Assembly (NCBI GenBank): GCA_028873095.1
Contig: JAGWMU010000001.1
Location: 1-53,529 of the forward strand
DNA: 53,529 bases
Reading direction: 5' to 3'
DNA from: Pseudomonadota bacterium
GTDB lineage: Bacteria; Pseudomonadota; Gammaproteobacteria; Xanthomonadales; Rhodanobacteraceae
This document shows positions 1 to 53,529 of the stretch, in pieces (the stretch's first letter is position 1; each line of letters opens with the position of its first letter). A program made the position numbers and the translations under genes. Under the pieces are notes generated by a model, which saw only the letters and a list, made by a program, of their open reading frames with translations, did no database searches and was not told the DNA's origin.

Positions 1-1011
1 CAGCACGTCGGGCGCGTAGTCGAACGAGTCGTAGTACAGATGCGACTCCGGCAGGCCGGCGTCGAGAAACAGCTGATGCCCGGCATCGATCATCGCCGGC
101 GGCCCGCTCATGTAGAGATCGTGGCCGGACAGGTCGGGCTGATCCTCCAGCACCGCCTCATGCACCAGGCCGCAACGCAGCCCGGCCGACTGCTCCGGGT
201 CCGACACCACGGCGTGGAATTGCAGGTTCGGCAGCTCGCTCGCCCAGCGCTCGGCCAGCGGCCGCAGGTAGATGTCCCCCGCGCTGCGGGCGCCCCAGTA
301 CACCTGCATCGGCCGCCGCGTGCCCAGCGCCATGAAGTGTTCGACGATCGCCTTGACCGGGGCAAAGCCGGTGCCGCCGGCCATGAACACCATCGGCCGT
401 TCGGAATCCTCGCGCGGCACGAACGTGCCCAGCGGCCCCTCGACACGCAGCCGGTCGCCGGCCCTGAGGCTGTCGCTGACCCACGAGGTGAATCCGCCGC
501 CGGCCACGTGGCGCACGTGCAGCTCGATCGCGCCGTCCGCCTGCGGCCCATTGGCGATCGAGAACGGCCGGCGCCTGCCGTCCGCGAGCAGCACATCCAG
601 ATACTGGCCAGGCAGCCAGTTGAGCCGGGGCTCGCCCTGCTCCGGCCGCAGCCGCAAGCCGAACACCGCCGGCGCCAGCTGCCACTTGTCGGCCACCACC
701 ACGCCGAGCTGGCGTCGCGCGACATCGTGCACCGAGGCAACCTCGCGCGCCTCGAGCAGCAGATCGCTGGCCGGAACCGCCTGGCACAGCAGCACCGCAT
801 GCCGCGCCCGCGCATCGGCATTCAGCGCCAGCGGCGGATTGCGCGGGTATTCGCAGCGCCCTTCCAGCAAGGTCGCCTTGCAGCTGCCGCAGACGCCGGC
901 ACGGCAGGAATACGGCAAGGCGATGCCCGCGCGCTGCGCCGCTTCCAGCACGCTTTCGCCGGCGGCCACCGGAAACTGCCGGCCGGAAGATTTGAGAGTG
1001 ACCTTGAACAC
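1..1011 (-). CDS. 2Fe-2S ferredoxin/NAD(P)H-flavin oxidoreductase (CDP-6-deoxy-delta-3,4-glucoseen reductase-like), 3' end runs off the window
   Basis: Read manually (not in ORF track): GTG at 1011, VFKVTLKSSGRQF...LPYSCRAGVCGSCK (2Fe-2S motif)...GQY...RPFSIA...GPLG...AGGTGFAP...YMSGPPAM...YYDSFDYAPDVL, open to base 1. Confidence 0.88.
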   Translation of the reverse strand, partial: MFKVTLKSSGRQFPVAAGESVLEAAQRAGIALPYSCRAGVCGSCKATLLEGRCEYPRNPPLALNADARARHAVLLCQAVPASDLLLEAREVASVHDVARRQLGVVVADKWQLAPAVFGLRLRPEQGEPRLNWLPGQYLDVLLADGRRRPFSIANGPQADGAIELHVRHVAGGGFTSWVSDSLRAGDRLRVEGPLGTFVPREDSERPMVFMAGGTGFAPVKAIVEHFMALGTRRPMQVYWGARSAGDIYLRPLAERWASELPNLQFHAVVSDPEQSAGLRCGLVHEAVLEDQPDLSGHDLYMSGPPAMIDAGHQLFLDAGLPESHLYYDSFDYAPDVL

Positions 1012-1073
1012 GAGCGCATTGTCGCGGCGATGGCGGCGGACAACAATGCGTGTCCGCCCCGCAGGAATCAACC

Positions 1074-1514
1074 ATGAGCATCTGGAAACAGGATACCGAC
1101 CTGGCCCGCATCAACGGGTGGAGCGCCAATACGATGATCGAGACGCTGGGGATTCGTTTCAGCGCGATAGGCGATGACTGGCTGCAGGCCACCATGCCGG
1201 TCGAGCGTCGCACCCATCAGCCGTACGGCCTGCTGCACGGAGGGGCCTCGGTGGCCCTGGCCGAGACGCTAGGCACCAGTGCCGCGATGCTCACGCTCGA
1301 CCCGGAACGGGAAGCCGCGGTCGGCCTCGACATCAACGCCAACCATGTCCGCGGCGTGCGCAGCGGCACGGTGACCGGCACCGCCCGGATGATGCACATT
1401 GGCCGCACCACCCAGGTATGGGAGATCCGCATCGAGAACGAGGAGGGAGCCCTGGTGTGCGTCTCGCGGATGACCATCGCGGTGATTCCGGCACGTGTCG
1501 TGGTGCCGCATTGA
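1074..1514 (+). CDS. hotdog-fold thioesterase (MenI/YdiI/PaaI family)
   Basis: THQPYGLLHGGASVALAET and INANH motifs; AGGA RBS before ATG 1074. Confidence 0.9.
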   Translation: MSIWKQDTDLARINGWSANTMIETLGIRFSAIGDDWLQATMPVERRTHQPYGLLHGGASVALAETLGTSAAMLTLDPEREAAVGLDINANHVRGVRSGTVTGTARMMHIGRTTQVWEIRIENEEGALVCVSRMTIAVIPARVVVPH

Positions 1515-2458
1515 TCAGCGACCCGCCGTATGCCCGGCTGACACCCGACCGCGTGCTCGATGCCGTCGGCGCCTGCGGCCTGTGGCCGGACGGGCGGCTG
1601 CTGGCGCTCAACAGCTACGAAAACCGCGTCTGGCAGGTCGGACTGGAAGACCGGCCGCCGGTGATCGCGAAGTTCTACCGGCCGGGGCGCTGGAGCAATG
1701 CGGCGATCGCCGAGGAACACGCGTTCGCGCAGGAGCTGGCCGCGGCCGAACTGCCGGTGGTGGCGTCGCTGACGTTCGCGGGCCACACCCTGTTGCATCA
1801 TGAAGGCTTCCGCTATGCGCTGACTCCGCGCTGTGGCGGCCGCGCACCGGAGCTGGAAGCGATCGACCAACTGCAGTGGCTGGGCCGGCTGATCGCGCGC
1901 ATCCACTTGGTCGGCGCGTGCCAGCCGTTCGTCCACCGCGGCAAGCTCGATCGCGACACCATGGTGCAACAGCCGATGCAGGCCGTGCTCGGATCGTCGT
2001 TGCTGCCCGCTGCGCTGCACGCCCAATACCGCGTCGCCGCGTTGCGCCTCGATGCCGCCATCGCGCAGCGGCAGACGGCGATCGGCCCGCTGCGGCAACT
2101 GCGGCTGCACGGCGACTGCCACCCCGGCAACGTGCTGTGGACGGACGCCGGCCCGCACTTCGTCGACTTCGACGACGCCCGCAGCGGGCCGGCGGTGCAG
2201 GACCTGTGGATGCTCGCCAACGACGATCGGGCAATGACGGCCGTGCTCGAGGGCTACCGGCAGTTTCGCGATTTCGACCAGGCCGAGCTGGCGCTGGTGC
2301 CGGTCCTGCGCGCGATGCGTCAGCTGCACTACGCCGGCTGGATCGCCGCCCGCTGGCACGACCCGGCGTTCCCCGCCGCCTTCCCGTTCGCCGCCGAGTC
2401 GCGCTGGTGGGAACAGCACATCACCGACCTGCACGAGCTGGCCGACGAACTTGAATGA
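1511..2458 (+). CDS. srkA: stress response Ser/Thr kinase SrkA (RdoA/YihE)
   Basis: LNSYENRV, KFYRPGRW, LHGDCHPGNVLW, VDFDD, QDLWML, ARWHDPAFPAAFP; TTG start overlaps the upstream stop. Confidence 0.9.
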   Translation: MISDPPYARLTPDRVLDAVGACGLWPDGRLLALNSYENRVWQVGLEDRPPVIAKFYRPGRWSNAAIAEEHAFAQELAAAELPVVASLTFAGHTLLHHEGFRYALTPRCGGRAPELEAIDQLQWLGRLIARIHLVGACQPFVHRGKLDRDTMVQQPMQAVLGSSLLPAALHAQYRVAALRLDAAIAQRQTAIGPLRQLRLHGDCHPGNVLWTDAGPHFVDFDDARSGPAVQDLWMLANDDRAMTAVLEGYRQFRDFDQAELALVPVLRAMRQLHYAGWIAARWHDPAFPAAFPFAAESRWWEQHITDLHELADELE

Positions 2459-2470
2459 GCCCCACCCCCC

Positions 2471-2720
2471 GCAGGAGCGCACCCTGTGCGCGATGGCTTC
2501 TGTCGGGTCCGATGCAAAGGGCGTTCGCGCACGTGGTGCGCTCCTACGACAGCAGGCCGGACCCGCAGGAGCGCACCCTGTGCGCGATGGCTCTTGCCGG
2601 GTCCGATGCAAAGGGCGTTCGCGCACGTGGTGCGCTCCTACGACAGCAGGCCGGACCCGTAGGAGCGCACCCTGTGCGCGATGGCTCTTGCCTGGTCCGA
2701 TGCAAAGGGTGCGCCCCTAC
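2471..2720. repeat. tandem array of GTAG-family REP doublets (REPIN/BIME-like), 94-bp period, third unit internally shortened
   Basis: Units start at 2471, 2565 and 2659: G(C/T)AGGAGCGCACCCTGTGCGCGA...TCGCGCACGTGGTGCGCTCCTAC plus identical linker GACAGCAGGCCGGACCC. Confidence 0.9.
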
Positions 2721-2749
2721 AATATCCACCTTCCCTACCGGAGTGCCGC

Positions 2750-3187
2750 ATGCGCATCGTCCTGTTCCGCCTGATCGGCATCCTCGAAATCGCCGGCGGC
2801 TTCTACGGCGCCAGCGCGGCGCTGCGCCGGCTGCTGCCGCTGGGTTCCACCCATGACAGCGTGGCCGCGCTGATCGCCCTGGCGCTGTTCGGGTTCGTGC
2901 TGGCCGCCGGCGTGCAGCTGCTCGACAACAACGAGCGCGGCGTGCGGATGTCGCGCTGGGCGCAATTGCTGCAGCTGCCGCTGATCGCCACGCCGATGTT
3001 CAGCTACGCGCTGCACTGCGGCGCGTTCGTCAACGTGTACGCCACGCTGCAGTTCGCCACGCGGCTGGGCATCGACTGGCACGTCGGCTCGCAGGGGTTT
3101 CTGCTGGCGGCGCGCGGCCCGGCGGTGTCGCGACTGGGCATCAACCTGCTGGCACTGCTGTCGTGGCTGGCGCTCAAGCTGCGCTGA
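2750..3187 (+). CDS. hypothetical inner-membrane protein
   Basis: GGAG RBS then ATG 2750; about 4 hydrophobic segments; GC3-rich codon usage. Confidence 0.7.
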   Translation: MRIVLFRLIGILEIAGGFYGASAALRRLLPLGSTHDSVAALIALALFGFVLAAGVQLLDNNERGVRMSRWAQLLQLPLIATPMFSYALHCGAFVNVYATLQFATRLGIDWHVGSQGFLLAARGPAVSRLGINLLALLSWLALKLR

Positions 3188-3242
3188 CGATCCGCCCTGC
3201 ACCGGCCAGGGGAAGCTGCCGGGCACCAGCTATCATGCGCGG

Positions 3243-4433
3243 ATGAACTCGCCCGATCAGCCGCCGCCGGCAGCCGCCCTGCCCATCATCCGCCTGAAGT
3301 CCGACCGCGCACCGGGGCATCCGTGGGTGTGGTCGGCGCAGGTCCACAAGCCGCAGGCCCGCTTGCCGCCGGGCAGCCTGGTCGAGGTGCACGATGCCAG
3401 GGGCGGCTTCGTCGGCCGCGGCTTCTGGAACGGCCATGCGCGCATCGCGCTGCGCCTGCTGGACATCGACGCGGCCGCGACGATCGACACCGACTGGATC
3501 GCCGCGCGCATCGACCGCGCGGTGCGGCTGCGCCGCGACTGGCTGCATCTGGAACAGGCCAGCGACGCCTGGCGCGTGGTGCACAGCGAAGGCGACGGCC
3601 TCTCGGGCCTGATCGTCGACCGCTACGCCGACATCCTGGTGATCGAGTATTTCGCGGCCGGCATGTGGCGTTTCCGCGAGGCGATCCACGCCGCCCTGCT
3701 CGCGCATTTTCCCGGCGCCCGGCTGTACTGGTTCGCCGAGTCGCACGTGCAGAAGCAGGAGTCGTTCGACTGCCGCAGTCCCGACGTGCCCGCCGCCGTC
3801 GAAGTGCGCGAGCACGGCCTGCGCTTCCACGCCGCGCCGGGCTCGGGACACAAGACCGGCTTCTTCGCCGACCAGCGCGACAACCGCCGCCGCTTCGCCG
3901 AACTGGCGAAGGGCCGCCGCGTGCTCGACCTGTGCTGCAACGCCGGCGGCTTCGCGGTCCACGCGATGGCGGCCGGCGCGCGCGAAGCGGTCGGCGTGGA
4001 TCTGGATGCCGGCATCCTGGAAGTCGCCCGCGCCAACGCCGCCGCCAACCGCGTCGCGGCGACGTTCGAACAGGCCGACATCTTCGACTGGGTGCGCGCC
4101 GCGCTGGCGCGCGGCGAGCGGTACGACGCGGTGGTCCTCGACCCGGCCAAGCTCACCCGCGACCGCAGCAAGGTGATGGAGGCGCTGAAGAAGTACTTCG
4201 CGATGAACCGCATGGCGCTCGACATCATCCCGCCCGGCGGCCTGCTGCTGACCTGTTCGTGCACCGGCCTGGTCGGCGAGAGCGAATTCCTGGAAATGCT
4301 GCGCCGGGTGGCGCTCAACGCCGGCCGCGAGATCCAGCTGCTGCAAGTCGGCGGCGCCGGCGCCGACCACCCGTTCCGCACCGATGTGCCCGAGGGACGT
4401 TATCTGAAGGCCGTGTTCTGTCGCATCGATTGA
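3243..4433 (+). CDS. rlmI: 23S rRNA m5C1962 methyltransferase RlmI family
   Basis: GHPWVW (PUA), SEGDGLSGLIVDRY, GHKTGFFADQRDNR, VLDLCCNAGGF, VLDP, TCSCT, YLKA. Confidence 0.9.
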   Translation: MNSPDQPPPAAALPIIRLKSDRAPGHPWVWSAQVHKPQARLPPGSLVEVHDARGGFVGRGFWNGHARIALRLLDIDAAATIDTDWIAARIDRAVRLRRDWLHLEQASDAWRVVHSEGDGLSGLIVDRYADILVIEYFAAGMWRFREAIHAALLAHFPGARLYWFAESHVQKQESFDCRSPDVPAAVEVREHGLRFHAAPGSGHKTGFFADQRDNRRRFAELAKGRRVLDLCCNAGGFAVHAMAAGAREAVGVDLDAGILEVARANAAANRVAATFEQADIFDWVRAALARGERYDAVVLDPAKLTRDRSKVMEALKKYFAMNRMALDIIPPGGLLLTCSCTGLVGESEFLEMLRRVALNAGREIQLLQVGGAGADHPFRTDVPEGRYLKAVFCRID

Positions 4434-4501
4434 CCGGCGAGGTCGCAGCCGGTGATACCGGCCCGCATAAACTGTCGGTCAGCGTCATTGGAAGCCACCT
4501 C

Positions 4502-5944
4502 ATGCCTGCCACCGAAGCGCTGTTGATCGTTCTAGCCGCCGCCATGCTGGCCGTGCTGATCCTGCAGCTGGTACTGCTGCTGCGCGGACGCGCCGATGGC
4601 GGGTTGACCGCACGACTGGATGCACTGAAGGACGACAACCGCCATCTGCGCGATGCCCTTGCACAGGAACAGCGCGCCGGACGCGCCGAACTGGCGCAAA
4701 CGCTCGACCTGTTCCGCGGCCACATGCAGGAACAGCTCGGCGGCATGAGCCAGCAACAGCACGAGCGCATCGGCAATTTCGGCCAGCGCCTCGAGCTGCT
4801 GATCGAACGCACCGACGCGGGCCTGCAGACGCTGGCACAGCGCCTGACGGAGGAGGCTCGCAAGAGCCGCGAGGAGTCGACGCTGACCCTGGGGCGCTTT
4901 GGCGAAATGCTGCAGCAGCGGCTTGCCACGCTGACCGCCGACAACGAGAAGCGCCTTGCCGATGTGCGCAATACCCTGGAAACCCGCCTCAAGGCGATCC
5001 AGGACGACAACGCGGTCAGACTCGAGCAGATGCGCGCCACCGTCGACGAAAAACTGCAGAACACGCTGGAAACCCGGCTGGGCCACTCATTCAAGCTGGT
5101 GTCCGATCGCCTCGAAGCGGTCCAGCGCGGGCTCGGGGAAATGCAGAACCTTGCCGTCGGCGTGGGCGACCTGAAGCGCGTGCTGACCAACGTCAAGCAG
5201 CGCGGCACGTTCGGTGAAGTGCAACTCGGCGCCCTGCTCGAGGACATGCTGACTGCCGAGCAGTACGCCTCCAACGTCATCACCGTGCCGGGCAGCAACG
5301 ACCGCGTCGAATTTGCCATCCGCATGCCGGGACAGGAGGAAGGCGAATACGTCTACCTGCCGATCGATGCGAAGTTTCCGGTCGAGGACTACCAACGCCT
5401 GCTCGATGCCCAGGAAGCATCGGACAACGAGGCCGCCAATGCCGCCGGTCGCGCGCTGGAAAATCGCGTTCGCGAGGAGGCCAAGCGCATCCACTGCAAG
5501 TATGTCGCCCCGCCGCACACGACGGATTTCGCCGTGCTGTACCTGCCCACCGAAGGCCTCTACGCCGAAGTGATCCGGCGGGCGGGCCTGTTCGAGAACC
5601 TGCAGCGCGAGCATCGCGTGATGGTTGCCGGACCCACGACCCTCAGCGCCCTGCTGAACAGCCTGCAGATGGGCTTCCGCACCCTGGTCATCGCCAAGCG
5701 CAGCAGCGAGGTATGGAAGATCCTCGGCGCAGTGAAGGCGGAATTCGGGAAATTCGGCGTGGTGCTGGACAGGACCCGCAAGCAACTCGATGCGGCCCGC
5801 AACAGCATCGACAGCGCGGGCCAGCGCACCCGCGCGATCGAACGCAAGCTGCGCAGCGTGGAAACCTTGTCCGGCGAGGATACCCGGCACATGCTGGATG
5901 CGGCGCCGGATCCGGATGAAAGCGACGAGGGCGCCGCCGAGTGA
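4502..5944 (+). CDS. rmuC: DNA recombination protein RmuC
   Basis: N-terminal TM plus coiled coil; RGTFGEVQL, PIDAKFP, PPHTTDFAVLYLPTEGLYAE, GPTTLSALLNSLQMGF. Confidence 0.93.
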   Translation: MPATEALLIVLAAAMLAVLILQLVLLLRGRADGGLTARLDALKDDNRHLRDALAQEQRAGRAELAQTLDLFRGHMQEQLGGMSQQQHERIGNFGQRLELLIERTDAGLQTLAQRLTEEARKSREESTLTLGRFGEMLQQRLATLTADNEKRLADVRNTLETRLKAIQDDNAVRLEQMRATVDEKLQNTLETRLGHSFKLVSDRLEAVQRGLGEMQNLAVGVGDLKRVLTNVKQRGTFGEVQLGALLEDMLTAEQYASNVITVPGSNDRVEFAIRMPGQEEGEYVYLPIDAKFPVEDYQRLLDAQEASDNEAANAAGRALENRVREEAKRIHCKYVAPPHTTDFAVLYLPTEGLYAEVIRRAGLFENLQREHRVMVAGPTTLSALLNSLQMGFRTLVIAKRSSEVWKILGAVKAEFGKFGVVLDRTRKQLDAARNSIDSAGQRTRAIERKLRSVETLSGEDTRHMLDAAPDPDESDEGAAE

Positions 5945-6203
5945 CGCACCGGCATGGCCGTGCCGGCCACGCGACCTGCCCGGGCGGAGTTGCACGCCAG
6001 GAGCCTGTCGGGCTTTGGTCGGCAGCGACCGCTCCGGCCGACGGATCGCAATGAATCCGCGGTAGCCGGCGCCCGCCCTGGGCAGGGCCGGTCATGACGG
6101 CCGCCGTCCCGGAGCCTGCCAATCCCGGTGCGATCCGGCGCGCCGTTGGCCAGCCGGAACGGCAGATCGCCCGGCCCTCAAACAGCTACACGCCGACCAG
6201 CGG

Positions 6204-6232
6204 TTGACCGCGGCGTAGCCATGCCGTAAAGT
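6204..6232 (+). promoter_or_regulatory. putative sigma70 promoter of the had...mocA operon
   Basis: TTGACC (6204-6209), 17-nt spacer, TAAAGT (6227-6232). Confidence 0.65.
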
Positions 6233-6243
6233 CGTCGCCAATC

Positions 6244-6259
6244 CCGAACGAACGTTCGG
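6244..6259. promoter_or_regulatory. palindromic operator, probably bound by the operon-encoded TetR
   Basis: Perfect 7-2-7 palindrome CCGAACG-AA-CGTTCGG just downstream of the predicted +1. Confidence 0.6.
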
Positions 6260-6298
6260 TCTGTCAAGACACTCGTCGTATTCAGGAGCGTTCGCGGC

Positions 6299-7360
6299 AT
6301 GGCAATCGTCGATGCATGGGGCATGTTCTTCGTCGCCAGCGGCGAGCCGTTGCAACGGCGTCCGTTCGCCGTGCCGGCCCCCGCCGCCGCCGACGTCGTG
6401 GTCGCGGTAGCCGGTTGCGGCCTGTGCCATACCGACCTTGGATTCCTCTCCGGCGCAGTCAACACCAGGCAGGCGCTGCCGCTGGTGCTTGGGCACGAGA
6501 TCAGCGGCACCGTGGTCGCCGCCGGCGAGGATTTTCCCGAGCTGCTCGGCCGCCATGTGGTGGTGCCGGCGGTGCTGCCCTGCGGCGACTGCGAGCTGTG
6601 CCGGGCCGGACGCGACAACATCTGCCAGCGCCAACGCATGCCGGGCAATGATTTCAACGGTGGCTTCGCCAGCCATCTGACCGTGCCGGCGCGCTTCCTG
6701 TGCCCGCTGCCCGATCGGCTCGGCGACTTTCCGCTGGCCGAACTGAGCGTGGTGGCCGATGCGATCACCACGCCGTACCAATCCGTCGTGCGCAGCGGCC
6801 TGGCCGCAGGCGAGCTGGCCATCGTGGTCGGCGTCGGCGGGGTCGGCCTGTATCTGGTGCAGCACGCCCGCAACGTCGGCGCGCACGTGGTGGCACTGGA
6901 TATCGACCCGGCCCGGCTCGAAACCGCCGCCGCGCAGGGAGCCGAGCTGACCCTCGATTCACGCTCGCTCGACGAACGCGGACTGCGCCAGGCCATCCGC
7001 GCGTTCGCGCAGGAAAAAGGCTACCCCGATACGCGCTGGCGGGTGTTCGAGACCAGCGGCAGCGTGGCCGGCCAGCGCACCGCCTACGGGCTGCTCAGTT
7101 TTGCTGGCACGCTGGGCGTGATCGGCTTCACCCGGGACAAGATCGACCTGCGCCTGTCCAACATCATGGCCTTCGATGCCGACGTGTTCGGCAACTGGGG
7201 CTGCCGCCCGGCGCACTATCCGGCGGTGGTGGCCGACGTGCTGGCCGGGCGCATCGAGCTGCGCCGCAACGTGCGCCAGTTCCCGCTGGCCGACATCAAT
7301 GCCGTCATCGCCGACGCCCAGGCGCATCGCCTGGATGCGCGCGCTGTGCTGGTGCCCTGA
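6299..7360 (+). CDS. had: 6-hydroxycyclohex-1-ene-1-carbonyl-CoA dehydrogenase (Zn-dependent MDR)
   Basis: GLCHTD, GHE, PCGDCELC...C Zn motifs; MPGND, SVVADAITTPYQ, FGNWGC; upstream of oah/dch; AGGAG RBS. Confidence 0.9.
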   Translation: MAIVDAWGMFFVASGEPLQRRPFAVPAPAAADVVVAVAGCGLCHTDLGFLSGAVNTRQALPLVLGHEISGTVVAAGEDFPELLGRHVVVPAVLPCGDCELCRAGRDNICQRQRMPGNDFNGGFASHLTVPARFLCPLPDRLGDFPLAELSVVADAITTPYQSVVRSGLAAGELAIVVGVGGVGLYLVQHARNVGAHVVALDIDPARLETAAAQGAELTLDSRSLDERGLRQAIRAFAQEKGYPDTRWRVFETSGSVAGQRTAYGLLSFAGTLGVIGFTRDKIDLRLSNIMAFDADVFGNWGCRPAHYPAVVADVLAGRIELRRNVRQFPLADINAVIADAQAHRLDARAVLVP

Positions 7361-7392
7361 GCCCCGCCTTCTCCCTCCCCCGCCAGACGCCC

Positions 7393-8478
7393 ATGAAAAA
7401 CCATCACCTGCTCGACAGCTACAGCTACCGCGACATCCTGGTCGAGCGGCGCCCGTTGCGCGACGCCGACGGCCACGCCGTCGAGGGTCTGTACAACGCC
7501 TGGATCCTGCTCAACAACCCCGCGCAGCTGAACTCCTACTCCACCCAGGCGGTGAAGGAACTGATCCTGGCTTTCCGCGAGGCGTCCTGCGACCGCTCGG
7601 TGGTCGCGGTGGTGTTCACCGCGGTCGGCGACAAGGCGTTCTGCACCGGCGGCAACACCAAGGAATACGCCGAGTACTACGCCGGCAATCCGCAGGAATA
7701 CAAGCAGTACATGCGGCTGTTCAACGACATGGTCACGGCGATCCTGCTGTGCGACAAGCCGGTGATCAACCGCGTCAACGGCATGCGCATCGGCGGCGGC
7801 CAGGAGATCGGCATGGCCTGCGATTTCACGCTCGCCGCCGACACCGCCCGCTTCGGCCAGGCCGGCCCCAAGCACGGTTCGGCACCCGACGGCGGCTCCA
7901 CCGATTTCCTGCACCTGTTCGTCGGCATGACCCGGGCGCTGGAGTCATGCACCCTGTGCGAGCACTGGTCGGCGCACACCGCGGTGGACATCGGCCTGAT
8001 CAACCGCATCGTGCCGGTACTGCGCAAGCCCGATGGCGCCTTCATCGCCAATCCGCTGGTGTCCACCGAGCGCTTCGATGCCTGGGGCAACCCGGCCTAC
8101 GGCGCGTTCAAGGCCGGCGCTGCACGCGAGGCCGGCAAGGCGGAAATGCAGGGTTGCACAATCGACTTCAGCCAGCTCGATGCCGAGGTCGAAACAATGG
8201 CCTACAAGTTGTCGCTGACCATGCCGGACTGCCTCAGCAAGACGCTGGAATCGGTCCGCAAGAAGAAACTCGAACACTGGCAGCGCAACTGCGAAACCAA
8301 CCGCTCGTGGCTGGCGCTGAACATGATGACCGAAGGGCGCGCCGGCTTCCGTGCGTTCAACGAGGGGCCCAGGCATCAGCGCGAGGTCGATTTCCACGCC
8401 CTGCGCCGGGCCCTGGCGCAAGCGCAGCCCTGGGACGAACACCTGCTGGCGCGGATCCTGCCGAAGGCCGAGCCATGA
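7393..8478 (+). CDS. oah: 6-oxocyclohex-1-ene-1-carbonyl-CoA hydrolase (Oah/BamA/BzdY, ring opening)
   Basis: NNPAQLNSY, AFCTGGNTKEYAEYYAGNPQEYKQYMRLFNDMV, RIGGGQEIGMACDF, GQAGPKHGSAP, WLALNMMTE. Confidence 0.96.
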   Translation: MKNHHLLDSYSYRDILVERRPLRDADGHAVEGLYNAWILLNNPAQLNSYSTQAVKELILAFREASCDRSVVAVVFTAVGDKAFCTGGNTKEYAEYYAGNPQEYKQYMRLFNDMVTAILLCDKPVINRVNGMRIGGGQEIGMACDFTLAADTARFGQAGPKHGSAPDGGSTDFLHLFVGMTRALESCTLCEHWSAHTAVDIGLINRIVPVLRKPDGAFIANPLVSTERFDAWGNPAYGAFKAGAAREAGKAEMQGCTIDFSQLDAEVETMAYKLSLTMPDCLSKTLESVRKKKLEHWQRNCETNRSWLALNMMTEGRAGFRAFNEGPRHQREVDFHALRRALAQAQPWDEHLLARILPKAEP

Positions 8479-9251
8479 ACTTTTCGACGCTCGCGCTGAC
8501 CGAACGTTGCGACGGCCAGGTGCTGGAGGTGGCATTGAACGCGCCGCCGGCCAATATCCTGAATGCACACATGATCGGCGAGCTGCGCGCGCTGCTGGCG
8601 CGCGAACGCGCCGCGTCCAGGCGCAAGGCGATCGTGCTGTCCGGCGCCGGCGCGCATTTTTGCTACGGCGCCAGCGTGCCCGAACATCGGGCCACGGAAG
8701 TCGGCGCGATGCTGCCGCAATTCCATGGCCTGATCGACGACCTGCTGGCGCACCCGGTGACCAGCATCGCCCGCGTTTCCGGCCGCTGCCTTGGCGGCGG
8801 CTTCGAGTTGGCGCTGGGCTGCAGCCTGCTGTTCGCGGACGAGTCGGCGCGCTTCGCGGTGCCGGAAATCCAGCTCGGCGTGTTTCCGCCGGTGGCGGCG
8901 GTGCTGCTGCCGCAGATGGGTGCGGCGGCGCTCGCACCGCGCCTGGTGCTGTCGGGCGAAACCGTCGACGCGGCGCTGCTGGACCGGTTTGGTCTGCTGG
9001 CCGGATGCGTGCCGGCCGGCGCGGCCGCGGCCGCCGTCGATGCCTGGATCGAACAGCACCTGCTCCCGCGCAGTGCCGCCAGCCTGCGCTGCGCCCACCG
9101 CGCACTGCGCGCGTCGCTGCTGGCGCACTACCGCGGCCTGATCGGCAACGTTGAACGGATCTACCTGGAGGAGCTGATGGCTTCCCATGACGCCAACGAA
9201 GGCATCGCCGCCTTCATCGACAAACGCACCGCGGTCTGGACCGATGCCTGA
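8475..9251 (+). CDS. dch: cyclohexa-1,5-diene-1-carbonyl-CoA hydratase
   Basis: Crotonase fold: PPANIL, HFCYGASVPEH, CLGGGFELA, PEIQLGVFPP, DANEGIAAF; ATGA-coupled to oah. Confidence 0.9.
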   Translation: MNFSTLALTERCDGQVLEVALNAPPANILNAHMIGELRALLARERAASRRKAIVLSGAGAHFCYGASVPEHRATEVGAMLPQFHGLIDDLLAHPVTSIARVSGRCLGGGFELALGCSLLFADESARFAVPEIQLGVFPPVAAVLLPQMGAAALAPRLVLSGETVDAALLDRFGLLAGCVPAGAAAAAVDAWIEQHLLPRSAASLRCAHRALRASLLAHYRGLIGNVERIYLEELMASHDANEGIAAFIDKRTAVWTDA

Positions 9252-9909
9252 GATGGACACCCCACCCCCCACCGACCAGCAGCCCTGCCCGGACGACATC
9301 CTCGCCCAGAGCGCCGCCCTGATGTCCAGCCAGGGCTACCACGGCACCAGCATGCGCGATCTGGCGCGCACCACCGGGCGCAGCCTGTCCGGGCTCTACC
9401 ACCACTTCGCGAACAAGGAAGAATTGCTCTACCTGATCAACCAGCGCGGCTTTTCCCCGCTGTTGGCCAACGCCGAGCGGCTGCGCAGCGAATACCGCAG
9501 CGGCAACGGCCGCCCGGTTGCGGCCGCTCCGGCCAGCGCCGCCCTGCTGTGCGACCTGATCGGAAGCCATCTGGGCTATTTCGGAAGCCATCTCAACGAG
9601 ATGCGAGTGCTGATGTTCGGCACCCAGCCGATGAGTTCGGCGCACGGCAAGGCGATCCGCCAACTGAAGGAGCGCTACACGGAGATCTTCAAGTTCGCGG
9701 TCGGCCAGTACATCGAAACCCGCCGCGAAGCCGCCACCGCCATCGAGATCGAACGCAAGACCTACCTGCTGTTCGGCATGATGAACTGGATCTTCGGCTG
9801 GTACTCGTTCGACGAGCACGGCCCGGCCGAGGCGCTGGCCGAGGAGATCTACACGACCTTCACCAAGGGCTGCCTGGCCTTGCGCCCGGCAGCTGCCCTC
9901 GACGAGTAG
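9244..9909 (+). CDS. TetR/AcrR family transcriptional regulator
   Basis: GYHGTSMRDLARTTGRSLSGLYHHFANKEELL HTH; C-terminal LFGMMNWIFGWY; alternative start 9253. Confidence 0.92.
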   Translation: MPEMDTPPPTDQQPCPDDILAQSAALMSSQGYHGTSMRDLARTTGRSLSGLYHHFANKEELLYLINQRGFSPLLANAERLRSEYRSGNGRPVAAAPASAALLCDLIGSHLGYFGSHLNEMRVLMFGTQPMSSAHGKAIRQLKERYTEIFKFAVGQYIETRREAATAIEIERKTYLLFGMMNWIFGWYSFDEHGPAEALAEEIYTTFTKGCLALRPAAALDE

Positions 9910-9912
9910 CGC

Positions 9913-11073
9913 ATGGACACCCAACCGCTGATCGACCGCTGCGAACGCCTGTACCGGGACATCGATCTTGGCTACGTGCAGGCGTGGAAACAACGCACCG
10001 GCGGCAAGGCGATCGGCCACCTGCCGGTGTACGTGCCGCGCGAGCTGATCCACGCCGCCGGGCTGCTGCCGGTCGGCATCATGGGCGGCGGCGACGACGT
10101 CGAGATCATTCGCGGCGACGCCTACTTCCAGTCCTACATCTGCCACCTGCCGCGTTCCACCGTCGAGCTTGGCCTGGCCGGCAAGCTCGATTGCCTGGAT
10201 GGCATGTTGTTCCCTGCGATCTGCGATGTGATCCGCAACCTCAGCGGCATGTGGCAGATGATGTTCCCGGACAAGTACACCAAGTACCTCGACTTCCCGC
10301 AGACTTTCAACGACGCCGGCCGCGAGTTCTACCGCCTCGAGATGGCCGAGCTGCTGCTGGAGCTGGAGGGCCTGTCCGGCATCCGCGCCACCCCCGAGCG
10401 GCTCAATCGGTCGATCACCCTGTACAACGCCAACCGCCGCGCGCTGGCCGCCCTGTACGACCTGCGCGCCGCCGAGCCGCATCGAATTCCGACCAGCGAG
10501 CTCTACCTGCTGCAACGGGCCGGCAACGTGCTCGAGGTGAGCGAGCACACCGCGATGCTGCACGAATACCTGGCGGCTGCCCGGGTCAGCCATCGCCCGC
10601 AGCGCGACAACGTGCGGGTGGTGGCGACCGGCCTGTTCTGCGAGCAGCCGCCGCTGTCGATGGTGCGCGCGATGGAGAACAGCGGCTGCTACATCGTCGA
10701 CGACGACTGGGTGCTGGGCGCGCGCTACCAGTTGGGCGACACGCCGGTCGGCGACAACCCGCTGGCGGCCATCGTCGACGCCTACATGAACGGCACCGTG
10801 GCCACCGCCACCCGTTACGTCGAGGGCGACGACAAGGGCGCGTTCCTGGTCGAACAGGTGCGCCGCCGGCATGCCGAAGGCGTGATCTTTGCCGCCGCCA
10901 GCTTCTGCGACCCGGCCCTGCTCGACCGGCCGATGGGACAGAAGGCGCTGGCCGAGGCGGGCATCCCGTACACCGCTTTCACCTATTCGGAAAACACCGG
11001 CCAGGTCCAGGTCATCAAGGAACAGGCCGGCACCTTCGCCGATTCCATCAAACTGTGGGGAGCCGTGTCATGA
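9913..11073 (+). CDS. bcrC: benzoyl-CoA reductase class I subunit C (gamma)
   Basis: PVYVPRELIHAAG, RGDAYFQSYICHLPRS, FPAICDVIRNLSGMW, GLFCEQPP, SFCDPALLD, SENTGQ...KEQAGTFADSIKLW. Confidence 0.95.
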   Translation: MDTQPLIDRCERLYRDIDLGYVQAWKQRTGGKAIGHLPVYVPRELIHAAGLLPVGIMGGGDDVEIIRGDAYFQSYICHLPRSTVELGLAGKLDCLDGMLFPAICDVIRNLSGMWQMMFPDKYTKYLDFPQTFNDAGREFYRLEMAELLLELEGLSGIRATPERLNRSITLYNANRRALAALYDLRAAEPHRIPTSELYLLQRAGNVLEVSEHTAMLHEYLAAARVSHRPQRDNVRVVATGLFCEQPPLSMVRAMENSGCYIVDDDWVLGARYQLGDTPVGDNPLAAIVDAYMNGTVATATRYVEGDDKGAFLVEQVRRRHAEGVIFAAASFCDPALLDRPMGQKALAEAGIPYTAFTYSENTGQVQVIKEQAGTFADSIKLWGAVS

Positions 11074-12344
11074 GCAGCGCCGAAGTCCTGAAGGAAGAAA
11101 GCATGGTGCTGCAGAAGAAGATGCTCGGCGAGCACTTCGACACCCTGTCCAAGTCCCGGGAGAACGGGCGCAAGGTGGTCTACACCTTCGTGCCCGGCAA
11201 CCTCAACGAGCTGATCCTCGCCTTCGACCTGCTGCCGGTGCACCCGGAGGTCAACGCACTGCAGTCGGGCATGCGCAAGCTGTCCGGCGATTACATCCAG
11301 GAAGCCGAGAAACACGGCCACTCCGAGGACGTCTGCACCTACGTCAAGTGCGATATCGGCATGCTCAAGAAGGGCAACATCGGCCCCACCGGCGAGAAGC
11401 TTCCGCCGCCGGACCTGCTGCTGCTGAGCTATACCGGCTGCTTCACTTTCATGAAGTGGTTCGAGCTGCTGAAACAGGAGTATGGCTGCCCGGTGGTGAT
11501 GCTGCAGGTGCCGTACCAGGCCGACGGCAGGATCACCGCCAGCCAGCGCGCGTTCGTCGCGCGCCAGCTGCGCGACGTGGTGGTGCCGGCGCTGGAACAG
11601 GTGTCCGGCAAGAAACTCGACGAGGACCGTCTGCGCGAATTGCTGGCCAGCTCCGCGCGCGCCGAGGACGACCTCGTCCATGTCTGGGAATCGGCCAAGC
11701 ACAAGCCCTCGCCGATCGATGCCTACTTCGGCGGGGTCTATTACATCGGCCCGATCTTCACCGCCTTCCGCGGCCTGCCCGTGTGCGAGCAGTACTACCG
11801 TTCGCTGCGCAGCGAGGTCGATTACCGGATTGCCCACGGCATGGGTCCGACCACGCCGGAAGGCGAGCTGCGCCAGCAGAAGTACCGCATCGTCATCGAG
11901 GGCCCGCCGAACTGGACCAGCTTCCGCGAGTTCTGGAAGATCTTCTCCGACGAGGGCGTGGTGATGGTGGCGTCGACCTACACCAAGGTCGGCGGCCTGT
12001 ACGAGCAGGGCTTCCGCCACGACCCGGACCATCCGTTCGAAACCCTGGCCGAGTATTGCCTGGGCTGCTACACCAACCGCAGCCTGCCGACGCGGGTCGA
12101 CATCCTCGCCAAGTACGTCGAGGAGTACGAAGCCGACGGCGTGCTGTTCAACTCGATCAAGAGTTGCAACTCGTTCTCGGCCGGGCAGCTGATGATGCTG
12201 CGCGAGCTGGAAAAGCGTACCGGCAAGGCCGGCGCCTTCATCGAAAGCGACCTGGTCGATCCGCGTTACTTCAACGCGGCCAACATCAAGAACCGCCTCG
12301 AATCCTACTTCCAGATGCTGGAAGCGAAGCGGCAGGCGGCCTGA
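11070..12344 (+). CDS. bcrB: benzoyl-CoA reductase class I subunit B (beta, catalytic)
   Basis: YTFVPGNL, GHSEDVCTYVKCDIG, SYTGCFTFMKWFE, EGPPNWTSFREFWK, YCLGCYTN, SIKSCNSFSAGQL, DLVDPRYF. Confidence 0.95.
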   Translation: MSSAEVLKEESMVLQKKMLGEHFDTLSKSRENGRKVVYTFVPGNLNELILAFDLLPVHPEVNALQSGMRKLSGDYIQEAEKHGHSEDVCTYVKCDIGMLKKGNIGPTGEKLPPPDLLLLSYTGCFTFMKWFELLKQEYGCPVVMLQVPYQADGRITASQRAFVARQLRDVVVPALEQVSGKKLDEDRLRELLASSARAEDDLVHVWESAKHKPSPIDAYFGGVYYIGPIFTAFRGLPVCEQYYRSLRSEVDYRIAHGMGPTTPEGELRQQKYRIVIEGPPNWTSFREFWKIFSDEGVVMVASTYTKVGGLYEQGFRHDPDHPFETLAEYCLGCYTNRSLPTRVDILAKYVEEYEADGVLFNSIKSCNSFSAGQLMMLRELEKRTGKAGAFIESDLVDPRYFNAANIKNRLESYFQMLEAKRQAA

Positions 12345-12355
12345 AGGGGGACACC

Positions 12356-13747
12356 ATGGACTGTTGCTATATCGGCATCGATCTGGGCTCGACCACCACC
12401 AAGGCGGTGTTCCTGGACGAACACGAGCGCATCATCGGGCGCGGCATCACCAACTCGCGCAGCAATTACGAGCTGGCCTGCCAGGTCGCGCGCGAGGAAG
12501 CCGAAATCGATGCCCGCTTCGGCCTGCTGCGCGGCAAACTCGAAGCCAGCCCGCAGATCGGCGCGCTGGCCGAGCCGCTGATGGCGATACTGGCCTGCAC
12601 CTACGCGCTGGCCCAGCACCTGGAGCAGTTGCGCGCGCTGCATGCCGAATGCAGGCAGCTGGCGCTGGCGCACGCGCTGCCGGCGGACGAAATGGCGGCC
12701 GTCGAGCGCGCCCTGGACAGCATCTTCGCCGCCCTCGAACGCCAGGCCGAACTGGACTTCTTCCCCGGCAGCGCCGCTGCCAGCGATTTCTTCCGCGACC
12801 TTGCCACCAGTCAGTACCTGAAGCAGGCCGAGCAGGTCACGCGCGAGTTGCCGGTACCCTTCGACCGCCTGGTCGGGCTGTTCGACGCCGCCATCATCCG
12901 GGTCGAAAACCACAGCTTCGCCGGTCAGTATCGCAGTTACCTGGAGTTCGCCGCCCAGCGCGTCGCCGCCGACGGGCGCTTCGCGGCATTTGCCGACGAG
13001 ATCGCCACCGCCGTCGGCGACACCGCCGAGCAGCGCTTCAATGTGCTCAACATCGTCGGTACCGGCTACGGCCGCCTGACCCTGCCGTTCGCACGCGAGC
13101 AGATCCGTTCGGAGATCCTCTGCCACGGCCTGGGGGCGCACTACATGTTTCCGCTCACGCGCAGCGTGCTGGACATCGGCGGCCAGGACACCAAGGCGAT
13201 CCAGGTCGACGGCAATGGCCTGGTCACCGGGTTCCAGATGAACGACCGCTGCGCCGCCGGCTGCGGCCGCTATCTGGGCTACATCGCCGACGAAATGAAC
13301 ATCGGCGTGCATGAGCTGGGGCCGCTGGCGATGCAGTCGACCAAGGAGGTCAAGATCAATTCGACCTGCACCGTATTTGCCGGCGCCGAGTTGCGCGAGC
13401 TGATGGCGCTCGGCGAAAAGCGCGAGGACATCCTGGCCGGCCTGCACCGCGCGATCGTGCTGCGCGCCATGTCGCTGCTGGCGCGCTCGGGCGGGGTCAG
13501 TTCCGAATTCACCTTCACCGGCGGCGTCGCGCGCAACCAGGCGGTGACCTCGGCGCTGCAAAGGCTGGTGGCCGAAAACTACGGCGAAGTCGCCATCAAC
13601 ATCAGCGCCGACAGCATCTTCACCGGCGCCGTCGGTGCCGCCCTGTACGCCAAGCGCGACCCCAAGGGCGTGATGGCGGATCTGGAAGTCAGCAAGCTCG
13701 CCAGCAAACGCCCCGCCTGCGCCGGCGGCGCGAACTGCCCGGCCTGA
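12356..13747 (+). CDS. bcrA: benzoyl-CoA reductase class I subunit A (alpha, ASKHA ATPase)
   Basis: GIDLGSTTTK, GITNSRSNY, large BcrA-type insert, GTGYGR, SEILCHGLG, DIGGQDTK, MNDRCAAGCG, NSTCTVF. Confidence 0.95.
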   Translation: MDCCYIGIDLGSTTTKAVFLDEHERIIGRGITNSRSNYELACQVAREEAEIDARFGLLRGKLEASPQIGALAEPLMAILACTYALAQHLEQLRALHAECRQLALAHALPADEMAAVERALDSIFAALERQAELDFFPGSAAASDFFRDLATSQYLKQAEQVTRELPVPFDRLVGLFDAAIIRVENHSFAGQYRSYLEFAAQRVAADGRFAAFADEIATAVGDTAEQRFNVLNIVGTGYGRLTLPFAREQIRSEILCHGLGAHYMFPLTRSVLDIGGQDTKAIQVDGNGLVTGFQMNDRCAAGCGRYLGYIADEMNIGVHELGPLAMQSTKEVKINSTCTVFAGAELRELMALGEKREDILAGLHRAIVLRAMSLLARSGGVSSEFTFTGGVARNQAVTSALQRLVAENYGEVAINISADSIFTGAVGAALYAKRDPKGVMADLEVSKLASKRPACAGGANCPA

Positions 13748-13758
13748 GGAGGCCACCC

Positions 13759-14625
13759 ATGCTCAACACCATCGGATTCCACACCATCGGCATCGATGTC
13801 GGCTGCGATTCGGTCAAGACCAGCCTGATGGCGTTCGCACCCGACGGCAACCAGCCCCGCCTGCTGTTCAAGGATCTCGACAAGATCCGCAAACGCAACA
13901 TCAAGCACGTGGTGCGCTCGGCCTTCGAGCGTGCGCTGCTGCGGCACGGCCTGGACGAAGCCGACATTGCCTACGTCGCCACCACCGGCGAGGGCGAGCT
14001 GGTCGATTTCCGCCGCGGCCACTTTTTCTCGATGACCGCCCACGCGCGCGGCGCGATCTTTCTGGATCCCTCGGTCCGCGCGGTCGTCGACTGCGGCGCG
14101 CTGCACGCCAAGGCGATGCTGATCGACGAGCGCTCCAAGGTGCTGGCCTACCGCATGACCTCGCAGTGCGCATCGGGCTCCGGGCAGTTCCTGGAAAACA
14201 TCGCACGCTATCTCGGCGTGGCCATCGACGATATCGGCGGACTGTCGCTGCGCGGCGACTCGCCCGAGCAGGTCTCGGGCATCTGCGCGGTGCTGGCCGA
14301 GACCGACGTGATCAACATGGTCAGCCGCGGCATTTCCACCGCCAATATCCTGCGTGGCATCCACCTGTCGATGGCCAAGCGCCTGATCGGCCTGATGCGC
14401 ATGGTCAAGACCAACGGCGACGTGCTGGTCACCGGCGGCCTGGCGCGCAATCCCGGTTTCGTCGCCGCGATGCAGGAAATGGCCGACAACGACAAACGCC
14501 TCAACGCGAACATAAAGATTCACCCGGACTCGGTGCATGCCGGTGCCATCGGCGCCGCGCTCTGGGCCGGCTACCGGCATCTGCGCCTGCAAGGGCAGCC
14601 GACCGCGCAGTCGCAGGCCGCATGA
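13759..14625 (+). CDS. bcrD: benzoyl-CoA reductase class I subunit D (delta, ATPase)
   Basis: GIDVG, ATTGEGE, GHFFSMTAHARGA, MTSQCASGSGQFLENIARYL, SGICAVLAETDVINM. Confidence 0.95.
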   Translation: MLNTIGFHTIGIDVGCDSVKTSLMAFAPDGNQPRLLFKDLDKIRKRNIKHVVRSAFERALLRHGLDEADIAYVATTGEGELVDFRRGHFFSMTAHARGAIFLDPSVRAVVDCGALHAKAMLIDERSKVLAYRMTSQCASGSGQFLENIARYLGVAIDDIGGLSLRGDSPEQVSGICAVLAETDVINMVSRGISTANILRGIHLSMAKRLIGLMRMVKTNGDVLVTGGLARNPGFVAAMQEMADNDKRLNANIKIHPDSVHAGAIGAALWAGYRHLRLQGQPTAQSQAA

Positions 14626-16433
14626 TGGCCGCTACCGACACCGCGTCGATGCCGATCCTGCGCAACCCGCAGGCGCTCGGGCCCGTCGTGCCGAACATCG
14701 GCACGCTGGTACTCGACAACGCCGCGCGTTACGCGGCGGCGCCGGCGTTCGCCGAGCGCGTCGACGGGCCTTATTGCCTTCGCACCTGGACCGACGTGGG
14801 CGAGGACGTGCTGCGCCTGGCAGCGTGGCTGCTGAGCCAGCGCGAGGCCGCCGGAGCGAGCTGGCAGGGTCGGGTCGCCTTCATCACCGGCAACAGCTAT
14901 GCGCGCCACGTCGCCGAGCTGGCGACCATGGCCTGCGGGCTGGTCAGCGTGCCGATCTTCGCCGGCTATCCGGCCGAGCTGATGGCCGAGTTGCTGCGTT
15001 TTTCCGCGACCGACCTGCTGGTCACCGACCAGCCGGACAAGCTGCCCGGGCTCGATTCCCACTGCCTGCCGCCGCGATTGCTGCTGTTGACCAAGCCAGC
15101 GACGGGCGATGGCCGCGCCTACGCCGCTGGCGGCGGGCGCGTCGAGCACGTCGAGCACGTCGCCCAGGTGCTGGCCGCCGCACCGGATGCGGCGACGCGC
15201 GGGCGCGTCGAGCGCGAGCTGCGCTCGGTGGCGGCCGACGACGTGTGCCTGATCATGTACACCTCCGGCACCAGCGGCTTCCCCAAGGGCGTCCAGCTCA
15301 GCCATCGCAACCTGCTCAGCCAGCAACAGGCACTGGCGCAGTGCTGGCAGCCCGAGCCGGGGCTGCGCATGCTGTGTTACCTGCCATGGCACCACAGCTT
15401 CGGCGGCCTGTTCGAGCGCCTGTTCGCGGTCGCCTTCGGTGGCTGTCTCGCGCTCGACGACGGCTGCGGCAAGGACATCGACCGGCTGCTGGCCAACTTC
15501 GCCGAGATCCGGCCGCAGGTGTTTTTCAGCGTGCCCAAGATCTACCAGGAAATCGCCGTCCTGGTGCAGGCGCGACCGGCGCTCGAGCGGGCGTTCTTCC
15601 ATCCGGAACTGAAGTTCGTGTTCACCGCATCGGCGCCGCTGCCGCTGAGTGCCTCCGCGGTGTTCCGTGCGCACGGCGTGCCGGTACTCGAAGGCTGGGG
15701 CCTGACCGAAACATCGCCCTGCTGCAGCCTGACCCCGCTCAGCCTCGATCGTACCCCGGGCGTGGTCGGCTGGCCGATCCCGGGTGTGGAACTGGCGCTG
15801 GCCGAGGACAGCGAAATCCTGGTGCGCGGCCCGAACGTGATGCGCGGCTATTTCCGCAACGAGGCGGCGACCGCCGCCGCCTTTACCGCCGATGGCTGGT
15901 TCAAGACCGGCGACATCGGCGAATTCGGAGCGGAGGGAGTGCGCATCTGTTCGCGCAAAGAACGCATGTTCAAGCTGAGCAACGGCGAGAAAGTGTTCCC
16001 GCCACAGATCGAATCGCGCATCCATGCCCGCTGCCAGTTCGTGAAATACGCCTACGTGTTCGGCTCCGGCCAGCGTGCGCCGCATCTGCTGGTGTTCCCC
16101 AATCGCCAGGCGTTCGAGAGCTGCGCCGGCGGCGGCCACTGCGGCGATGACGGCTGCGCCCGGCCGCACGACTGCGCGCAGCTCGCGCACTGCCTGTCGA
16201 ACTGCATGGCGCAGATCAATGCGCAACAGGCTACCGGCTTCGAAATGATCCGCCGCGCACTGGTGGTGGATCGCGAGCTGTCGATCGACGACAACGAGTT
16301 GACCCCGTCGTTCAAGCTGATCCCGCGCCGCATCGAAGAACACTACGCCGACTGCATCGAGGCCATGGAGCAAGGCCGCTTCGAGCGGCTGCCGGACGAC
16401 GTGTACGTACTCGACCTGGAGATGCACAAGTGA
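14622..16433 (+). CDS. AMP-forming acyl-CoA ligase (feruloyl-CoA synthetase / long-chain FACL-like)
   Basis: YTSGTSGFPKGV, LPWHHSFGG, GWGLTETSP, GPNVMRGY, KTGD, KLSNGEKV, ELTPSFKL; ATGA-coupled to bcrD. Confidence 0.88.
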   Translation: MMAATDTASMPILRNPQALGPVVPNIGTLVLDNAARYAAAPAFAERVDGPYCLRTWTDVGEDVLRLAAWLLSQREAAGASWQGRVAFITGNSYARHVAELATMACGLVSVPIFAGYPAELMAELLRFSATDLLVTDQPDKLPGLDSHCLPPRLLLLTKPATGDGRAYAAGGGRVEHVEHVAQVLAAAPDAATRGRVERELRSVAADDVCLIMYTSGTSGFPKGVQLSHRNLLSQQQALAQCWQPEPGLRMLCYLPWHHSFGGLFERLFAVAFGGCLALDDGCGKDIDRLLANFAEIRPQVFFSVPKIYQEIAVLVQARPALERAFFHPELKFVFTASAPLPLSASAVFRAHGVPVLEGWGLTETSPCCSLTPLSLDRTPGVVGWPIPGVELALAEDSEILVRGPNVMRGYFRNEAATAAAFTADGWFKTGDIGEFGAEGVRICSRKERMFKLSNGEKVFPPQIESRIHARCQFVKYAYVFGSGQRAPHLLVFPNRQAFESCAGGGHCGDDGCARPHDCAQLAHCLSNCMAQINAQQATGFEMIRRALVVDRELSIDDNELTPSFKLIPRRIEEHYADCIEAMEQGRFERLPDDVYVLDLEMHK

Positions 16434-17353
16434 ACATCCACTATGGCGTGGTCGGCACCGGCCCGGTCGGACGCGTGTTCGCCGGCCTGCTGCGCCAGGC
16501 CGGACATCGGGTCACCGTGCTGTGTCACCGCCCGCAGACCGAGCAGATCCTCAAGCGCCGCCCGGTGGTGGTCAAGGGCGAGCTCAAGGCCTACGCCCAG
16601 CTCGACGAGGTGCTGCTGGGCGCGGCCGAGTTCGTGCGCGCCCAGCCCGACGTGGTGCTGATCTGCACCAAGAGCGTGGATACCGAGCACCTGCTCACGA
16701 CCCTGCGCGAGCATCATCCGCGTCCGGAAACGCTTTATGTGTCGTGCCAGAACGGCATCGACACCGAACGCGTCGTGGCCGAGGTATTCGGTGCCGACCA
16801 CGCGCTGCGCATCGTGCTCAACATGGGCTGCGACATCTCGTGCGGCAACGAGGTGGTCGTGACCTTTTGCACCACCCACGTCATGTCCAAGCCGGCGTCG
16901 GTGGACGGCGATGCGGTCGAGCGCATCGCCAGCGACCTGCGCGAGTCCGGGTTGCCGCTGACGGTCAGCGCGAACTGGCGCAACGACTCGTTCATGAAGG
17001 CGCTTTTGAATGCGTCGCTCGGCAGCCTGTGCGCGGTGACGCGGCACTGCATGAATTGCGTCATGGACCAGCCCGAGGCACGCGCCGTGGTCGAGGACAT
17101 GCTGCGCGAGGGCATCGCCATCTGTGCCGCCGAAGGGATCGAGCTGCGTCCGGATTTCCTCGCCTACGCGATGCATTACCTCGACCAGGGCGGCGAACAC
17201 CGACCCTCGATCCTGGTCGACGTGGAGAAGGCCAAGGTCACCGAGAACGAATTCCACTGCGCCGAACTGGCGCGACTGGCGCGCCGGCACGGCGTGCCCG
17301 CGCCGACGATCGATCTCATCGACAAGCTGCTGCGTTGCACGGAGAATTTCTGA
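16430..17353 (+). CDS. ketopantoate reductase (PanE/ApbA) family 2-ketoacid reductase
   Basis: GTGPVG, TKS, QNG, KALLN (catalytic Lys region), PSILVD...TE; GTGA-coupled to the ligase. Confidence 0.85.
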   Translation: MNIHYGVVGTGPVGRVFAGLLRQAGHRVTVLCHRPQTEQILKRRPVVVKGELKAYAQLDEVLLGAAEFVRAQPDVVLICTKSVDTEHLLTTLREHHPRPETLYVSCQNGIDTERVVAEVFGADHALRIVLNMGCDISCGNEVVVTFCTTHVMSKPASVDGDAVERIASDLRESGLPLTVSANWRNDSFMKALLNASLGSLCAVTRHCMNCVMDQPEARAVVEDMLREGIAICAAEGIELRPDFLAYAMHYLDQGGEHRPSILVDVEKAKVTENEFHCAELARLARRHGVPAPTIDLIDKLLRCTENF

Positions 17354-19362
17354 TGCGCGAGTTCCGCACCGTTGCGGTGGTCGGCGCCGGCACCATGGGC
17401 TCGGCGATCGCCCAGCATTTCCTGATGAAGGGTCTCACGGTGCGTCTCGCCGACGCCGCCGCCGAGGGGCTGGCGCGCGGCCAACGCCTGATCGAGGCAT
17501 CGCTCGACGAGGCGCTGGCGCGCCGCCTGCTGGACGCGCCAGCGCGCGCGGCCACCCTGGCACGCCTGCATCCGACGCTGGCGCTGGCCGATCTGGCCGA
17601 CGCCGACCTGGTGGTCGAGGCGGTGTTCGAGGACCTGGCCCTGAAGCGCGAACTACTGGGCCAGCTCGAAAACGTCGTCGCGCCCGACTGCGTGCTCGCC
17701 AGCAACACCTCCTCGTTCCAGGTCAGCGACATCGCCGCCGCCCTGGCGCATCCGCAGCGCCTGTTCGGTACGCACTACTTCTACCATGCCGCCAAGAACA
17801 AGCTGATCGAGCTGATCCCGGGCGAACGCAGCGATCCGGAGTTGCTGCGCGAGCTGGAAGGCTTCTATGCCGAGCTGGGCAAGACTCCGATCCTCACCGC
17901 CGACGCGCCCGGCTTCGCGGTCAACCGCTTCTTCGTGCCCTGGCTGAACGAGGCCGTGCGCCTGTACGAAGAGGGCCTGGGCGGCATCCCCGGCATCGAC
18001 GCGGTGGCGCGCGCGACGTTCGGCGTCGGCATGGGTCCATTCGCGCTGATGAACGCCACCGGCGTACCGATTGCCCGCCACGCCGCCGCCGGGCTGGCGG
18101 CGCGCCTGGGACCGTTCTATGCGCCGGCCGGGACTTTGTGCCGGCAGGTCGAGCGTGGCGGCGACTGGGACCTCGATGACGACCGCGTTGCCGCCGGCGG
18201 CACCGAGCGGCCCGAAGCAATCCGCCGCCGCCTGCTCGCCGCCGCCCTCGGCTGCGCCGCCGCCCTGGTCAGCGAAGGCGTCTGCGATGCCACCGCCACC
18301 GACCTGGGCGCGCGCACCGGCCTGCGCTGGCCGCGCGGCCCGTTCGAGCTGACCGCCGCGCTGGGCCGGGACGTGGTCGCCGGCATGGTCGGCGAGCTGT
18401 TCGAAGCCTGGCACCTGCCGCTGCCTGCGATGCCGTTCGCGCAGGCCGGCGAACTCGCGCTGGCGTGGGTGCAGGTCGAAGTGCACGGCAACACCGGCCT
18501 GATCGTCTTCAACCTGCCCGACCGCATGAATGCGCTGGGCGAGGCGGTGATGGAGCAGTTGGAAGCCGCCTGGGCGAGACTGGAGGACGACCCGGCGGTG
18601 CAGCGGGTGTTTTTCTGCGGGCGCGGCAAGGCCTTCGTGGCGGGTGCCGACATTCGCTTCTTCCTCGATGCCATCGATGCCGGCGATCTCGATCGCATTC
18701 AGGCCTTTACCGAACGCGGCCAGCGCCTGCTCGGACGCATCGAGGCCGCCGCAAAGCCCACCTGCGCTTTCCTCGACGGCCTGGCGCTCGGCGGCGGACT
18801 CGAGCTGGCGCTGGCTTGCCGCTACCGCCTCGGCACCCGCAACACGTCGATCGCCCTGCCGGAAACCGGCATCGGCATCTACCCCGGTCTCGGCGGCACT
18901 CAGCGCAGCAGCCGCCTGCTCGGTCCGGGCGTGGCCAAGTTCCTGATCGCCACCGGCCATCGCATCGACGCCGCCCGCGCGCTGCAGCTCGGTCTGATCG
19001 ACGCGGTGACCGACCCGCTGCGCCACCTGCGCGAACTGGCGGCGCTGCCGCTGCCGGCGCCGCAGGCCGGGCGCCGCCCGCAGCCGGAACTGGAGCAGGC
19101 CTTTGCCGGCTATCGCGGCGAACTGGACGCGACCACGCTGGCGCGGCCGGAACTGGCGCCGTTCGCGCGCGAGCTTTCGCGCAAGGCTCCGCTGGCGCTG
19201 GCGACCGCGATGCGCCTGGTGGACGAGGGCCTGGCGCTCGACCTGCCAGCCGGGCTGGCGCTGGAACTGGCCGGCCTGAAGACGATCTTCGCCAGCGACG
19301 ACGCCCGCACCGGCCTGGCCAGCGTGCTCGACGCCAGCCGCCCGCAATATCTCGGACACTGA
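17353..19362 (+). CDS. 3-hydroxyacyl-CoA dehydrogenase / enoyl-CoA hydratase fusion (dehydrogenase N-terminal)
   Basis: GAGTMGSAIA, VEAVFE, ASNTSS, THYF, PGFAVNR, MGPF; then MNAL, AFVAGADI, ALGGGLELALAC, PETGIGIYPGLGGTQR. Confidence 0.9.
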   Translation: MREFRTVAVVGAGTMGSAIAQHFLMKGLTVRLADAAAEGLARGQRLIEASLDEALARRLLDAPARAATLARLHPTLALADLADADLVVEAVFEDLALKRELLGQLENVVAPDCVLASNTSSFQVSDIAAALAHPQRLFGTHYFYHAAKNKLIELIPGERSDPELLRELEGFYAELGKTPILTADAPGFAVNRFFVPWLNEAVRLYEEGLGGIPGIDAVARATFGVGMGPFALMNATGVPIARHAAAGLAARLGPFYAPAGTLCRQVERGGDWDLDDDRVAAGGTERPEAIRRRLLAAALGCAAALVSEGVCDATATDLGARTGLRWPRGPFELTAALGRDVVAGMVGELFEAWHLPLPAMPFAQAGELALAWVQVEVHGNTGLIVFNLPDRMNALGEAVMEQLEAAWARLEDDPAVQRVFFCGRGKAFVAGADIRFFLDAIDAGDLDRIQAFTERGQRLLGRIEAAAKPTCAFLDGLALGGGLELALACRYRLGTRNTSIALPETGIGIYPGLGGTQRSSRLLGPGVAKFLIATGHRIDAARALQLGLIDAVTDPLRHLRELAALPLPAPQAGRRPQPELEQAFAGYRGELDATTLARPELAPFARELSRKAPLALATAMRLVDEGLALDLPAGLALELAGLKTIFASDDARTGLASVLDASRPQYLGH

Positions 19363-19376
19363 CAGGAAATCCCCGC

Positions 19377-20645
19377 ATGAGCAGCGCTGCCACCGCCACC
19401 GGTTTTCGCAACGACAACGGCATCGGTGCGCTGTTCGAGGACGTCTACCTGCTCGACGGCCGACGCACGCCGTTCGGCAAGTTCTGCGGCACGCTGTCCA
19501 CGGTCTCGCCCACCGACCTGGGCATCCATGCCGCACGCGCCGCGATCGCCGCGGCCGGGGTCGATGCGCTCGCGGTCGACCAGAGCATCGTGGCCAATAT
19601 CGGCCAGGCCAGCGCCGACGCCTTCTTCCTGCCACGCCACATCGCGCTGTATGCCGGCACTCCGGAGCAGCGCCCGGCCCTGCTGGTGCAGCGCATCTGC
19701 GGTTCCGGCCTCGAGGTGCTGGCGCAAGCCGGCGAGCAGATCGCGCTGGGCAAGGCGCAGCTGGTGCTGGCGGTCGGCACCGACACCATGAGCCGCTTCC
19801 CGCTGGTCTCCTATTCGGCGCGGCAGGGATTCGCACTGGGCCGGCCGGAGTTCACCGACCTGCTGTGGGAGGCGCTGGACGACACCGCCTCGGTACCGAT
19901 GGGCCGCACCGCCGACAACCTTGCCGAACGCTATGGGATCAGCCGCGCCGAGGTCGACGGCTTCGCCCTGGCCAGCCAGCAGCGCTACGCGGCGGCGCGG
20001 GCACGGGATTTCTTCGCCGGCGAACTGACGGCGCTGCCGGGGCAAGGCAGCTTCGAGCGCGAGGGGCTGAAGACGCGCCGGTTCCGCTGCAAGAGCAAAG
20101 CCGGCCTGGGCGAGGACGAGCATCCGCGCGAAACCGGCGCCGAGCAGCTCGCTGCGCTGGCGCCCGTGTTCAGCGAGGCCGGGCCGACCACGGCCGGCTC
20201 CGCGTCCGGCATCGTCGATGGCGCCGCGGCCTTGTTGGTGGCCTCGGGCGAGTTCGTGCGGGCGCACGGCCTGCGGCCGATGGCCCGGCTGCGCGGCCAT
20301 GCCGCGGTCGGCGTGGCGCCCGCCTACATGGGCATCGGTCCGGCGCCGGCGATCCGCGCCCTGCTCGGCGCCGCCGGGATGAATCTCGGCGATATTGGCC
20401 GCTTCGAGATCAACGAGGCCTTTGCCGCCCAGTGCCTGGCGGTGGCGCGCGAGCTGGGGATCGCGCACGAACGCCTCAATGTCAACGGCGGCGCCATCGC
20501 CGTCGGCCACCCGCTCGGCGCGACCGGCCTGCGCCTGGCACTGACCTTGATGCGCACCCTGCAGCGCGACGATGCCGGCCTCGGCATCGCCTCGGCCTGC
20601 ATCGGCGGAGGCCAGGGCGTCGCCCTGCTGCTCGAAAGATGCTGA
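19377..20645 (+). CDS. acetyl-CoA C-acyltransferase (thiolase) 1
   Basis: RTPFG, QRICGSG, EINEAFA, GHPLGATG, ACIGGGQG. Confidence 0.93.
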   Translation: MSSAATATGFRNDNGIGALFEDVYLLDGRRTPFGKFCGTLSTVSPTDLGIHAARAAIAAAGVDALAVDQSIVANIGQASADAFFLPRHIALYAGTPEQRPALLVQRICGSGLEVLAQAGEQIALGKAQLVLAVGTDTMSRFPLVSYSARQGFALGRPEFTDLLWEALDDTASVPMGRTADNLAERYGISRAEVDGFALASQQRYAAARARDFFAGELTALPGQGSFEREGLKTRRFRCKSKAGLGEDEHPRETGAEQLAALAPVFSEAGPTTAGSASGIVDGAAALLVASGEFVRAHGLRPMARLRGHAAVGVAPAYMGIGPAPAIRALLGAAGMNLGDIGRFEINEAFAAQCLAVARELGIAHERLNVNGGAIAVGHPLGATGLRLALTLMRTLQRDDAGLGIASACIGGGQGVALLLERC

Positions 20646-21397
20646 ACCGCCTCGACCAACGGGTGGCTTTGGTGACCGGCGCCGGCCGCGGCATCGGCGC
20701 GGCGATCGCCCGCCGGCTGGCCGGGGAAGGCGCCTCGCTGGTGCTGGTCGATCGCGATGCCGGCGCACTCTCGGCGCTGGCGCAAGCGATGCAGGCGGCG
20801 GGTCAGCCGGCGCTGCCGCTGGTGGCCGACGTCACCGACCGCGTCCAGGTCGAAGGCCTGATGGCCCAGGTCGGCGAAGCCTTCGGCAGGCTCGACATCC
20901 TGGTCAACAACGCCGGCATCATCCGCGACGGCTTGCTCGCCGGGCTCAGCGACGCCGACTGGGACCAGGTGCTGGCCGTCAACCTGAAAGGCCCGTTCCT
21001 GTGCTGCCAGGCCGCCTTGCCGTGGCTGCGCCGACGCGAGCGCAGCAACATCGTCAACATTGCCTCGCGTGCCTGGCTCGGCAATATCGGCCAGGCCAAC
21101 TACGCGGCCAGCAAGGGCGGCGTGGTCAGCCTGACGCGCACGCTGGCGCTGGAGCTGGCGCGCTACCGGATCAACGTCAACGCGGTGGCGCCGGGGCTGA
21201 TCGACACACCGATGACCCAGGCCATGCCGGCGGCCGCGCGCGAACGCCTGCTGCGCATGCAGCCCACCGGCGAGATGGGCAGCACCGACGACATCGCCGC
21301 CGCGGTCGCGTTTCTCGCCGGCCCCGACTCGCGTTTCATCACCGGACAGGTGCTGCACGTCGACGGCGGCAAAAGCTGCGGGCTGCTGGCGCTGTAG
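20639..21397 (+). CDS. SDR family oxidoreductase (FabG-like; candidate 3-hydroxypimeloyl-CoA dehydrogenase)
   Basis: TGAGRGIG, NNAG, YAASK, APGLIDT, ITGQVLHVDGG. Confidence 0.88.
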   Translation: MLNRLDQRVALVTGAGRGIGAAIARRLAGEGASLVLVDRDAGALSALAQAMQAAGQPALPLVADVTDRVQVEGLMAQVGEAFGRLDILVNNAGIIRDGLLAGLSDADWDQVLAVNLKGPFLCCQAALPWLRRRERSNIVNIASRAWLGNIGQANYAASKGGVVSLTRTLALELARYRINVNAVAPGLIDTPMTQAMPAAARERLLRMQPTGEMGSTDDIAAAVAFLAGPDSRFITGQVLHVDGGKSCGLLAL

Positions 21398-21399
21398 CG

Positions 21400-22581
21400 A
21401 TGACCAGCTCGCGCGCCAGTTCGCCCATCGCTTCCGGTTTCGGCACCGGCGCCCGCCTGGTGGCGGCACGGCGCACGCCGCTCGGGCGCAGCCATGCGGA
21501 CCAGGGCGCGCTGCGCGGCTGGCGCGCCGACGAATTGCTGGCGCAGCTGATCCGCGAGGTCGTCCGCGCGCTGCCTGAGCCGGCCGCGCTCGACGACGTG
21601 CTGATCGGTTGCGTCGGCCAGCATCTGGAGCAGGGCAAGAACATCGCCCGCCTGGCGGCGTTGCTGGCAGGACTGCCGCACAGCGTGCCCGGCGTCACCT
21701 TCAACCGGCTGTGCGCATCGAGCCTGGAAGCGTTCAACAGCGCCGCGACCCGGATCGCCGGCGGCGATGCCGATCTGCTGCTGGCCGGCGGGGTCGAACA
21801 CATGCAGCATGTGCCGATGGCCGCGGCGACCGACTACCACCCGGCGCTGCTGGCGCGGCCGCCGTTTCCGTTCAACAACATGGGGCTGGCCGCCGAGTGG
21901 CTGGCCACGCGCGACGGCATCGACCGCGCGGCGCAGGACGAATGGGCGCTGACCAGCCATCGTCGCGCGGTGGCCGCGCAGCGCGCCGGCCGCTTCGACG
22001 CCGAGCTGCTGGCGCTGGAACGGGACGGCGTGCGCATCGACGCCGACCAGTTGCCGCGGGCCGATGCCAGCCTGCAGGCGCTATCCGCGCTCAAACCCGC
22101 GTTCAAGGCCGACGGCAGTGTCACCGCCGGCAACGCCTCGCCGCTCAGCGATGGCGCCAGCCTGACATTGCTGGCTTCGGCAAACGCCTGCGCGCGCTTC
22201 GACCTCGCCGCGCGCGCCGAAGTGTTGGGCGCGGCGGTCATCGGCACCGCGCCGGAGGCGATGGGCACCGGCCCGGTGCTGGCGATCCGCCGCCTGCTCG
22301 AACGCTTCGGCCTGGCCGTCGCGGACATCGACCGCTTCGAAATCAACGAGGCGTTCGCGGCGCAACTGCTGTCGAACCTGCGCGGGCTCGACCTCGACCC
22401 CGGCCGCGTCAACCGCTGGGGCGGCGCGATCGCCCTGGGCCATCCGCTGGGCGCCACCGGCACCCGCCTGATCACCACCTTGCTGCACGGCCTGGAGGCC
22501 GACGACGGCGAGTTCGGCGTCGCTGCGCTGTGTGTCGGCCACGGCCAGGGCGTCGCCACCCTCATTCGGAGATTGCGCTGA
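21400..22581 (+). CDS. acetyl-CoA C-acyltransferase (thiolase) 2, FadA-like
   Basis: GCVGQHLEQGKNIAR, NRLCASS, GGVEHMQHVPM, INEAFA, GHPLGATG, LCVGHGQG. Confidence 0.92.
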   Translation: MTSSRASSPIASGFGTGARLVAARRTPLGRSHADQGALRGWRADELLAQLIREVVRALPEPAALDDVLIGCVGQHLEQGKNIARLAALLAGLPHSVPGVTFNRLCASSLEAFNSAATRIAGGDADLLLAGGVEHMQHVPMAAATDYHPALLARPPFPFNNMGLAAEWLATRDGIDRAAQDEWALTSHRRAVAAQRAGRFDAELLALERDGVRIDADQLPRADASLQALSALKPAFKADGSVTAGNASPLSDGASLTLLASANACARFDLAARAEVLGAAVIGTAPEAMGTGPVLAIRRLLERFGLAVADIDRFEINEAFAAQLLSNLRGLDLDPGRVNRWGGAIALGHPLGATGTRLITTLLHGLEADDGEFGVAALCVGHGQGVATLIRRLR

Positions 22582-23099
22582 TGAACAGCGGCATCGACGG
22601 CGCACAACCGGACGCGGGAGCGGTGCGCCTGCTCAGCCTTGCGGTCAACGGCCAGCGCCAGCAGCGCGCGGTGGCGCCAGACATCACCCTGCTCGATTTC
22701 CTGCGAGAGCAACTGGGCCTGACCGGCAGCAAACGCGGCTGCGACCTTGGCGAGTGCGGCTGCTGCGCGGTGCTGGTCGATGGCCGGCCGATGCTGTCCT
22801 GCCTGCTGCCGGCGGCCGACCTCGAACACAGCGCGATCACCACGATCGAGGGGATTGCCGCGGGCACCGCGCTGCACCCGCTGCAGCAGGCAATGATCGA
22901 TGAGGGTGCGGTGCAATGCGGCTATTGCACCCCGGCGATGGTAATCAACGGCGTGCACCTGTTCGCCAGCGAGCCGCGCCCCGATGCGGAAGCGATCCGC
23001 ACCTGCATCTCGGCCACCAGCTGTCGCTGCACCGGCTACAACCGCATCGTGCAGGCATTCGAGCGCACCGCCGAGCGCTTCGCGGAGGAGCAGCCGTGA
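22581..23099 (+). CDS. hcrC: 4-hydroxybenzoyl-CoA reductase gamma subunit (2x[2Fe-2S])
   Basis: GSKRGCDLGECGCCAVLVDG...SC and QCGYCTP...CRCTGY; C-A-B order next to bcr genes. Confidence 0.85.
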   Translation: MNSGIDGAQPDAGAVRLLSLAVNGQRQQRAVAPDITLLDFLREQLGLTGSKRGCDLGECGCCAVLVDGRPMLSCLLPAADLEHSAITTIEGIAAGTALHPLQQAMIDEGAVQCGYCTPAMVINGVHLFASEPRPDAEAIRTCISATSCRCTGYNRIVQAFERTAERFAEEQP

Positions 23100-25480
23100 A
23101 CGCCTACCGCATCGTCGGCACGCCGCAGCCGCAGATCGACGCCCGCGACAAGGTCACCGGACGGGCGCGCTACACCGACGACATTCGGCTGCCGAACTGC
23201 CTGCACGCGGCCATCCTGCGTTCGCCGCACGCCAGCGCGCGGATCCGTGCGATCGATACCGCGCGCGCCATCGCGCTGCCCGGCGTCCGGGCGGTACTGA
23301 CCGGCGCCGATTTCGAGCGCACCTTCGGCGTGCTGCCGATCAGCAAGGACGAGCCGGCGCTGGCGCGCGAGCGGGTGCGTTACGTCGGCGAGCCGGTCGC
23401 CGCGGTGGCGGCGGAGACCGCTGCGCTCGCCGCCGCCGCGCTGGCGCTGATCGCGGTGGACTACCTGCCGACGACGCCGGTGCTGGACGTCCGCCAGGCG
23501 CTCAGGCCCACCGATGATCCGCTGCACCCCGAGCTGTCGCACGACAACAATCTGCACAAGCAGGTCGAACAGTGCTTCGGCGATCCCGAGGCCGGTTTCG
23601 CGCAGGCCAGCGTCGTGTTCGAGAAGCGCTTCAGCTTCCCCAGCGTCACCCATGCCTTCACCGAGCCGCACGCCGTGCAGGTGGAAATCGATGGCCGCGG
23701 CAACCTCACCGTCTACAGCGCCACCCAGGTTCCGCATTACGTGCACCTGGCGCTGGCGCAAGTGCTGGATATCGACGAGCACCGCGTGCGGGTGATCAAA
23801 CCCCACCTCGGCGGCGGCTTCGGCGGCAAGAGCGACCCGTTCCCGCACGAGATGATCGCGGCCAGGCTGGCGCTGGTCACCGGCCGCAACGTGCGCCTGC
23901 GCTTCTCGCGCGAAGACGTGTTTTTCAGCCACCACGGCCGCCATCCGACCCAGCTGACGATGAAGCTGGGCTTTCACCCCGGGCGCGGCATCACCGCCCT
24001 GACCGGCGATTTCCTGATCGACGGCGGCGCCTACGGCAGCTTCGGCGTGGTCACCACCTACTACAACGGCGTGCTGCTGCAAGGCCCTTATCCGGTGCCG
24101 AACTTCGCCTTCCGCTGCCGCCGCATGTACACCAACAAGCCGATGTGCGGCGCCATGCGCGGCCACGGCGGCGTCAATCCGCGCTTCGCCTCCGAGGTGC
24201 TGATGGACATGGCGCTGGTCCAGTCCGGGCTCGATCCATGCCAGGCGCGCATCGACCTGATCCACCGCGAGAACACGCTCACCATCAACGAATTCCGGAT
24301 CACCTCGGTCGGCCTCAAGCGCGGCCTGGAAGAGGCCATGCGCCGCAGCGACTGGCGCGACAAATACGGCAAGCTGCCGTACGGCAAGGGCATCGGCGTC
24401 GCCTGCGGCTTCTTCATCAGCGGCAGCGCGCTGCCGATCCACCGCAACCGGCGGCCCGCCAGCACGGTGCGGCTGACGCTCGAATTCGACGGCGCCGTGA
24501 CCGTGTATTCGGGTGCGGCCGACATCGGCCAGGGCAGCGACACCGTGCTGGCGATGATGGCCGCCGAAGTGCTGGGCGTGGACCTGGGCCAGGTCAAGGT
24601 GGTGGCGGCCGATACCCGGCTGACCCCGGTGGATCTCGGCAGTTACAGCTCGCGCGTGACGTTCATGGCCGGCAACGCGGCCCGCAACGCGGCGATCCGC
24701 ATGCGCCGCCTGCTGGTCGCGGCGGCCTGCCGGCTGCTCGAACTGCCCGCGCCCGAGTATCGCGCACCGGCCCCGCCGGAAGACCGTTTCCGCCAAGGCG
24801 GGCGTTCGCCGGATTTCGACGCCGACTTCCTCGGCGCCAACCCCGACTACGACGACGGCTTCGAGTTTGCCGACGGCCGCATCCGTCATCTCGGCAGCGG
24901 CCGGGAAACCGGGTTCCTCGCCGCCGTGCATGCGGCGATCGAAGGTCCGGGCGTCCTGCAGACGGTCGGCAACTACCGGCCGCCCAAACTCGGCGGCAGC
25001 TTCAAGGGGGCCGGCGCCGGCCTGTCGCCGGCGTACAGTTTCACCGCCTTCATCGTCGAGGTCAGCGTCGACCCGGACACCGGCTTCGTGAAAGTGGACA
25101 AGGCCACCTGTGCGCACGACTGCGGCTTCGCGCTGAACCCGCTGGCGGTACGCGGGCAGATCGAGGGCTGCTTCCACATGGGCATGGGCCAGGCACTGAT
25201 GGAGGAAGTGCTGCACGACAACGGCGCGGTGCAAAACGCCGGCTTTCTCGAGTACAAGATCCCCTCGCCGTTCGAACAGCCCGAAATCGACCTCGTGCCC
25301 TCGACCAGCGACGAGAGCGAGGGTCCGTTCGGCGCCAAGGAGGCCGGCGAGGGGCCGCTGGCGCCGGTGATCCCGGCGATCGCCAATGCGATCTTCGATG
25401 CGGTCGGCGTGCGCCTGTTCGAGCTGCCGCTGCGCCCCGACCGGGTGCTGGCGGCCATGCGCAAGGCCACGGCCCGATGA
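23096..25480 (+). CDS. hcrA: 4-hydroxybenzoyl-CoA reductase alpha subunit (molybdopterin-binding, xanthine oxidase family)
   Basis: KVTGRARYTDD, TQVPHY, GGGFGGK, HHGRH, GAMRGHG, DIGQGS, DLGSYSSRVTFM, GPFGAKEAGEG; GTG start. Confidence 0.85.
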   Translation: MNAYRIVGTPQPQIDARDKVTGRARYTDDIRLPNCLHAAILRSPHASARIRAIDTARAIALPGVRAVLTGADFERTFGVLPISKDEPALARERVRYVGEPVAAVAAETAALAAAALALIAVDYLPTTPVLDVRQALRPTDDPLHPELSHDNNLHKQVEQCFGDPEAGFAQASVVFEKRFSFPSVTHAFTEPHAVQVEIDGRGNLTVYSATQVPHYVHLALAQVLDIDEHRVRVIKPHLGGGFGGKSDPFPHEMIAARLALVTGRNVRLRFSREDVFFSHHGRHPTQLTMKLGFHPGRGITALTGDFLIDGGAYGSFGVVTTYYNGVLLQGPYPVPNFAFRCRRMYTNKPMCGAMRGHGGVNPRFASEVLMDMALVQSGLDPCQARIDLIHRENTLTINEFRITSVGLKRGLEEAMRRSDWRDKYGKLPYGKGIGVACGFFISGSALPIHRNRRPASTVRLTLEFDGAVTVYSGAADIGQGSDTVLAMMAAEVLGVDLGQVKVVAADTRLTPVDLGSYSSRVTFMAGNAARNAAIRMRRLLVAAACRLLELPAPEYRAPAPPEDRFRQGGRSPDFDADFLGANPDYDDGFEFADGRIRHLGSGRETGFLAAVHAAIEGPGVLQTVGNYRPPKLGGSFKGAGAGLSPAYSFTAFIVEVSVDPDTGFVKVDKATCAHDCGFALNPLAVRGQIEGCFHMGMGQALMEEVLHDNGAVQNAGFLEYKIPSPFEQPEIDLVPSTSDESEGPFGAKEAGEGPLAPVIPAIANAIFDAVGVRLFELPLRPDRVLAAMRKATAR

Positions 25481-26484
25481 ACGCCCCTCCGGCCCGCTTC
25501 GCGTTCGAGCGCCCGGCCAGCCTGGCGGAACTGGTCGCCCGGCTCGCCCGGCTGTCCGCGGACGGCGGCGACTATGCGCTCGCCGCCGGCGCCACCGACC
25601 TGATGCCGCAGATCAAGCGGGGGGTGAAAACACCGGCGCGGCTGATCTCGCTCAACGGCGTGCCGGAACTGGCGGGCGTGCAGGCACGTGCCGACGGCAG
25701 CCACCGACTCGGCGCCCTCACCCGGCTTGCCGACCTGGCCGGCGACGCACGACTGCGCCAGCACTATCCGGCCCTGTGCGCGGCCGCCGGCCGCGTCGCC
25801 AGCCCGCCGATCCGCCAGCGCGCCAGCCTCGGCGGCAACCTGCTGGTCGACAACCGCTGCATCCACATCAACCAGAGCGCGCTCAACCGCGCCGTCCACG
25901 GCACCTGCTTCAAGGCGGGCGGTGAGACATGCCCCCTGGTCAAATCGGCGGTGCGCGGCAGGCTTCCGCAATGCCAGGCACGCTTCGTGTCCGATACCGC
26001 GCCGGTACTGTTGCTGCTCGATGCGGTGCTGCAGCTGGTCTCGCCGCGTGGCGAACGGCAGCTGCCGCTGAGCCAGTTCTACCGCGACGACGGCATGCAG
26101 CGCCACGTGCTGGCCAGCGACGAGGTATTGGTCGCCATCGAACTGCCGGCCGCGGACGGCCTGCGCATCGATTACGACAAGTTGACGATTCGCCGGGCGC
26201 TGGATTTCCCCTCGCTGGGCGTGGCCCTGGGCGTGCGCGCGGACAGCGGCGGCACGCTCGGCGAGCTGTCGCTGGCGCTGACCGGCATCGGCACCCATCC
26301 CGGCTGCTGGCGCTTCGCCGCCGCCGCGTACGACAACGCCAACGCCATGCTCGACGCGGCCTGCGCCGCCGCGCGCGAATCGGCCACCACCTATCAGCAG
26401 GACTTCTTTCCACGTGATTACCGCAAGCGCATGATCGATGTGTTCATCCGCAAGGCCGCGCAACGGCTGGGAGTCGCCCGATGA
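25477..26484 (+). CDS. hcrB: 4-hydroxybenzoyl-CoA reductase beta subunit (FAD plus [4Fe-4S] insert)
   Basis: AGATDL, VASPPIRQRASLGGNL, four-Cys insert C-x15-C-x7-C-x13-C (25858-25974), RRALDFP. Confidence 0.85.
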   Translation: MNAPPARFAFERPASLAELVARLARLSADGGDYALAAGATDLMPQIKRGVKTPARLISLNGVPELAGVQARADGSHRLGALTRLADLAGDARLRQHYPALCAAAGRVASPPIRQRASLGGNLLVDNRCIHINQSALNRAVHGTCFKAGGETCPLVKSAVRGRLPQCQARFVSDTAPVLLLLDAVLQLVSPRGERQLPLSQFYRDDGMQRHVLASDEVLVAIELPAADGLRIDYDKLTIRRALDFPSLGVALGVRADSGGTLGELSLALTGIGTHPGCWRFAAAAYDNANAMLDAACAAARESATTYQQDFFPRDYRKRMIDVFIRKAAQRLGVAR

Positions 26485-27710
26485 ATCCGAGTACGGTGGA
26501 CGTGGGCACGGCCGCGGTGGCCGCCGCCGACGCAAAGCAGGTCATGCGCGACTACTTCGCCGATCTGGGCGCGGCCGCCAAGGACCCTGCGCGCAAAGTC
26601 GCCTGGTGCACCTCGGTAGGTCCGGCCGAGATCCTGCGGGCGATGGGCTTCGAGGTCTACTTTCCGGAAAACCACGGCGCCCTGCTCGGCGCCACCCGGG
26701 TGTCCGCCGAGACCATCCCGGTCGCCAACGCACAGGGCTACTCGCCGGAAATCTGCAGCTACCTCACTTCCGATATCGGCGCCTGCCTGAAGGGCGTGAC
26801 GCCGCTGAGCAAGGCCTATGGCCTGGACGGCGTGCCGCGCCCGGATGTGCTGGTGTACTGCACCAACCAGTGCAAGGACGTGATGCACTGGTTCGCCTGG
26901 TACGCGCGGCGATGGAACGTGCCGTTGCTCGGCATCCACCCGCCGAACCACCTGCCGGAAGTGCTGCCCGAGCACATCGCCGACGTCGCTTCCCAGTTCC
27001 GGCGGCTGATCGCGCAGCTCGAAGCCATCACCGGCACGCCGCTCGATCCCGAAGCGCTGCGCCTGGCCGTGGCCCGCTCGCGCGAGGCCACCGACCTGTG
27101 GGAAAGCGTGCTCGATACCGCGCGCACCCGGCCGGCGCCGCTGAGCTTTTTCGACGGCACGATCCTGATGGGCCCGATCGTGGTGCTGCGCGGTACGCAG
27201 ATCGCCACCGACTACTACCGGACGCTGCTGGCCGAACTCGAAGCCAAGGTTGCCGCCGGGCACGCGGCGGTGCCGGGCGAGCGCCTGCGCATTTATTGGG
27301 AGGGCATGCCGGTCTGGGGCCGGCTGCGGCAGCTGTCCGACCTGTTCGCGGGCAATCGCGCCACGGTGGTCGCCTCGACCTACTGCAATTCCTGGATCTT
27401 CTCCGACTTCGATCCTGCACAGCCGCTGGAAAGCATGGCGCGGGCTTACCTGAAGATCTTCATCAATCGGGACGACGCCTACAAGGAGAACTACATCGAG
27501 CGGCTGGCCGGCGAATTCGGCATCGACGGCGTGGTCTACCACGCGGCCCGCACCTGCCCGAACAACAGCAACAGCGCCTACAACCTGCCGCAGCGGCTGG
27601 CGGCGAAGGGCATACCCGGCATCGTCATCGATGGCGACCTGTGCGACCTGCGCTGTTTTTCCGACGGGCAGAGCACCACCCTGATCGAGGCCTTCCTGGA
27701 AACGCTATGA
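26481..27710 (+). CDS. 2-hydroxyacyl-CoA dehydratase alpha-type subunit (HgdA/FldB/HadB family)
   Basis: WCTSVGPAE, FPENH, GYSPEICSY, PDVLVYCTNQC, RTC, DGDLCD; three cluster-ligand Cys motifs. Confidence 0.85.
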   Translation: MNPSTVDVGTAAVAAADAKQVMRDYFADLGAAAKDPARKVAWCTSVGPAEILRAMGFEVYFPENHGALLGATRVSAETIPVANAQGYSPEICSYLTSDIGACLKGVTPLSKAYGLDGVPRPDVLVYCTNQCKDVMHWFAWYARRWNVPLLGIHPPNHLPEVLPEHIADVASQFRRLIAQLEAITGTPLDPEALRLAVARSREATDLWESVLDTARTRPAPLSFFDGTILMGPIVVLRGTQIATDYYRTLLAELEAKVAAGHAAVPGERLRIYWEGMPVWGRLRQLSDLFAGNRATVVASTYCNSWIFSDFDPAQPLESMARAYLKIFINRDDAYKENYIERLAGEFGIDGVVYHAARTCPNNSNSAYNLPQRLAAKGIPGIVIDGDLCDLRCFSDGQSTTLIEAFLETL

Positions 27711-28612
27711 ACACCGCCACCGACCCCGCGCGTTCCGGCAGCGACGCCACGGTCCGCACCGAGGTGTTCTGGGGCGTGGACTGCGGCAGCGCCGAGATCA
27801 AGGTCGCCGCGATCGACCGCGAAGGACGGCTGCTGACCACCCGCAGGTGCCGCACCCTGTTTCCGCTGGTCGAGCACGTGCACCGCAGCCTGGCCGGTCA
27901 CGGCGACGAGCTCTCGGCGATCCTCGACAGCGACCGTGCCGAACTTCCTCCCGACGGCCGGCAGCCGAGCCTGCGCCCCGGCCACAAGGTGTTCGCCACC
28001 GGCTACGGACGTCACCACCTCGGCTTCGTGCAGGGCCAGCTGACCGAGATCAAGTCGCATTATCTGGGCGTGCAACACCAGCTCCGGCTGCAGCAGGATT
28101 ACACCATCATCGACATCGGCGGCCAGGACGCCAAGGTGATCCGCGCCACGCCGGGCCGGGTCGAGAAGTTTGCGATCAACCGCAAGTGTGCGGCCGGCAC
28201 CGGTTCCTTCATCGAGGAACTGGCGCACCGGCTGGAAGTGCCGATGCACGAGCTGCCGCGCCTTGCCGCCGGGCACGACAAGGACCTCACCCTCAACAGC
28301 TATTGCACGGTGTTCTCCGGGCAGGAAGTGATCAAGCTGCTGATGCAGGGCGAGCGGGTCGAGAACCTGATCCACGCCATGTATCGATCGGTGGTCAAGC
28401 GGGTGCTGGAAATGACCGCGATCGATACCGACACCCTGGTGTTTTCCGGCGGCGTGATGAACCACCACCCCATTCTGATGCCGCTGTTCGCCGAGCGCTT
28501 CGGCACGGTGCGCACCATTCTCGCTCCCAACGCGCAGTTCTGCGGCGCGCTGGGTGCGGCGATCCATGGCTTGAACGAGGAGAGCGACGATGGCCTACCG
28601 AATCACCAGTGA
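27707..28612 (+). CDS. CoA-substrate-specific enzyme activase (HgdC/FldI/HadI-type ATPase)
   Basis: GVDCGS, ATGYGR, DIGGQDAK, NRKCAAGTG, NSYCTVF, SGGV, GALGAA. Confidence 0.9.
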   Translation: MNTATDPARSGSDATVRTEVFWGVDCGSAEIKVAAIDREGRLLTTRRCRTLFPLVEHVHRSLAGHGDELSAILDSDRAELPPDGRQPSLRPGHKVFATGYGRHHLGFVQGQLTEIKSHYLGVQHQLRLQQDYTIIDIGGQDAKVIRATPGRVEKFAINRKCAAGTGSFIEELAHRLEVPMHELPRLAAGHDKDLTLNSYCTVFSGQEVIKLLMQGERVENLIHAMYRSVVKRVLEMTAIDTDTLVFSGGVMNHHPILMPLFAERFGTVRTILAPNAQFCGALGAAIHGLNEESDDGLPNHQ

Positions 28613-28880
28613 CTGCAACCTGTGCGATGCCTGCGTAACCGAATGCCCGAACGAGGCGATCACCGCCGGCGCCGGCATCTACACCATCGACCCCGCCAAA
28701 TGCACCGAGTGCGTGGGCTTTTTCGACGAAGCGCAATGCGCGGCGGTGTGCCCCCAGGAATGCTGCGGACCCGACCCCGACCGGGTCGAGTCCGAAGCGG
28801 CCTTGCTCGCGCGTGCGCGTCGGCTGAATCCCGAGGAGGATTTTTCCGGCGACGTGCCCTCGCACTTTTCCAGCAAATGA
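28590..28880 (+). CDS. fdx: 2[4Fe-4S] ferredoxin (YfhL/Allochromatium type)
   Basis: CNLCDACVTECP and CTECVGFFDEAQCAAVCP; GAGGAG RBS. Confidence 0.92.
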   Translation: MAYRITSDCNLCDACVTECPNEAITAGAGIYTIDPAKCTECVGFFDEAQCAAVCPQECCGPDPDRVESEAALLARARRLNPEEDFSGDVPSHFSSK

Positions 28881-30799
28881 TCGCTGGCTCCGCCCCTCCG
28901 ATGGCAGGCAGCTCCATGAACCCAGCCGACACCGCTGTCGATCTGCCCGATCCGGACCTGATCCAGGTCCAGACCATGGACGAGATCACCGTCAAGTTCG
29001 CCGGCGATTCCGGCGACGGCATCCAGCTGGCCGGGCAGAAGTTCGCCCTGCTCGCCAGTGCCGCGGGCGAGACGGTGCGCACCCTGCCCGACTACCCGGC
29101 GGAGATCCGCTCGCCGGCCGGCAGCCTCGGCGGCGTCTCCGGTTTTCAGGTACGCACCGGCAGCGCCGGCATCTACACCGCCGGCGACCGCATCGACCTG
29201 CTGGTGGCGATGAATCCCGCGGCACTGCGCAGCAACCTCGGCGCAGTCAAGGCCAACGGCATCATCATCCTCGACGAAAGCGCATTCACCGCCGCCAACC
29301 TGGCCAAGGCGGACTTTTCCGGCAACCCGCTGGAAGACGGCTCGTTGCGCGATTACCGGGTGTTCCCGGTGCCGATCGGCAAGCTCACCCGCGGTGCCCT
29401 CAAGAGTCTGGGGCTGTCGAACAAGCAGACCAGCCGCAGCCGCAATTTCTTCGCGCTGGGGCTGATCTGCTGGCTGTTCCCGCGGCCACCGGCAGCGGTC
29501 GAGGCGTGGATCGCCCAGCGCTTCGCCGCCACCCCGGAACTGGCCAAGGCCAACCATCTGGCCTTTCATGCCGGCTGGAGCTACGGCGAGACCGCCGAGT
29601 ATTTCGTCAACCCGGTGCGCGTCGCCGTCGACCCGCAGCGGCGCACCGCCGGCGTGTATCGCTTCGTCACCGGCAACGCCGCGCTCGCCAGGGGCCTGGT
29701 GCAGTCCGCCCGCCGCGCCGGGCTGTCGCTGTTCCTCGGCGGCTACCCGATCACCCCGGCGACCGAGGTGATGCAGGAGATCGGCCGCTATCGCGATCCG
29801 GATGTGCGCATGTTCCAGGCCGAGGACGAGATCGCGGCGATCGGCAGCGCCATCGGCGCAGCCTTCGCCGGCGCGCTGGGCGCCACCAGCACCTCCGGCC
29901 CGGGGCTGTCGCTGATGGGCGAATTCCTCAACCTGGCGGTGATCGCCGAGCTGCCGCTGGTGGTGATCGACGTGCAGCGCGCCGGCCCGTCCACCGGCAT
30001 CCCGACCAAGTCCGAGCAGGCCGACCTGTTGCAGGCGTTGCACGGCCGGCACGGCGAATCGCCGTTGCCGGTGCTGGCCACCGCGATGCCGGCGGACTGC
30101 TTCGACACCGTGGTCGAAGCCAGCCGCATCGCACTGCGCTACATGACCCCGGTGGTGGTACTCAGCGACCTGTCGCTGGCCGGCAGCGCCGAAGTCTGGC
30201 GCGAGCCGACGCTGGACGAACTGCCCGAGTTCACCGTGCACCGCGCGGCCGCCTCGGCAGATTTCCAGCCGTACCGGCGCGACCCGGAGACCCTGGCCCG
30301 GCCCTGGGCCGTACCCGGCGACCCGGGCATGGAACACGTCGTCGGCGGCCTGGAGAAGGCCATCGACAGCGGTGCCGTGTGTTACCAGCCGGAAAACCAC
30401 GCGGCGATGGTGCAACTGCGCCACGACAAGGTCGCCGGCATCGCCCGCGAGTACCCGGCCAGCACGGTGCATGGCGACGCCGACGCCCGCCTGCTGCTGC
30501 TCGGCTGGGGCAGCAGCTTCGGCCCGATCCGCGAGGCCACCGACCAGTTGCGCCGGCACGGCCATTCCGTGGCTTGCCTGCACCTGCGCCATCTCAACCC
30601 ACTGCCGCGCGACCTGGGCGAGCTGCTGAAGCGCCACCGCGCGGTGCTGGTGATCGAAAACAATAGCGGCCAGCTCTGGCAACTGCTGCGCGCCGAGTAC
30701 CTGCTCGACCTGCAGCGACTGAACAAGGTGCAAGGCACCGCGTTCCGGATCGCCGAGATCGCCGACGCCGCCGCATCGCTGCTGGAGACCCTCGCATGA
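28877..30799 (+). CDS. korA: 2-oxoacid (2-oxoglutarate):ferredoxin oxidoreductase alpha subunit
   Basis: FAGDSGDGIQL, YPAEIR, GYPITPAT, QAEDEIAA, TSGPGLSL, QRAGPSTGIPTKSEQAD; start uncertain (28877, 28901 or 28916). Confidence 0.88.
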   Translation: MIAGSAPPMAGSSMNPADTAVDLPDPDLIQVQTMDEITVKFAGDSGDGIQLAGQKFALLASAAGETVRTLPDYPAEIRSPAGSLGGVSGFQVRTGSAGIYTAGDRIDLLVAMNPAALRSNLGAVKANGIIILDESAFTAANLAKADFSGNPLEDGSLRDYRVFPVPIGKLTRGALKSLGLSNKQTSRSRNFFALGLICWLFPRPPAAVEAWIAQRFAATPELAKANHLAFHAGWSYGETAEYFVNPVRVAVDPQRRTAGVYRFVTGNAALARGLVQSARRAGLSLFLGGYPITPATEVMQEIGRYRDPDVRMFQAEDEIAAIGSAIGAAFAGALGATSTSGPGLSLMGEFLNLAVIAELPLVVIDVQRAGPSTGIPTKSEQADLLQALHGRHGESPLPVLATAMPADCFDTVVEASRIALRYMTPVVVLSDLSLAGSAEVWREPTLDELPEFTVHRAAASADFQPYRRDPETLARPWAVPGDPGMEHVVGGLEKAIDSGAVCYQPENHAAMVQLRHDKVAGIAREYPASTVHGDADARLLLLGWGSSFGPIREATDQLRRHGHSVACLHLRHLNPLPRDLGELLKRHRAVLVIENNSGQLWQLLRAEYLLDLQRLNKVQGTAFRIAEIADAAASLLETLA

Positions 30800-31776
30800 A
30801 CCCCACCACGGTCGCTCCGATCACGGCGGCGGAGCCGCCGACCGCGCCCAGCCGCACGGACTTCCTCAGCAAATCCACTCCGCGCTGGTGCCCCGGCTGC
30901 GGCTGCTTCGGCGTGCTCAAATCGCTGACCGCCACCTATGCCGGCCTCGGCATGCCGCGCGAGCGGCTGGTCACCATTTCCGGCATCGGCTGCACTTCGC
31001 GCCTGCCCTACTACACCGCCACCTACGGCTTTCATACCCTGCACGGTCGCGCGCCGACCGTGGCGCTGGGGGTCAAGCTGGCCAATCCCGAACTCTCGGT
31101 CTGGGTGATTTCCGGCGACGGCGATGCGCTGGCGATCGGCGCCAACCACACCCTGCACCTGCTGCGGCGCAATCCCGACATCAAGATGCTGTTGTTGAAC
31201 AACCAGATCTACGGACTGACCAAGGGGCAAGCCTCACCCACCAGCCCGCGCGGGATGGTCACCCGCTCGACGCCCTACGGCGTGCCCGACACGCCGATCA
31301 ATCCGGTCAACCTGGCGCTGGCCGCCGGCGCCACGTTCGTGGCCCGGGTCGCCGACACCGACGGCGCGATGATGGAGGAGGTATTCGCGGCGGCCCACGC
31401 CCACCGCGGGGTGGCGTTCGTCGAGGTGATGCTCAACTGCGTCACCTTTCACGATGGCGCCTACGCCAAGATCACCGACCACGAAACCCGCGACGACTAC
31501 GCGCTGGCGATGCGCCCGGGCCAGCCGTTGCTGTACGGAAAACAGCAGCGCAAGGCGCTGGTGGCCGACCACGGCCGGATCCTGGCGCTGCCGCTGGGGG
31601 ACGCCGAAGCGGTGCCCGAACAGGCCCTGCGCCACGACCCGCAGTCTGCGGATACCGGCCTGGCGCAGCAGCTTGCGCTGATGGGACCGCCGGATCTGCC
31701 CTGCGCCCTGGGTATCTTCAGGCAGGTGCAGGCGCCGGTCTACGGGCTCGACCCGAAGCATGACCAGGAGGCGTGA
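30796..31776 (+). CDS. korB: 2-oxoacid:ferredoxin oxidoreductase beta subunit (TPP-binding)
   Basis: WCPGCG, SGIGCTSR, HTLHGRA, GDGD...NNQIYGLTKGQASPT, NCVTF. Confidence 0.9.
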   Translation: MNPTTVAPITAAEPPTAPSRTDFLSKSTPRWCPGCGCFGVLKSLTATYAGLGMPRERLVTISGIGCTSRLPYYTATYGFHTLHGRAPTVALGVKLANPELSVWVISGDGDALAIGANHTLHLLRRNPDIKMLLLNNQIYGLTKGQASPTSPRGMVTRSTPYGVPDTPINPVNLALAAGATFVARVADTDGAMMEEVFAAAHAHRGVAFVEVMLNCVTFHDGAYAKITDHETRDDYALAMRPGQPLLYGKQQRKALVADHGRILALPLGDAEAVPEQALRHDPQSADTGLAQQLALMGPPDLPCALGIFRQVQAPVYGLDPKHDQEA

Positions 31777-32208
31777 ATGGGCCGCCCCTACGTATATCGC
31801 GCCCCGGTGCGGTTCACCCACACCGATCCGGCCGGCTATGTATTTTTCCCGCGCTTTTTCGAGATGTTCCAGGCCGCGGTCGAGGACTGGTTCAACCACT
31901 GCCTGGGACTGAACTACGCCGAGCAGATCCTGCTTCACGGCGTCGGTTTTCCGACCGCGCATACCGAATGCGATTTCGTGCGTCCCTGCCGGCTCGGCGA
32001 AACGCTTGATCTGCGCCTGATACTGGAAAAAGTCGGCTGCAGCTCGCTGACCCTGCGCTTCGACGGCAGCGTGGGCGGCGAGAAGCGGCTGTGCGCGCGC
32101 TCGGTACTGGTGACCATCGACATGCAACACGGCCGCCCGCAACCGATCGGCACTGAGCTGGGCGAGCGCTTGCGCGCCTACCTGGCGCTGTGCCAGGCCG
32201 ATGCCTGA
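31777..32208 (+). CDS. acyl-CoA thioesterase (4-hydroxybenzoyl-CoA thioesterase/YbgC family)
   Basis: VRFTHTDPAGYVFFPRFFEMF...EDWF. Confidence 0.88.
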   Translation: MGRPYVYRAPVRFTHTDPAGYVFFPRFFEMFQAAVEDWFNHCLGLNYAEQILLHGVGFPTAHTECDFVRPCRLGETLDLRLILEKVGCSSLTLRFDGSVGGEKRLCARSVLVTIDMQHGRPQPIGTELGERLRAYLALCQADA

Positions 32209-32782
32209 GCTGGCCGCGCTGGTTCTGGCCGCCGGCGCCGGTCGACGCTTCGGGGGGATCAAGCAACTGCTGTCGGTAGACGGCGAACCGCTGATCTGCC
32301 GTGCGATCACCCTCGCCCAGACGGTGGCGCCGGGCGCGGTGCAGGTCGTGCTCGGCGCCCATCGCGTGCAGGTCGCCCCCCGGCTGCCGCGGGGCTTGCC
32401 GGTCGTCGAATGCGCCGACTGGGCCGAGGGTCTCGGCACCAGCCTGGCGGCCGGTATTGCCGGATTGCGCGGACAGCCCGACGGCGTGCTGTTGCTGTTG
32501 GCCGATCAGATCGCCTTGCGGGCGGACGCCCTGCAGACGCTGGCGGCACGCTGGCGTGCCGTGCCCGGAAGCGTGTTTTGCGCGTTCTATGACGGCCAGC
32601 CCGGGGTGCCGGCGATCTTTCCACGCCGGCTGTTCGGCGAACTGATGGCCTTGCGCGGCGAGCGCGGCGCCAAACCGCTGCTGCGGCGCGAGTGCGGCCC
32701 GGAGAGGCAGCAGGCCATGCCCGAAGCGGCCATCGACATCGACACCGCCGCCGACCTCACGCGCTGGCAGGCGAGCCGCTAA
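32201..32782 (+). CDS. mocA: molybdenum cofactor cytidylyltransferase-like nucleotidyltransferase (MocA family)
   Basis: LAAGAGRRFGGIKQLL, WAEGLGTSL, LLADQ, GVPAIF, GERGAK, DIDT. Confidence 0.8.
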   Translation: MPELAALVLAAGAGRRFGGIKQLLSVDGEPLICRAITLAQTVAPGAVQVVLGAHRVQVAPRLPRGLPVVECADWAEGLGTSLAAGIAGLRGQPDGVLLLLADQIALRADALQTLAARWRAVPGSVFCAFYDGQPGVPAIFPRRLFGELMALRGERGAKPLLRRECGPERQQAMPEAAIDIDTAADLTRWQASR

Positions 32783-34088
32783 CGGCGTCGGGATGGCGGT
32801 CGATGCGCCGACATTCGGCCCGGTAGCGGCGGGCGGCACCGAGCAGGTTCAGCCCGAGCAGGGCGAAGTCGGCCAGCCACAGTGCCGCCGCCGGTCGCAG
32901 CAGCGCCGGCAGCGGCACGGCGGCGAGCAGCACGACCAGCGCCGCCAGATGCAGGTGGAACTGCCGCCGGGTGCGCGGTTCCGGCAACAGCGACTTCATG
33001 TTCGGCAGGACGATGCGGTGACGCACCTCGATCCGGGTGGCGAGGCGCTGTTGCAGGTGCAGCCAGACCAGGAACGGCACGATCTTGTAGAGCATGCCGT
33101 TGACCACCGACAACGCGAAGCCGAGCAGAAACAGCAAGGCCGCGGCCAGCCCCAGCGTTGCCGCCGCCGCGGGCGCCGCCAGTAGCGCCGCGGCGCCGAT
33201 CAGCGCCGCCAGCAGCAGCGCCAGCATGCCCAGTCGCCAGAAATCGAGGCTGGCATCGCCAACCTTGCGTCGACGCCGGGCCAGCAGGCGCAGGGTGAGC
33301 AGCGCAAACGTCGCCCACAGTGCCGCCAGCAGCAGCACGGGCAGCTGCGCCAGCGGCAAGCCATACCCCGCCGCCAGCGAGCGCCAGCCCAGCAACGCGA
33401 ACAGGCCCGGCGCCAGCCAGCGCCTCAGCAGCGGCGGGTAAGGCGGCGTCATCTGGAACATCGGCACCACTTGCCCGGCGACTACCGCGACCAGGGCCGC
33501 GATCCAGCCGAGCAGGCCCCAGGCCAGATGCAGGTCGGTCAGCGGCAGACGCCACAGTGGCAACCCCAGATCGCTGTGGCCGAGCCCGAGCAGCAGGCCC
33601 AGGCCGAGCGTCAACGCCAGACCGAGCAGGGCCCAGCGCATCCCGCGCACGTTGTCCTGCATCTGCGCCACCCGTGCCAGCCCGAGGCCCATCACCGCGA
33701 GGAATCCGCCGAGCCCCAGGCCCAGCAGCGCCACCGCCGCCCGGAACGCCTCCCGGCCGGCGCCCAGGAAGCCGGACGCCAGACTCAGCGTACCCAGCAG
33801 CAGCAGGCCATGGCACAGCGTACCGAGCAGCCTTGGCCGCGCCACCCGCACGCCCACCAGTACCGGCATCATCTGCAGCAGCGCCCCGCACATCACCATC
33901 GTCAGCACGCCAAGCACCAACAAGTGCGTCAGCGCCAGCGCGCCGGCGCTCCAGCGCGACGCCAGCGCATCGGGACCAAGCCACAGCAGCAGGCCGGCGG
34001 CCGCCAGGCCGAACAGCGGTGCGCTCAGGAAGAAACGCAGCGGCACCGACAGCGGCGGCGCCTGTTCCAGCGACAGTCCGGCGCTCAC
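32757..34088 (-). CDS. polytopic membrane protein typically associated with DUF2249/hemerythrin genes (His-containing TM helices)
   Basis: GTG start coupled to DUF2249 stop; APPLSVPLRFF, THLLVLG, HLAWGLLGW, PMF, GMLYKIVPFLVWLH; about 12 TM segments. Confidence 0.72.
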   Translation of the reverse strand: MSAGLSLEQAPPLSVPLRFFLSAPLFGLAAAGLLLWLGPDALASRWSAGALALTHLLVLGVLTMVMCGALLQMMPVLVGVRVARPRLLGTLCHGLLLLGTLSLASGFLGAGREAFRAAVALLGLGLGGFLAVMGLGLARVAQMQDNVRGMRWALLGLALTLGLGLLLGLGHSDLGLPLWRLPLTDLHLAWGLLGWIAALVAVVAGQVVPMFQMTPPYPPLLRRWLAPGLFALLGWRSLAAGYGLPLAQLPVLLLAALWATFALLTLRLLARRRRKVGDASLDFWRLGMLALLLAALIGAAALLAAPAAAATLGLAAALLFLLGFALSVVNGMLYKIVPFLVWLHLQQRLATRIEVRHRIVLPNMKSLLPEPRTRRQFHLHLAALVVLLAAVPLPALLRPAAALWLADFALLGLNLLGAARRYRAECRRIDRHPDAVSGSPASA

Positions 34089-34342
34089 TCGTCGCCTGCC
34101 GCTGCTTGCAGGTCGGCGGCGCGCCAGATGAGCAGTTCGCAGCGGCCCTCCGCGAGCGCGACCACCCGCCAATCGAAGCCACGCTGCCCGAGCAGCGGAA
34201 ACAGCGGCAGCGGCTCGCGGCTGACCAGTGCCCGCAGCCGCTGTCCGGGCGCCAGTCGGTCGCTGCCGGCGAGAATCCGCTCCATCGGCTCGCACGGCGG
34301 CAGGCCGCGCACGTCGAGGTTCAATTCGGTGGCGGCCACCAT
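34085..34342 (-). CDS. DUF2249 (TusA/SirA-like) domain protein
   Basis: LDVRGLPPCEPMERIL...REPLPLFPLL..RGF. Confidence 0.8.
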   Translation of the reverse strand: MVAATELNLDVRGLPPCEPMERILAGSDRLAPGQRLRALVSREPLPLFPLLGQRGFDWRVVALAEGRCELLIWRAADLQAAAGDE

Positions 34343-34344
34343 GG

Positions 34345-34773
34345 TCAGTACGCCTGCATGCGTTCCAGCAGGATCTGGGCGCGGTCGGCCAGGGTGCTGT
34401 CGCAGAGCGGATAGAGCATCTGCTCCTCCTTCATGTTGTGCTGCTGGATCAGGATGTGCAGCGTTTCACTCAGGCCCAGAAAATCGTCCAGCTCGCGGTC
34501 TTCCAGCGCCTGCCGCAGCTGCGCCATCATCGCCCTTATCTGCCCGTGCTCCATGCGCATCACCGCGGTGGGCCCGCCGACCATGCCGCTGCGGGCCTCG
34601 AATTCGGGAAACAGCACAGTTTCCTCGATCGACAGGTGCCGCTCCATCGCCGCTTCGAAGCCGGCGTAGGCGGCCTGCGCGACAGCCCGGTCGCCGTCGG
34701 CGGCGGCATTTTCGGCCTTGGCGAACAGTTCGTCGCAATCGCCGTGGTCGGCAGTGAGGAAGTCGGTCAGCAT
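34345..34773 (-). CDS. hemerythrin HHE domain protein
   Basis: DHGDCDELF, RHLSIEETVLFP, GGPTAVMRMEH, QQHNMKEEQMLYP. Confidence 0.9.
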   Translation of the reverse strand: MLTDFLTADHGDCDELFAKAENAAADGDRAVAQAAYAGFEAAMERHLSIEETVLFPEFEARSGMVGGPTAVMRMEHGQIRAMMAQLRQALEDRELDDFLGLSETLHILIQQHNMKEEQMLYPLCDSTLADRAQILLERMQAY

Positions 34774-35837
34774 GGCAGGTCCCGGTCCGTTTCAATGACG
34801 ACCGACTCTGGCACAGGCCCGCGCCGGCAGTCCTGTTCCAGGTCAAGTCCTTGCGCATGGGTCTGCAGGCGTGCCGCCAGCGACAGCGCGATGGCGGCGG
34901 CGCCGTTCCCGCCCAAGGGCAGCCCGGCAGGGGACTCCAAGTGCCCGCCCAGGCGTTCGCGGACGCTGCCGGGCAAGGTCGCCAGCACGTCCTCGCGCCG
35001 GCGTTCCGGACCGAGCAGGCCGATGTAGCCGGGCAACTGCGGCCAGCCGGCCAACGTCGCCAGCGCCTCGCGGTCGTAGCCGAAGTGGTGGGCCATGACC
35101 AGCACCGCGTCGTAGCAGCCCCCCTCGGTCGGGGTCGCCGGCAGCAGGCGCTCGACCAGCGTCCCGCAGGCAGCCCAGTCCGGACGCGGCTCGACCAGAT
35201 CCACCCGCCAGCCGAGCTGGTCCAGCAGCGGCAGCAGCCGTTCGCTTTCCGGCCCGGCGCCGCAGATCAGCGCCCTCGGCAGCGGCGCCACCTGCAAGTC
35301 CCAGGCGGCGTCGCCGGGTTCCGCCGCCGCGGTCGCCTCGTCCACCGGCAGCGACCATTCGGCCCGCAGGGTGCCGGCCCGCGCGCACAGCCGACCCGAC
35401 ACGGCATAGCTGAACCGCAACGCGTGGCCGAGTTCGCGGTAGTCGGACAGGATCGGGCGCAGAGCGGGCAGCGCCGGCAGCGGCAGCACCAGCACCTGCT
35501 GCCGACCCCGGCAGCCGGCACCGGAGCCGGAAAACACATCGGACAGATCGCGGTTGTCGAGGTCGAGCAGGCGCACCCGGCCATCGAGCCGGGTGGCATC
35601 GGCGGCCACCCGCACGTCGCGTTCCAGGCAGCCCGCACTGACCCAGCCGCAGCGCCGGCCCGCGACGCTGAAATGGACCAGGGTTCCCGCTTTGGCATAG
35701 GCATGGCCGGCGACGCCGAGCACCAGCGCCAGCACCCCGGGCTGCGGCTGGCCGAGATCCTCGATGCAGGCGTCCAGCGCCGCCTTGCTGGGCGCACCGG
35801 AAACGTATTGCAGCGTCGCCGCCGATTCTGTGGCCAT
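34767..35837 (-). CDS. xdhC: XdhC/CoxF family molybdoenzyme maturation factor
   Basis: GHAYAKAG, GWVSAGCLE, GAGCRG, ICGAGPE, VMAHH...D, YIGLLGP..RR, PAGLPLGG...AIALS. Confidence 0.88.
   Translation of the reverse strand: MATESAATLQYVSGAPSKAALDACIEDLGQPQPGVLALVLGVAGHAYAKAGTLVHFSVAGRRCGWVSAGCLERDVRVAADATRLDGRVRLLDLDNRDLSDVFSGSGAGCRGRQQVLVLPLPALPALRPILSDYRELGHALRFSYAVSGRLCARAGTLRAEWSLPVDEATAAAEPGDAAWDLQVAPLPRALICGAGPESERLLPLLDQLGWRVDLVEPRPDWAACGTLVERLLPATPTEGGCYDAVLVMAHHFGYDREALATLAGWPQLPGYIGLLGPERRREDVLATLPGSVRERLGGHLESPAGLPLGGNGAAAIALSLAARLQTHAQGLDLEQDCRRGPVPESVVIETDRDLPC
34833..34846 (-). promoter_or_regulatory. possible FNR/DNR-type site for the hemerythrin module (inside the xdhC 3' end)
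   Basis: Minus strand TTGAC-CTGG-AACAG, 22 nt upstream of CAGAGT (-10-like, 34810-34805), giving -41.5 geometry; second half-site is degenerate. Confidence 0.42.
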
Positions 35838-35872
35838 GGTGGCGATCACGGCGGGTGGCCGACGACCGCGCA

Positions 35873-37243
35873 CTATTTCGCCAGCGGCTCGAAGCGCGCC
35901 GTGAAGTGCCGCAGCGCGGGCGGCTCGTCGACGATCCGGTAGCCGCGCAGCTCGCCGGCACGGGCCGCGACCTCGGTGCAGACCTCGACGACGTAGTCGA
36001 TGTGGCTCTGGGTGTAGGTACGGCGGGGAATGGCGAGGCGCACCAGGTCGAGCGCGGCGGCGGTCTCGCTGCCGTCGGGGTGGCGGCCGAACATGACCGT
36101 GCCGATCTCGCAGCTGCGAATGCCGCCAGCTTCGTAGAGCGCGATCGCGAGGGCCTGTCCGGGGTACTGCAGCGGCGGGATGTGGGGCAGCAAGGCGCGG
36201 GCGTCGAGGTAGACCGCGTGGCCGCCGCTCGGACGCATGACCGGGATGCCGGCAGCGTGCAGGCCGTCGCCGAGGTAGTCGGTGGAACGGATGCGGTAAC
36301 GCAGGTAGTCGTGCTGGACAACCTCCTTCAGGCCCTGGGCGATGGCATCAAGGTCACGGCCGGCCAAGCCACCGTAAGTCGGGAAGCCCTCGGTCAGGAT
36401 CAGCAGATTGCGGCAACGTGCGGCGAGCCTGTCGTCGCGGACGGCGAGCCAGCCGCCGATATTGGCCAGGCCATCCTTCTTCGCGCTCATGGTCATGCCG
36501 TCGGCGAGGGCGGCGATCTCGCGCACGATGTCGGCGACGTCACGCCCGCCCTGGCCGCTTTCGCGCTCGCGGATGAACCAGGCATTCTCGGCGAAGCGGC
36601 AGGCATCGAGGAACAGCGGCACACGGTGGCGATCGCACAGCGCGCGCACGCCACGCAGGTTCTCCAGCGAGACCGGCTGGCCGCCGCCGGAATTGTTGGT
36701 GATGGTGACGAACACGGCGGGCACGTCGTCGCGACGGGCACTGAGCAGGGCATCGAGCCGGCCGAGGTCCATGTTGCCCTTGAACGGGTGTTCCAGGGCG
36801 GGGTCGAGGCCTTCGGCAATGGGCAGATCGACCGCCTCGGCGCCGGTCGCCTCGATATTGGCGCGGGTGGTGTCGAAATGGGTGTTGCTGGGTATGACGA
36901 GTCCCGGCCCGCCGATCGCGGCCATCAGGATCTTCTCGGCGGCGCGGCCCTGATGGGTGGGGATCACGTGGGCGAACGGAAACAGCTCCTTGACCGCCGC
37001 TTCGAAGCGGTACCACGACGGCGAGCCCGCGTAGGCCTCGTCGCCGCGCTGGACGCAGGCCCACTGCTCGCTCGACATGGCGCCGGTGCCGGAGTCGGTA
37101 AGCAGGTCGATCAGGACGTCCTCGCTGCGCAGCGAGAACAGGTTGTAGCCGGCCTTCACGATCGCTTCGCGCCGCTCGGCGGCGGTACTCATGCGAAGCG
37201 GCTCGACCGAGTGGATGCGGAACGGTTCGATGATGGTAGGCAT
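35873..37243 (-). CDS. tnaA: tryptophanase (tryptophan indole-lyase, PLP beta-eliminating lyase)
   Basis: EPFRI, IDLLTDSGT, GDEAYAGS, THQGRAAE, MSAKKDG (PLP Lys); tryptophanase-type specificity residues FDTT, EIG, LRHF. Confidence 0.85.
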   Translation of the reverse strand: MPTIIEPFRIHSVEPLRMSTAAERREAIVKAGYNLFSLRSEDVLIDLLTDSGTGAMSSEQWACVQRGDEAYAGSPSWYRFEAAVKELFPFAHVIPTHQGRAAEKILMAAIGGPGLVIPSNTHFDTTRANIEATGAEAVDLPIAEGLDPALEHPFKGNMDLGRLDALLSARRDDVPAVFVTITNNSGGGQPVSLENLRGVRALCDRHRVPLFLDACRFAENAWFIRERESGQGGRDVADIVREIAALADGMTMSAKKDGLANIGGWLAVRDDRLAARCRNLLILTEGFPTYGGLAGRDLDAIAQGLKEVVQHDYLRYRIRSTDYLGDGLHAAGIPVMRPSGGHAVYLDARALLPHIPPLQYPGQALAIALYEAGGIRSCEIGTVMFGRHPDGSETAAALDLVRLAIPRRTYTQSHIDYVVEVCTEVAARAGELRGYRIVDEPPALRHFTARFEPLAK

Positions 37244-37318
37244 GGGGCGGTGGAACCTCCGGAAATGGCCCTGGGGCGCGCGCGGATTTCATTCTGGCGT
37301 GAAAGCGCCGCCACCGAC

Positions 37319-37332
37319 TTGACCCAAGACAA
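37319..37332. promoter_or_regulatory. FNR/ANR/DNR-type box shared by divergent tnaA and tyrB promoters
   Basis: TTGAC-CCAA-GACAA; 22 nt to TAAGCT (37355-37360, +) and 22 nt to CAGAAT (37296-37291, -), so centred at -41.5 for both. Confidence 0.65.
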
Positions 37333-37387
37333 GCCGGCATCGCCCACCCGCGCCTAAGCTGTCGCCACCGCCGTTGCCGAGACGCCC

Positions 37388-38611
37388 ATGTTCAGCCACC
37401 TGCCAGCCACTCCGGACGATCCCATCCTGGGCCTGATGGCGCAGTTCAGGAACGATCCGCGCGCCAGCAAGATCGACCTCGGCGTCGGCGTGTATCGCGA
37501 CGAAGCCGGCCGCACGCCGATCCTGGACTGTGTGCGCGAGGCCGAGCGGCTGCGCCTGGCCGAGGAGGACAGCAAGTCCTATCAGGGCATGGCCGGCGAC
37601 CCCGCCTTTACCGCGGCGATCGAGGCGCTGGCGCTGGCCGAACATCCGGTACGCCGCGACCAACGCGTGTTCACCGCGCAGACCCCCGGCGGCACCGGCG
37701 CGCTGCGCGTGGCGGCCGAACTGATCCGCCATAGCCGGCCCGATGCCTGCCTGTGGTTGCCCGATGTCAGCTGGGCCAACCACCCCAGCGTGTTTCAGGC
37801 GGCCGGACTGCGCCTGCGCGAATACCCTTACTACGACCCGCACAGCCAGAGCCTGCGGGCCGATGCGCTGCTCGCCGCACTGGCGCAGGTACCGGCCGGC
37901 GATGTGGTGCTGATGCACGCCTGTTGCCACAACCCCAGCGGCGTCGAGATTCCGGACCGGCTGTGGCCGGAGATCGCCGCGCTGGCGCAGCGGCGAGGCT
38001 TCGTTCCGCTGCTGGACATGGCCTACCAGGGCTTCGCCGAAGACCTCGATCGCGATGCCGCCGGCGTGCGCACGCTGGCCGCCGCGGTGCCGGAGATGTT
38101 GCTGTGCACCTCGTGCTCGAAGAACTTCGGCCTGTATCGCGAACGCATCGGTGCGCTGAGCCTGATCGGCGACGGCGCCCGCACGACGGCGGCGGCCGGC
38201 TCGGTCATGCTCGGGCGGATCCGCAACCTCTATTCGATGCCGCCGGCGCACGGCGCGGCCATCGTTGCGCGCATCCTGACCCGGCCCACGCTGACCGCCC
38301 AATGGCGAGACGAGCTGGCCGCCATGCGCGAACGCATCCGCCGCATGCGCGCGCTGGCCGCATCCCGGCTGGCGGCAACCGGCCTGCAACGTGATTTCGG
38401 CTTCATCGAGCGCCAGCGCGGCTTGTTCTCCTTCCTCGGCATCAGCACGGCGCAAGTCGATCGCCTGCGCGACGAATTCGCGATCTATCTGGTCGGCAGC
38501 AGCCGCATGAACCTGGCCGGCCTGAGCGCAGGCAATATCGATTACTTCGCCGACTCCCTGGCCACCGTGCTGCGAGAGCGACCCGGCCCCGCGCCGGTTT
38601 CGGCGCCATGA
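37388..38611 (+). CDS. tyrB: aromatic amino acid / aspartate aminotransferase (class I, TyrB/PhhC-like)
   Basis: DPILGL, KIDLGVGVY, QTPGGTGALR, SWANH, HACCHNPSG, DMAYQGF, SCSKNFGLYRERIG. Confidence 0.85.
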   Translation: MFSHLPATPDDPILGLMAQFRNDPRASKIDLGVGVYRDEAGRTPILDCVREAERLRLAEEDSKSYQGMAGDPAFTAAIEALALAEHPVRRDQRVFTAQTPGGTGALRVAAELIRHSRPDACLWLPDVSWANHPSVFQAAGLRLREYPYYDPHSQSLRADALLAALAQVPAGDVVLMHACCHNPSGVEIPDRLWPEIAALAQRRGFVPLLDMAYQGFAEDLDRDAAGVRTLAAAVPEMLLCTSCSKNFGLYRERIGALSLIGDGARTTAAAGSVMLGRIRNLYSMPPAHGAAIVARILTRPTLTAQWRDELAAMRERIRRMRALAASRLAATGLQRDFGFIERQRGLFSFLGISTAQVDRLRDEFAIYLVGSSRMNLAGLSAGNIDYFADSLATVLRERPGPAPVSAP

Positions 38612-38671
38612 TCGAGACGCCACCTGACGCGGACGCTAAACTGACCCATCCGCAAGCCGAAGGCATCTCGC

Positions 38672-39274
38672 ATGAGCGATCTTCACAATCCCGACGACGT
38701 CACCCAGGAACAGGCCGAAGAGGCGGTGCGGACCTTGCTGCGCTGGTCCGGCGAGGATCCGGCCCGCGAAGGCCTGCTGGACACGCCCAAGCGGGTGGTC
38801 AAGGCCTATCGCGACTGGTTCGGCGGCTATGCGATCGACCCGGGCGACTACCTGCGGCGCACCTTCGAGGAGGTGGCCGGCTACGACGAGATGGTGGTGC
38901 TGCGCGACATCGAGTTCGAGAGCCATTGCGAACACCACATGGCGCCGATCATCGGCCGCGCCCATGTCGGCTACATGCCGACCAACCGCGTGGTCGGGAT
39001 CAGCAAGCTGGCCCGCGTGGTCGATGCGTTCGCGCGGCGCTTCCAGGTGCAGGAGAAACTCACCGCGCAGATCGCCCAGTGCATCCAGGAAGCCCTGCAG
39101 CCGGCCGGCGTGGCGGTGGTGATCGATGCCAGCCACGAATGCATGACCACCCGCGGCGTGCACAAGCGCGGTGTGTCGATGGTCACCAGCCAGATGCTCG
39201 GCGCGTTCCGCGACGACGCCCGCACCCGCATGGAATTCCTGCAGTTCATCGGCATCCACGGCGGCGCTCGCTGA
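38672..39274 (+). CDS. folE: GTP cyclohydrolase I
   Basis: [44 protein letters not shown]. Confidence 0.95.
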
Positions 39275-39360
39275 GCGCGCACCGGCATGTTCCCGTGCTG
39301 CTCGCGCGGCTGCCGGCGCCACCGGCGCTGAATCCGCCCCCCTATACCTTCGCTGCCCGC

Positions 39361-39437
39361 GTAGGAGCGCACCCTGTGCGCGAATGCTCTTGTCGGAATA
39401 TCCGCAAAAAGCATTCGCGCACAGGGTGCGCTCCTAC
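39361..39437. repeat. single REP doublet (REPIN) between convergent folE and ABC permease
   Basis: 28-bp perfect inverted arms GTAGGAGCGCACCCTGTGCGCGAATGCT...AGCATTCGCGCACAGGGTGCGCTCCTAC; same REP as 2471-2720. Confidence 0.9.
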
Positions 39438-39460
39438 GTGCGGTGCGGATCGGCGGCGGG

Positions 39461-40663
39461 CTACGCCGAAATCGCCAGCCGCTCGGAGCGGTACAGCTGG
39501 ATCGTCGCCAGCACCGCCAGCGCCGCCGCCGCCAGGCTGCCGGCCAGGCACAGGCCGATCGGCTGGGCGCCGAGACCGTCGCCGCGCAGCAAGCGCATGA
39601 TGCCGAGGTTCTGGCCCAGCAGCGGCACCGCGTACATCCATGCCTGCGCCTTGACCGGCAGGATCGCCAGCACCAGGCTGGGGATGATCGGCACCAGCAT
39701 CAGCAGCGAGAGATACGTCTGCGCCTCGCGGTAACTCTTCGCGAACGCCGCCACCATCGACTGCAGGGCGCCCAGCAGCAGCACCAGCGGCAGCATCAGC
39801 AGCAGCACGCAGCTGCCGAAATGCAGGCCCAGGTCCAGTTCCATGCCGATCTTTCCGGCGGGAATGAAGCGGCCGACCACCGCAAACGCCAACAGCGTGA
39901 TCAGCAGGCTGGCGGTGGAAAACGTGCAGATCGCCGCCAGCTTGCCGGCCAGGATTTTCCAGCGCGGCACCGGGTTCGCGAACAGCGGTTCCAGCGATTG
40001 CCGCTCGCGTTCGCCGGCGGTGAGGTCGATCGCCAGGTACATGCCGCCCATGAAGATCGTGATCACGAAGAAGTACGGCAGCATCGCGAACATCAGCACC
40101 GCGCGCGACTGCGGCGTCGCCTGGTCGCGCCGGGCCACGCGCAGCGGCCACGCCGTGTCGGGCGACAGCCCGCGCGCCACCAGCCGCATCGCGCCTTGCT
40201 GGCGGGCGTAGGCCTCGACCAGCCGGCTCACCCGTTCCACCGCCGTGTGCGCATCGCGCTGCGAGGAGTCGTAGATCAGCTCGACCTGCACCGGCTCGCC
40301 CTTGCGCCAGGCCTTGCCGTAACCGGCGGCGATGCGCAGCACCACGTCGGCATCCTGCCGGCGCACGGCCCGTTCCGGATCGGCCACCGGCGCGCCCGGC
40401 ACCACCCCGCCGGCTTCCAGCGCAGCGAGCAGGTTCGGCGCGTACTGCGCGCCGATCACCGGCACCGGCAACGGCTTCTCGGCCTTGTCCAGCTCGCGGT
40501 TGAGGGTGACGTTGAGCAGCAGCACCAGCAGGATCGGCCCCAGCAAGGGACCGGTAAGGAAGGCGCTGGTCAGGGTGCGGCGATCGCGCAGGTTTTCCCT
40601 CACCTCCTTCAGGAACACCGTGAGGAACGCACCGCGCCCGGCTTTCCCGTCCACCGCGCTCAT
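39461..40663 (-). CDS. ABC-2 exporter permease (NatB-like)
   Basis: VFLKEVRENLRDRRT, AIDLTAGERERQSLEPL, ILAGK, AKSYREAQTY. Confidence 0.88.
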   Translation of the reverse strand: MSAVDGKAGRGAFLTVFLKEVRENLRDRRTLTSAFLTGPLLGPILLVLLLNVTLNRELDKAEKPLPVPVIGAQYAPNLLAALEAGGVVPGAPVADPERAVRRQDADVVLRIAAGYGKAWRKGEPVQVELIYDSSQRDAHTAVERVSRLVEAYARQQGAMRLVARGLSPDTAWPLRVARRDQATPQSRAVLMFAMLPYFFVITIFMGGMYLAIDLTAGERERQSLEPLFANPVPRWKILAGKLAAICTFSTASLLITLLAFAVVGRFIPAGKIGMELDLGLHFGSCVLLLMLPLVLLLGALQSMVAAFAKSYREAQTYLSLLMLVPIIPSLVLAILPVKAQAWMYAVPLLGQNLGIMRLLRGDGLGAQPIGLCLAGSLAAAALAVLATIQLYRSERLAISA

Positions 40664-41394
40664 GCCGCCAGGCCCTCGTCGGTGCCGATGATCTTCACGA
40701 ACGCATCCTCCAGATTGTGCTCGCCGGTCGCCTCGCGCAGCGCATCGGGCGATGCGTCGGCCACCACGCGGCCATGCGCGATCACCACGATGCGGTCGCA
40801 CAGCGCCGCGACCTCCTGCATGATGTGGCTGGAAAACAGCACGCAGCGTCCTTCCTCCTTCAGCCGGGCCATGAACTGGCGCAAGGCGCGCGTCGCCATC
40901 ACGTCCAGGCCGTTGGTCGGCTCGTCGAGGATCACATTGCGCGGGTCGTGCACCAGCGCGCGGGCGATCGCGGTCTTCACCCGTTCACCCTGCGAGAAGC
41001 CCTCGGCGCGGCGGTCGGCGATGCCGTGCATCCCCAGCGCCTCGATCAACCCGTCGCGGCGGCTCGCCAGCAACGCCTCGGGCAAGCCATGCAACCGCGC
41101 GAAGTAGTCGATGTTCTCGCCGGCGGTCAGCCGCTTGTACAGTCCGCGCGCATCCGGCAGCACGCCGAGCCGGCGACGCACGGCCAGCGGATCGACCGCC
41201 GCGTCGATGCCGTCCACCCGCACCTGGCCGCGGTCCGGCGCCATCAGCGTGTAAAGCATGCGCAGCGTGGTGGTCTTGCCGGCGCCGTTGGGGCCCAGCA
41301 GGCCGGTGATCTCGCCGTCGCGGGCCGTGAAACTGACGCCGTCGACGGCTTTCACCGTACCGAACGCCTTGTGCAGGTCCTTCACCTCGATCAT
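40660..41394 (-). CDS. ABC exporter ATP-binding protein (NatA-like)
   Basis: GPNGAGKTT, FSQGE, ILDEPTNGLD, SSH. Confidence 0.92.
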   Translation of the reverse strand: MIEVKDLHKAFGTVKAVDGVSFTARDGEITGLLGPNGAGKTTTLRMLYTLMAPDRGQVRVDGIDAAVDPLAVRRRLGVLPDARGLYKRLTAGENIDYFARLHGLPEALLASRRDGLIEALGMHGIADRRAEGFSQGERVKTAIARALVHDPRNVILDEPTNGLDVMATRALRQFMARLKEEGRCVLFSSHIMQEVAALCDRIVVIAHGRVVADASPDALREATGEHNLEDAFVKIIGTDEGLAA

Positions 41395-41405
41395 GGCGCC
41401 GCTCC

Positions 41406-42983
41406 TCAGGGGGTTGAACCGTTGAAGTCGATGAAGATCGGGGTGGGTCGCAGCCGGTCCAGACAGGTCGCGTCCAGCGTCTTCGGGTCGAGGTGCTCGA
41501 CGAAGTGCTGGATCAGCCGTGGCGCGCAGCCGGCGGCCATCACGCTGTGGCCCTGGCCCTTGAGCACCAGTACGCGTGCGTTCGGCAGGCCCTTGGCCAC
41601 TTCCCGCGCATAGCGCGGCGGGGTCACCGGATCGTACTGCCCGGCCAGCAGCAGCACCGGCTTGTCGGTTCGCAGCGGCTGGTGGAAATCCGCCGGACGC
41701 GTGCCCTTCGGCCACACCGAGCAGATCGCCTTGAACGCATCGATCATGTGGGTGCCCAGGATCGTGTCGGCATCCTGCGGCCGGGGGGTGAGCAGATCGG
41801 CATCCTCGCTGCAGATCACCGAGTACTGCATGCCGCTGCCCATCAGGTCGGCCAGATCGCCGGACAGGATCCTGGCCTGCCCCAGCAGCGGACCGACATC
41901 GCCATGCGCCGCCGCGTCGATCGACAGCGGCAGCAGCGCGGCGGTGGCCGGCGTGTAGGCGAACATGCGCACCACGCTGGCCAGCGAGTTCTCGTCCAGC
42001 ACCCGCTTCACCGTCCGGTAGCTCTCCGGGTCGCGGAAACTGACCTGATGGGGGTTGGCGCGCAACGCATCGCGCAGCTGGTACAGGGTCTGATCCGGAT
42101 CGCCGAATCGCCGCCGGCAGGCCGGCTCGGCAGTGCAGCGGGCGAATTGCGCCTTCAACGCATCGTTCAGGTTGCGGGCGAAATCCTCTCCCAGCACCAG
42201 CGGGTTCGGCACCACGCTGTCCAGCACCACGCTGCGCACCGCCTGCGGGTAGCGCATCAGATACTGCTGCGCCATCCGCGTGCCGTACGACACCCCGATC
42301 AGGTCGAACCGGGGGGCGCCGAGCAGCTTGCGTACGTCCTCCAGATCCTGCGTCGCCACGGTGGTGGTGTAGTAGCGCGGGTCGGCATGGCCGCTGACCT
42401 GCCGGAGGCAATCGGCGGCGGCCGCCTTCAGCTTGCCGGCATCGAAGCTGTCCGCATCGCCCGCGCCGGCCGCCTCGCCGGATTCCTTGCAGGCAAGCGC
42501 GTTGGAGCCACCGGTACCGCGTTGATCGAGCAGCAGCACGTCGCGATGCGCGCGCAACGGCTGCAGCACCGCGGCCACCGTGGCGGCCTCATCGGTGGCC
42601 GCCTGGCCGGGGCCGCCGGCGAGAAACACCAGCATGTCCTTGCTCGCCACCTGCGCGCGGGAACGCAGCACCGCCAGCTTCAGGGTGATCTTGCGGCCGT
42701 GCGGATCGGCGCGGTTTTCCGGCACCAGCGGCGAAGCGCACCACGCCGCCGTGCTCAGCCCGCTGTGCGGCTGGGCCAGCTCGCAGGCGGTCAGCGTCAG
42801 CGCGCCCAGCTTCCAGGTCCGCGCCGCAGCCGCCGGCAGCGGCGCGGCGGCGGCGGGCGCGGCGGCCGGCGTCATCGCCGCCGGCGAGGATGCATCCTTC
42901 GCGTGAAAATGGTTCCAGGCCAGCGCCCCCGCCACCACGACAACCGCACCGACACGAGCGATGGTACGTCCCTTCAATGCCAT
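41406..42983 (-). CDS. secreted alpha/beta hydrolase (TAP-like peptidase)
   Basis: N-terminal signal/anchor; AGGPGQAA, DQRGTG, GVSYG nucleophile, DPVTP, GH. Confidence 0.85.
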   Translation of the reverse strand: MALKGRTIARVGAVVVVAGALAWNHFHAKDASSPAAMTPAAAPAAAAPLPAAAARTWKLGALTLTACELAQPHSGLSTAAWCASPLVPENRADPHGRKITLKLAVLRSRAQVASKDMLVFLAGGPGQAATDEAATVAAVLQPLRAHRDVLLLDQRGTGGSNALACKESGEAAGAGDADSFDAGKLKAAAADCLRQVSGHADPRYYTTTVATQDLEDVRKLLGAPRFDLIGVSYGTRMAQQYLMRYPQAVRSVVLDSVVPNPLVLGEDFARNLNDALKAQFARCTAEPACRRRFGDPDQTLYQLRDALRANPHQVSFRDPESYRTVKRVLDENSLASVVRMFAYTPATAALLPLSIDAAAHGDVGPLLGQARILSGDLADLMGSGMQYSVICSEDADLLTPRPQDADTILGTHMIDAFKAICSVWPKGTRPADFHQPLRTDKPVLLLAGQYDPVTPPRYAREVAKGLPNARVLVLKGQGHSVMAAGCAPRLIQHFVEHLDPKTLDATCLDRLRPTPIFIDFNGSTP

Positions 42984-42988
42984 GCCTG

Positions 42989-43186
42989 TCACTCCTGACC
43001 CGGTACGAAAATCGACTCGATCGAACAGCCGAACAGCCGCGCGATCCTGAACGCCAGCGGCAGGCCGGGATCGCACCTGCCGGTCTCGATCGCGTTGACG
43101 GTCTGCCGCGACACCTTCAGCCGCTCGGCCAGATCCGCCTGCGACCAGCCTTGTTCCCTGCGCAATTCACGGACGCGGTTGTTCAT
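42989..43186 (-). CDS. XRE/Cro-family HTH transcriptional regulator
   Basis: MNNRVRELRREQGWSQADLAERLKVSRQTVNAIETG..DP.LPLAFRIARLF. Confidence 0.9.
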   Translation of the reverse strand: MNNRVRELRREQGWSQADLAERLKVSRQTVNAIETGRCDPGLPLAFRIARLFGCSIESIFVPGQE

Positions 43187-43338
43187 GCCATCCGGTTCGA
43201 CGACGCCGGCACCGGCAGCGCCGGCAACAGCGACGACACGACCTTCAGCCGCCCGTCGGCGCATTCGCGGCAGCAGGGAATGCCAGGGGATTGCATGCAA
43301 ACGACCTGCACCAGGTGGATTCTCCTGCCGGCACGCGT

Positions 43339-43403
43339 GTCAAGAAAACTTGACGCATGGCATCGGAGAAAGTACTCGCGCGCATGTCAAGTTTTCTTGA
43401 CAT
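43339..43403. promoter_or_regulatory. two palindromic operator sites upstream of the XRE-hydrolase-ABC operon
   Basis: GTCAAG-AAAA-CTTGAC (43339-43354) and ATGTCAAG-TTTT-CTTGACAT (43384-43403); the 16-bp cores are exact reverse complements. Confidence 0.65.
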
Positions 43404-43738
43404 TTTACCCGGTTTGTTGTGGGAAACGCGCATTCCCGGATAACATCCGCGTGAATTCTGGGTCAAGAACAGTGACGCAGTTCGCAGTTTTGCTGCCATA
43501 ATTTGTCAGGGATGGCCTGTCAGACGCAGTTGCCCGGCCCTTCCAGGCCCGGAAGGTGGCTCATCGAAAACCCGGTGTGCGGCCAATGTAAACGTTACGC
43601 ATGCCCGTTGGCATATGGCTTGCTTATTGGCTCACAGGCAAACCTTCAGCAAGGCAATCGCCAGGGACACACCGCGGATCCACCGGCAGCGCATTGAAAC
43701 CATTCCTTCATTCACCGCAGAAGTTACAGGAAATACGC

Positions 43739-44281
43739 ATGAACAAGATTCTTCTCAGTGCTGCGATCATCGCCAGCCTCGGTATCGCAGCCATCGCTCC
43801 GCAGACCGCACGCGCGGCCGACGGCACCATCACCTTCACCGGCAAGGTGGTTGCAAACACCTGCGTGTTCAGCGTCAACGGCGGCAGCTCAAGCAACACG
43901 GTCGCGTTGCCGGTGGTGTTCACATCGTCGCTGGCAACGGCGGGCGCGACGACCGGAACCACGAACTTCACGATCGGCGTTACCAATTGCGATACCAACC
44001 TGGCCAGCGTGCAGGCGCTTTTCTCGGGCGGCAACATCGACGCCACAACCGGCAACCTGACCAACACCGGCTCCGCGACCAACGTCGAGGTGCAGTTGCT
44101 CAATGGTACCACCCCGATGGCGCTGAACGCGGGCACCGCGTCCGGGCAGAACTCTCCGGTGGGCACCCTTTCCAGTGGCGCCACCACCCTGAACTATGCC
44201 GCACGGTATATCGCCGTGGGCGGAGCCGCCACCTCCGGCCTCGTGAATACCAGCGTGGCATACACGATGACTTATCAGTAA
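43739..44281 (+). CDS. major fimbrial subunit (FimA-like, chaperone-usher)
   Basis: Signal peptide, ADGTITFTGKVVANTC, second Cys, NVEVQL, penultimate Tyr. Confidence 0.9.
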   Translation: MNKILLSAAIIASLGIAAIAPQTARAADGTITFTGKVVANTCVFSVNGGSSSNTVALPVVFTSSLATAGATTGTTNFTIGVTNCDTNLASVQALFSGGNIDATTGNLTNTGSATNVEVQLLNGTTPMALNAGTASGQNSPVGTLSSGATTLNYAARYIAVGGAATSGLVNTSVAYTMTYQ

Positions 44282-44377
44282 TTGCAGATCAGGCACGCTG
44301 CGGCCGGGCGCGATTTTCCGCCGCAGCGTGTTTCAGGCATCAGCTGCAATGCACTGACTTCAAAACGGGATACTTCG

Positions 44378-45121
44378 ATGAAGAGCCTTATCTGCGCATT
44401 TCGCGCAGGTCTGCTGGCGCTGTCCCTGTTTGCCAGTGCCGCGCATGCCAGCGTCGTCATCGGTGGTACCCGCGTGGTGTTCCCGGCGCAGGACGGCGAG
44501 GTGACGGTGCGCCTGAGCAACCAGGGCGACCGGCCCGCGCTGGTCGAAGCCTGGATCGACCACGGCAACCCCCAGTCCACCCCGGACAAGGTCGACGTGC
44601 CGTTCCTGATCACGCCCCCGCTGTTCCGCATGGAGGCGCACAGGGACCAGAGCCTGCGCATCATCGCGACCCAGGCACACCTGCCGGCAGACCGCGAATC
44701 GCTGTTCTGGCTGAATGTGCTGGAGGTGCCGCCCAAGCCGTCCGGCCCGGAAGCAGCGGGAAAGAACCTGCTGCAGTTCGCGATCCGTTCGCGGCTCAAG
44801 CTTTTCTACCGGCCGGATCACCTGCCGGGCGACCCGCTGAAGGCAGCGGCCAAGGTGACCTGGAAAGCCGTCGCCGCCGGCCAGGGTTATGCACTCGAAG
44901 TGCGCAATCCCACGCCGTACTACATCACCTTCGCCCAGTTGTCGCTGGCCTTCGGCGGCAGGAACTACACGGCGAATACCGGCATGGTCGCTCCGCTCGG
45001 CACCCTGCGCCTGCCCGTGAAGGGATTGCTCAAGGCTCCGCCGGCCGGCACGCCGGTCGCGTACGGCACCATCAATGACTACGGCGCGGTCATCATGAAC
45101 AAGGGCACCTTGACGCCATGA
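44378..45121 (+). CDS. fimbrial periplasmic chaperone (PapD/FimC family)
   Basis: GTRVVFP, FLITPPLFR, DRESLFWLNVLEVPPK, LKLFYRP, NPTPYYIT, INDYG. Confidence 0.93.
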   Translation: MKSLICAFRAGLLALSLFASAAHASVVIGGTRVVFPAQDGEVTVRLSNQGDRPALVEAWIDHGNPQSTPDKVDVPFLITPPLFRMEAHRDQSLRIIATQAHLPADRESLFWLNVLEVPPKPSGPEAAGKNLLQFAIRSRLKLFYRPDHLPGDPLKAAAKVTWKAVAAGQGYALEVRNPTPYYITFAQLSLAFGGRNYTANTGMVAPLGTLRLPVKGLLKAPPAGTPVAYGTINDYGAVIMNKGTLTP

Positions 45122-47880
45122 ACGGCAGGTCCGCCACACGCCCGGCGGCACGGCCGCGCAGGCATGTGGCGTGCCGCCGGGTTTTGCTGTGCGCGGGTAT
45201 TGCCGCCGTGCTGAACAGCTGGACCTGCGCGACGCTGGCGACCCCCCTGGCCGCGTCCGGTCCCGCCGATGCCGCGGCAAATGCCAGCGGCGCCGACGCC
45301 AGTTTCGACCGCAGCCTGCTGTCCGGCGCCGGCAGCAACACCACCGATATTTCGCGCTTCGAGCACGGCAATCCGGTCCTGCCCGGCACTTACAACACCG
45401 ACGTCTATCTCAACGCCAGGTGGGTCGGCCGCGCCGACGTGCGCTTCGCCGCCGTCGGGAACGCCAGCGCCACGCCGTGCGTGGACCGCAGGATGCTCGA
45501 CCTGCTTGGCCTGCGTCCGGCGAAGCTGTCCGCCGGAATCGCCGCGAAACTGCAGGACCCGAAGGCCTGCGTGGGCATCGACAGCGTGATCCCCGGCGCC
45601 AGCATGACGTTCGACATGGCTTCGCTGCGGCTGGATACCAGCGTGCCGCAGGCCTATCTGGGCCAGATGCCGCGCGGTTACGTCAGCCCCGAGTACTGGG
45701 ACGCCGGGGTGCCGGCGGCCTTGCTCGACTACAACTTCAACAGCTACCACACCAGCAGCCGTGGGCTGAGCCAGACCACGTCGTACCTGGGCCTGAATGC
45801 CGGCTTCAACGTCGGACCATGGCATGTCCGGCAGGATTCCACCGTCAACTGGCAATCGGCGGCGGCCGGCGCGCCGGCGCGCCGCCAGTGGCACAGCATC
45901 GACAGCTACGTGCAGCGCGACCTGCCGTCGCTGCGGGCGCAGCTGACCCTCGGCGACACTTTTACCGACGGCCAGGTGTTCGACAGTTTCGGCCTGCGCG
46001 GCGTGCAGCTGGCCACCGACGACCGCATGCTGCCGGACTCGCTGCGCGGCTATGCCCCGGTCGTGCGCGGCGTGGCCGATACCAATGCCAAGGTGACGAT
46101 CCGTCAGAACGGCGTGCAGATCTACCAGACCACGGTGGCGCCCGGTCCGTTCACGATCAACGACCTGTATCCAACGGGTTACGGCGGCAGCCTGGACGTG
46201 ACCGTGACCGAGGCGGACGGCCGCACGCGCAGCTTCTCGGTGCCCTATGCCTCGGTGGCGCAGCTGCTGCGACCCGGCAGAACGCGCTTCGACATCGCCG
46301 CGGGCCAGCTGCGCAATCCTTCGCTGGTGCACCAGCCCGACGTCGTGCAAGCCACCGTGCAGCACGGCTTCGATAATCTGCTGACCGGCTATGCCGGCCT
46401 CCAGGGTTCCCAGGGCTATGCCGCGCTGCTGCTGGGCAGCGCGATCAATACGCGTTACGGCGCGTTCGCGATGGATCTCACCGAAGCGCGCACGCGCATT
46501 CCGGGCTTTTCTTCGCAGTCCGGCCAGAGCCTGCGCATCGGCTACAGCAAACTGTTCCCCGAAACGAATACGTCGTTGTCGGTCGCCGCCTACCGCTACT
46601 CCACCAGCGGCTACCTCAGCCTTACCGATGCCGCGCTGGCCCGCGACTATGCGCGCCGCGGCCTCGATGCCTTCACCTTCGCGACACCGCCCGCCGTGAC
46701 CACGATCGACGGCATTCCCATCCAGACCGTACTCACCCCCGCCCAGCAGGCGGCATTGTCCGGCACCGCGTTCAACCCCGCGCTCAATCCGGTCGTGCTG
46801 CAACACCAGCGCAGCCGCCTCAACCTCACCTTGAGCCAGCGCCTGGGCGAACATGGCGGCTCGCTGTACGCCAACACCTCGATTACCGATTACTGGAACA
46901 GCAGCCAGGACACCCAGTTCCAGCTGGGCTACAACAACCTGTTCCACCGCGTGAGCTACAGCATCTCCGCCACGCGCACGCGCAATGCGCTGGGTCGCTA
47001 CGACGACGAATATTTCGTCAGCTTCAGCGTTCCGCTGGGCGACAGCCCGCATGCGCCCACCCTCGGCCTCAACTTCACGCATGGCGGAAGCAGCGGCACC
47101 CAGCAGCAAGCCAGCCTCAACGGTTCGGCCGGCGCCGACAACCAGTTCAACTACGGGACAAGCGTCACCCACGGCAATGCCGGCACCGGCAATGCCGGCA
47201 CCATCAATGGCGGCTACCGCAGCCCGTACGCGGTGGTCAACGCCAGCTACGGCCACGGCAGCGGCTATTCGCAGGCCTCGCTGGGCGTCAGCGGCGCGGT
47301 GGTGGCGCATCCCGGCGGCATCACTTTCGGCCAGCCGATGGGCGACACGGTCGGTATCGTCTACGTGCCCGGCGCCGAAGGCGCGCACCTGGACAATGCC
47401 GCCGGCGCGCGCATCGACCGCTGGGGCTATGCCCTGGTGCCCTACCTCAGGCCGTACAACCTCAACACCATCCGGATCGACCCGAAGGGATTGCCGCTGG
47501 ATGTGCAGCTCGACGCCACCAGCACGCAGGTGGCGCCGCACGCCGGCGCGGTGGTGATGCTGAAGTTCAAGACCGAAAGCGGCCGCACGATCATCGTGCG
47601 TGCGCGGCTGAAGAATGGCCAGGCGCTGCCCTTCGGCGCCGAGGTGTTCAATGAAAAGGGCGTCTCGCTGGGTCTCGTGGGTCAATCGGGCATGGTCCTG
47701 ATGCGTGGCGTCAACCCGGCCGGACGGCTGACCGCGCACTGGCAGGACGACAGCGGAAACCCGCATTCCTGTGCGTTTCCTTACGCACTGGCGCCGCAAG
47801 CCAAGGGCAAGCACATGAAGTCCTACGAAGAAATCCATGTAACCTGCACACCGGCGAACGCATCGGCGAGGAACGGATGA
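45118..47880 (+). CDS. fimbrial outer-membrane usher (PapC/FimD family)
   Basis: PGTYNTDVYLN, VPQAYL, WDAG, RGVQLATDDRMLP, GPFTINDL, YRYSTSGY, PFGA. Confidence 0.95.
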   Translation: MNGRSATRPAARPRRHVACRRVLLCAGIAAVLNSWTCATLATPLAASGPADAAANASGADASFDRSLLSGAGSNTTDISRFEHGNPVLPGTYNTDVYLNARWVGRADVRFAAVGNASATPCVDRRMLDLLGLRPAKLSAGIAAKLQDPKACVGIDSVIPGASMTFDMASLRLDTSVPQAYLGQMPRGYVSPEYWDAGVPAALLDYNFNSYHTSSRGLSQTTSYLGLNAGFNVGPWHVRQDSTVNWQSAAAGAPARRQWHSIDSYVQRDLPSLRAQLTLGDTFTDGQVFDSFGLRGVQLATDDRMLPDSLRGYAPVVRGVADTNAKVTIRQNGVQIYQTTVAPGPFTINDLYPTGYGGSLDVTVTEADGRTRSFSVPYASVAQLLRPGRTRFDIAAGQLRNPSLVHQPDVVQATVQHGFDNLLTGYAGLQGSQGYAALLLGSAINTRYGAFAMDLTEARTRIPGFSSQSGQSLRIGYSKLFPETNTSLSVAAYRYSTSGYLSLTDAALARDYARRGLDAFTFATPPAVTTIDGIPIQTVLTPAQQAALSGTAFNPALNPVVLQHQRSRLNLTLSQRLGEHGGSLYANTSITDYWNSSQDTQFQLGYNNLFHRVSYSISATRTRNALGRYDDEYFVSFSVPLGDSPHAPTLGLNFTHGGSSGTQQQASLNGSAGADNQFNYGTSVTHGNAGTGNAGTINGGYRSPYAVVNASYGHGSGYSQASLGVSGAVVAHPGGITFGQPMGDTVGIVYVPGAEGAHLDNAAGARIDRWGYALVPYLRPYNLNTIRIDPKGLPLDVQLDATSTQVAPHAGAVVMLKFKTESGRTIIVRARLKNGQALPFGAEVFNEKGVSLGLVGQSGMVLMRGVNPAGRLTAHWQDDSGNPHSCAFPYALAPQAKGKHMKSYEEIHVTCTPANASARNG

Positions 47881-48989
47881 TGATGCCCGGAGGCCTGTTC
47901 CATTCCGACGGCGGTTCCGCAGGCGACAAAAGCGCCCGGACCATGGCGCGGATGGCAAGCGGTCACGCGCGCGGGGCGCAGCCTGCCGCCGGACCCTGCC
48001 GCAGCCTTGCCGTCAAGCGCCTGGGCGGCCTGCTGTCGATCCTCCTGCTGCTCATCCTCATGCCGTGGGGAGCCAGGGCCGATTGCACGTTCGACCAGTC
48101 CGGGGGAAGCCGGAGGCACCCGACCTACTACACGTCCTCACCGGTCTACTACTCGCTGCAAAGCTCGATCACTGTCCCGTTCAATCTGGCGATCGGCGCG
48201 ATTCTCGGCTCGCCGGTGGACTCCGTGCCGGCCAACCCGCCCAATGTTTCCTGCACCTCCAACGTGCCTTACGGCGTGCAGAATCTCGTCGGCTCCAGCA
48301 ACACGAGCGGCGGCACGAACTACATCTACCCCACGGCAGTCCCCGGCTTGGGTTACCAGCTGATCCACGACGACAACCCGTCCCAGTTCATGAGCCCCTA
48401 TCCGGACAACTCCTCGGGGGCTGCGTTCCAGGGCGGTCAATTCAGCGTCGGCACCACCCTGCAGCTGGTGCAGACCGGACCGATCGCCAACGGCAGCGTA
48501 TTGCAGGCCGGCACCCTCTCCAACTGGCAATGGGGCTCGATCGCCCCCGAATACTTCGTGCTGCAGAACTCCATCACCTTCGTCGCCCCGGCATGCGTGG
48601 TCAACACGACGAATATCGCGGTCGTCCTGCCCACCGTGACCACCTCGGCGTTTCCAGGCAAGGACTCAACCTCGGGCACCACGCCGTCCAGCATCCAGCT
48701 GACCTGCCCGAGCGGAGCCACCTCCCAGCTGTCCATCATGTTCGCGGCGCAGAACGGGACCCCGGCCGGCTACAACAACGTGCTCACGAATACCGGCAGC
48801 GCCACGGGCCTGGGCGTGGAGATGATCTACAACGGCTCCTCCGTGGTCTTCGGCTCCCCGATCTTCGTGGGGACCACTCCCGCCGGCGGGTTATCGATAC
48901 CCTTTTCCGCGCGCTACCACGCGACCGCCGCCACCGTGGGGGCGGGCAGCGTGAATGCCGCCGCCACCTTCACCTTGTCCTACCAGTGA
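47877..48989 (+). CDS. fimbrial tip adhesin (lectin plus pilin domain); true start may be downstream
   Basis: Signal-like LLSILLLLILMPWGARA; C-terminal pilin domain (AC...LTC...GSVNAAATFTLSYQ). Confidence 0.8.
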   Translation: MMMPGGLFHSDGGSAGDKSARTMARMASGHARGAQPAAGPCRSLAVKRLGGLLSILLLLILMPWGARADCTFDQSGGSRRHPTYYTSSPVYYSLQSSITVPFNLAIGAILGSPVDSVPANPPNVSCTSNVPYGVQNLVGSSNTSGGTNYIYPTAVPGLGYQLIHDDNPSQFMSPYPDNSSGAAFQGGQFSVGTTLQLVQTGPIANGSVLQAGTLSNWQWGSIAPEYFVLQNSITFVAPACVVNTTNIAVVLPTVTTSAFPGKDSTSGTTPSSIQLTCPSGATSQLSIMFAAQNGTPAGYNNVLTNTGSATGLGVEMIYNGSSVVFGSPIFVGTTPAGGLSIPFSARYHATAATVGAGSVNAAATFTLSYQ

Positions 48990-49047
48990 TCTCCGCGCCG
49001 GGCAGACGGCCCGATGTCCGCCGCAACCGGGCACCCCGGACGGGGTC

Positions 49048-49407
49048 TTATTCGTAGGTCTGCGTGACGAGTTTCGGATTCGCCTGGCCGATCCCTGCGG
49101 CGCCGACATAGCCGGCGAAATAATTGAGCAGGCGATCGCTCGTGGTGGACGGGCCGAGACTGGCCACGGTCACCGAGTAGGATCGGCCGGCATCGGCTGC
49201 CGCCCCGGCGCTGCCGCACACGTACCGGCCCGATGACTGGCTCTGGCCCGGCTGGACCGTCGTCGACACATCGATGGGAGCCGCGCAGGTGGGTGCCACC
49301 ACGGCCCCCGAAAATGCGATCCGTCCGGTCGCCGCTCTTGCGGTGGCGGTGCCAAAGATCGTGGCCAATATGCAACCAGCTAGCAAGGTGCAGAGCTGAC
49401 TTGTCAT
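49048..49407 (-). CDS. small exported pilin-like protein
   Basis: AAGGAG RBS; signal peptide then TGRIAFSGAVVAPTC; ends LVTQTYE. Confidence 0.7.
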   Translation of the reverse strand: MTSQLCTLLAGCILATIFGTATARAATGRIAFSGAVVAPTCAAPIDVSTTVQPGQSQSSGRYVCGSAGAAADAGRSYSVTVASLGPSTTSDRLLNYFAGYVGAAGIGQANPKLVTQTYE

Positions 49408-49730
49408 ACCGTTCTCCTTGGACAACCCGTGGAATCACGGGGCACTTAATGTGCTTACGGCCGGCCTCCGGCCGCCTTTACAGGCTCCGCCGACCCAAGT
49501 CATGGAGACGTGAAACTGCTCACAGTGAGGTGTGAACGGGGCGACTGCATTGCGCAGACGTGATGCGGATCACGGTTCAAGTGCGGACATTATGTCCACG
49601 TGCCCGGCCAGCTCGGGACGACCACGGGATGCGTGACGGCTGAAGGGTCGACCGGGTCCCTCGCCCGCACCGCGGAACAGGTGGCGAATCTGTCCTGGTT
49701 CCTGTATCGGCGCTCCCGCGCCGAACTTGA

Positions 49731-50492
49731 TCAGCGCGACGAGATGTACTTCTCGCGTCGGATCTGCGACACCGGCAGGCCGAATTCCTTCAGCGCGGCG
49801 AACGCGGCATCGACCATGTCCGGGTTGCCGCACAGGTAGGCGATATCGCGGTCGGGGTGCGGCCCGAGCTCGGCCAGCACGTCCTGCACGTGGCCGCTGC
49901 GGTCGCTCGAGCAGGGGGTGGCGCGCGGCTGGCGGCTCAGGCAGCCGTGGAAGACGAAGCCGGGATGCCGTTGCGCGAACGCCTCGAACTCCCCGCCGTA
50001 CAGCAGCCCGCCTTCGCTGCGCGCGCCGTACAGCAGCACCACCTCGCGGCCGCCCCCGTCCAGCAGTTTTTCGATCTGCGGCAGCATCGCGCGGTACGGC
50101 GTGACGCCGGTGCCGGTGGCAAGCAGCAGGTAGCGCGGGTGCGTGTCGGTCTGCTGCAGGCAGAACCGGCCGTACGGGCCGCTGGCCTCGACGACGCCGC
50201 CTGTTTCGAGACCGCCCAGCAACCCGGTCGCCGCGCCGCCCTCGACGTAGCTCACCGCGATCTCGATGCGCCCGACTTCCGTCGAACCGCCCGGCGCGCT
50301 GCCATCGCCCACCGTGGCCACCGAATAGCTGCGCTTGGTCGCGCTGCCGTCGTCGTAGTGGAAGTGCACCTGCAGGAACTGCCCCGGCACGAACGCCAGC
50401 GGCCGGCCGTCAGCGCGCTCGAACACGAGATGCCGCACGGTGGGAGCGAGCATGCGGCTGTCGACGAGGCGCAGCTGGAAGTGGTCGGCCAT
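49731..50492 (-). CDS. ferredoxin-NADP+ reductase family FAD/NAD(P)-binding oxidoreductase
   Basis: PGQF, RSYS, GPYG, ATGTGVTPY, YLCGNPDMV, REKY. Confidence 0.88.
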   Translation of the reverse strand: MADHFQLRLVDSRMLAPTVRHLVFERADGRPLAFVPGQFLQVHFHYDDGSATKRSYSVATVGDGSAPGGSTEVGRIEIAVSYVEGGAATGLLGGLETGGVVEASGPYGRFCLQQTDTHPRYLLLATGTGVTPYRAMLPQIEKLLDGGGREVVLLYGARSEGGLLYGGEFEAFAQRHPGFVFHGCLSRQPRATPCSSDRSGHVQDVLAELGPHPDRDIAYLCGNPDMVDAAFAALKEFGLPVSQIRREKYISSR

Positions 50493-50671
50493 GTAACGGA
50501 TTCCGGGACAGTGCGTGCGCCGGCAGGAACCGGGCAGCGGCATCGGGCCCGCTATAATAGGTCCTCCGAGCCACGGGCCATAATCCCGCGCCGTCCGCGA
50601 CCCGGTCCGCCGGTTGCCGACGCGCCGAGGCATCCGGCCTGCTCCCGGCTCTCCATCCACCGGCGCCATCC

Positions 50672-51622
50672 ATGACCTCAGTACCTGCACTCGTCGTCGA
50701 CAACCTGCGCAAGACCTACGGCAACGGCGTGGAAGCCCTCAAGGGCATCAGCCTGACCGTGCAGCCGGGCGATTTCTTCGCCCTGCTCGGCCCCAATGGC
50801 GCCGGCAAATCCACCCTGATCGGCATCCTCTCGTCGCTGGTGAACTCCACCGGCGGCGACGCGCGGGTGTTCGGCATGTCGGTGAACCGGCAGCGCAGCG
50901 AGGCCATGCGGCTGATCGGGCTGGTGCCGCAGGAGATCAACTTCAACCAGTTCGAGAAGCCGTTCGACATCTGCGTCAACGAGGCGGGTTTCTACGGCAT
51001 CCCGCGCCGGATCGCCGCCCAGCGCGCCGAGAAATACCTGAAGGAACTTCGCCTGTGGGACAAGGCGTTCCACCCGGCGCGCGAGATGTCCGGCGGCATG
51101 AAACGGCGCCTGATGATCGCCCGCGCGATGATGAACGAGCCCCGGTTGCTGATCCTCGACGAACCCACCGCAGGAGTGGACATCGAGATCCGCCGCTCGA
51201 TGTGGCAGTTCGTCAGCGCCATCAACGCCGCCGGCACCACGGTGATCCTGACCACGCATTACCTCGAGGAAGCCGAGTCGCTGTGCCGCAACATCGCGAT
51301 CATCGACCACGGCACGATCGTGGAGAACACCAGCATGAAGCGCCTGCTGGCCACGCTGGACGTGGAGACCTTCATCCTGGACGTGCCGGCCGCGCCGGCC
51401 GGACTGCCGCAGCTGCCGGGCATCGCCCTGCGCCGCACCGACGAGCACACGCTGGAAGTGGAAATGGCGCGTTCCCAGGATCTCAACACGCTGTTCGCCG
51501 CGCTGTCGACCCACGGCATCGCGGTGACCTCGATGCGCAACAAGACCAACCGGCTGGAGGAGCTGTTCGTGCGCCTGGTGGAAGGCACACGACAAGAGCC
51601 GGCGCAGGAGAAAGTCGCATGA
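50672..51622 (+). CDS. ABC transporter ATP-binding protein (YadG-like)
   Basis: GPNGAGKST, LVPQEINFNQFE, MSGGMKRRLMIARA, LDEPTAGVD, RLEELF. Confidence 0.92.
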   Translation: MTSVPALVVDNLRKTYGNGVEALKGISLTVQPGDFFALLGPNGAGKSTLIGILSSLVNSTGGDARVFGMSVNRQRSEAMRLIGLVPQEINFNQFEKPFDICVNEAGFYGIPRRIAAQRAEKYLKELRLWDKAFHPAREMSGGMKRRLMIARAMMNEPRLLILDEPTAGVDIEIRRSMWQFVSAINAAGTTVILTTHYLEEAESLCRNIAIIDHGTIVENTSMKRLLATLDVETFILDVPAAPAGLPQLPGIALRRTDEHTLEVEMARSQDLNTLFAALSTHGIAVTSMRNKTNRLEELFVRLVEGTRQEPAQEKVA

Positions 51623-52398
51623 GCAGCATGTCCGCCAACCTGGTCGCACTGCACACCGTCGCGCGGCGCGAAATCGTGCGGATCGTCCGCATCTGGACCC
51701 AGACCCTGATCCCGCCGGCGATCACCATGACGCTGTACTTCGTGATCTTCGGCAAGCTGATCGGCAGCCGCATCGGCAGCATCGCGGGCGGCTTCAGCTA
51801 CATGCAGTACCTCGTGCCCGGGCTGGTGATGATGAGCATCATCAACAACAGCTACATGAACATCTCCAGCTCGTTCTTCGGCGCCAAGTTCCAGCGCTCG
51901 GTGGAGGAGATGCTGGTGGCGCCGATGGCCGACTGGGTGATCCTGCTGGGTTACGTGATCGGCGCGGTGGCGCGCGGCCTGGTGGTGGGCGCGCTGGTGC
52001 TGCTGATCGCGCTGTTCTTCACCTCGCTGCACGTGGCGCATCCGCTGATCACCCTGGCCTCGGTGGTGCTGGGGGCGACGATCTTCGCGCTGGCCGGCTT
52101 CGTCAATGCGATCTACGCCAAGAAGTTCGACGACATCGCGCTGGTGCCGACCTTCGTGCTGGCCCCGCTGACCTACCTGGGCGGCGTGTTCTACTCGATC
52201 AAGATGCTCAGCGAGCCGTGGCAGGGCATCTCGCGGATCAACCCGATCCTGTACATGGTCAACGCGCTCCGCTTCGGCGTGCTGGGCATCAGCGACGTGC
52301 CGGTGGGCATGGCGTTCGTGGTGATGCTGGTGTTCGTGATCGCGTTGTCGATCCTGGCCCTGCAGTTGCTCAGGCGCGGCGTGGGCCTGCGCTCCTGA
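51619..52398 (+). CDS. ABC transporter permease (YadH-like)
   Basis: RIWTQTLIPPAITMTLYF, PGLVMMS, SSSFFGAKF, NPILYMVN. Confidence 0.92.
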   Translation: MSSMSANLVALHTVARREIVRIVRIWTQTLIPPAITMTLYFVIFGKLIGSRIGSIAGGFSYMQYLVPGLVMMSIINNSYMNISSSFFGAKFQRSVEEMLVAPMADWVILLGYVIGAVARGLVVGALVLLIALFFTSLHVAHPLITLASVVLGATIFALAGFVNAIYAKKFDDIALVPTFVLAPLTYLGGVFYSIKMLSEPWQGISRINPILYMVNALRFGVLGISDVPVGMAFVVMLVFVIALSILALQLLRRGVGLRS

Positions 52399-52402
52399 CG
52401 GC

Positions 52403-52439
52403 TGCCGGCGCCCCCTCCCGCCGGAGAGGGGCGCCGGCA
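52403..52439. terminator. GC-rich hairpin between convergent yadH-like and tkt genes
   Basis: TGCCGGCGCCCC...GGGGCGCCGGCA stem; no clear U-tract. Confidence 0.55.
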
Positions 52440-52446
52440 ACGGCGG

Positions 52447-53529
52447 CTACCGGATGACGCGCTTCACCGCGTCGACCAGCTTAGCCACGGTGAAACCGAA
52501 GTACTCGAACAGCTGCGGCGCCGGAGCCGAGGCGCCGAAGGTGGTCATGCCGACCACCTCGCCGTCCAGGCCCACGTACTTGCGCCAGAAGTCGGCGGTG
52601 GCCGCCTCCACCGCCACCCGGGCGCGGCACCACAGCGGCAGCACGCCCTCGCGGTATTCCAGCGGCTGCGCGTCGAACACCTCGGTGCACGGCATCGACA
52701 CCACGCGTACCGCCACACCCTGCAGCGCCAGCGCGCGCATCGCCTCCATCGCCAGTTCCACCTCCGAGCCGGTGGCGATCAGGATCGCCTGGAACTTCGT
52801 GTCCAGCGGGTCGGACAGCACGTAGCCGCCGCGCGCGATGTCGGCAAGCTGCTGCGCATCGCGCGCCTGATGCTGCAGCGTCTGCCGCGAGAAAACCAGG
52901 CAGGCAGGCGCGCCCTTGCGCTCGATCGCCGCCTTCCACGCCGCCGCCGACTCCACCGCGTCGCAGGGACGCCAGACGTGGTTGTTCGGGATGTAGCGCA
53001 GGCTGGCCAGGTGCTCCACCGGCTGGTGGGTCGGGCCGTCCTCGCCCAGGCCGATCGAGTCGTGGGTGTAGACGTGGATCGCATGCGCGGGGATCAGCGC
53101 GCTCATGCGCACCGCGTTGCGCGCGTAGTCGGAAAACACCAGGAAGGTGGCGTCGTACGGGATGAAGCCGCCGTGCAGGGCCAGGCCGTTGGCGATCGCG
53201 CTCATGCCGAACTCGCGCACGCCGTAATACACGTAGTTGCCCTTGCCGCCGGCGCTGTCGCCGTTGGCGGCGTCGAGACTGCCCTTCCACTTGGTGAGAT
53301 TGGAGCCGGCCAGGTCGGCCGAGCCGCCGATCAGCTCCGGCAGCAACGGGCCGAAGGCGTCCAGGGTCATCTGCGAGGCCTTGCGCGAGGCCACGTCCGG
53401 CCCTTCCAGCTGCAGTTTGGCGAGGTAGGCCTGCGACTTCTGCGCCCAGTCGGCCGGCAGCTCGCCGGCAAGGCGGCGGCGGAACTCGGCCGCCAGCTCG
53501 GGGTAGGCCGCCGCGTAGGCCGCGAACGC
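52447..53529 (-). CDS. tkt: transketolase (C-terminal part; 5' end outside the window)
   Basis: [54 protein letters not shown]. Confidence 0.96.

Follow-up and report, generated by a model that had tools for sequence, protein, structure and literature searches.

A conserved ligase–reductase–dehydratase-type module beside class I benzoyl-CoA reductase genes: a candidate route from phenylalanine and tyrosine to benzoyl-CoA

Closest described systems

The Thauera-type class I benzoyl-CoA pathway, in which KorAB keeps ferredoxin reduced, has counterparts in the island characterized here for BcrCBAD, Dch, Had, Oah, ferredoxin, KorAB and HcrCAB, but the island differs from it in having neither benzoate-CoA ligase nor Pad genes and in its TetR/PaaR-like control. 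As in Aromatoleum aromaticum EbN1 and D. multivorans, which beta-oxidize phenylpropanoids, cinnamoyl/coumaroyl-CoA would be converted to (4-hydroxy)benzoyl-CoA via hydratase, dehydrogenase and thiolase; unlike the island, their route has free phenylpropanoid entry, an acyl-CoA dehydrogenase and no radical dehydratase. The phenyllactyl-CoA dehydratase of Clostridium sporogenes (FldABC/FldI) and HadBC/HadI from C. difficile (PDB 3o3m) share with a four-gene module of the island the catalytic fold with three Cys, Glu and Ser, a homodimeric ATP-dependent activase and an upstream 2-oxoacid reduction. The module, however, lacks a beta subunit, has a CoA ligase where those systems have a family III CoA-transferase, and contains a PanE-fold reductase, and its product is likely to be oxidized to benzoyl-CoA, not reduced to arylpropionate.

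In D. multivorans, a phenylacetate/phenylpyruvate gene set (Dmul_24730–24900; Table S1 of Doerries et al., 2016, PMC5109826) contains an alpha-only "R-phenyllactate dehydratase" with an activator, a "phenylpyruvate reductase", a pair of ligases, IorAB, a HAD/ECH fusion of 680 aa and a thiolase of 396 aa, with paralogues of the same lengths in the cinnamate cluster. The ligase, hydratase and thiolase were formed specifically on phenylacetate/phenylpyruvate; the authors read the genes from phenyllactate to phenylpyruvate, on the former of which the strain grows, and stated that the step to benzoyl-CoA was unexplained (PMC5109826). Judged by annotation, gene order and lengths, this set resembles the island in placing an alpha-only predicted dehydratase, activator, reductase, ligases, HAD/ECH and thiolase beside benzoyl-CoA genes without Pad, but differs by class II Bcr, sulfate reduction, IorAB, a TRAP transporter and the oxidative direction drawn by its authors. 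A 2026 hypothesis for the benzene degrader BzS1 runs through phenylpyruvate, phenyllactyl-CoA, cinnamoyl-CoA and benzoyl-CoA and remarks on a singular FldB-like gene (PMC13416013, Fig. 7A); unlike the island, it concerns benzene activation and not amino-acid catabolism, and gives no gene for the dehydratase.

Organization of the island

The window, i.e., the whole 53,529-nucleotide stretch analysed, contains an operon of 24 same-strand genes (6299–32782; intergenic gaps of at most 35 bp), which together with tnaA and tyrB forms an island present in two of the 37 genomes of the genus. Profile searches of the window found all genes named in the preliminary description, and all were intact. The relative G035 (99% complete; the source genome, G000, is 82% complete) carries all 30 genes in identical order at 70–98% identity, which rules out an assembly artefact. 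The TetR regulator, SDR, ferredoxin, KorAB, thioesterase, MocA and XdhC genes were additional to that description. The features are listed below, score pairs being bits obtained versus the curated TIGR/NCBIfam/PRK cut-off.

6204..6232, +, sigma70-like promoter TTGACC-17-TAAAGT (1 site vs. 0.0 expected in shuffled region)
6245..6258, unstranded, palindromic operator CNAACGNNCGTTNG (perfect match to T. thermophilus PaaR consensus)
6299..7360, +, had (TIGR03201, 448 vs. 339)
7393..8478, +, oah, ring-cleaving hydrolase (TIGR03200, 528 vs. 464)
8475..9251, +, dch, dienoyl-CoA hydratase (TIGR03189 best match, under cut-off, 199 vs. 292)
9253..9909, +, TetR-family regulator (PF00440 + PF17932; best PDB 3vpr)
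9913..14625, +, bcrC, bcrB, bcrA, bcrD, class I benzoyl-CoA reductase (TIGR02263, 506/421; TIGR02260, 712/487; TIGR02259, 550/578; TIGR02261, 341/313)
14622..16433, +, AMP-forming CoA ligase of the module (PF00501 + PF23562)
16430..17353, +, PanE-fold 2-oxoacid reductase (TIGR00745, 143.5/141)
17353..19362, +, 3-hydroxyacyl-CoA dehydrogenase/enoyl-CoA hydratase (HAD/ECH) fusion (PF02737 + PF00378)
19377..20645, +, thiolase 1 (TIGR01930)
20639..21397, +, SDR dehydrogenase (PF13561)
21400..22581, +, thiolase 2 (TIGR01930)
22581..26484, +, hcrC, hcrA, hcrB-like molybdenum enzyme (best models TIGR03193/4/5, under cut-offs)
26481..27710, +, HgdX, a catalytic-type subunit standing alone, BCR/HAD radical enzyme family (best model HadB, 206 bits)
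27707..28612, +, HgdC-type ATP-dependent activase (TIGR00241, 151/125)
28590..28880, +, 2[4Fe-4S] ferredoxin, YfhL type (NF033683, 99/86)
28916..31776, +, korA, korB, 2-oxoacid:ferredoxin oxidoreductase (TIGR03710, 619/483; TIGR02177, 243/262)
31777..32782, +, 4HBT-type thioesterase and MocA-like Mo-cofactor cytidylyltransferase (profile/Pfam matches)
32757..35849, –, membrane protein (no Pfam or NCBIfam match), DUF2249, hemerythrin, XdhC (Pfam domains)
35873..37243, –, tryptophanase (PRK13238, 661/285; HFDTT and LRHF motifs)
37388..38611, +, aromatic amino acid transaminase tyrB (PRK09257, 527/377, subfamily cut-off passed)

The ring part (Bcr, Dch/Had/Oah, Hcr-like enzyme, ferredoxin and KorAB) is of an already known kind. 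All four subunits of a BCR-type reductase were found, C, B and D passing their cut-offs and A lying just under, with BcrA as its best model. The assignment of hcrCAB held in part: the beta subunit (best PDB 1rm6_B) keeps the four-Cys insertion, C128, C144, C152 and C166 being aligned, but all three subunits fell under the TIGR03193-5 cut-offs (809/995, 224/405 and 153/258), and the gamma subunit scored similarly on other xanthine-oxidase-family models. Since PaoB-type enzymes have the same [4Fe-4S] insertion, it is not exclusive to Hcr. The tnaA product was shown by alignments to have the Asp of HFDTT and the His of LRHF, which we take to be markers of tryptophanase versus tyrosine phenol-lyase. 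The tyrB gene is a second genome copy, its paralogue (44%) being on contig C180. Within the island neither an amino-acid transporter nor an acyl-CoA dehydrogenase was found.

The module proteins and their distribution

HgdX aligned with HadB (3o3m; E 9e-49), and its predicted fold matched HadB (Z 49.8, rmsd 1.7, 387 aligned) slightly better than BzdO (Z 46.6). The cluster ligands C92/C131/C359 together with E63 and S45 were invariant in 81/81 sequences, and the separate activase showed invariant ATP motifs and two cluster cysteines, C161 and C200, invariant in 74/74; a catalytic fold with three Cys and Glu and such an activase are among the features of 2-hydroxyacyl-CoA dehydratases. In the tree HgdX branched separately from BcrB, BzdO and the HadB-like group as a clade by itself; the deep nodes lacked resolution. 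Because of this separate clade and the small difference in Z, the sequence fits a dehydratase or a reductase. Gly47 is invariant in HgdX, the corresponding residue being Phe in HadB and Trp in BzdO, and suggests a larger pocket.

Assignment to described subfamilies was rejected: HgdX scored 206.5 vs. 750 bits on the HadB equivalog (NF052455) and 135 vs. 487 (BcrB) and 80 vs. 449 (BzdO) on class I BCR catalytic subunits, in both cases with a separate clade. On the double-cubane protein (DCCP), whose [8Fe-9S] cluster takes six Cys, it reached 69 vs. 350 bits; in comparison with four over-cut-off DCCPs it shows Ser at the first Cys and the CxC motif is missing, but its C302 aligns with a DCCP Cys.

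The dehydratase and activase named previously are both present, but the former as a catalytic (alpha) type subunit alone. No beta subunit with a second cluster was found in 80 HgdX loci, nor any HGD-D protein in them besides HgdX, BcrB and BcrC; the only such partner in G000 was BcrC. Exactly three family members were present in 38/48 first-type genomes, and HgdX was the sole one in 8/31 second-type genomes, these groups being defined within this analysis (48–49 vs. 31 genomes/loci). Characterized 2-hydroxyacyl-CoA dehydratases all have two clusters (PMC5897657). HgdX is predicted by modelling to work as a homodimer without beta subunit (0.83 vs. 0.59 for the best control; pLDDT at least 94; runs agreeing in at least 96% of contacts), by a mark reached by 20/30 solved dimers and 1/23 monomers; the pass may reflect likeness to solved HadBC and DCCP.

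The ligase missed the benzoate-CoA ligase cut-off (TIGR02262, 62.9 vs. 375 bits). It is a CoA ligase as described, of the AMP-forming type, but its likeness to Fcs is weak (best NCBIfam model PRK12582, 185 vs. 777); it is likely an aryllactate-CoA ligase, and orthologues occurred in 46/48 module genomes. The PanE-fold enzyme is likely an arylpyruvate reductase: K190, E272, N108 and N194 were invariant and S260 nearly so, presumably filling the catalytic Lys/Glu/Asn/Ser roles of the fold, G198 stands where Asn is conserved, and G000, like four relatives, also carries a separate housekeeping panE with a higher score. An Asp after beta-2 in 17/19 distant orthologues suggests NAD(H) use.

Of the best 80 of 434 HgdX relatives, even with the short contigs, 78 had the activase as an adjacent gene, 62 a CoA ligase and 50 a PanE-type gene, and contiguous bcrCBAD-ligase-hgdX-panE-activase was found in Zixibacteria, Eisenbacteria, Acidobacteriota, Bacteroidetes, Fidelibacterota and Lentisphaeria records. 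The four-gene module (PanE-type reductase, CoA ligase, HgdX, activase) is widespread across many phyla and recurs together with bcr. The cultured carrier Desulfonema magnum has a 58% identical HgdX. In 24/31 second-type loci the ligase is replaced by an ADP-forming synthetase; PanE-type genes of a second clade also occur. All 28 longer HgdX homologues were PanE-HgdX fusions; the cluster Cys were lost in 29/30 fusions, and intact HgdX, activase and ligase followed in 4/4 loci with downstream sequence. Thiolase 1 comes after the activase in several distant loci. Arylpyruvate-related neighbours, in different lineages, included IorAB (11/31) and PaaK-like ligase (8/31) near second-type loci, tyrB and phenylpyruvate decarboxylase before had (Thermomonas), tna after had (Blastocatellia) and an aminotransferase after the activase (Bacteriovoracaceae); direct adjacency in first-type loci (n = 49) was seen for tyrB in three and tna in five. 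The Tna/TPL family was present in 31/48 module genomes vs. 0/7 ligase-type Bcr genomes, the 17 without Tna being mostly Emcibacter-type. The comparison genomes are incomplete MAGs, and related genomes among them are not independent.

Nearly all module genomes have Bcr-family subunits. As stated previously, no canonical benzoate-CoA ligase (best 235 vs. 375 bits in a genome profile search) or PaaK, PadG or phenylpyruvate decarboxylase was found in the 82% complete G000, nor in the 99% complete G035. Benzoate-CoA ligase exceeded the cut-off in 3/48 module genomes, nine more had family matches under it (349–374 bits), and PadG was found in 0/49. Among 400 genomes of the class drawn evenly, benzoate-CoA ligase was present in 7/7 BcrB genomes without HgdX and absent from the one with HgdX. 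Many uncultured lineages with Bcr have neither benzoate-CoA ligase nor Pad genes.

Proposed route and alternatives

We consider it probable, from sequence comparison, that the island joins a class I benzoyl-CoA pathway to a module feeding Phe/Tyr through aryllactyl-CoA and cinnamoyl/coumaroyl-CoA by a predicted homodimeric dehydratase. TyrB, by the known function of its family, would form arylpyruvate, the PanE-fold enzyme (R)-aryllactate and the ligase its CoA ester, or activation may precede reduction; HgdX, primed by activase and ferredoxin, would release water to give cinnamoyl/coumaroyl-CoA, the direction favoured for aryl substrates (PMC5897657). Acetyl-CoA and benzoyl-CoA or 4-hydroxybenzoyl-CoA would then be formed by the HAD/ECH fusion with thiolase 1, the chemistry being as in cinnamate degraders, and Hcr, Bcr, Dch, Had and Oah, whose families have known functions, would take the ring apart. 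KorAB would supply reduced ferredoxin, TnaA would salvage pyruvate from Trp, and nitrate is the likely electron acceptor (narG was found in the genome). The SDR likely acts on 3-hydroxypimelyl-CoA, and part of the work of the beta-oxidation genes could lie in the lower benzoyl-CoA pathway. Support comes from the conserved module, ligase swaps, PanE fusions, its mutual exclusivity with benzoate-CoA ligase, arylpyruvate-enzyme neighbours and the D. multivorans set. The route proposed earlier is thus the best explanation, with comparative support, although its substrates are deduced. Its claim of no missing step would hold only if the dehydratase works without beta subunit. The cluster contains no gene for glutaryl-CoA dehydrogenase (gcdH), and none was found in the 82% complete G000; G035 has one. 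The combination was said not to be known from any described pathway, but the reaction sequence appeared earlier as a hypothesis (PMC13416013) and the module recurs at other loci; the new part is the module, which likely takes phenylalanine/tyrosine to benzoyl-CoA along a route so far without a demonstrated example.

Plant phenylpropanoids (cinnamate, p-coumarate) are unlikely as main substrates that would be ligase-activated and beta-oxidized as in Aromatoleum/Desulfococcus, with PanE and HgdX a side branch. Ligase, HAD/ECH, thiolase, Hcr and Bcr are enough for that known route, and the ligase's best model, an acyl-CoA synthetase subfamily, indicates no clear substrate; yet HgdX, activase and PanE, the ligase's steadiest neighbours, and the PanE fusions are left without explanation, the island has no acyl-CoA dehydrogenase, and hosts include deep-sea and sediment lineages. 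Phenylpropanoid use is compatible with the aryllactyl-CoA reading, and both can coexist. There is less to be said for an aliphatic 2-oxoacid (2-oxoglutarate, 2-oxoadipate or branched-chain) joining the lower pathway at glutaconyl-/crotonyl-CoA: the nearest solved relative is leucine-pathway HadB, glutaryl-CoA dehydrogenase genes flank 5/31 second-type loci, and HAD/ECH and thiolases suit that pathway, but Bcr would have no feeder in 45/48 genomes, the neighbours are arylpyruvate enzymes, and Gly47 suggests the larger pocket.

That HgdX is an alternative ring-reducing subunit with BcrC, or an electron helper for Hcr, on substituted benzoyl-CoAs is very doubtful. It nearly always accompanies BcrBC in first-type genomes, hgdX directly follows hcrB in many loci and the BzdO fold is close. 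Against this, HgdX stands as the sole HGD-D protein in eight second-type genomes, it has a single activase and not an A/D pair, no hcr genes separate sdr from hgdX in L013 and L029, none of the 31 second-type loci contains hcr, seven of the eight Bcr genomes of the even draw lack HgdX, and the fusions stay unexplained. A module running backwards, with arylpyruvate made from cinnamoyl-CoA or aryllactate in amino-acid salvage or in the oxidation of aryllactate, agrees with the direction drawn and the growth on phenyllactate in D. multivorans (PMC5109826) and with the reversibility of ADP-forming synthetases, but is highly improbable given the AMP-forming ligase pulling towards the CoA ester, the favoured forward dehydration (PMC5897657) and a step to benzoyl-CoA left as unexplained as its authors say (PMC5109826).

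If the aryllactyl-CoA reading is true, the ring-pathway food of many uncultured Bcr lineages is protein-derived Phe/Tyr, not pollutants or lignin, bcr matches in metagenomes are to be read differently, and a radical dehydratase needing no second iron-sulfur cluster is predicted. More tentatively, and rather short of an even chance in our judgement, a homodimeric relay-free aryllactyl-CoA dehydratase could be a major benzoyl-CoA feeder in many uncultured phyla, with peptide eaters mineralizing Phe/Tyr without oxygen, and in Geobacteraceae/Desulfobacterales the module with PaaK and reverse IorAB could degrade phenylacetate, CO2 being added before chain shortening. This would be a candidate answer to the printed gap between phenylacetate/phenylpyruvate and benzoyl-CoA in Pad-less sulfate reducers.

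Control of the operon is likely exerted by the cluster TetR, a repressor likely sensing aryl-CoA and binding the operator at 6245..6258. In a search with the T. thermophilus PaaR consensus (PMC9493321), this was the only 0-mismatch site in the window, and its core recurs upstream of had in five other loci.

Gene content, control region and ring pathway of the island

The genes named in the preliminary description were all confirmed by a codon-model gene call and by scanning 30 proteins against NCBIfam and Pfam. Its proposed route, from phenylalanine or tyrosine via arylpyruvate, aryllactate, aryllactyl-CoA and cinnamoyl- or coumaroyl-CoA to benzoyl-CoA and Bcr, is the best-supported reading and probably the right one, although we infer every step of the module (PanE-fold reductase, CoA ligase, the dehydratase-like subunit HgdX and its activase). 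The module shares its island with the bcr ring genes, tnaA and tyrB. The route brings known chemistries together in a new way and includes one unusual enzyme.

On the plus strand, 24 genes from had (6299) to mocA (32782) follow one another with intergenic gaps of −23 to +35 bp and therefore very likely form a single operon. Two elements were found upstream of had:

6204–6232, sigma70-like promoter
6245–6258, palindrome just downstream of the promoter, a putative operator matching the T. thermophilus PaaR site in the available text of PMC9493321

Five further loci of distantly related groups (L112, L159, L149, L029 and L147), all had-first clusters, carry the palindrome core ahead of had; it is absent where had lies inside an operon. 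Such a putative conserved PaaR-type operator points to an aryl-CoA-sensing TetR regulator, whose ligand would identify the pathway intermediate.

BcrCBAD, Dch, Had, Oah, ferredoxin and KorAB constitute an ordinary Thauera-type pathway. The Hcr-like molybdenum enzyme, encoded beside MocA and XdhC, scored under the TIGR cut-offs; its beta subunit was closest to that of T. aromatica and retained the four-Cys insertion. GcdH is not encoded in the island; a search of the source genome (G000, 82% complete) did not detect it, and it is present in G035, a 99%-complete relative of the same genus. G000 has narG, and nirK was found in G035 and not in G000. Benzoate-CoA ligase, phenylacetate-CoA ligase (PaaK) and the phenylglyoxylate dehydrogenase marker PadG were absent from both genomes, bearing out the claim that a canonical benzoate-CoA ligase and phenylacetate-route genes are missing; phenylpyruvate decarboxylase was found in neither. 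The sole aromatic ammonia-lyase of G000 and of G035 scored best as HutH, which makes direct formation of cinnamate by a PAL unlikely. For the gene at 35873–37243, identity as a tyrosine phenol-lyase was rejected.

The module in other genomes

A GTDB genome scan returned 434 stretches encoding HgdX relatives, the best 80 of which were analyzed. Within 10 kb of HgdX, 78 of these 80 loci encoded an activase, 62 encoded a CoA-activating enzyme and 50 had a PanE-type gene. The loci were divided by ligase type into 49 of a first type (48 genomes, L025 and L026 sharing one) and 31 of a second. The synteny check suggested in the preliminary description was run, and ligase, panE, hgd and activase were contiguous with bcr in first-type loci from several phyla, in the order bcrCBAD-ligase-hgdX-panE-activase and often with thiolase 1 next; a ligase orthologue was present in 46 of the 48 first-type genomes. 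On contig C13 of the genome carrying L025 and L026 (G080), the ligase-hgdX-activase block apparently occurs twice, inverted.

Second-type loci (Geobacteraceae, Desulfobacterales and Myxococcota records) carried an ADP-forming synthetase in the ligase's place in 24 of 31 cases, and had IorAB (11/31), a PaaK-like ligase (8/31) or a CoA-transferase (8/31) as neighbors. Six of them (L063, L064, L072, L075, L080 and L083) showed the arrangement activase-hgdX-ADP-forming synthetase-CoA-transferase-paaK-iorAB-panE, with thiolase and hydratases. Judged by gene content, loci of this kind could serve phenylacetate degradation via reductive carboxylation to phenylpyruvate. The G. bemidjiensis genome paper did not mention the module.

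A phenyllactyl-CoA dehydratase route occurs in Archaeoglobus fulgidus. No paper demonstrating an aryllactyl-CoA route to benzoyl-CoA was found in the open-access literature, and the available text of the 2025 Desulfobacteraceae network paper contains nothing on it. Identical reactions are drawn as a hypothesis, for benzene degradation, in the accessible part of PMC13416013; the standard phenylalanine route in Aromatoleum is treated in that of PMC9765128. For D. multivorans, the available sections of PMC5109826 list a predicted phenyllactate dehydratase consisting of an alpha subunit only (416 aa), an activator, a phenylpyruvate reductase, ligases, IorAB, a HAD/ECH fusion and a thiolase, the whole set filed under phenylacetate and phenylpyruvate; PadB and PadEFGHI are given as absent, and the step to benzoyl-CoA is left unclear by the authors. 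As far as those sections describe it, this set is similar to locus L064 in gene order and lengths. No D. multivorans-named protein was among the matches listed; HgdX of Desulfonema magnum was 58% identical.

Benzoate-CoA ligase was above the cut-off in 3 of the 48 module genomes, with matches at 349–374 bits in nine more, and PadG exceeded its cut-off in 0 of 49. An even draw of 400 genomes of the class, used as a control, contained eight others with BcrB: seven without HgdX, all of which had benzoate-CoA ligase, and one with HgdX and no ligase; these counts are small and include related genomes. Tna/TPL-family genes were present in 31/48 module genomes, 0/7 ligase-type BcrB genomes and 1/35 genus members without the island. 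Among 20 flanking regions from 11 genomes, L159 (a Thermomonas record without PaaK) carried tyrB and a phenylpyruvate decarboxylase gene (10048–11676) before had, one region had tna after had and another an aminotransferase after the activase; the remaining neighbors were mostly unrelated housekeeping genes.

HgdX and the PanE-HgdX fusions

HgdX (26481–27710) scored highest against the HadB profile (206 bits), followed by BcrB (135), BzdO (80) and DCCP (69), in the BCR/HAD/DCCP family described in the available text of PMC11971306. HadB was also nearest by PDB sequence and by fold (Z 49.8, versus 46.6 for BzdO). In a tree of 148 sequences HgdX formed its own clade, with deep nodes unresolved and dehydratase not separated from reductase. 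HgdX falls outside the HadB, BcrB, BzdO and DCCP families. His131 of BzdO, named in PMC11971306, failed as a reductase/dehydratase marker, as BcrB has Phe there.

Invariant residues were the three Cys of the cluster, Glu63, Ser45 and two further Cys, C43 and C302; in double-cubane proteins, the residue aligned with C302 ligates the second sub-cluster. According to the accessible part of PMC5897657, HADs have two clusters and aryllactyl-CoA dehydration is favored in the forward direction.

None of the 80 loci (best 80 of 434 HgdX relatives) encoded a beta subunit. Among the matches listed, 38 of 48 first-type genomes had exactly three proteins of the HGD-D family, whose position and pattern suggest BcrC, BcrB and HgdX, and HgdX was the sole such protein in 8 of 31 second-type genomes. 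The predicted HgdX homodimer scored 0.83 against 0.59 for the best control (contact agreement at least 96%, pLDDT at least 94), and in the calibration set 20 of 30 solved dimers reached the dimer mark, as did 1 of 23 monomers; since like complexes have already been solved, the score shows likeness, not binding.

All 28 longer HgdX homologues were PanE-HgdX fusions. A plain "Rosetta stone" reading of them was corrected, most fused domains being without the cluster Cys (all three lost in 29 of 30 fusions). In all four metagenome loci extending far enough, intact HgdX, activase and ligase were encoded downstream of the fusion, in two of them together with hcr, dch and had. In L184, L185, L186 and L189, the HgdX copy fused to PanE lacks the cluster, and two activase-like genes and an intact HgdX come next. 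This looks like a step from homodimer to heterodimer in which one subunit would be dead. Module synteny, ligase swaps and fusion loci together argue that reductase, ligase and dehydratase are one functional unit. Pantothenate synthesis has a panE gene of its own elsewhere, and the PanE copy of the module is probably not that enzyme.

Distribution and genomic sites of the island

A survey of 61 related genomes detected HgdX in two, both from the same genus as the window. G035 contained all 30 genes in identical order. The window copy (5944–38672) lies between rmuC and folE, which adjoin each other in four relatives without the cluster, and in G035 (contig C101) the island is located before srkA, about 5 kb off; no integrase was noticed at either site. 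The shared set and order, with the empty rmuC-folE junction in relatives, therefore indicate that tnaA and tyrB move together with the ring genes and the module as a single unit.

On the minus strand, 32757–34773 encodes a membrane protein without family match, a DUF2249 protein and a hemerythrin, which accompany the island in close relatives and possibly protect Fe-S enzymes from NO or O2. A second DUF2249 gene was located near an Rrf2-like gene on contig C112. Besides, a chaperone-usher fimbrial gene set of lower GC content, named from translations only and unrelated to the island, was observed at 43739–48989.
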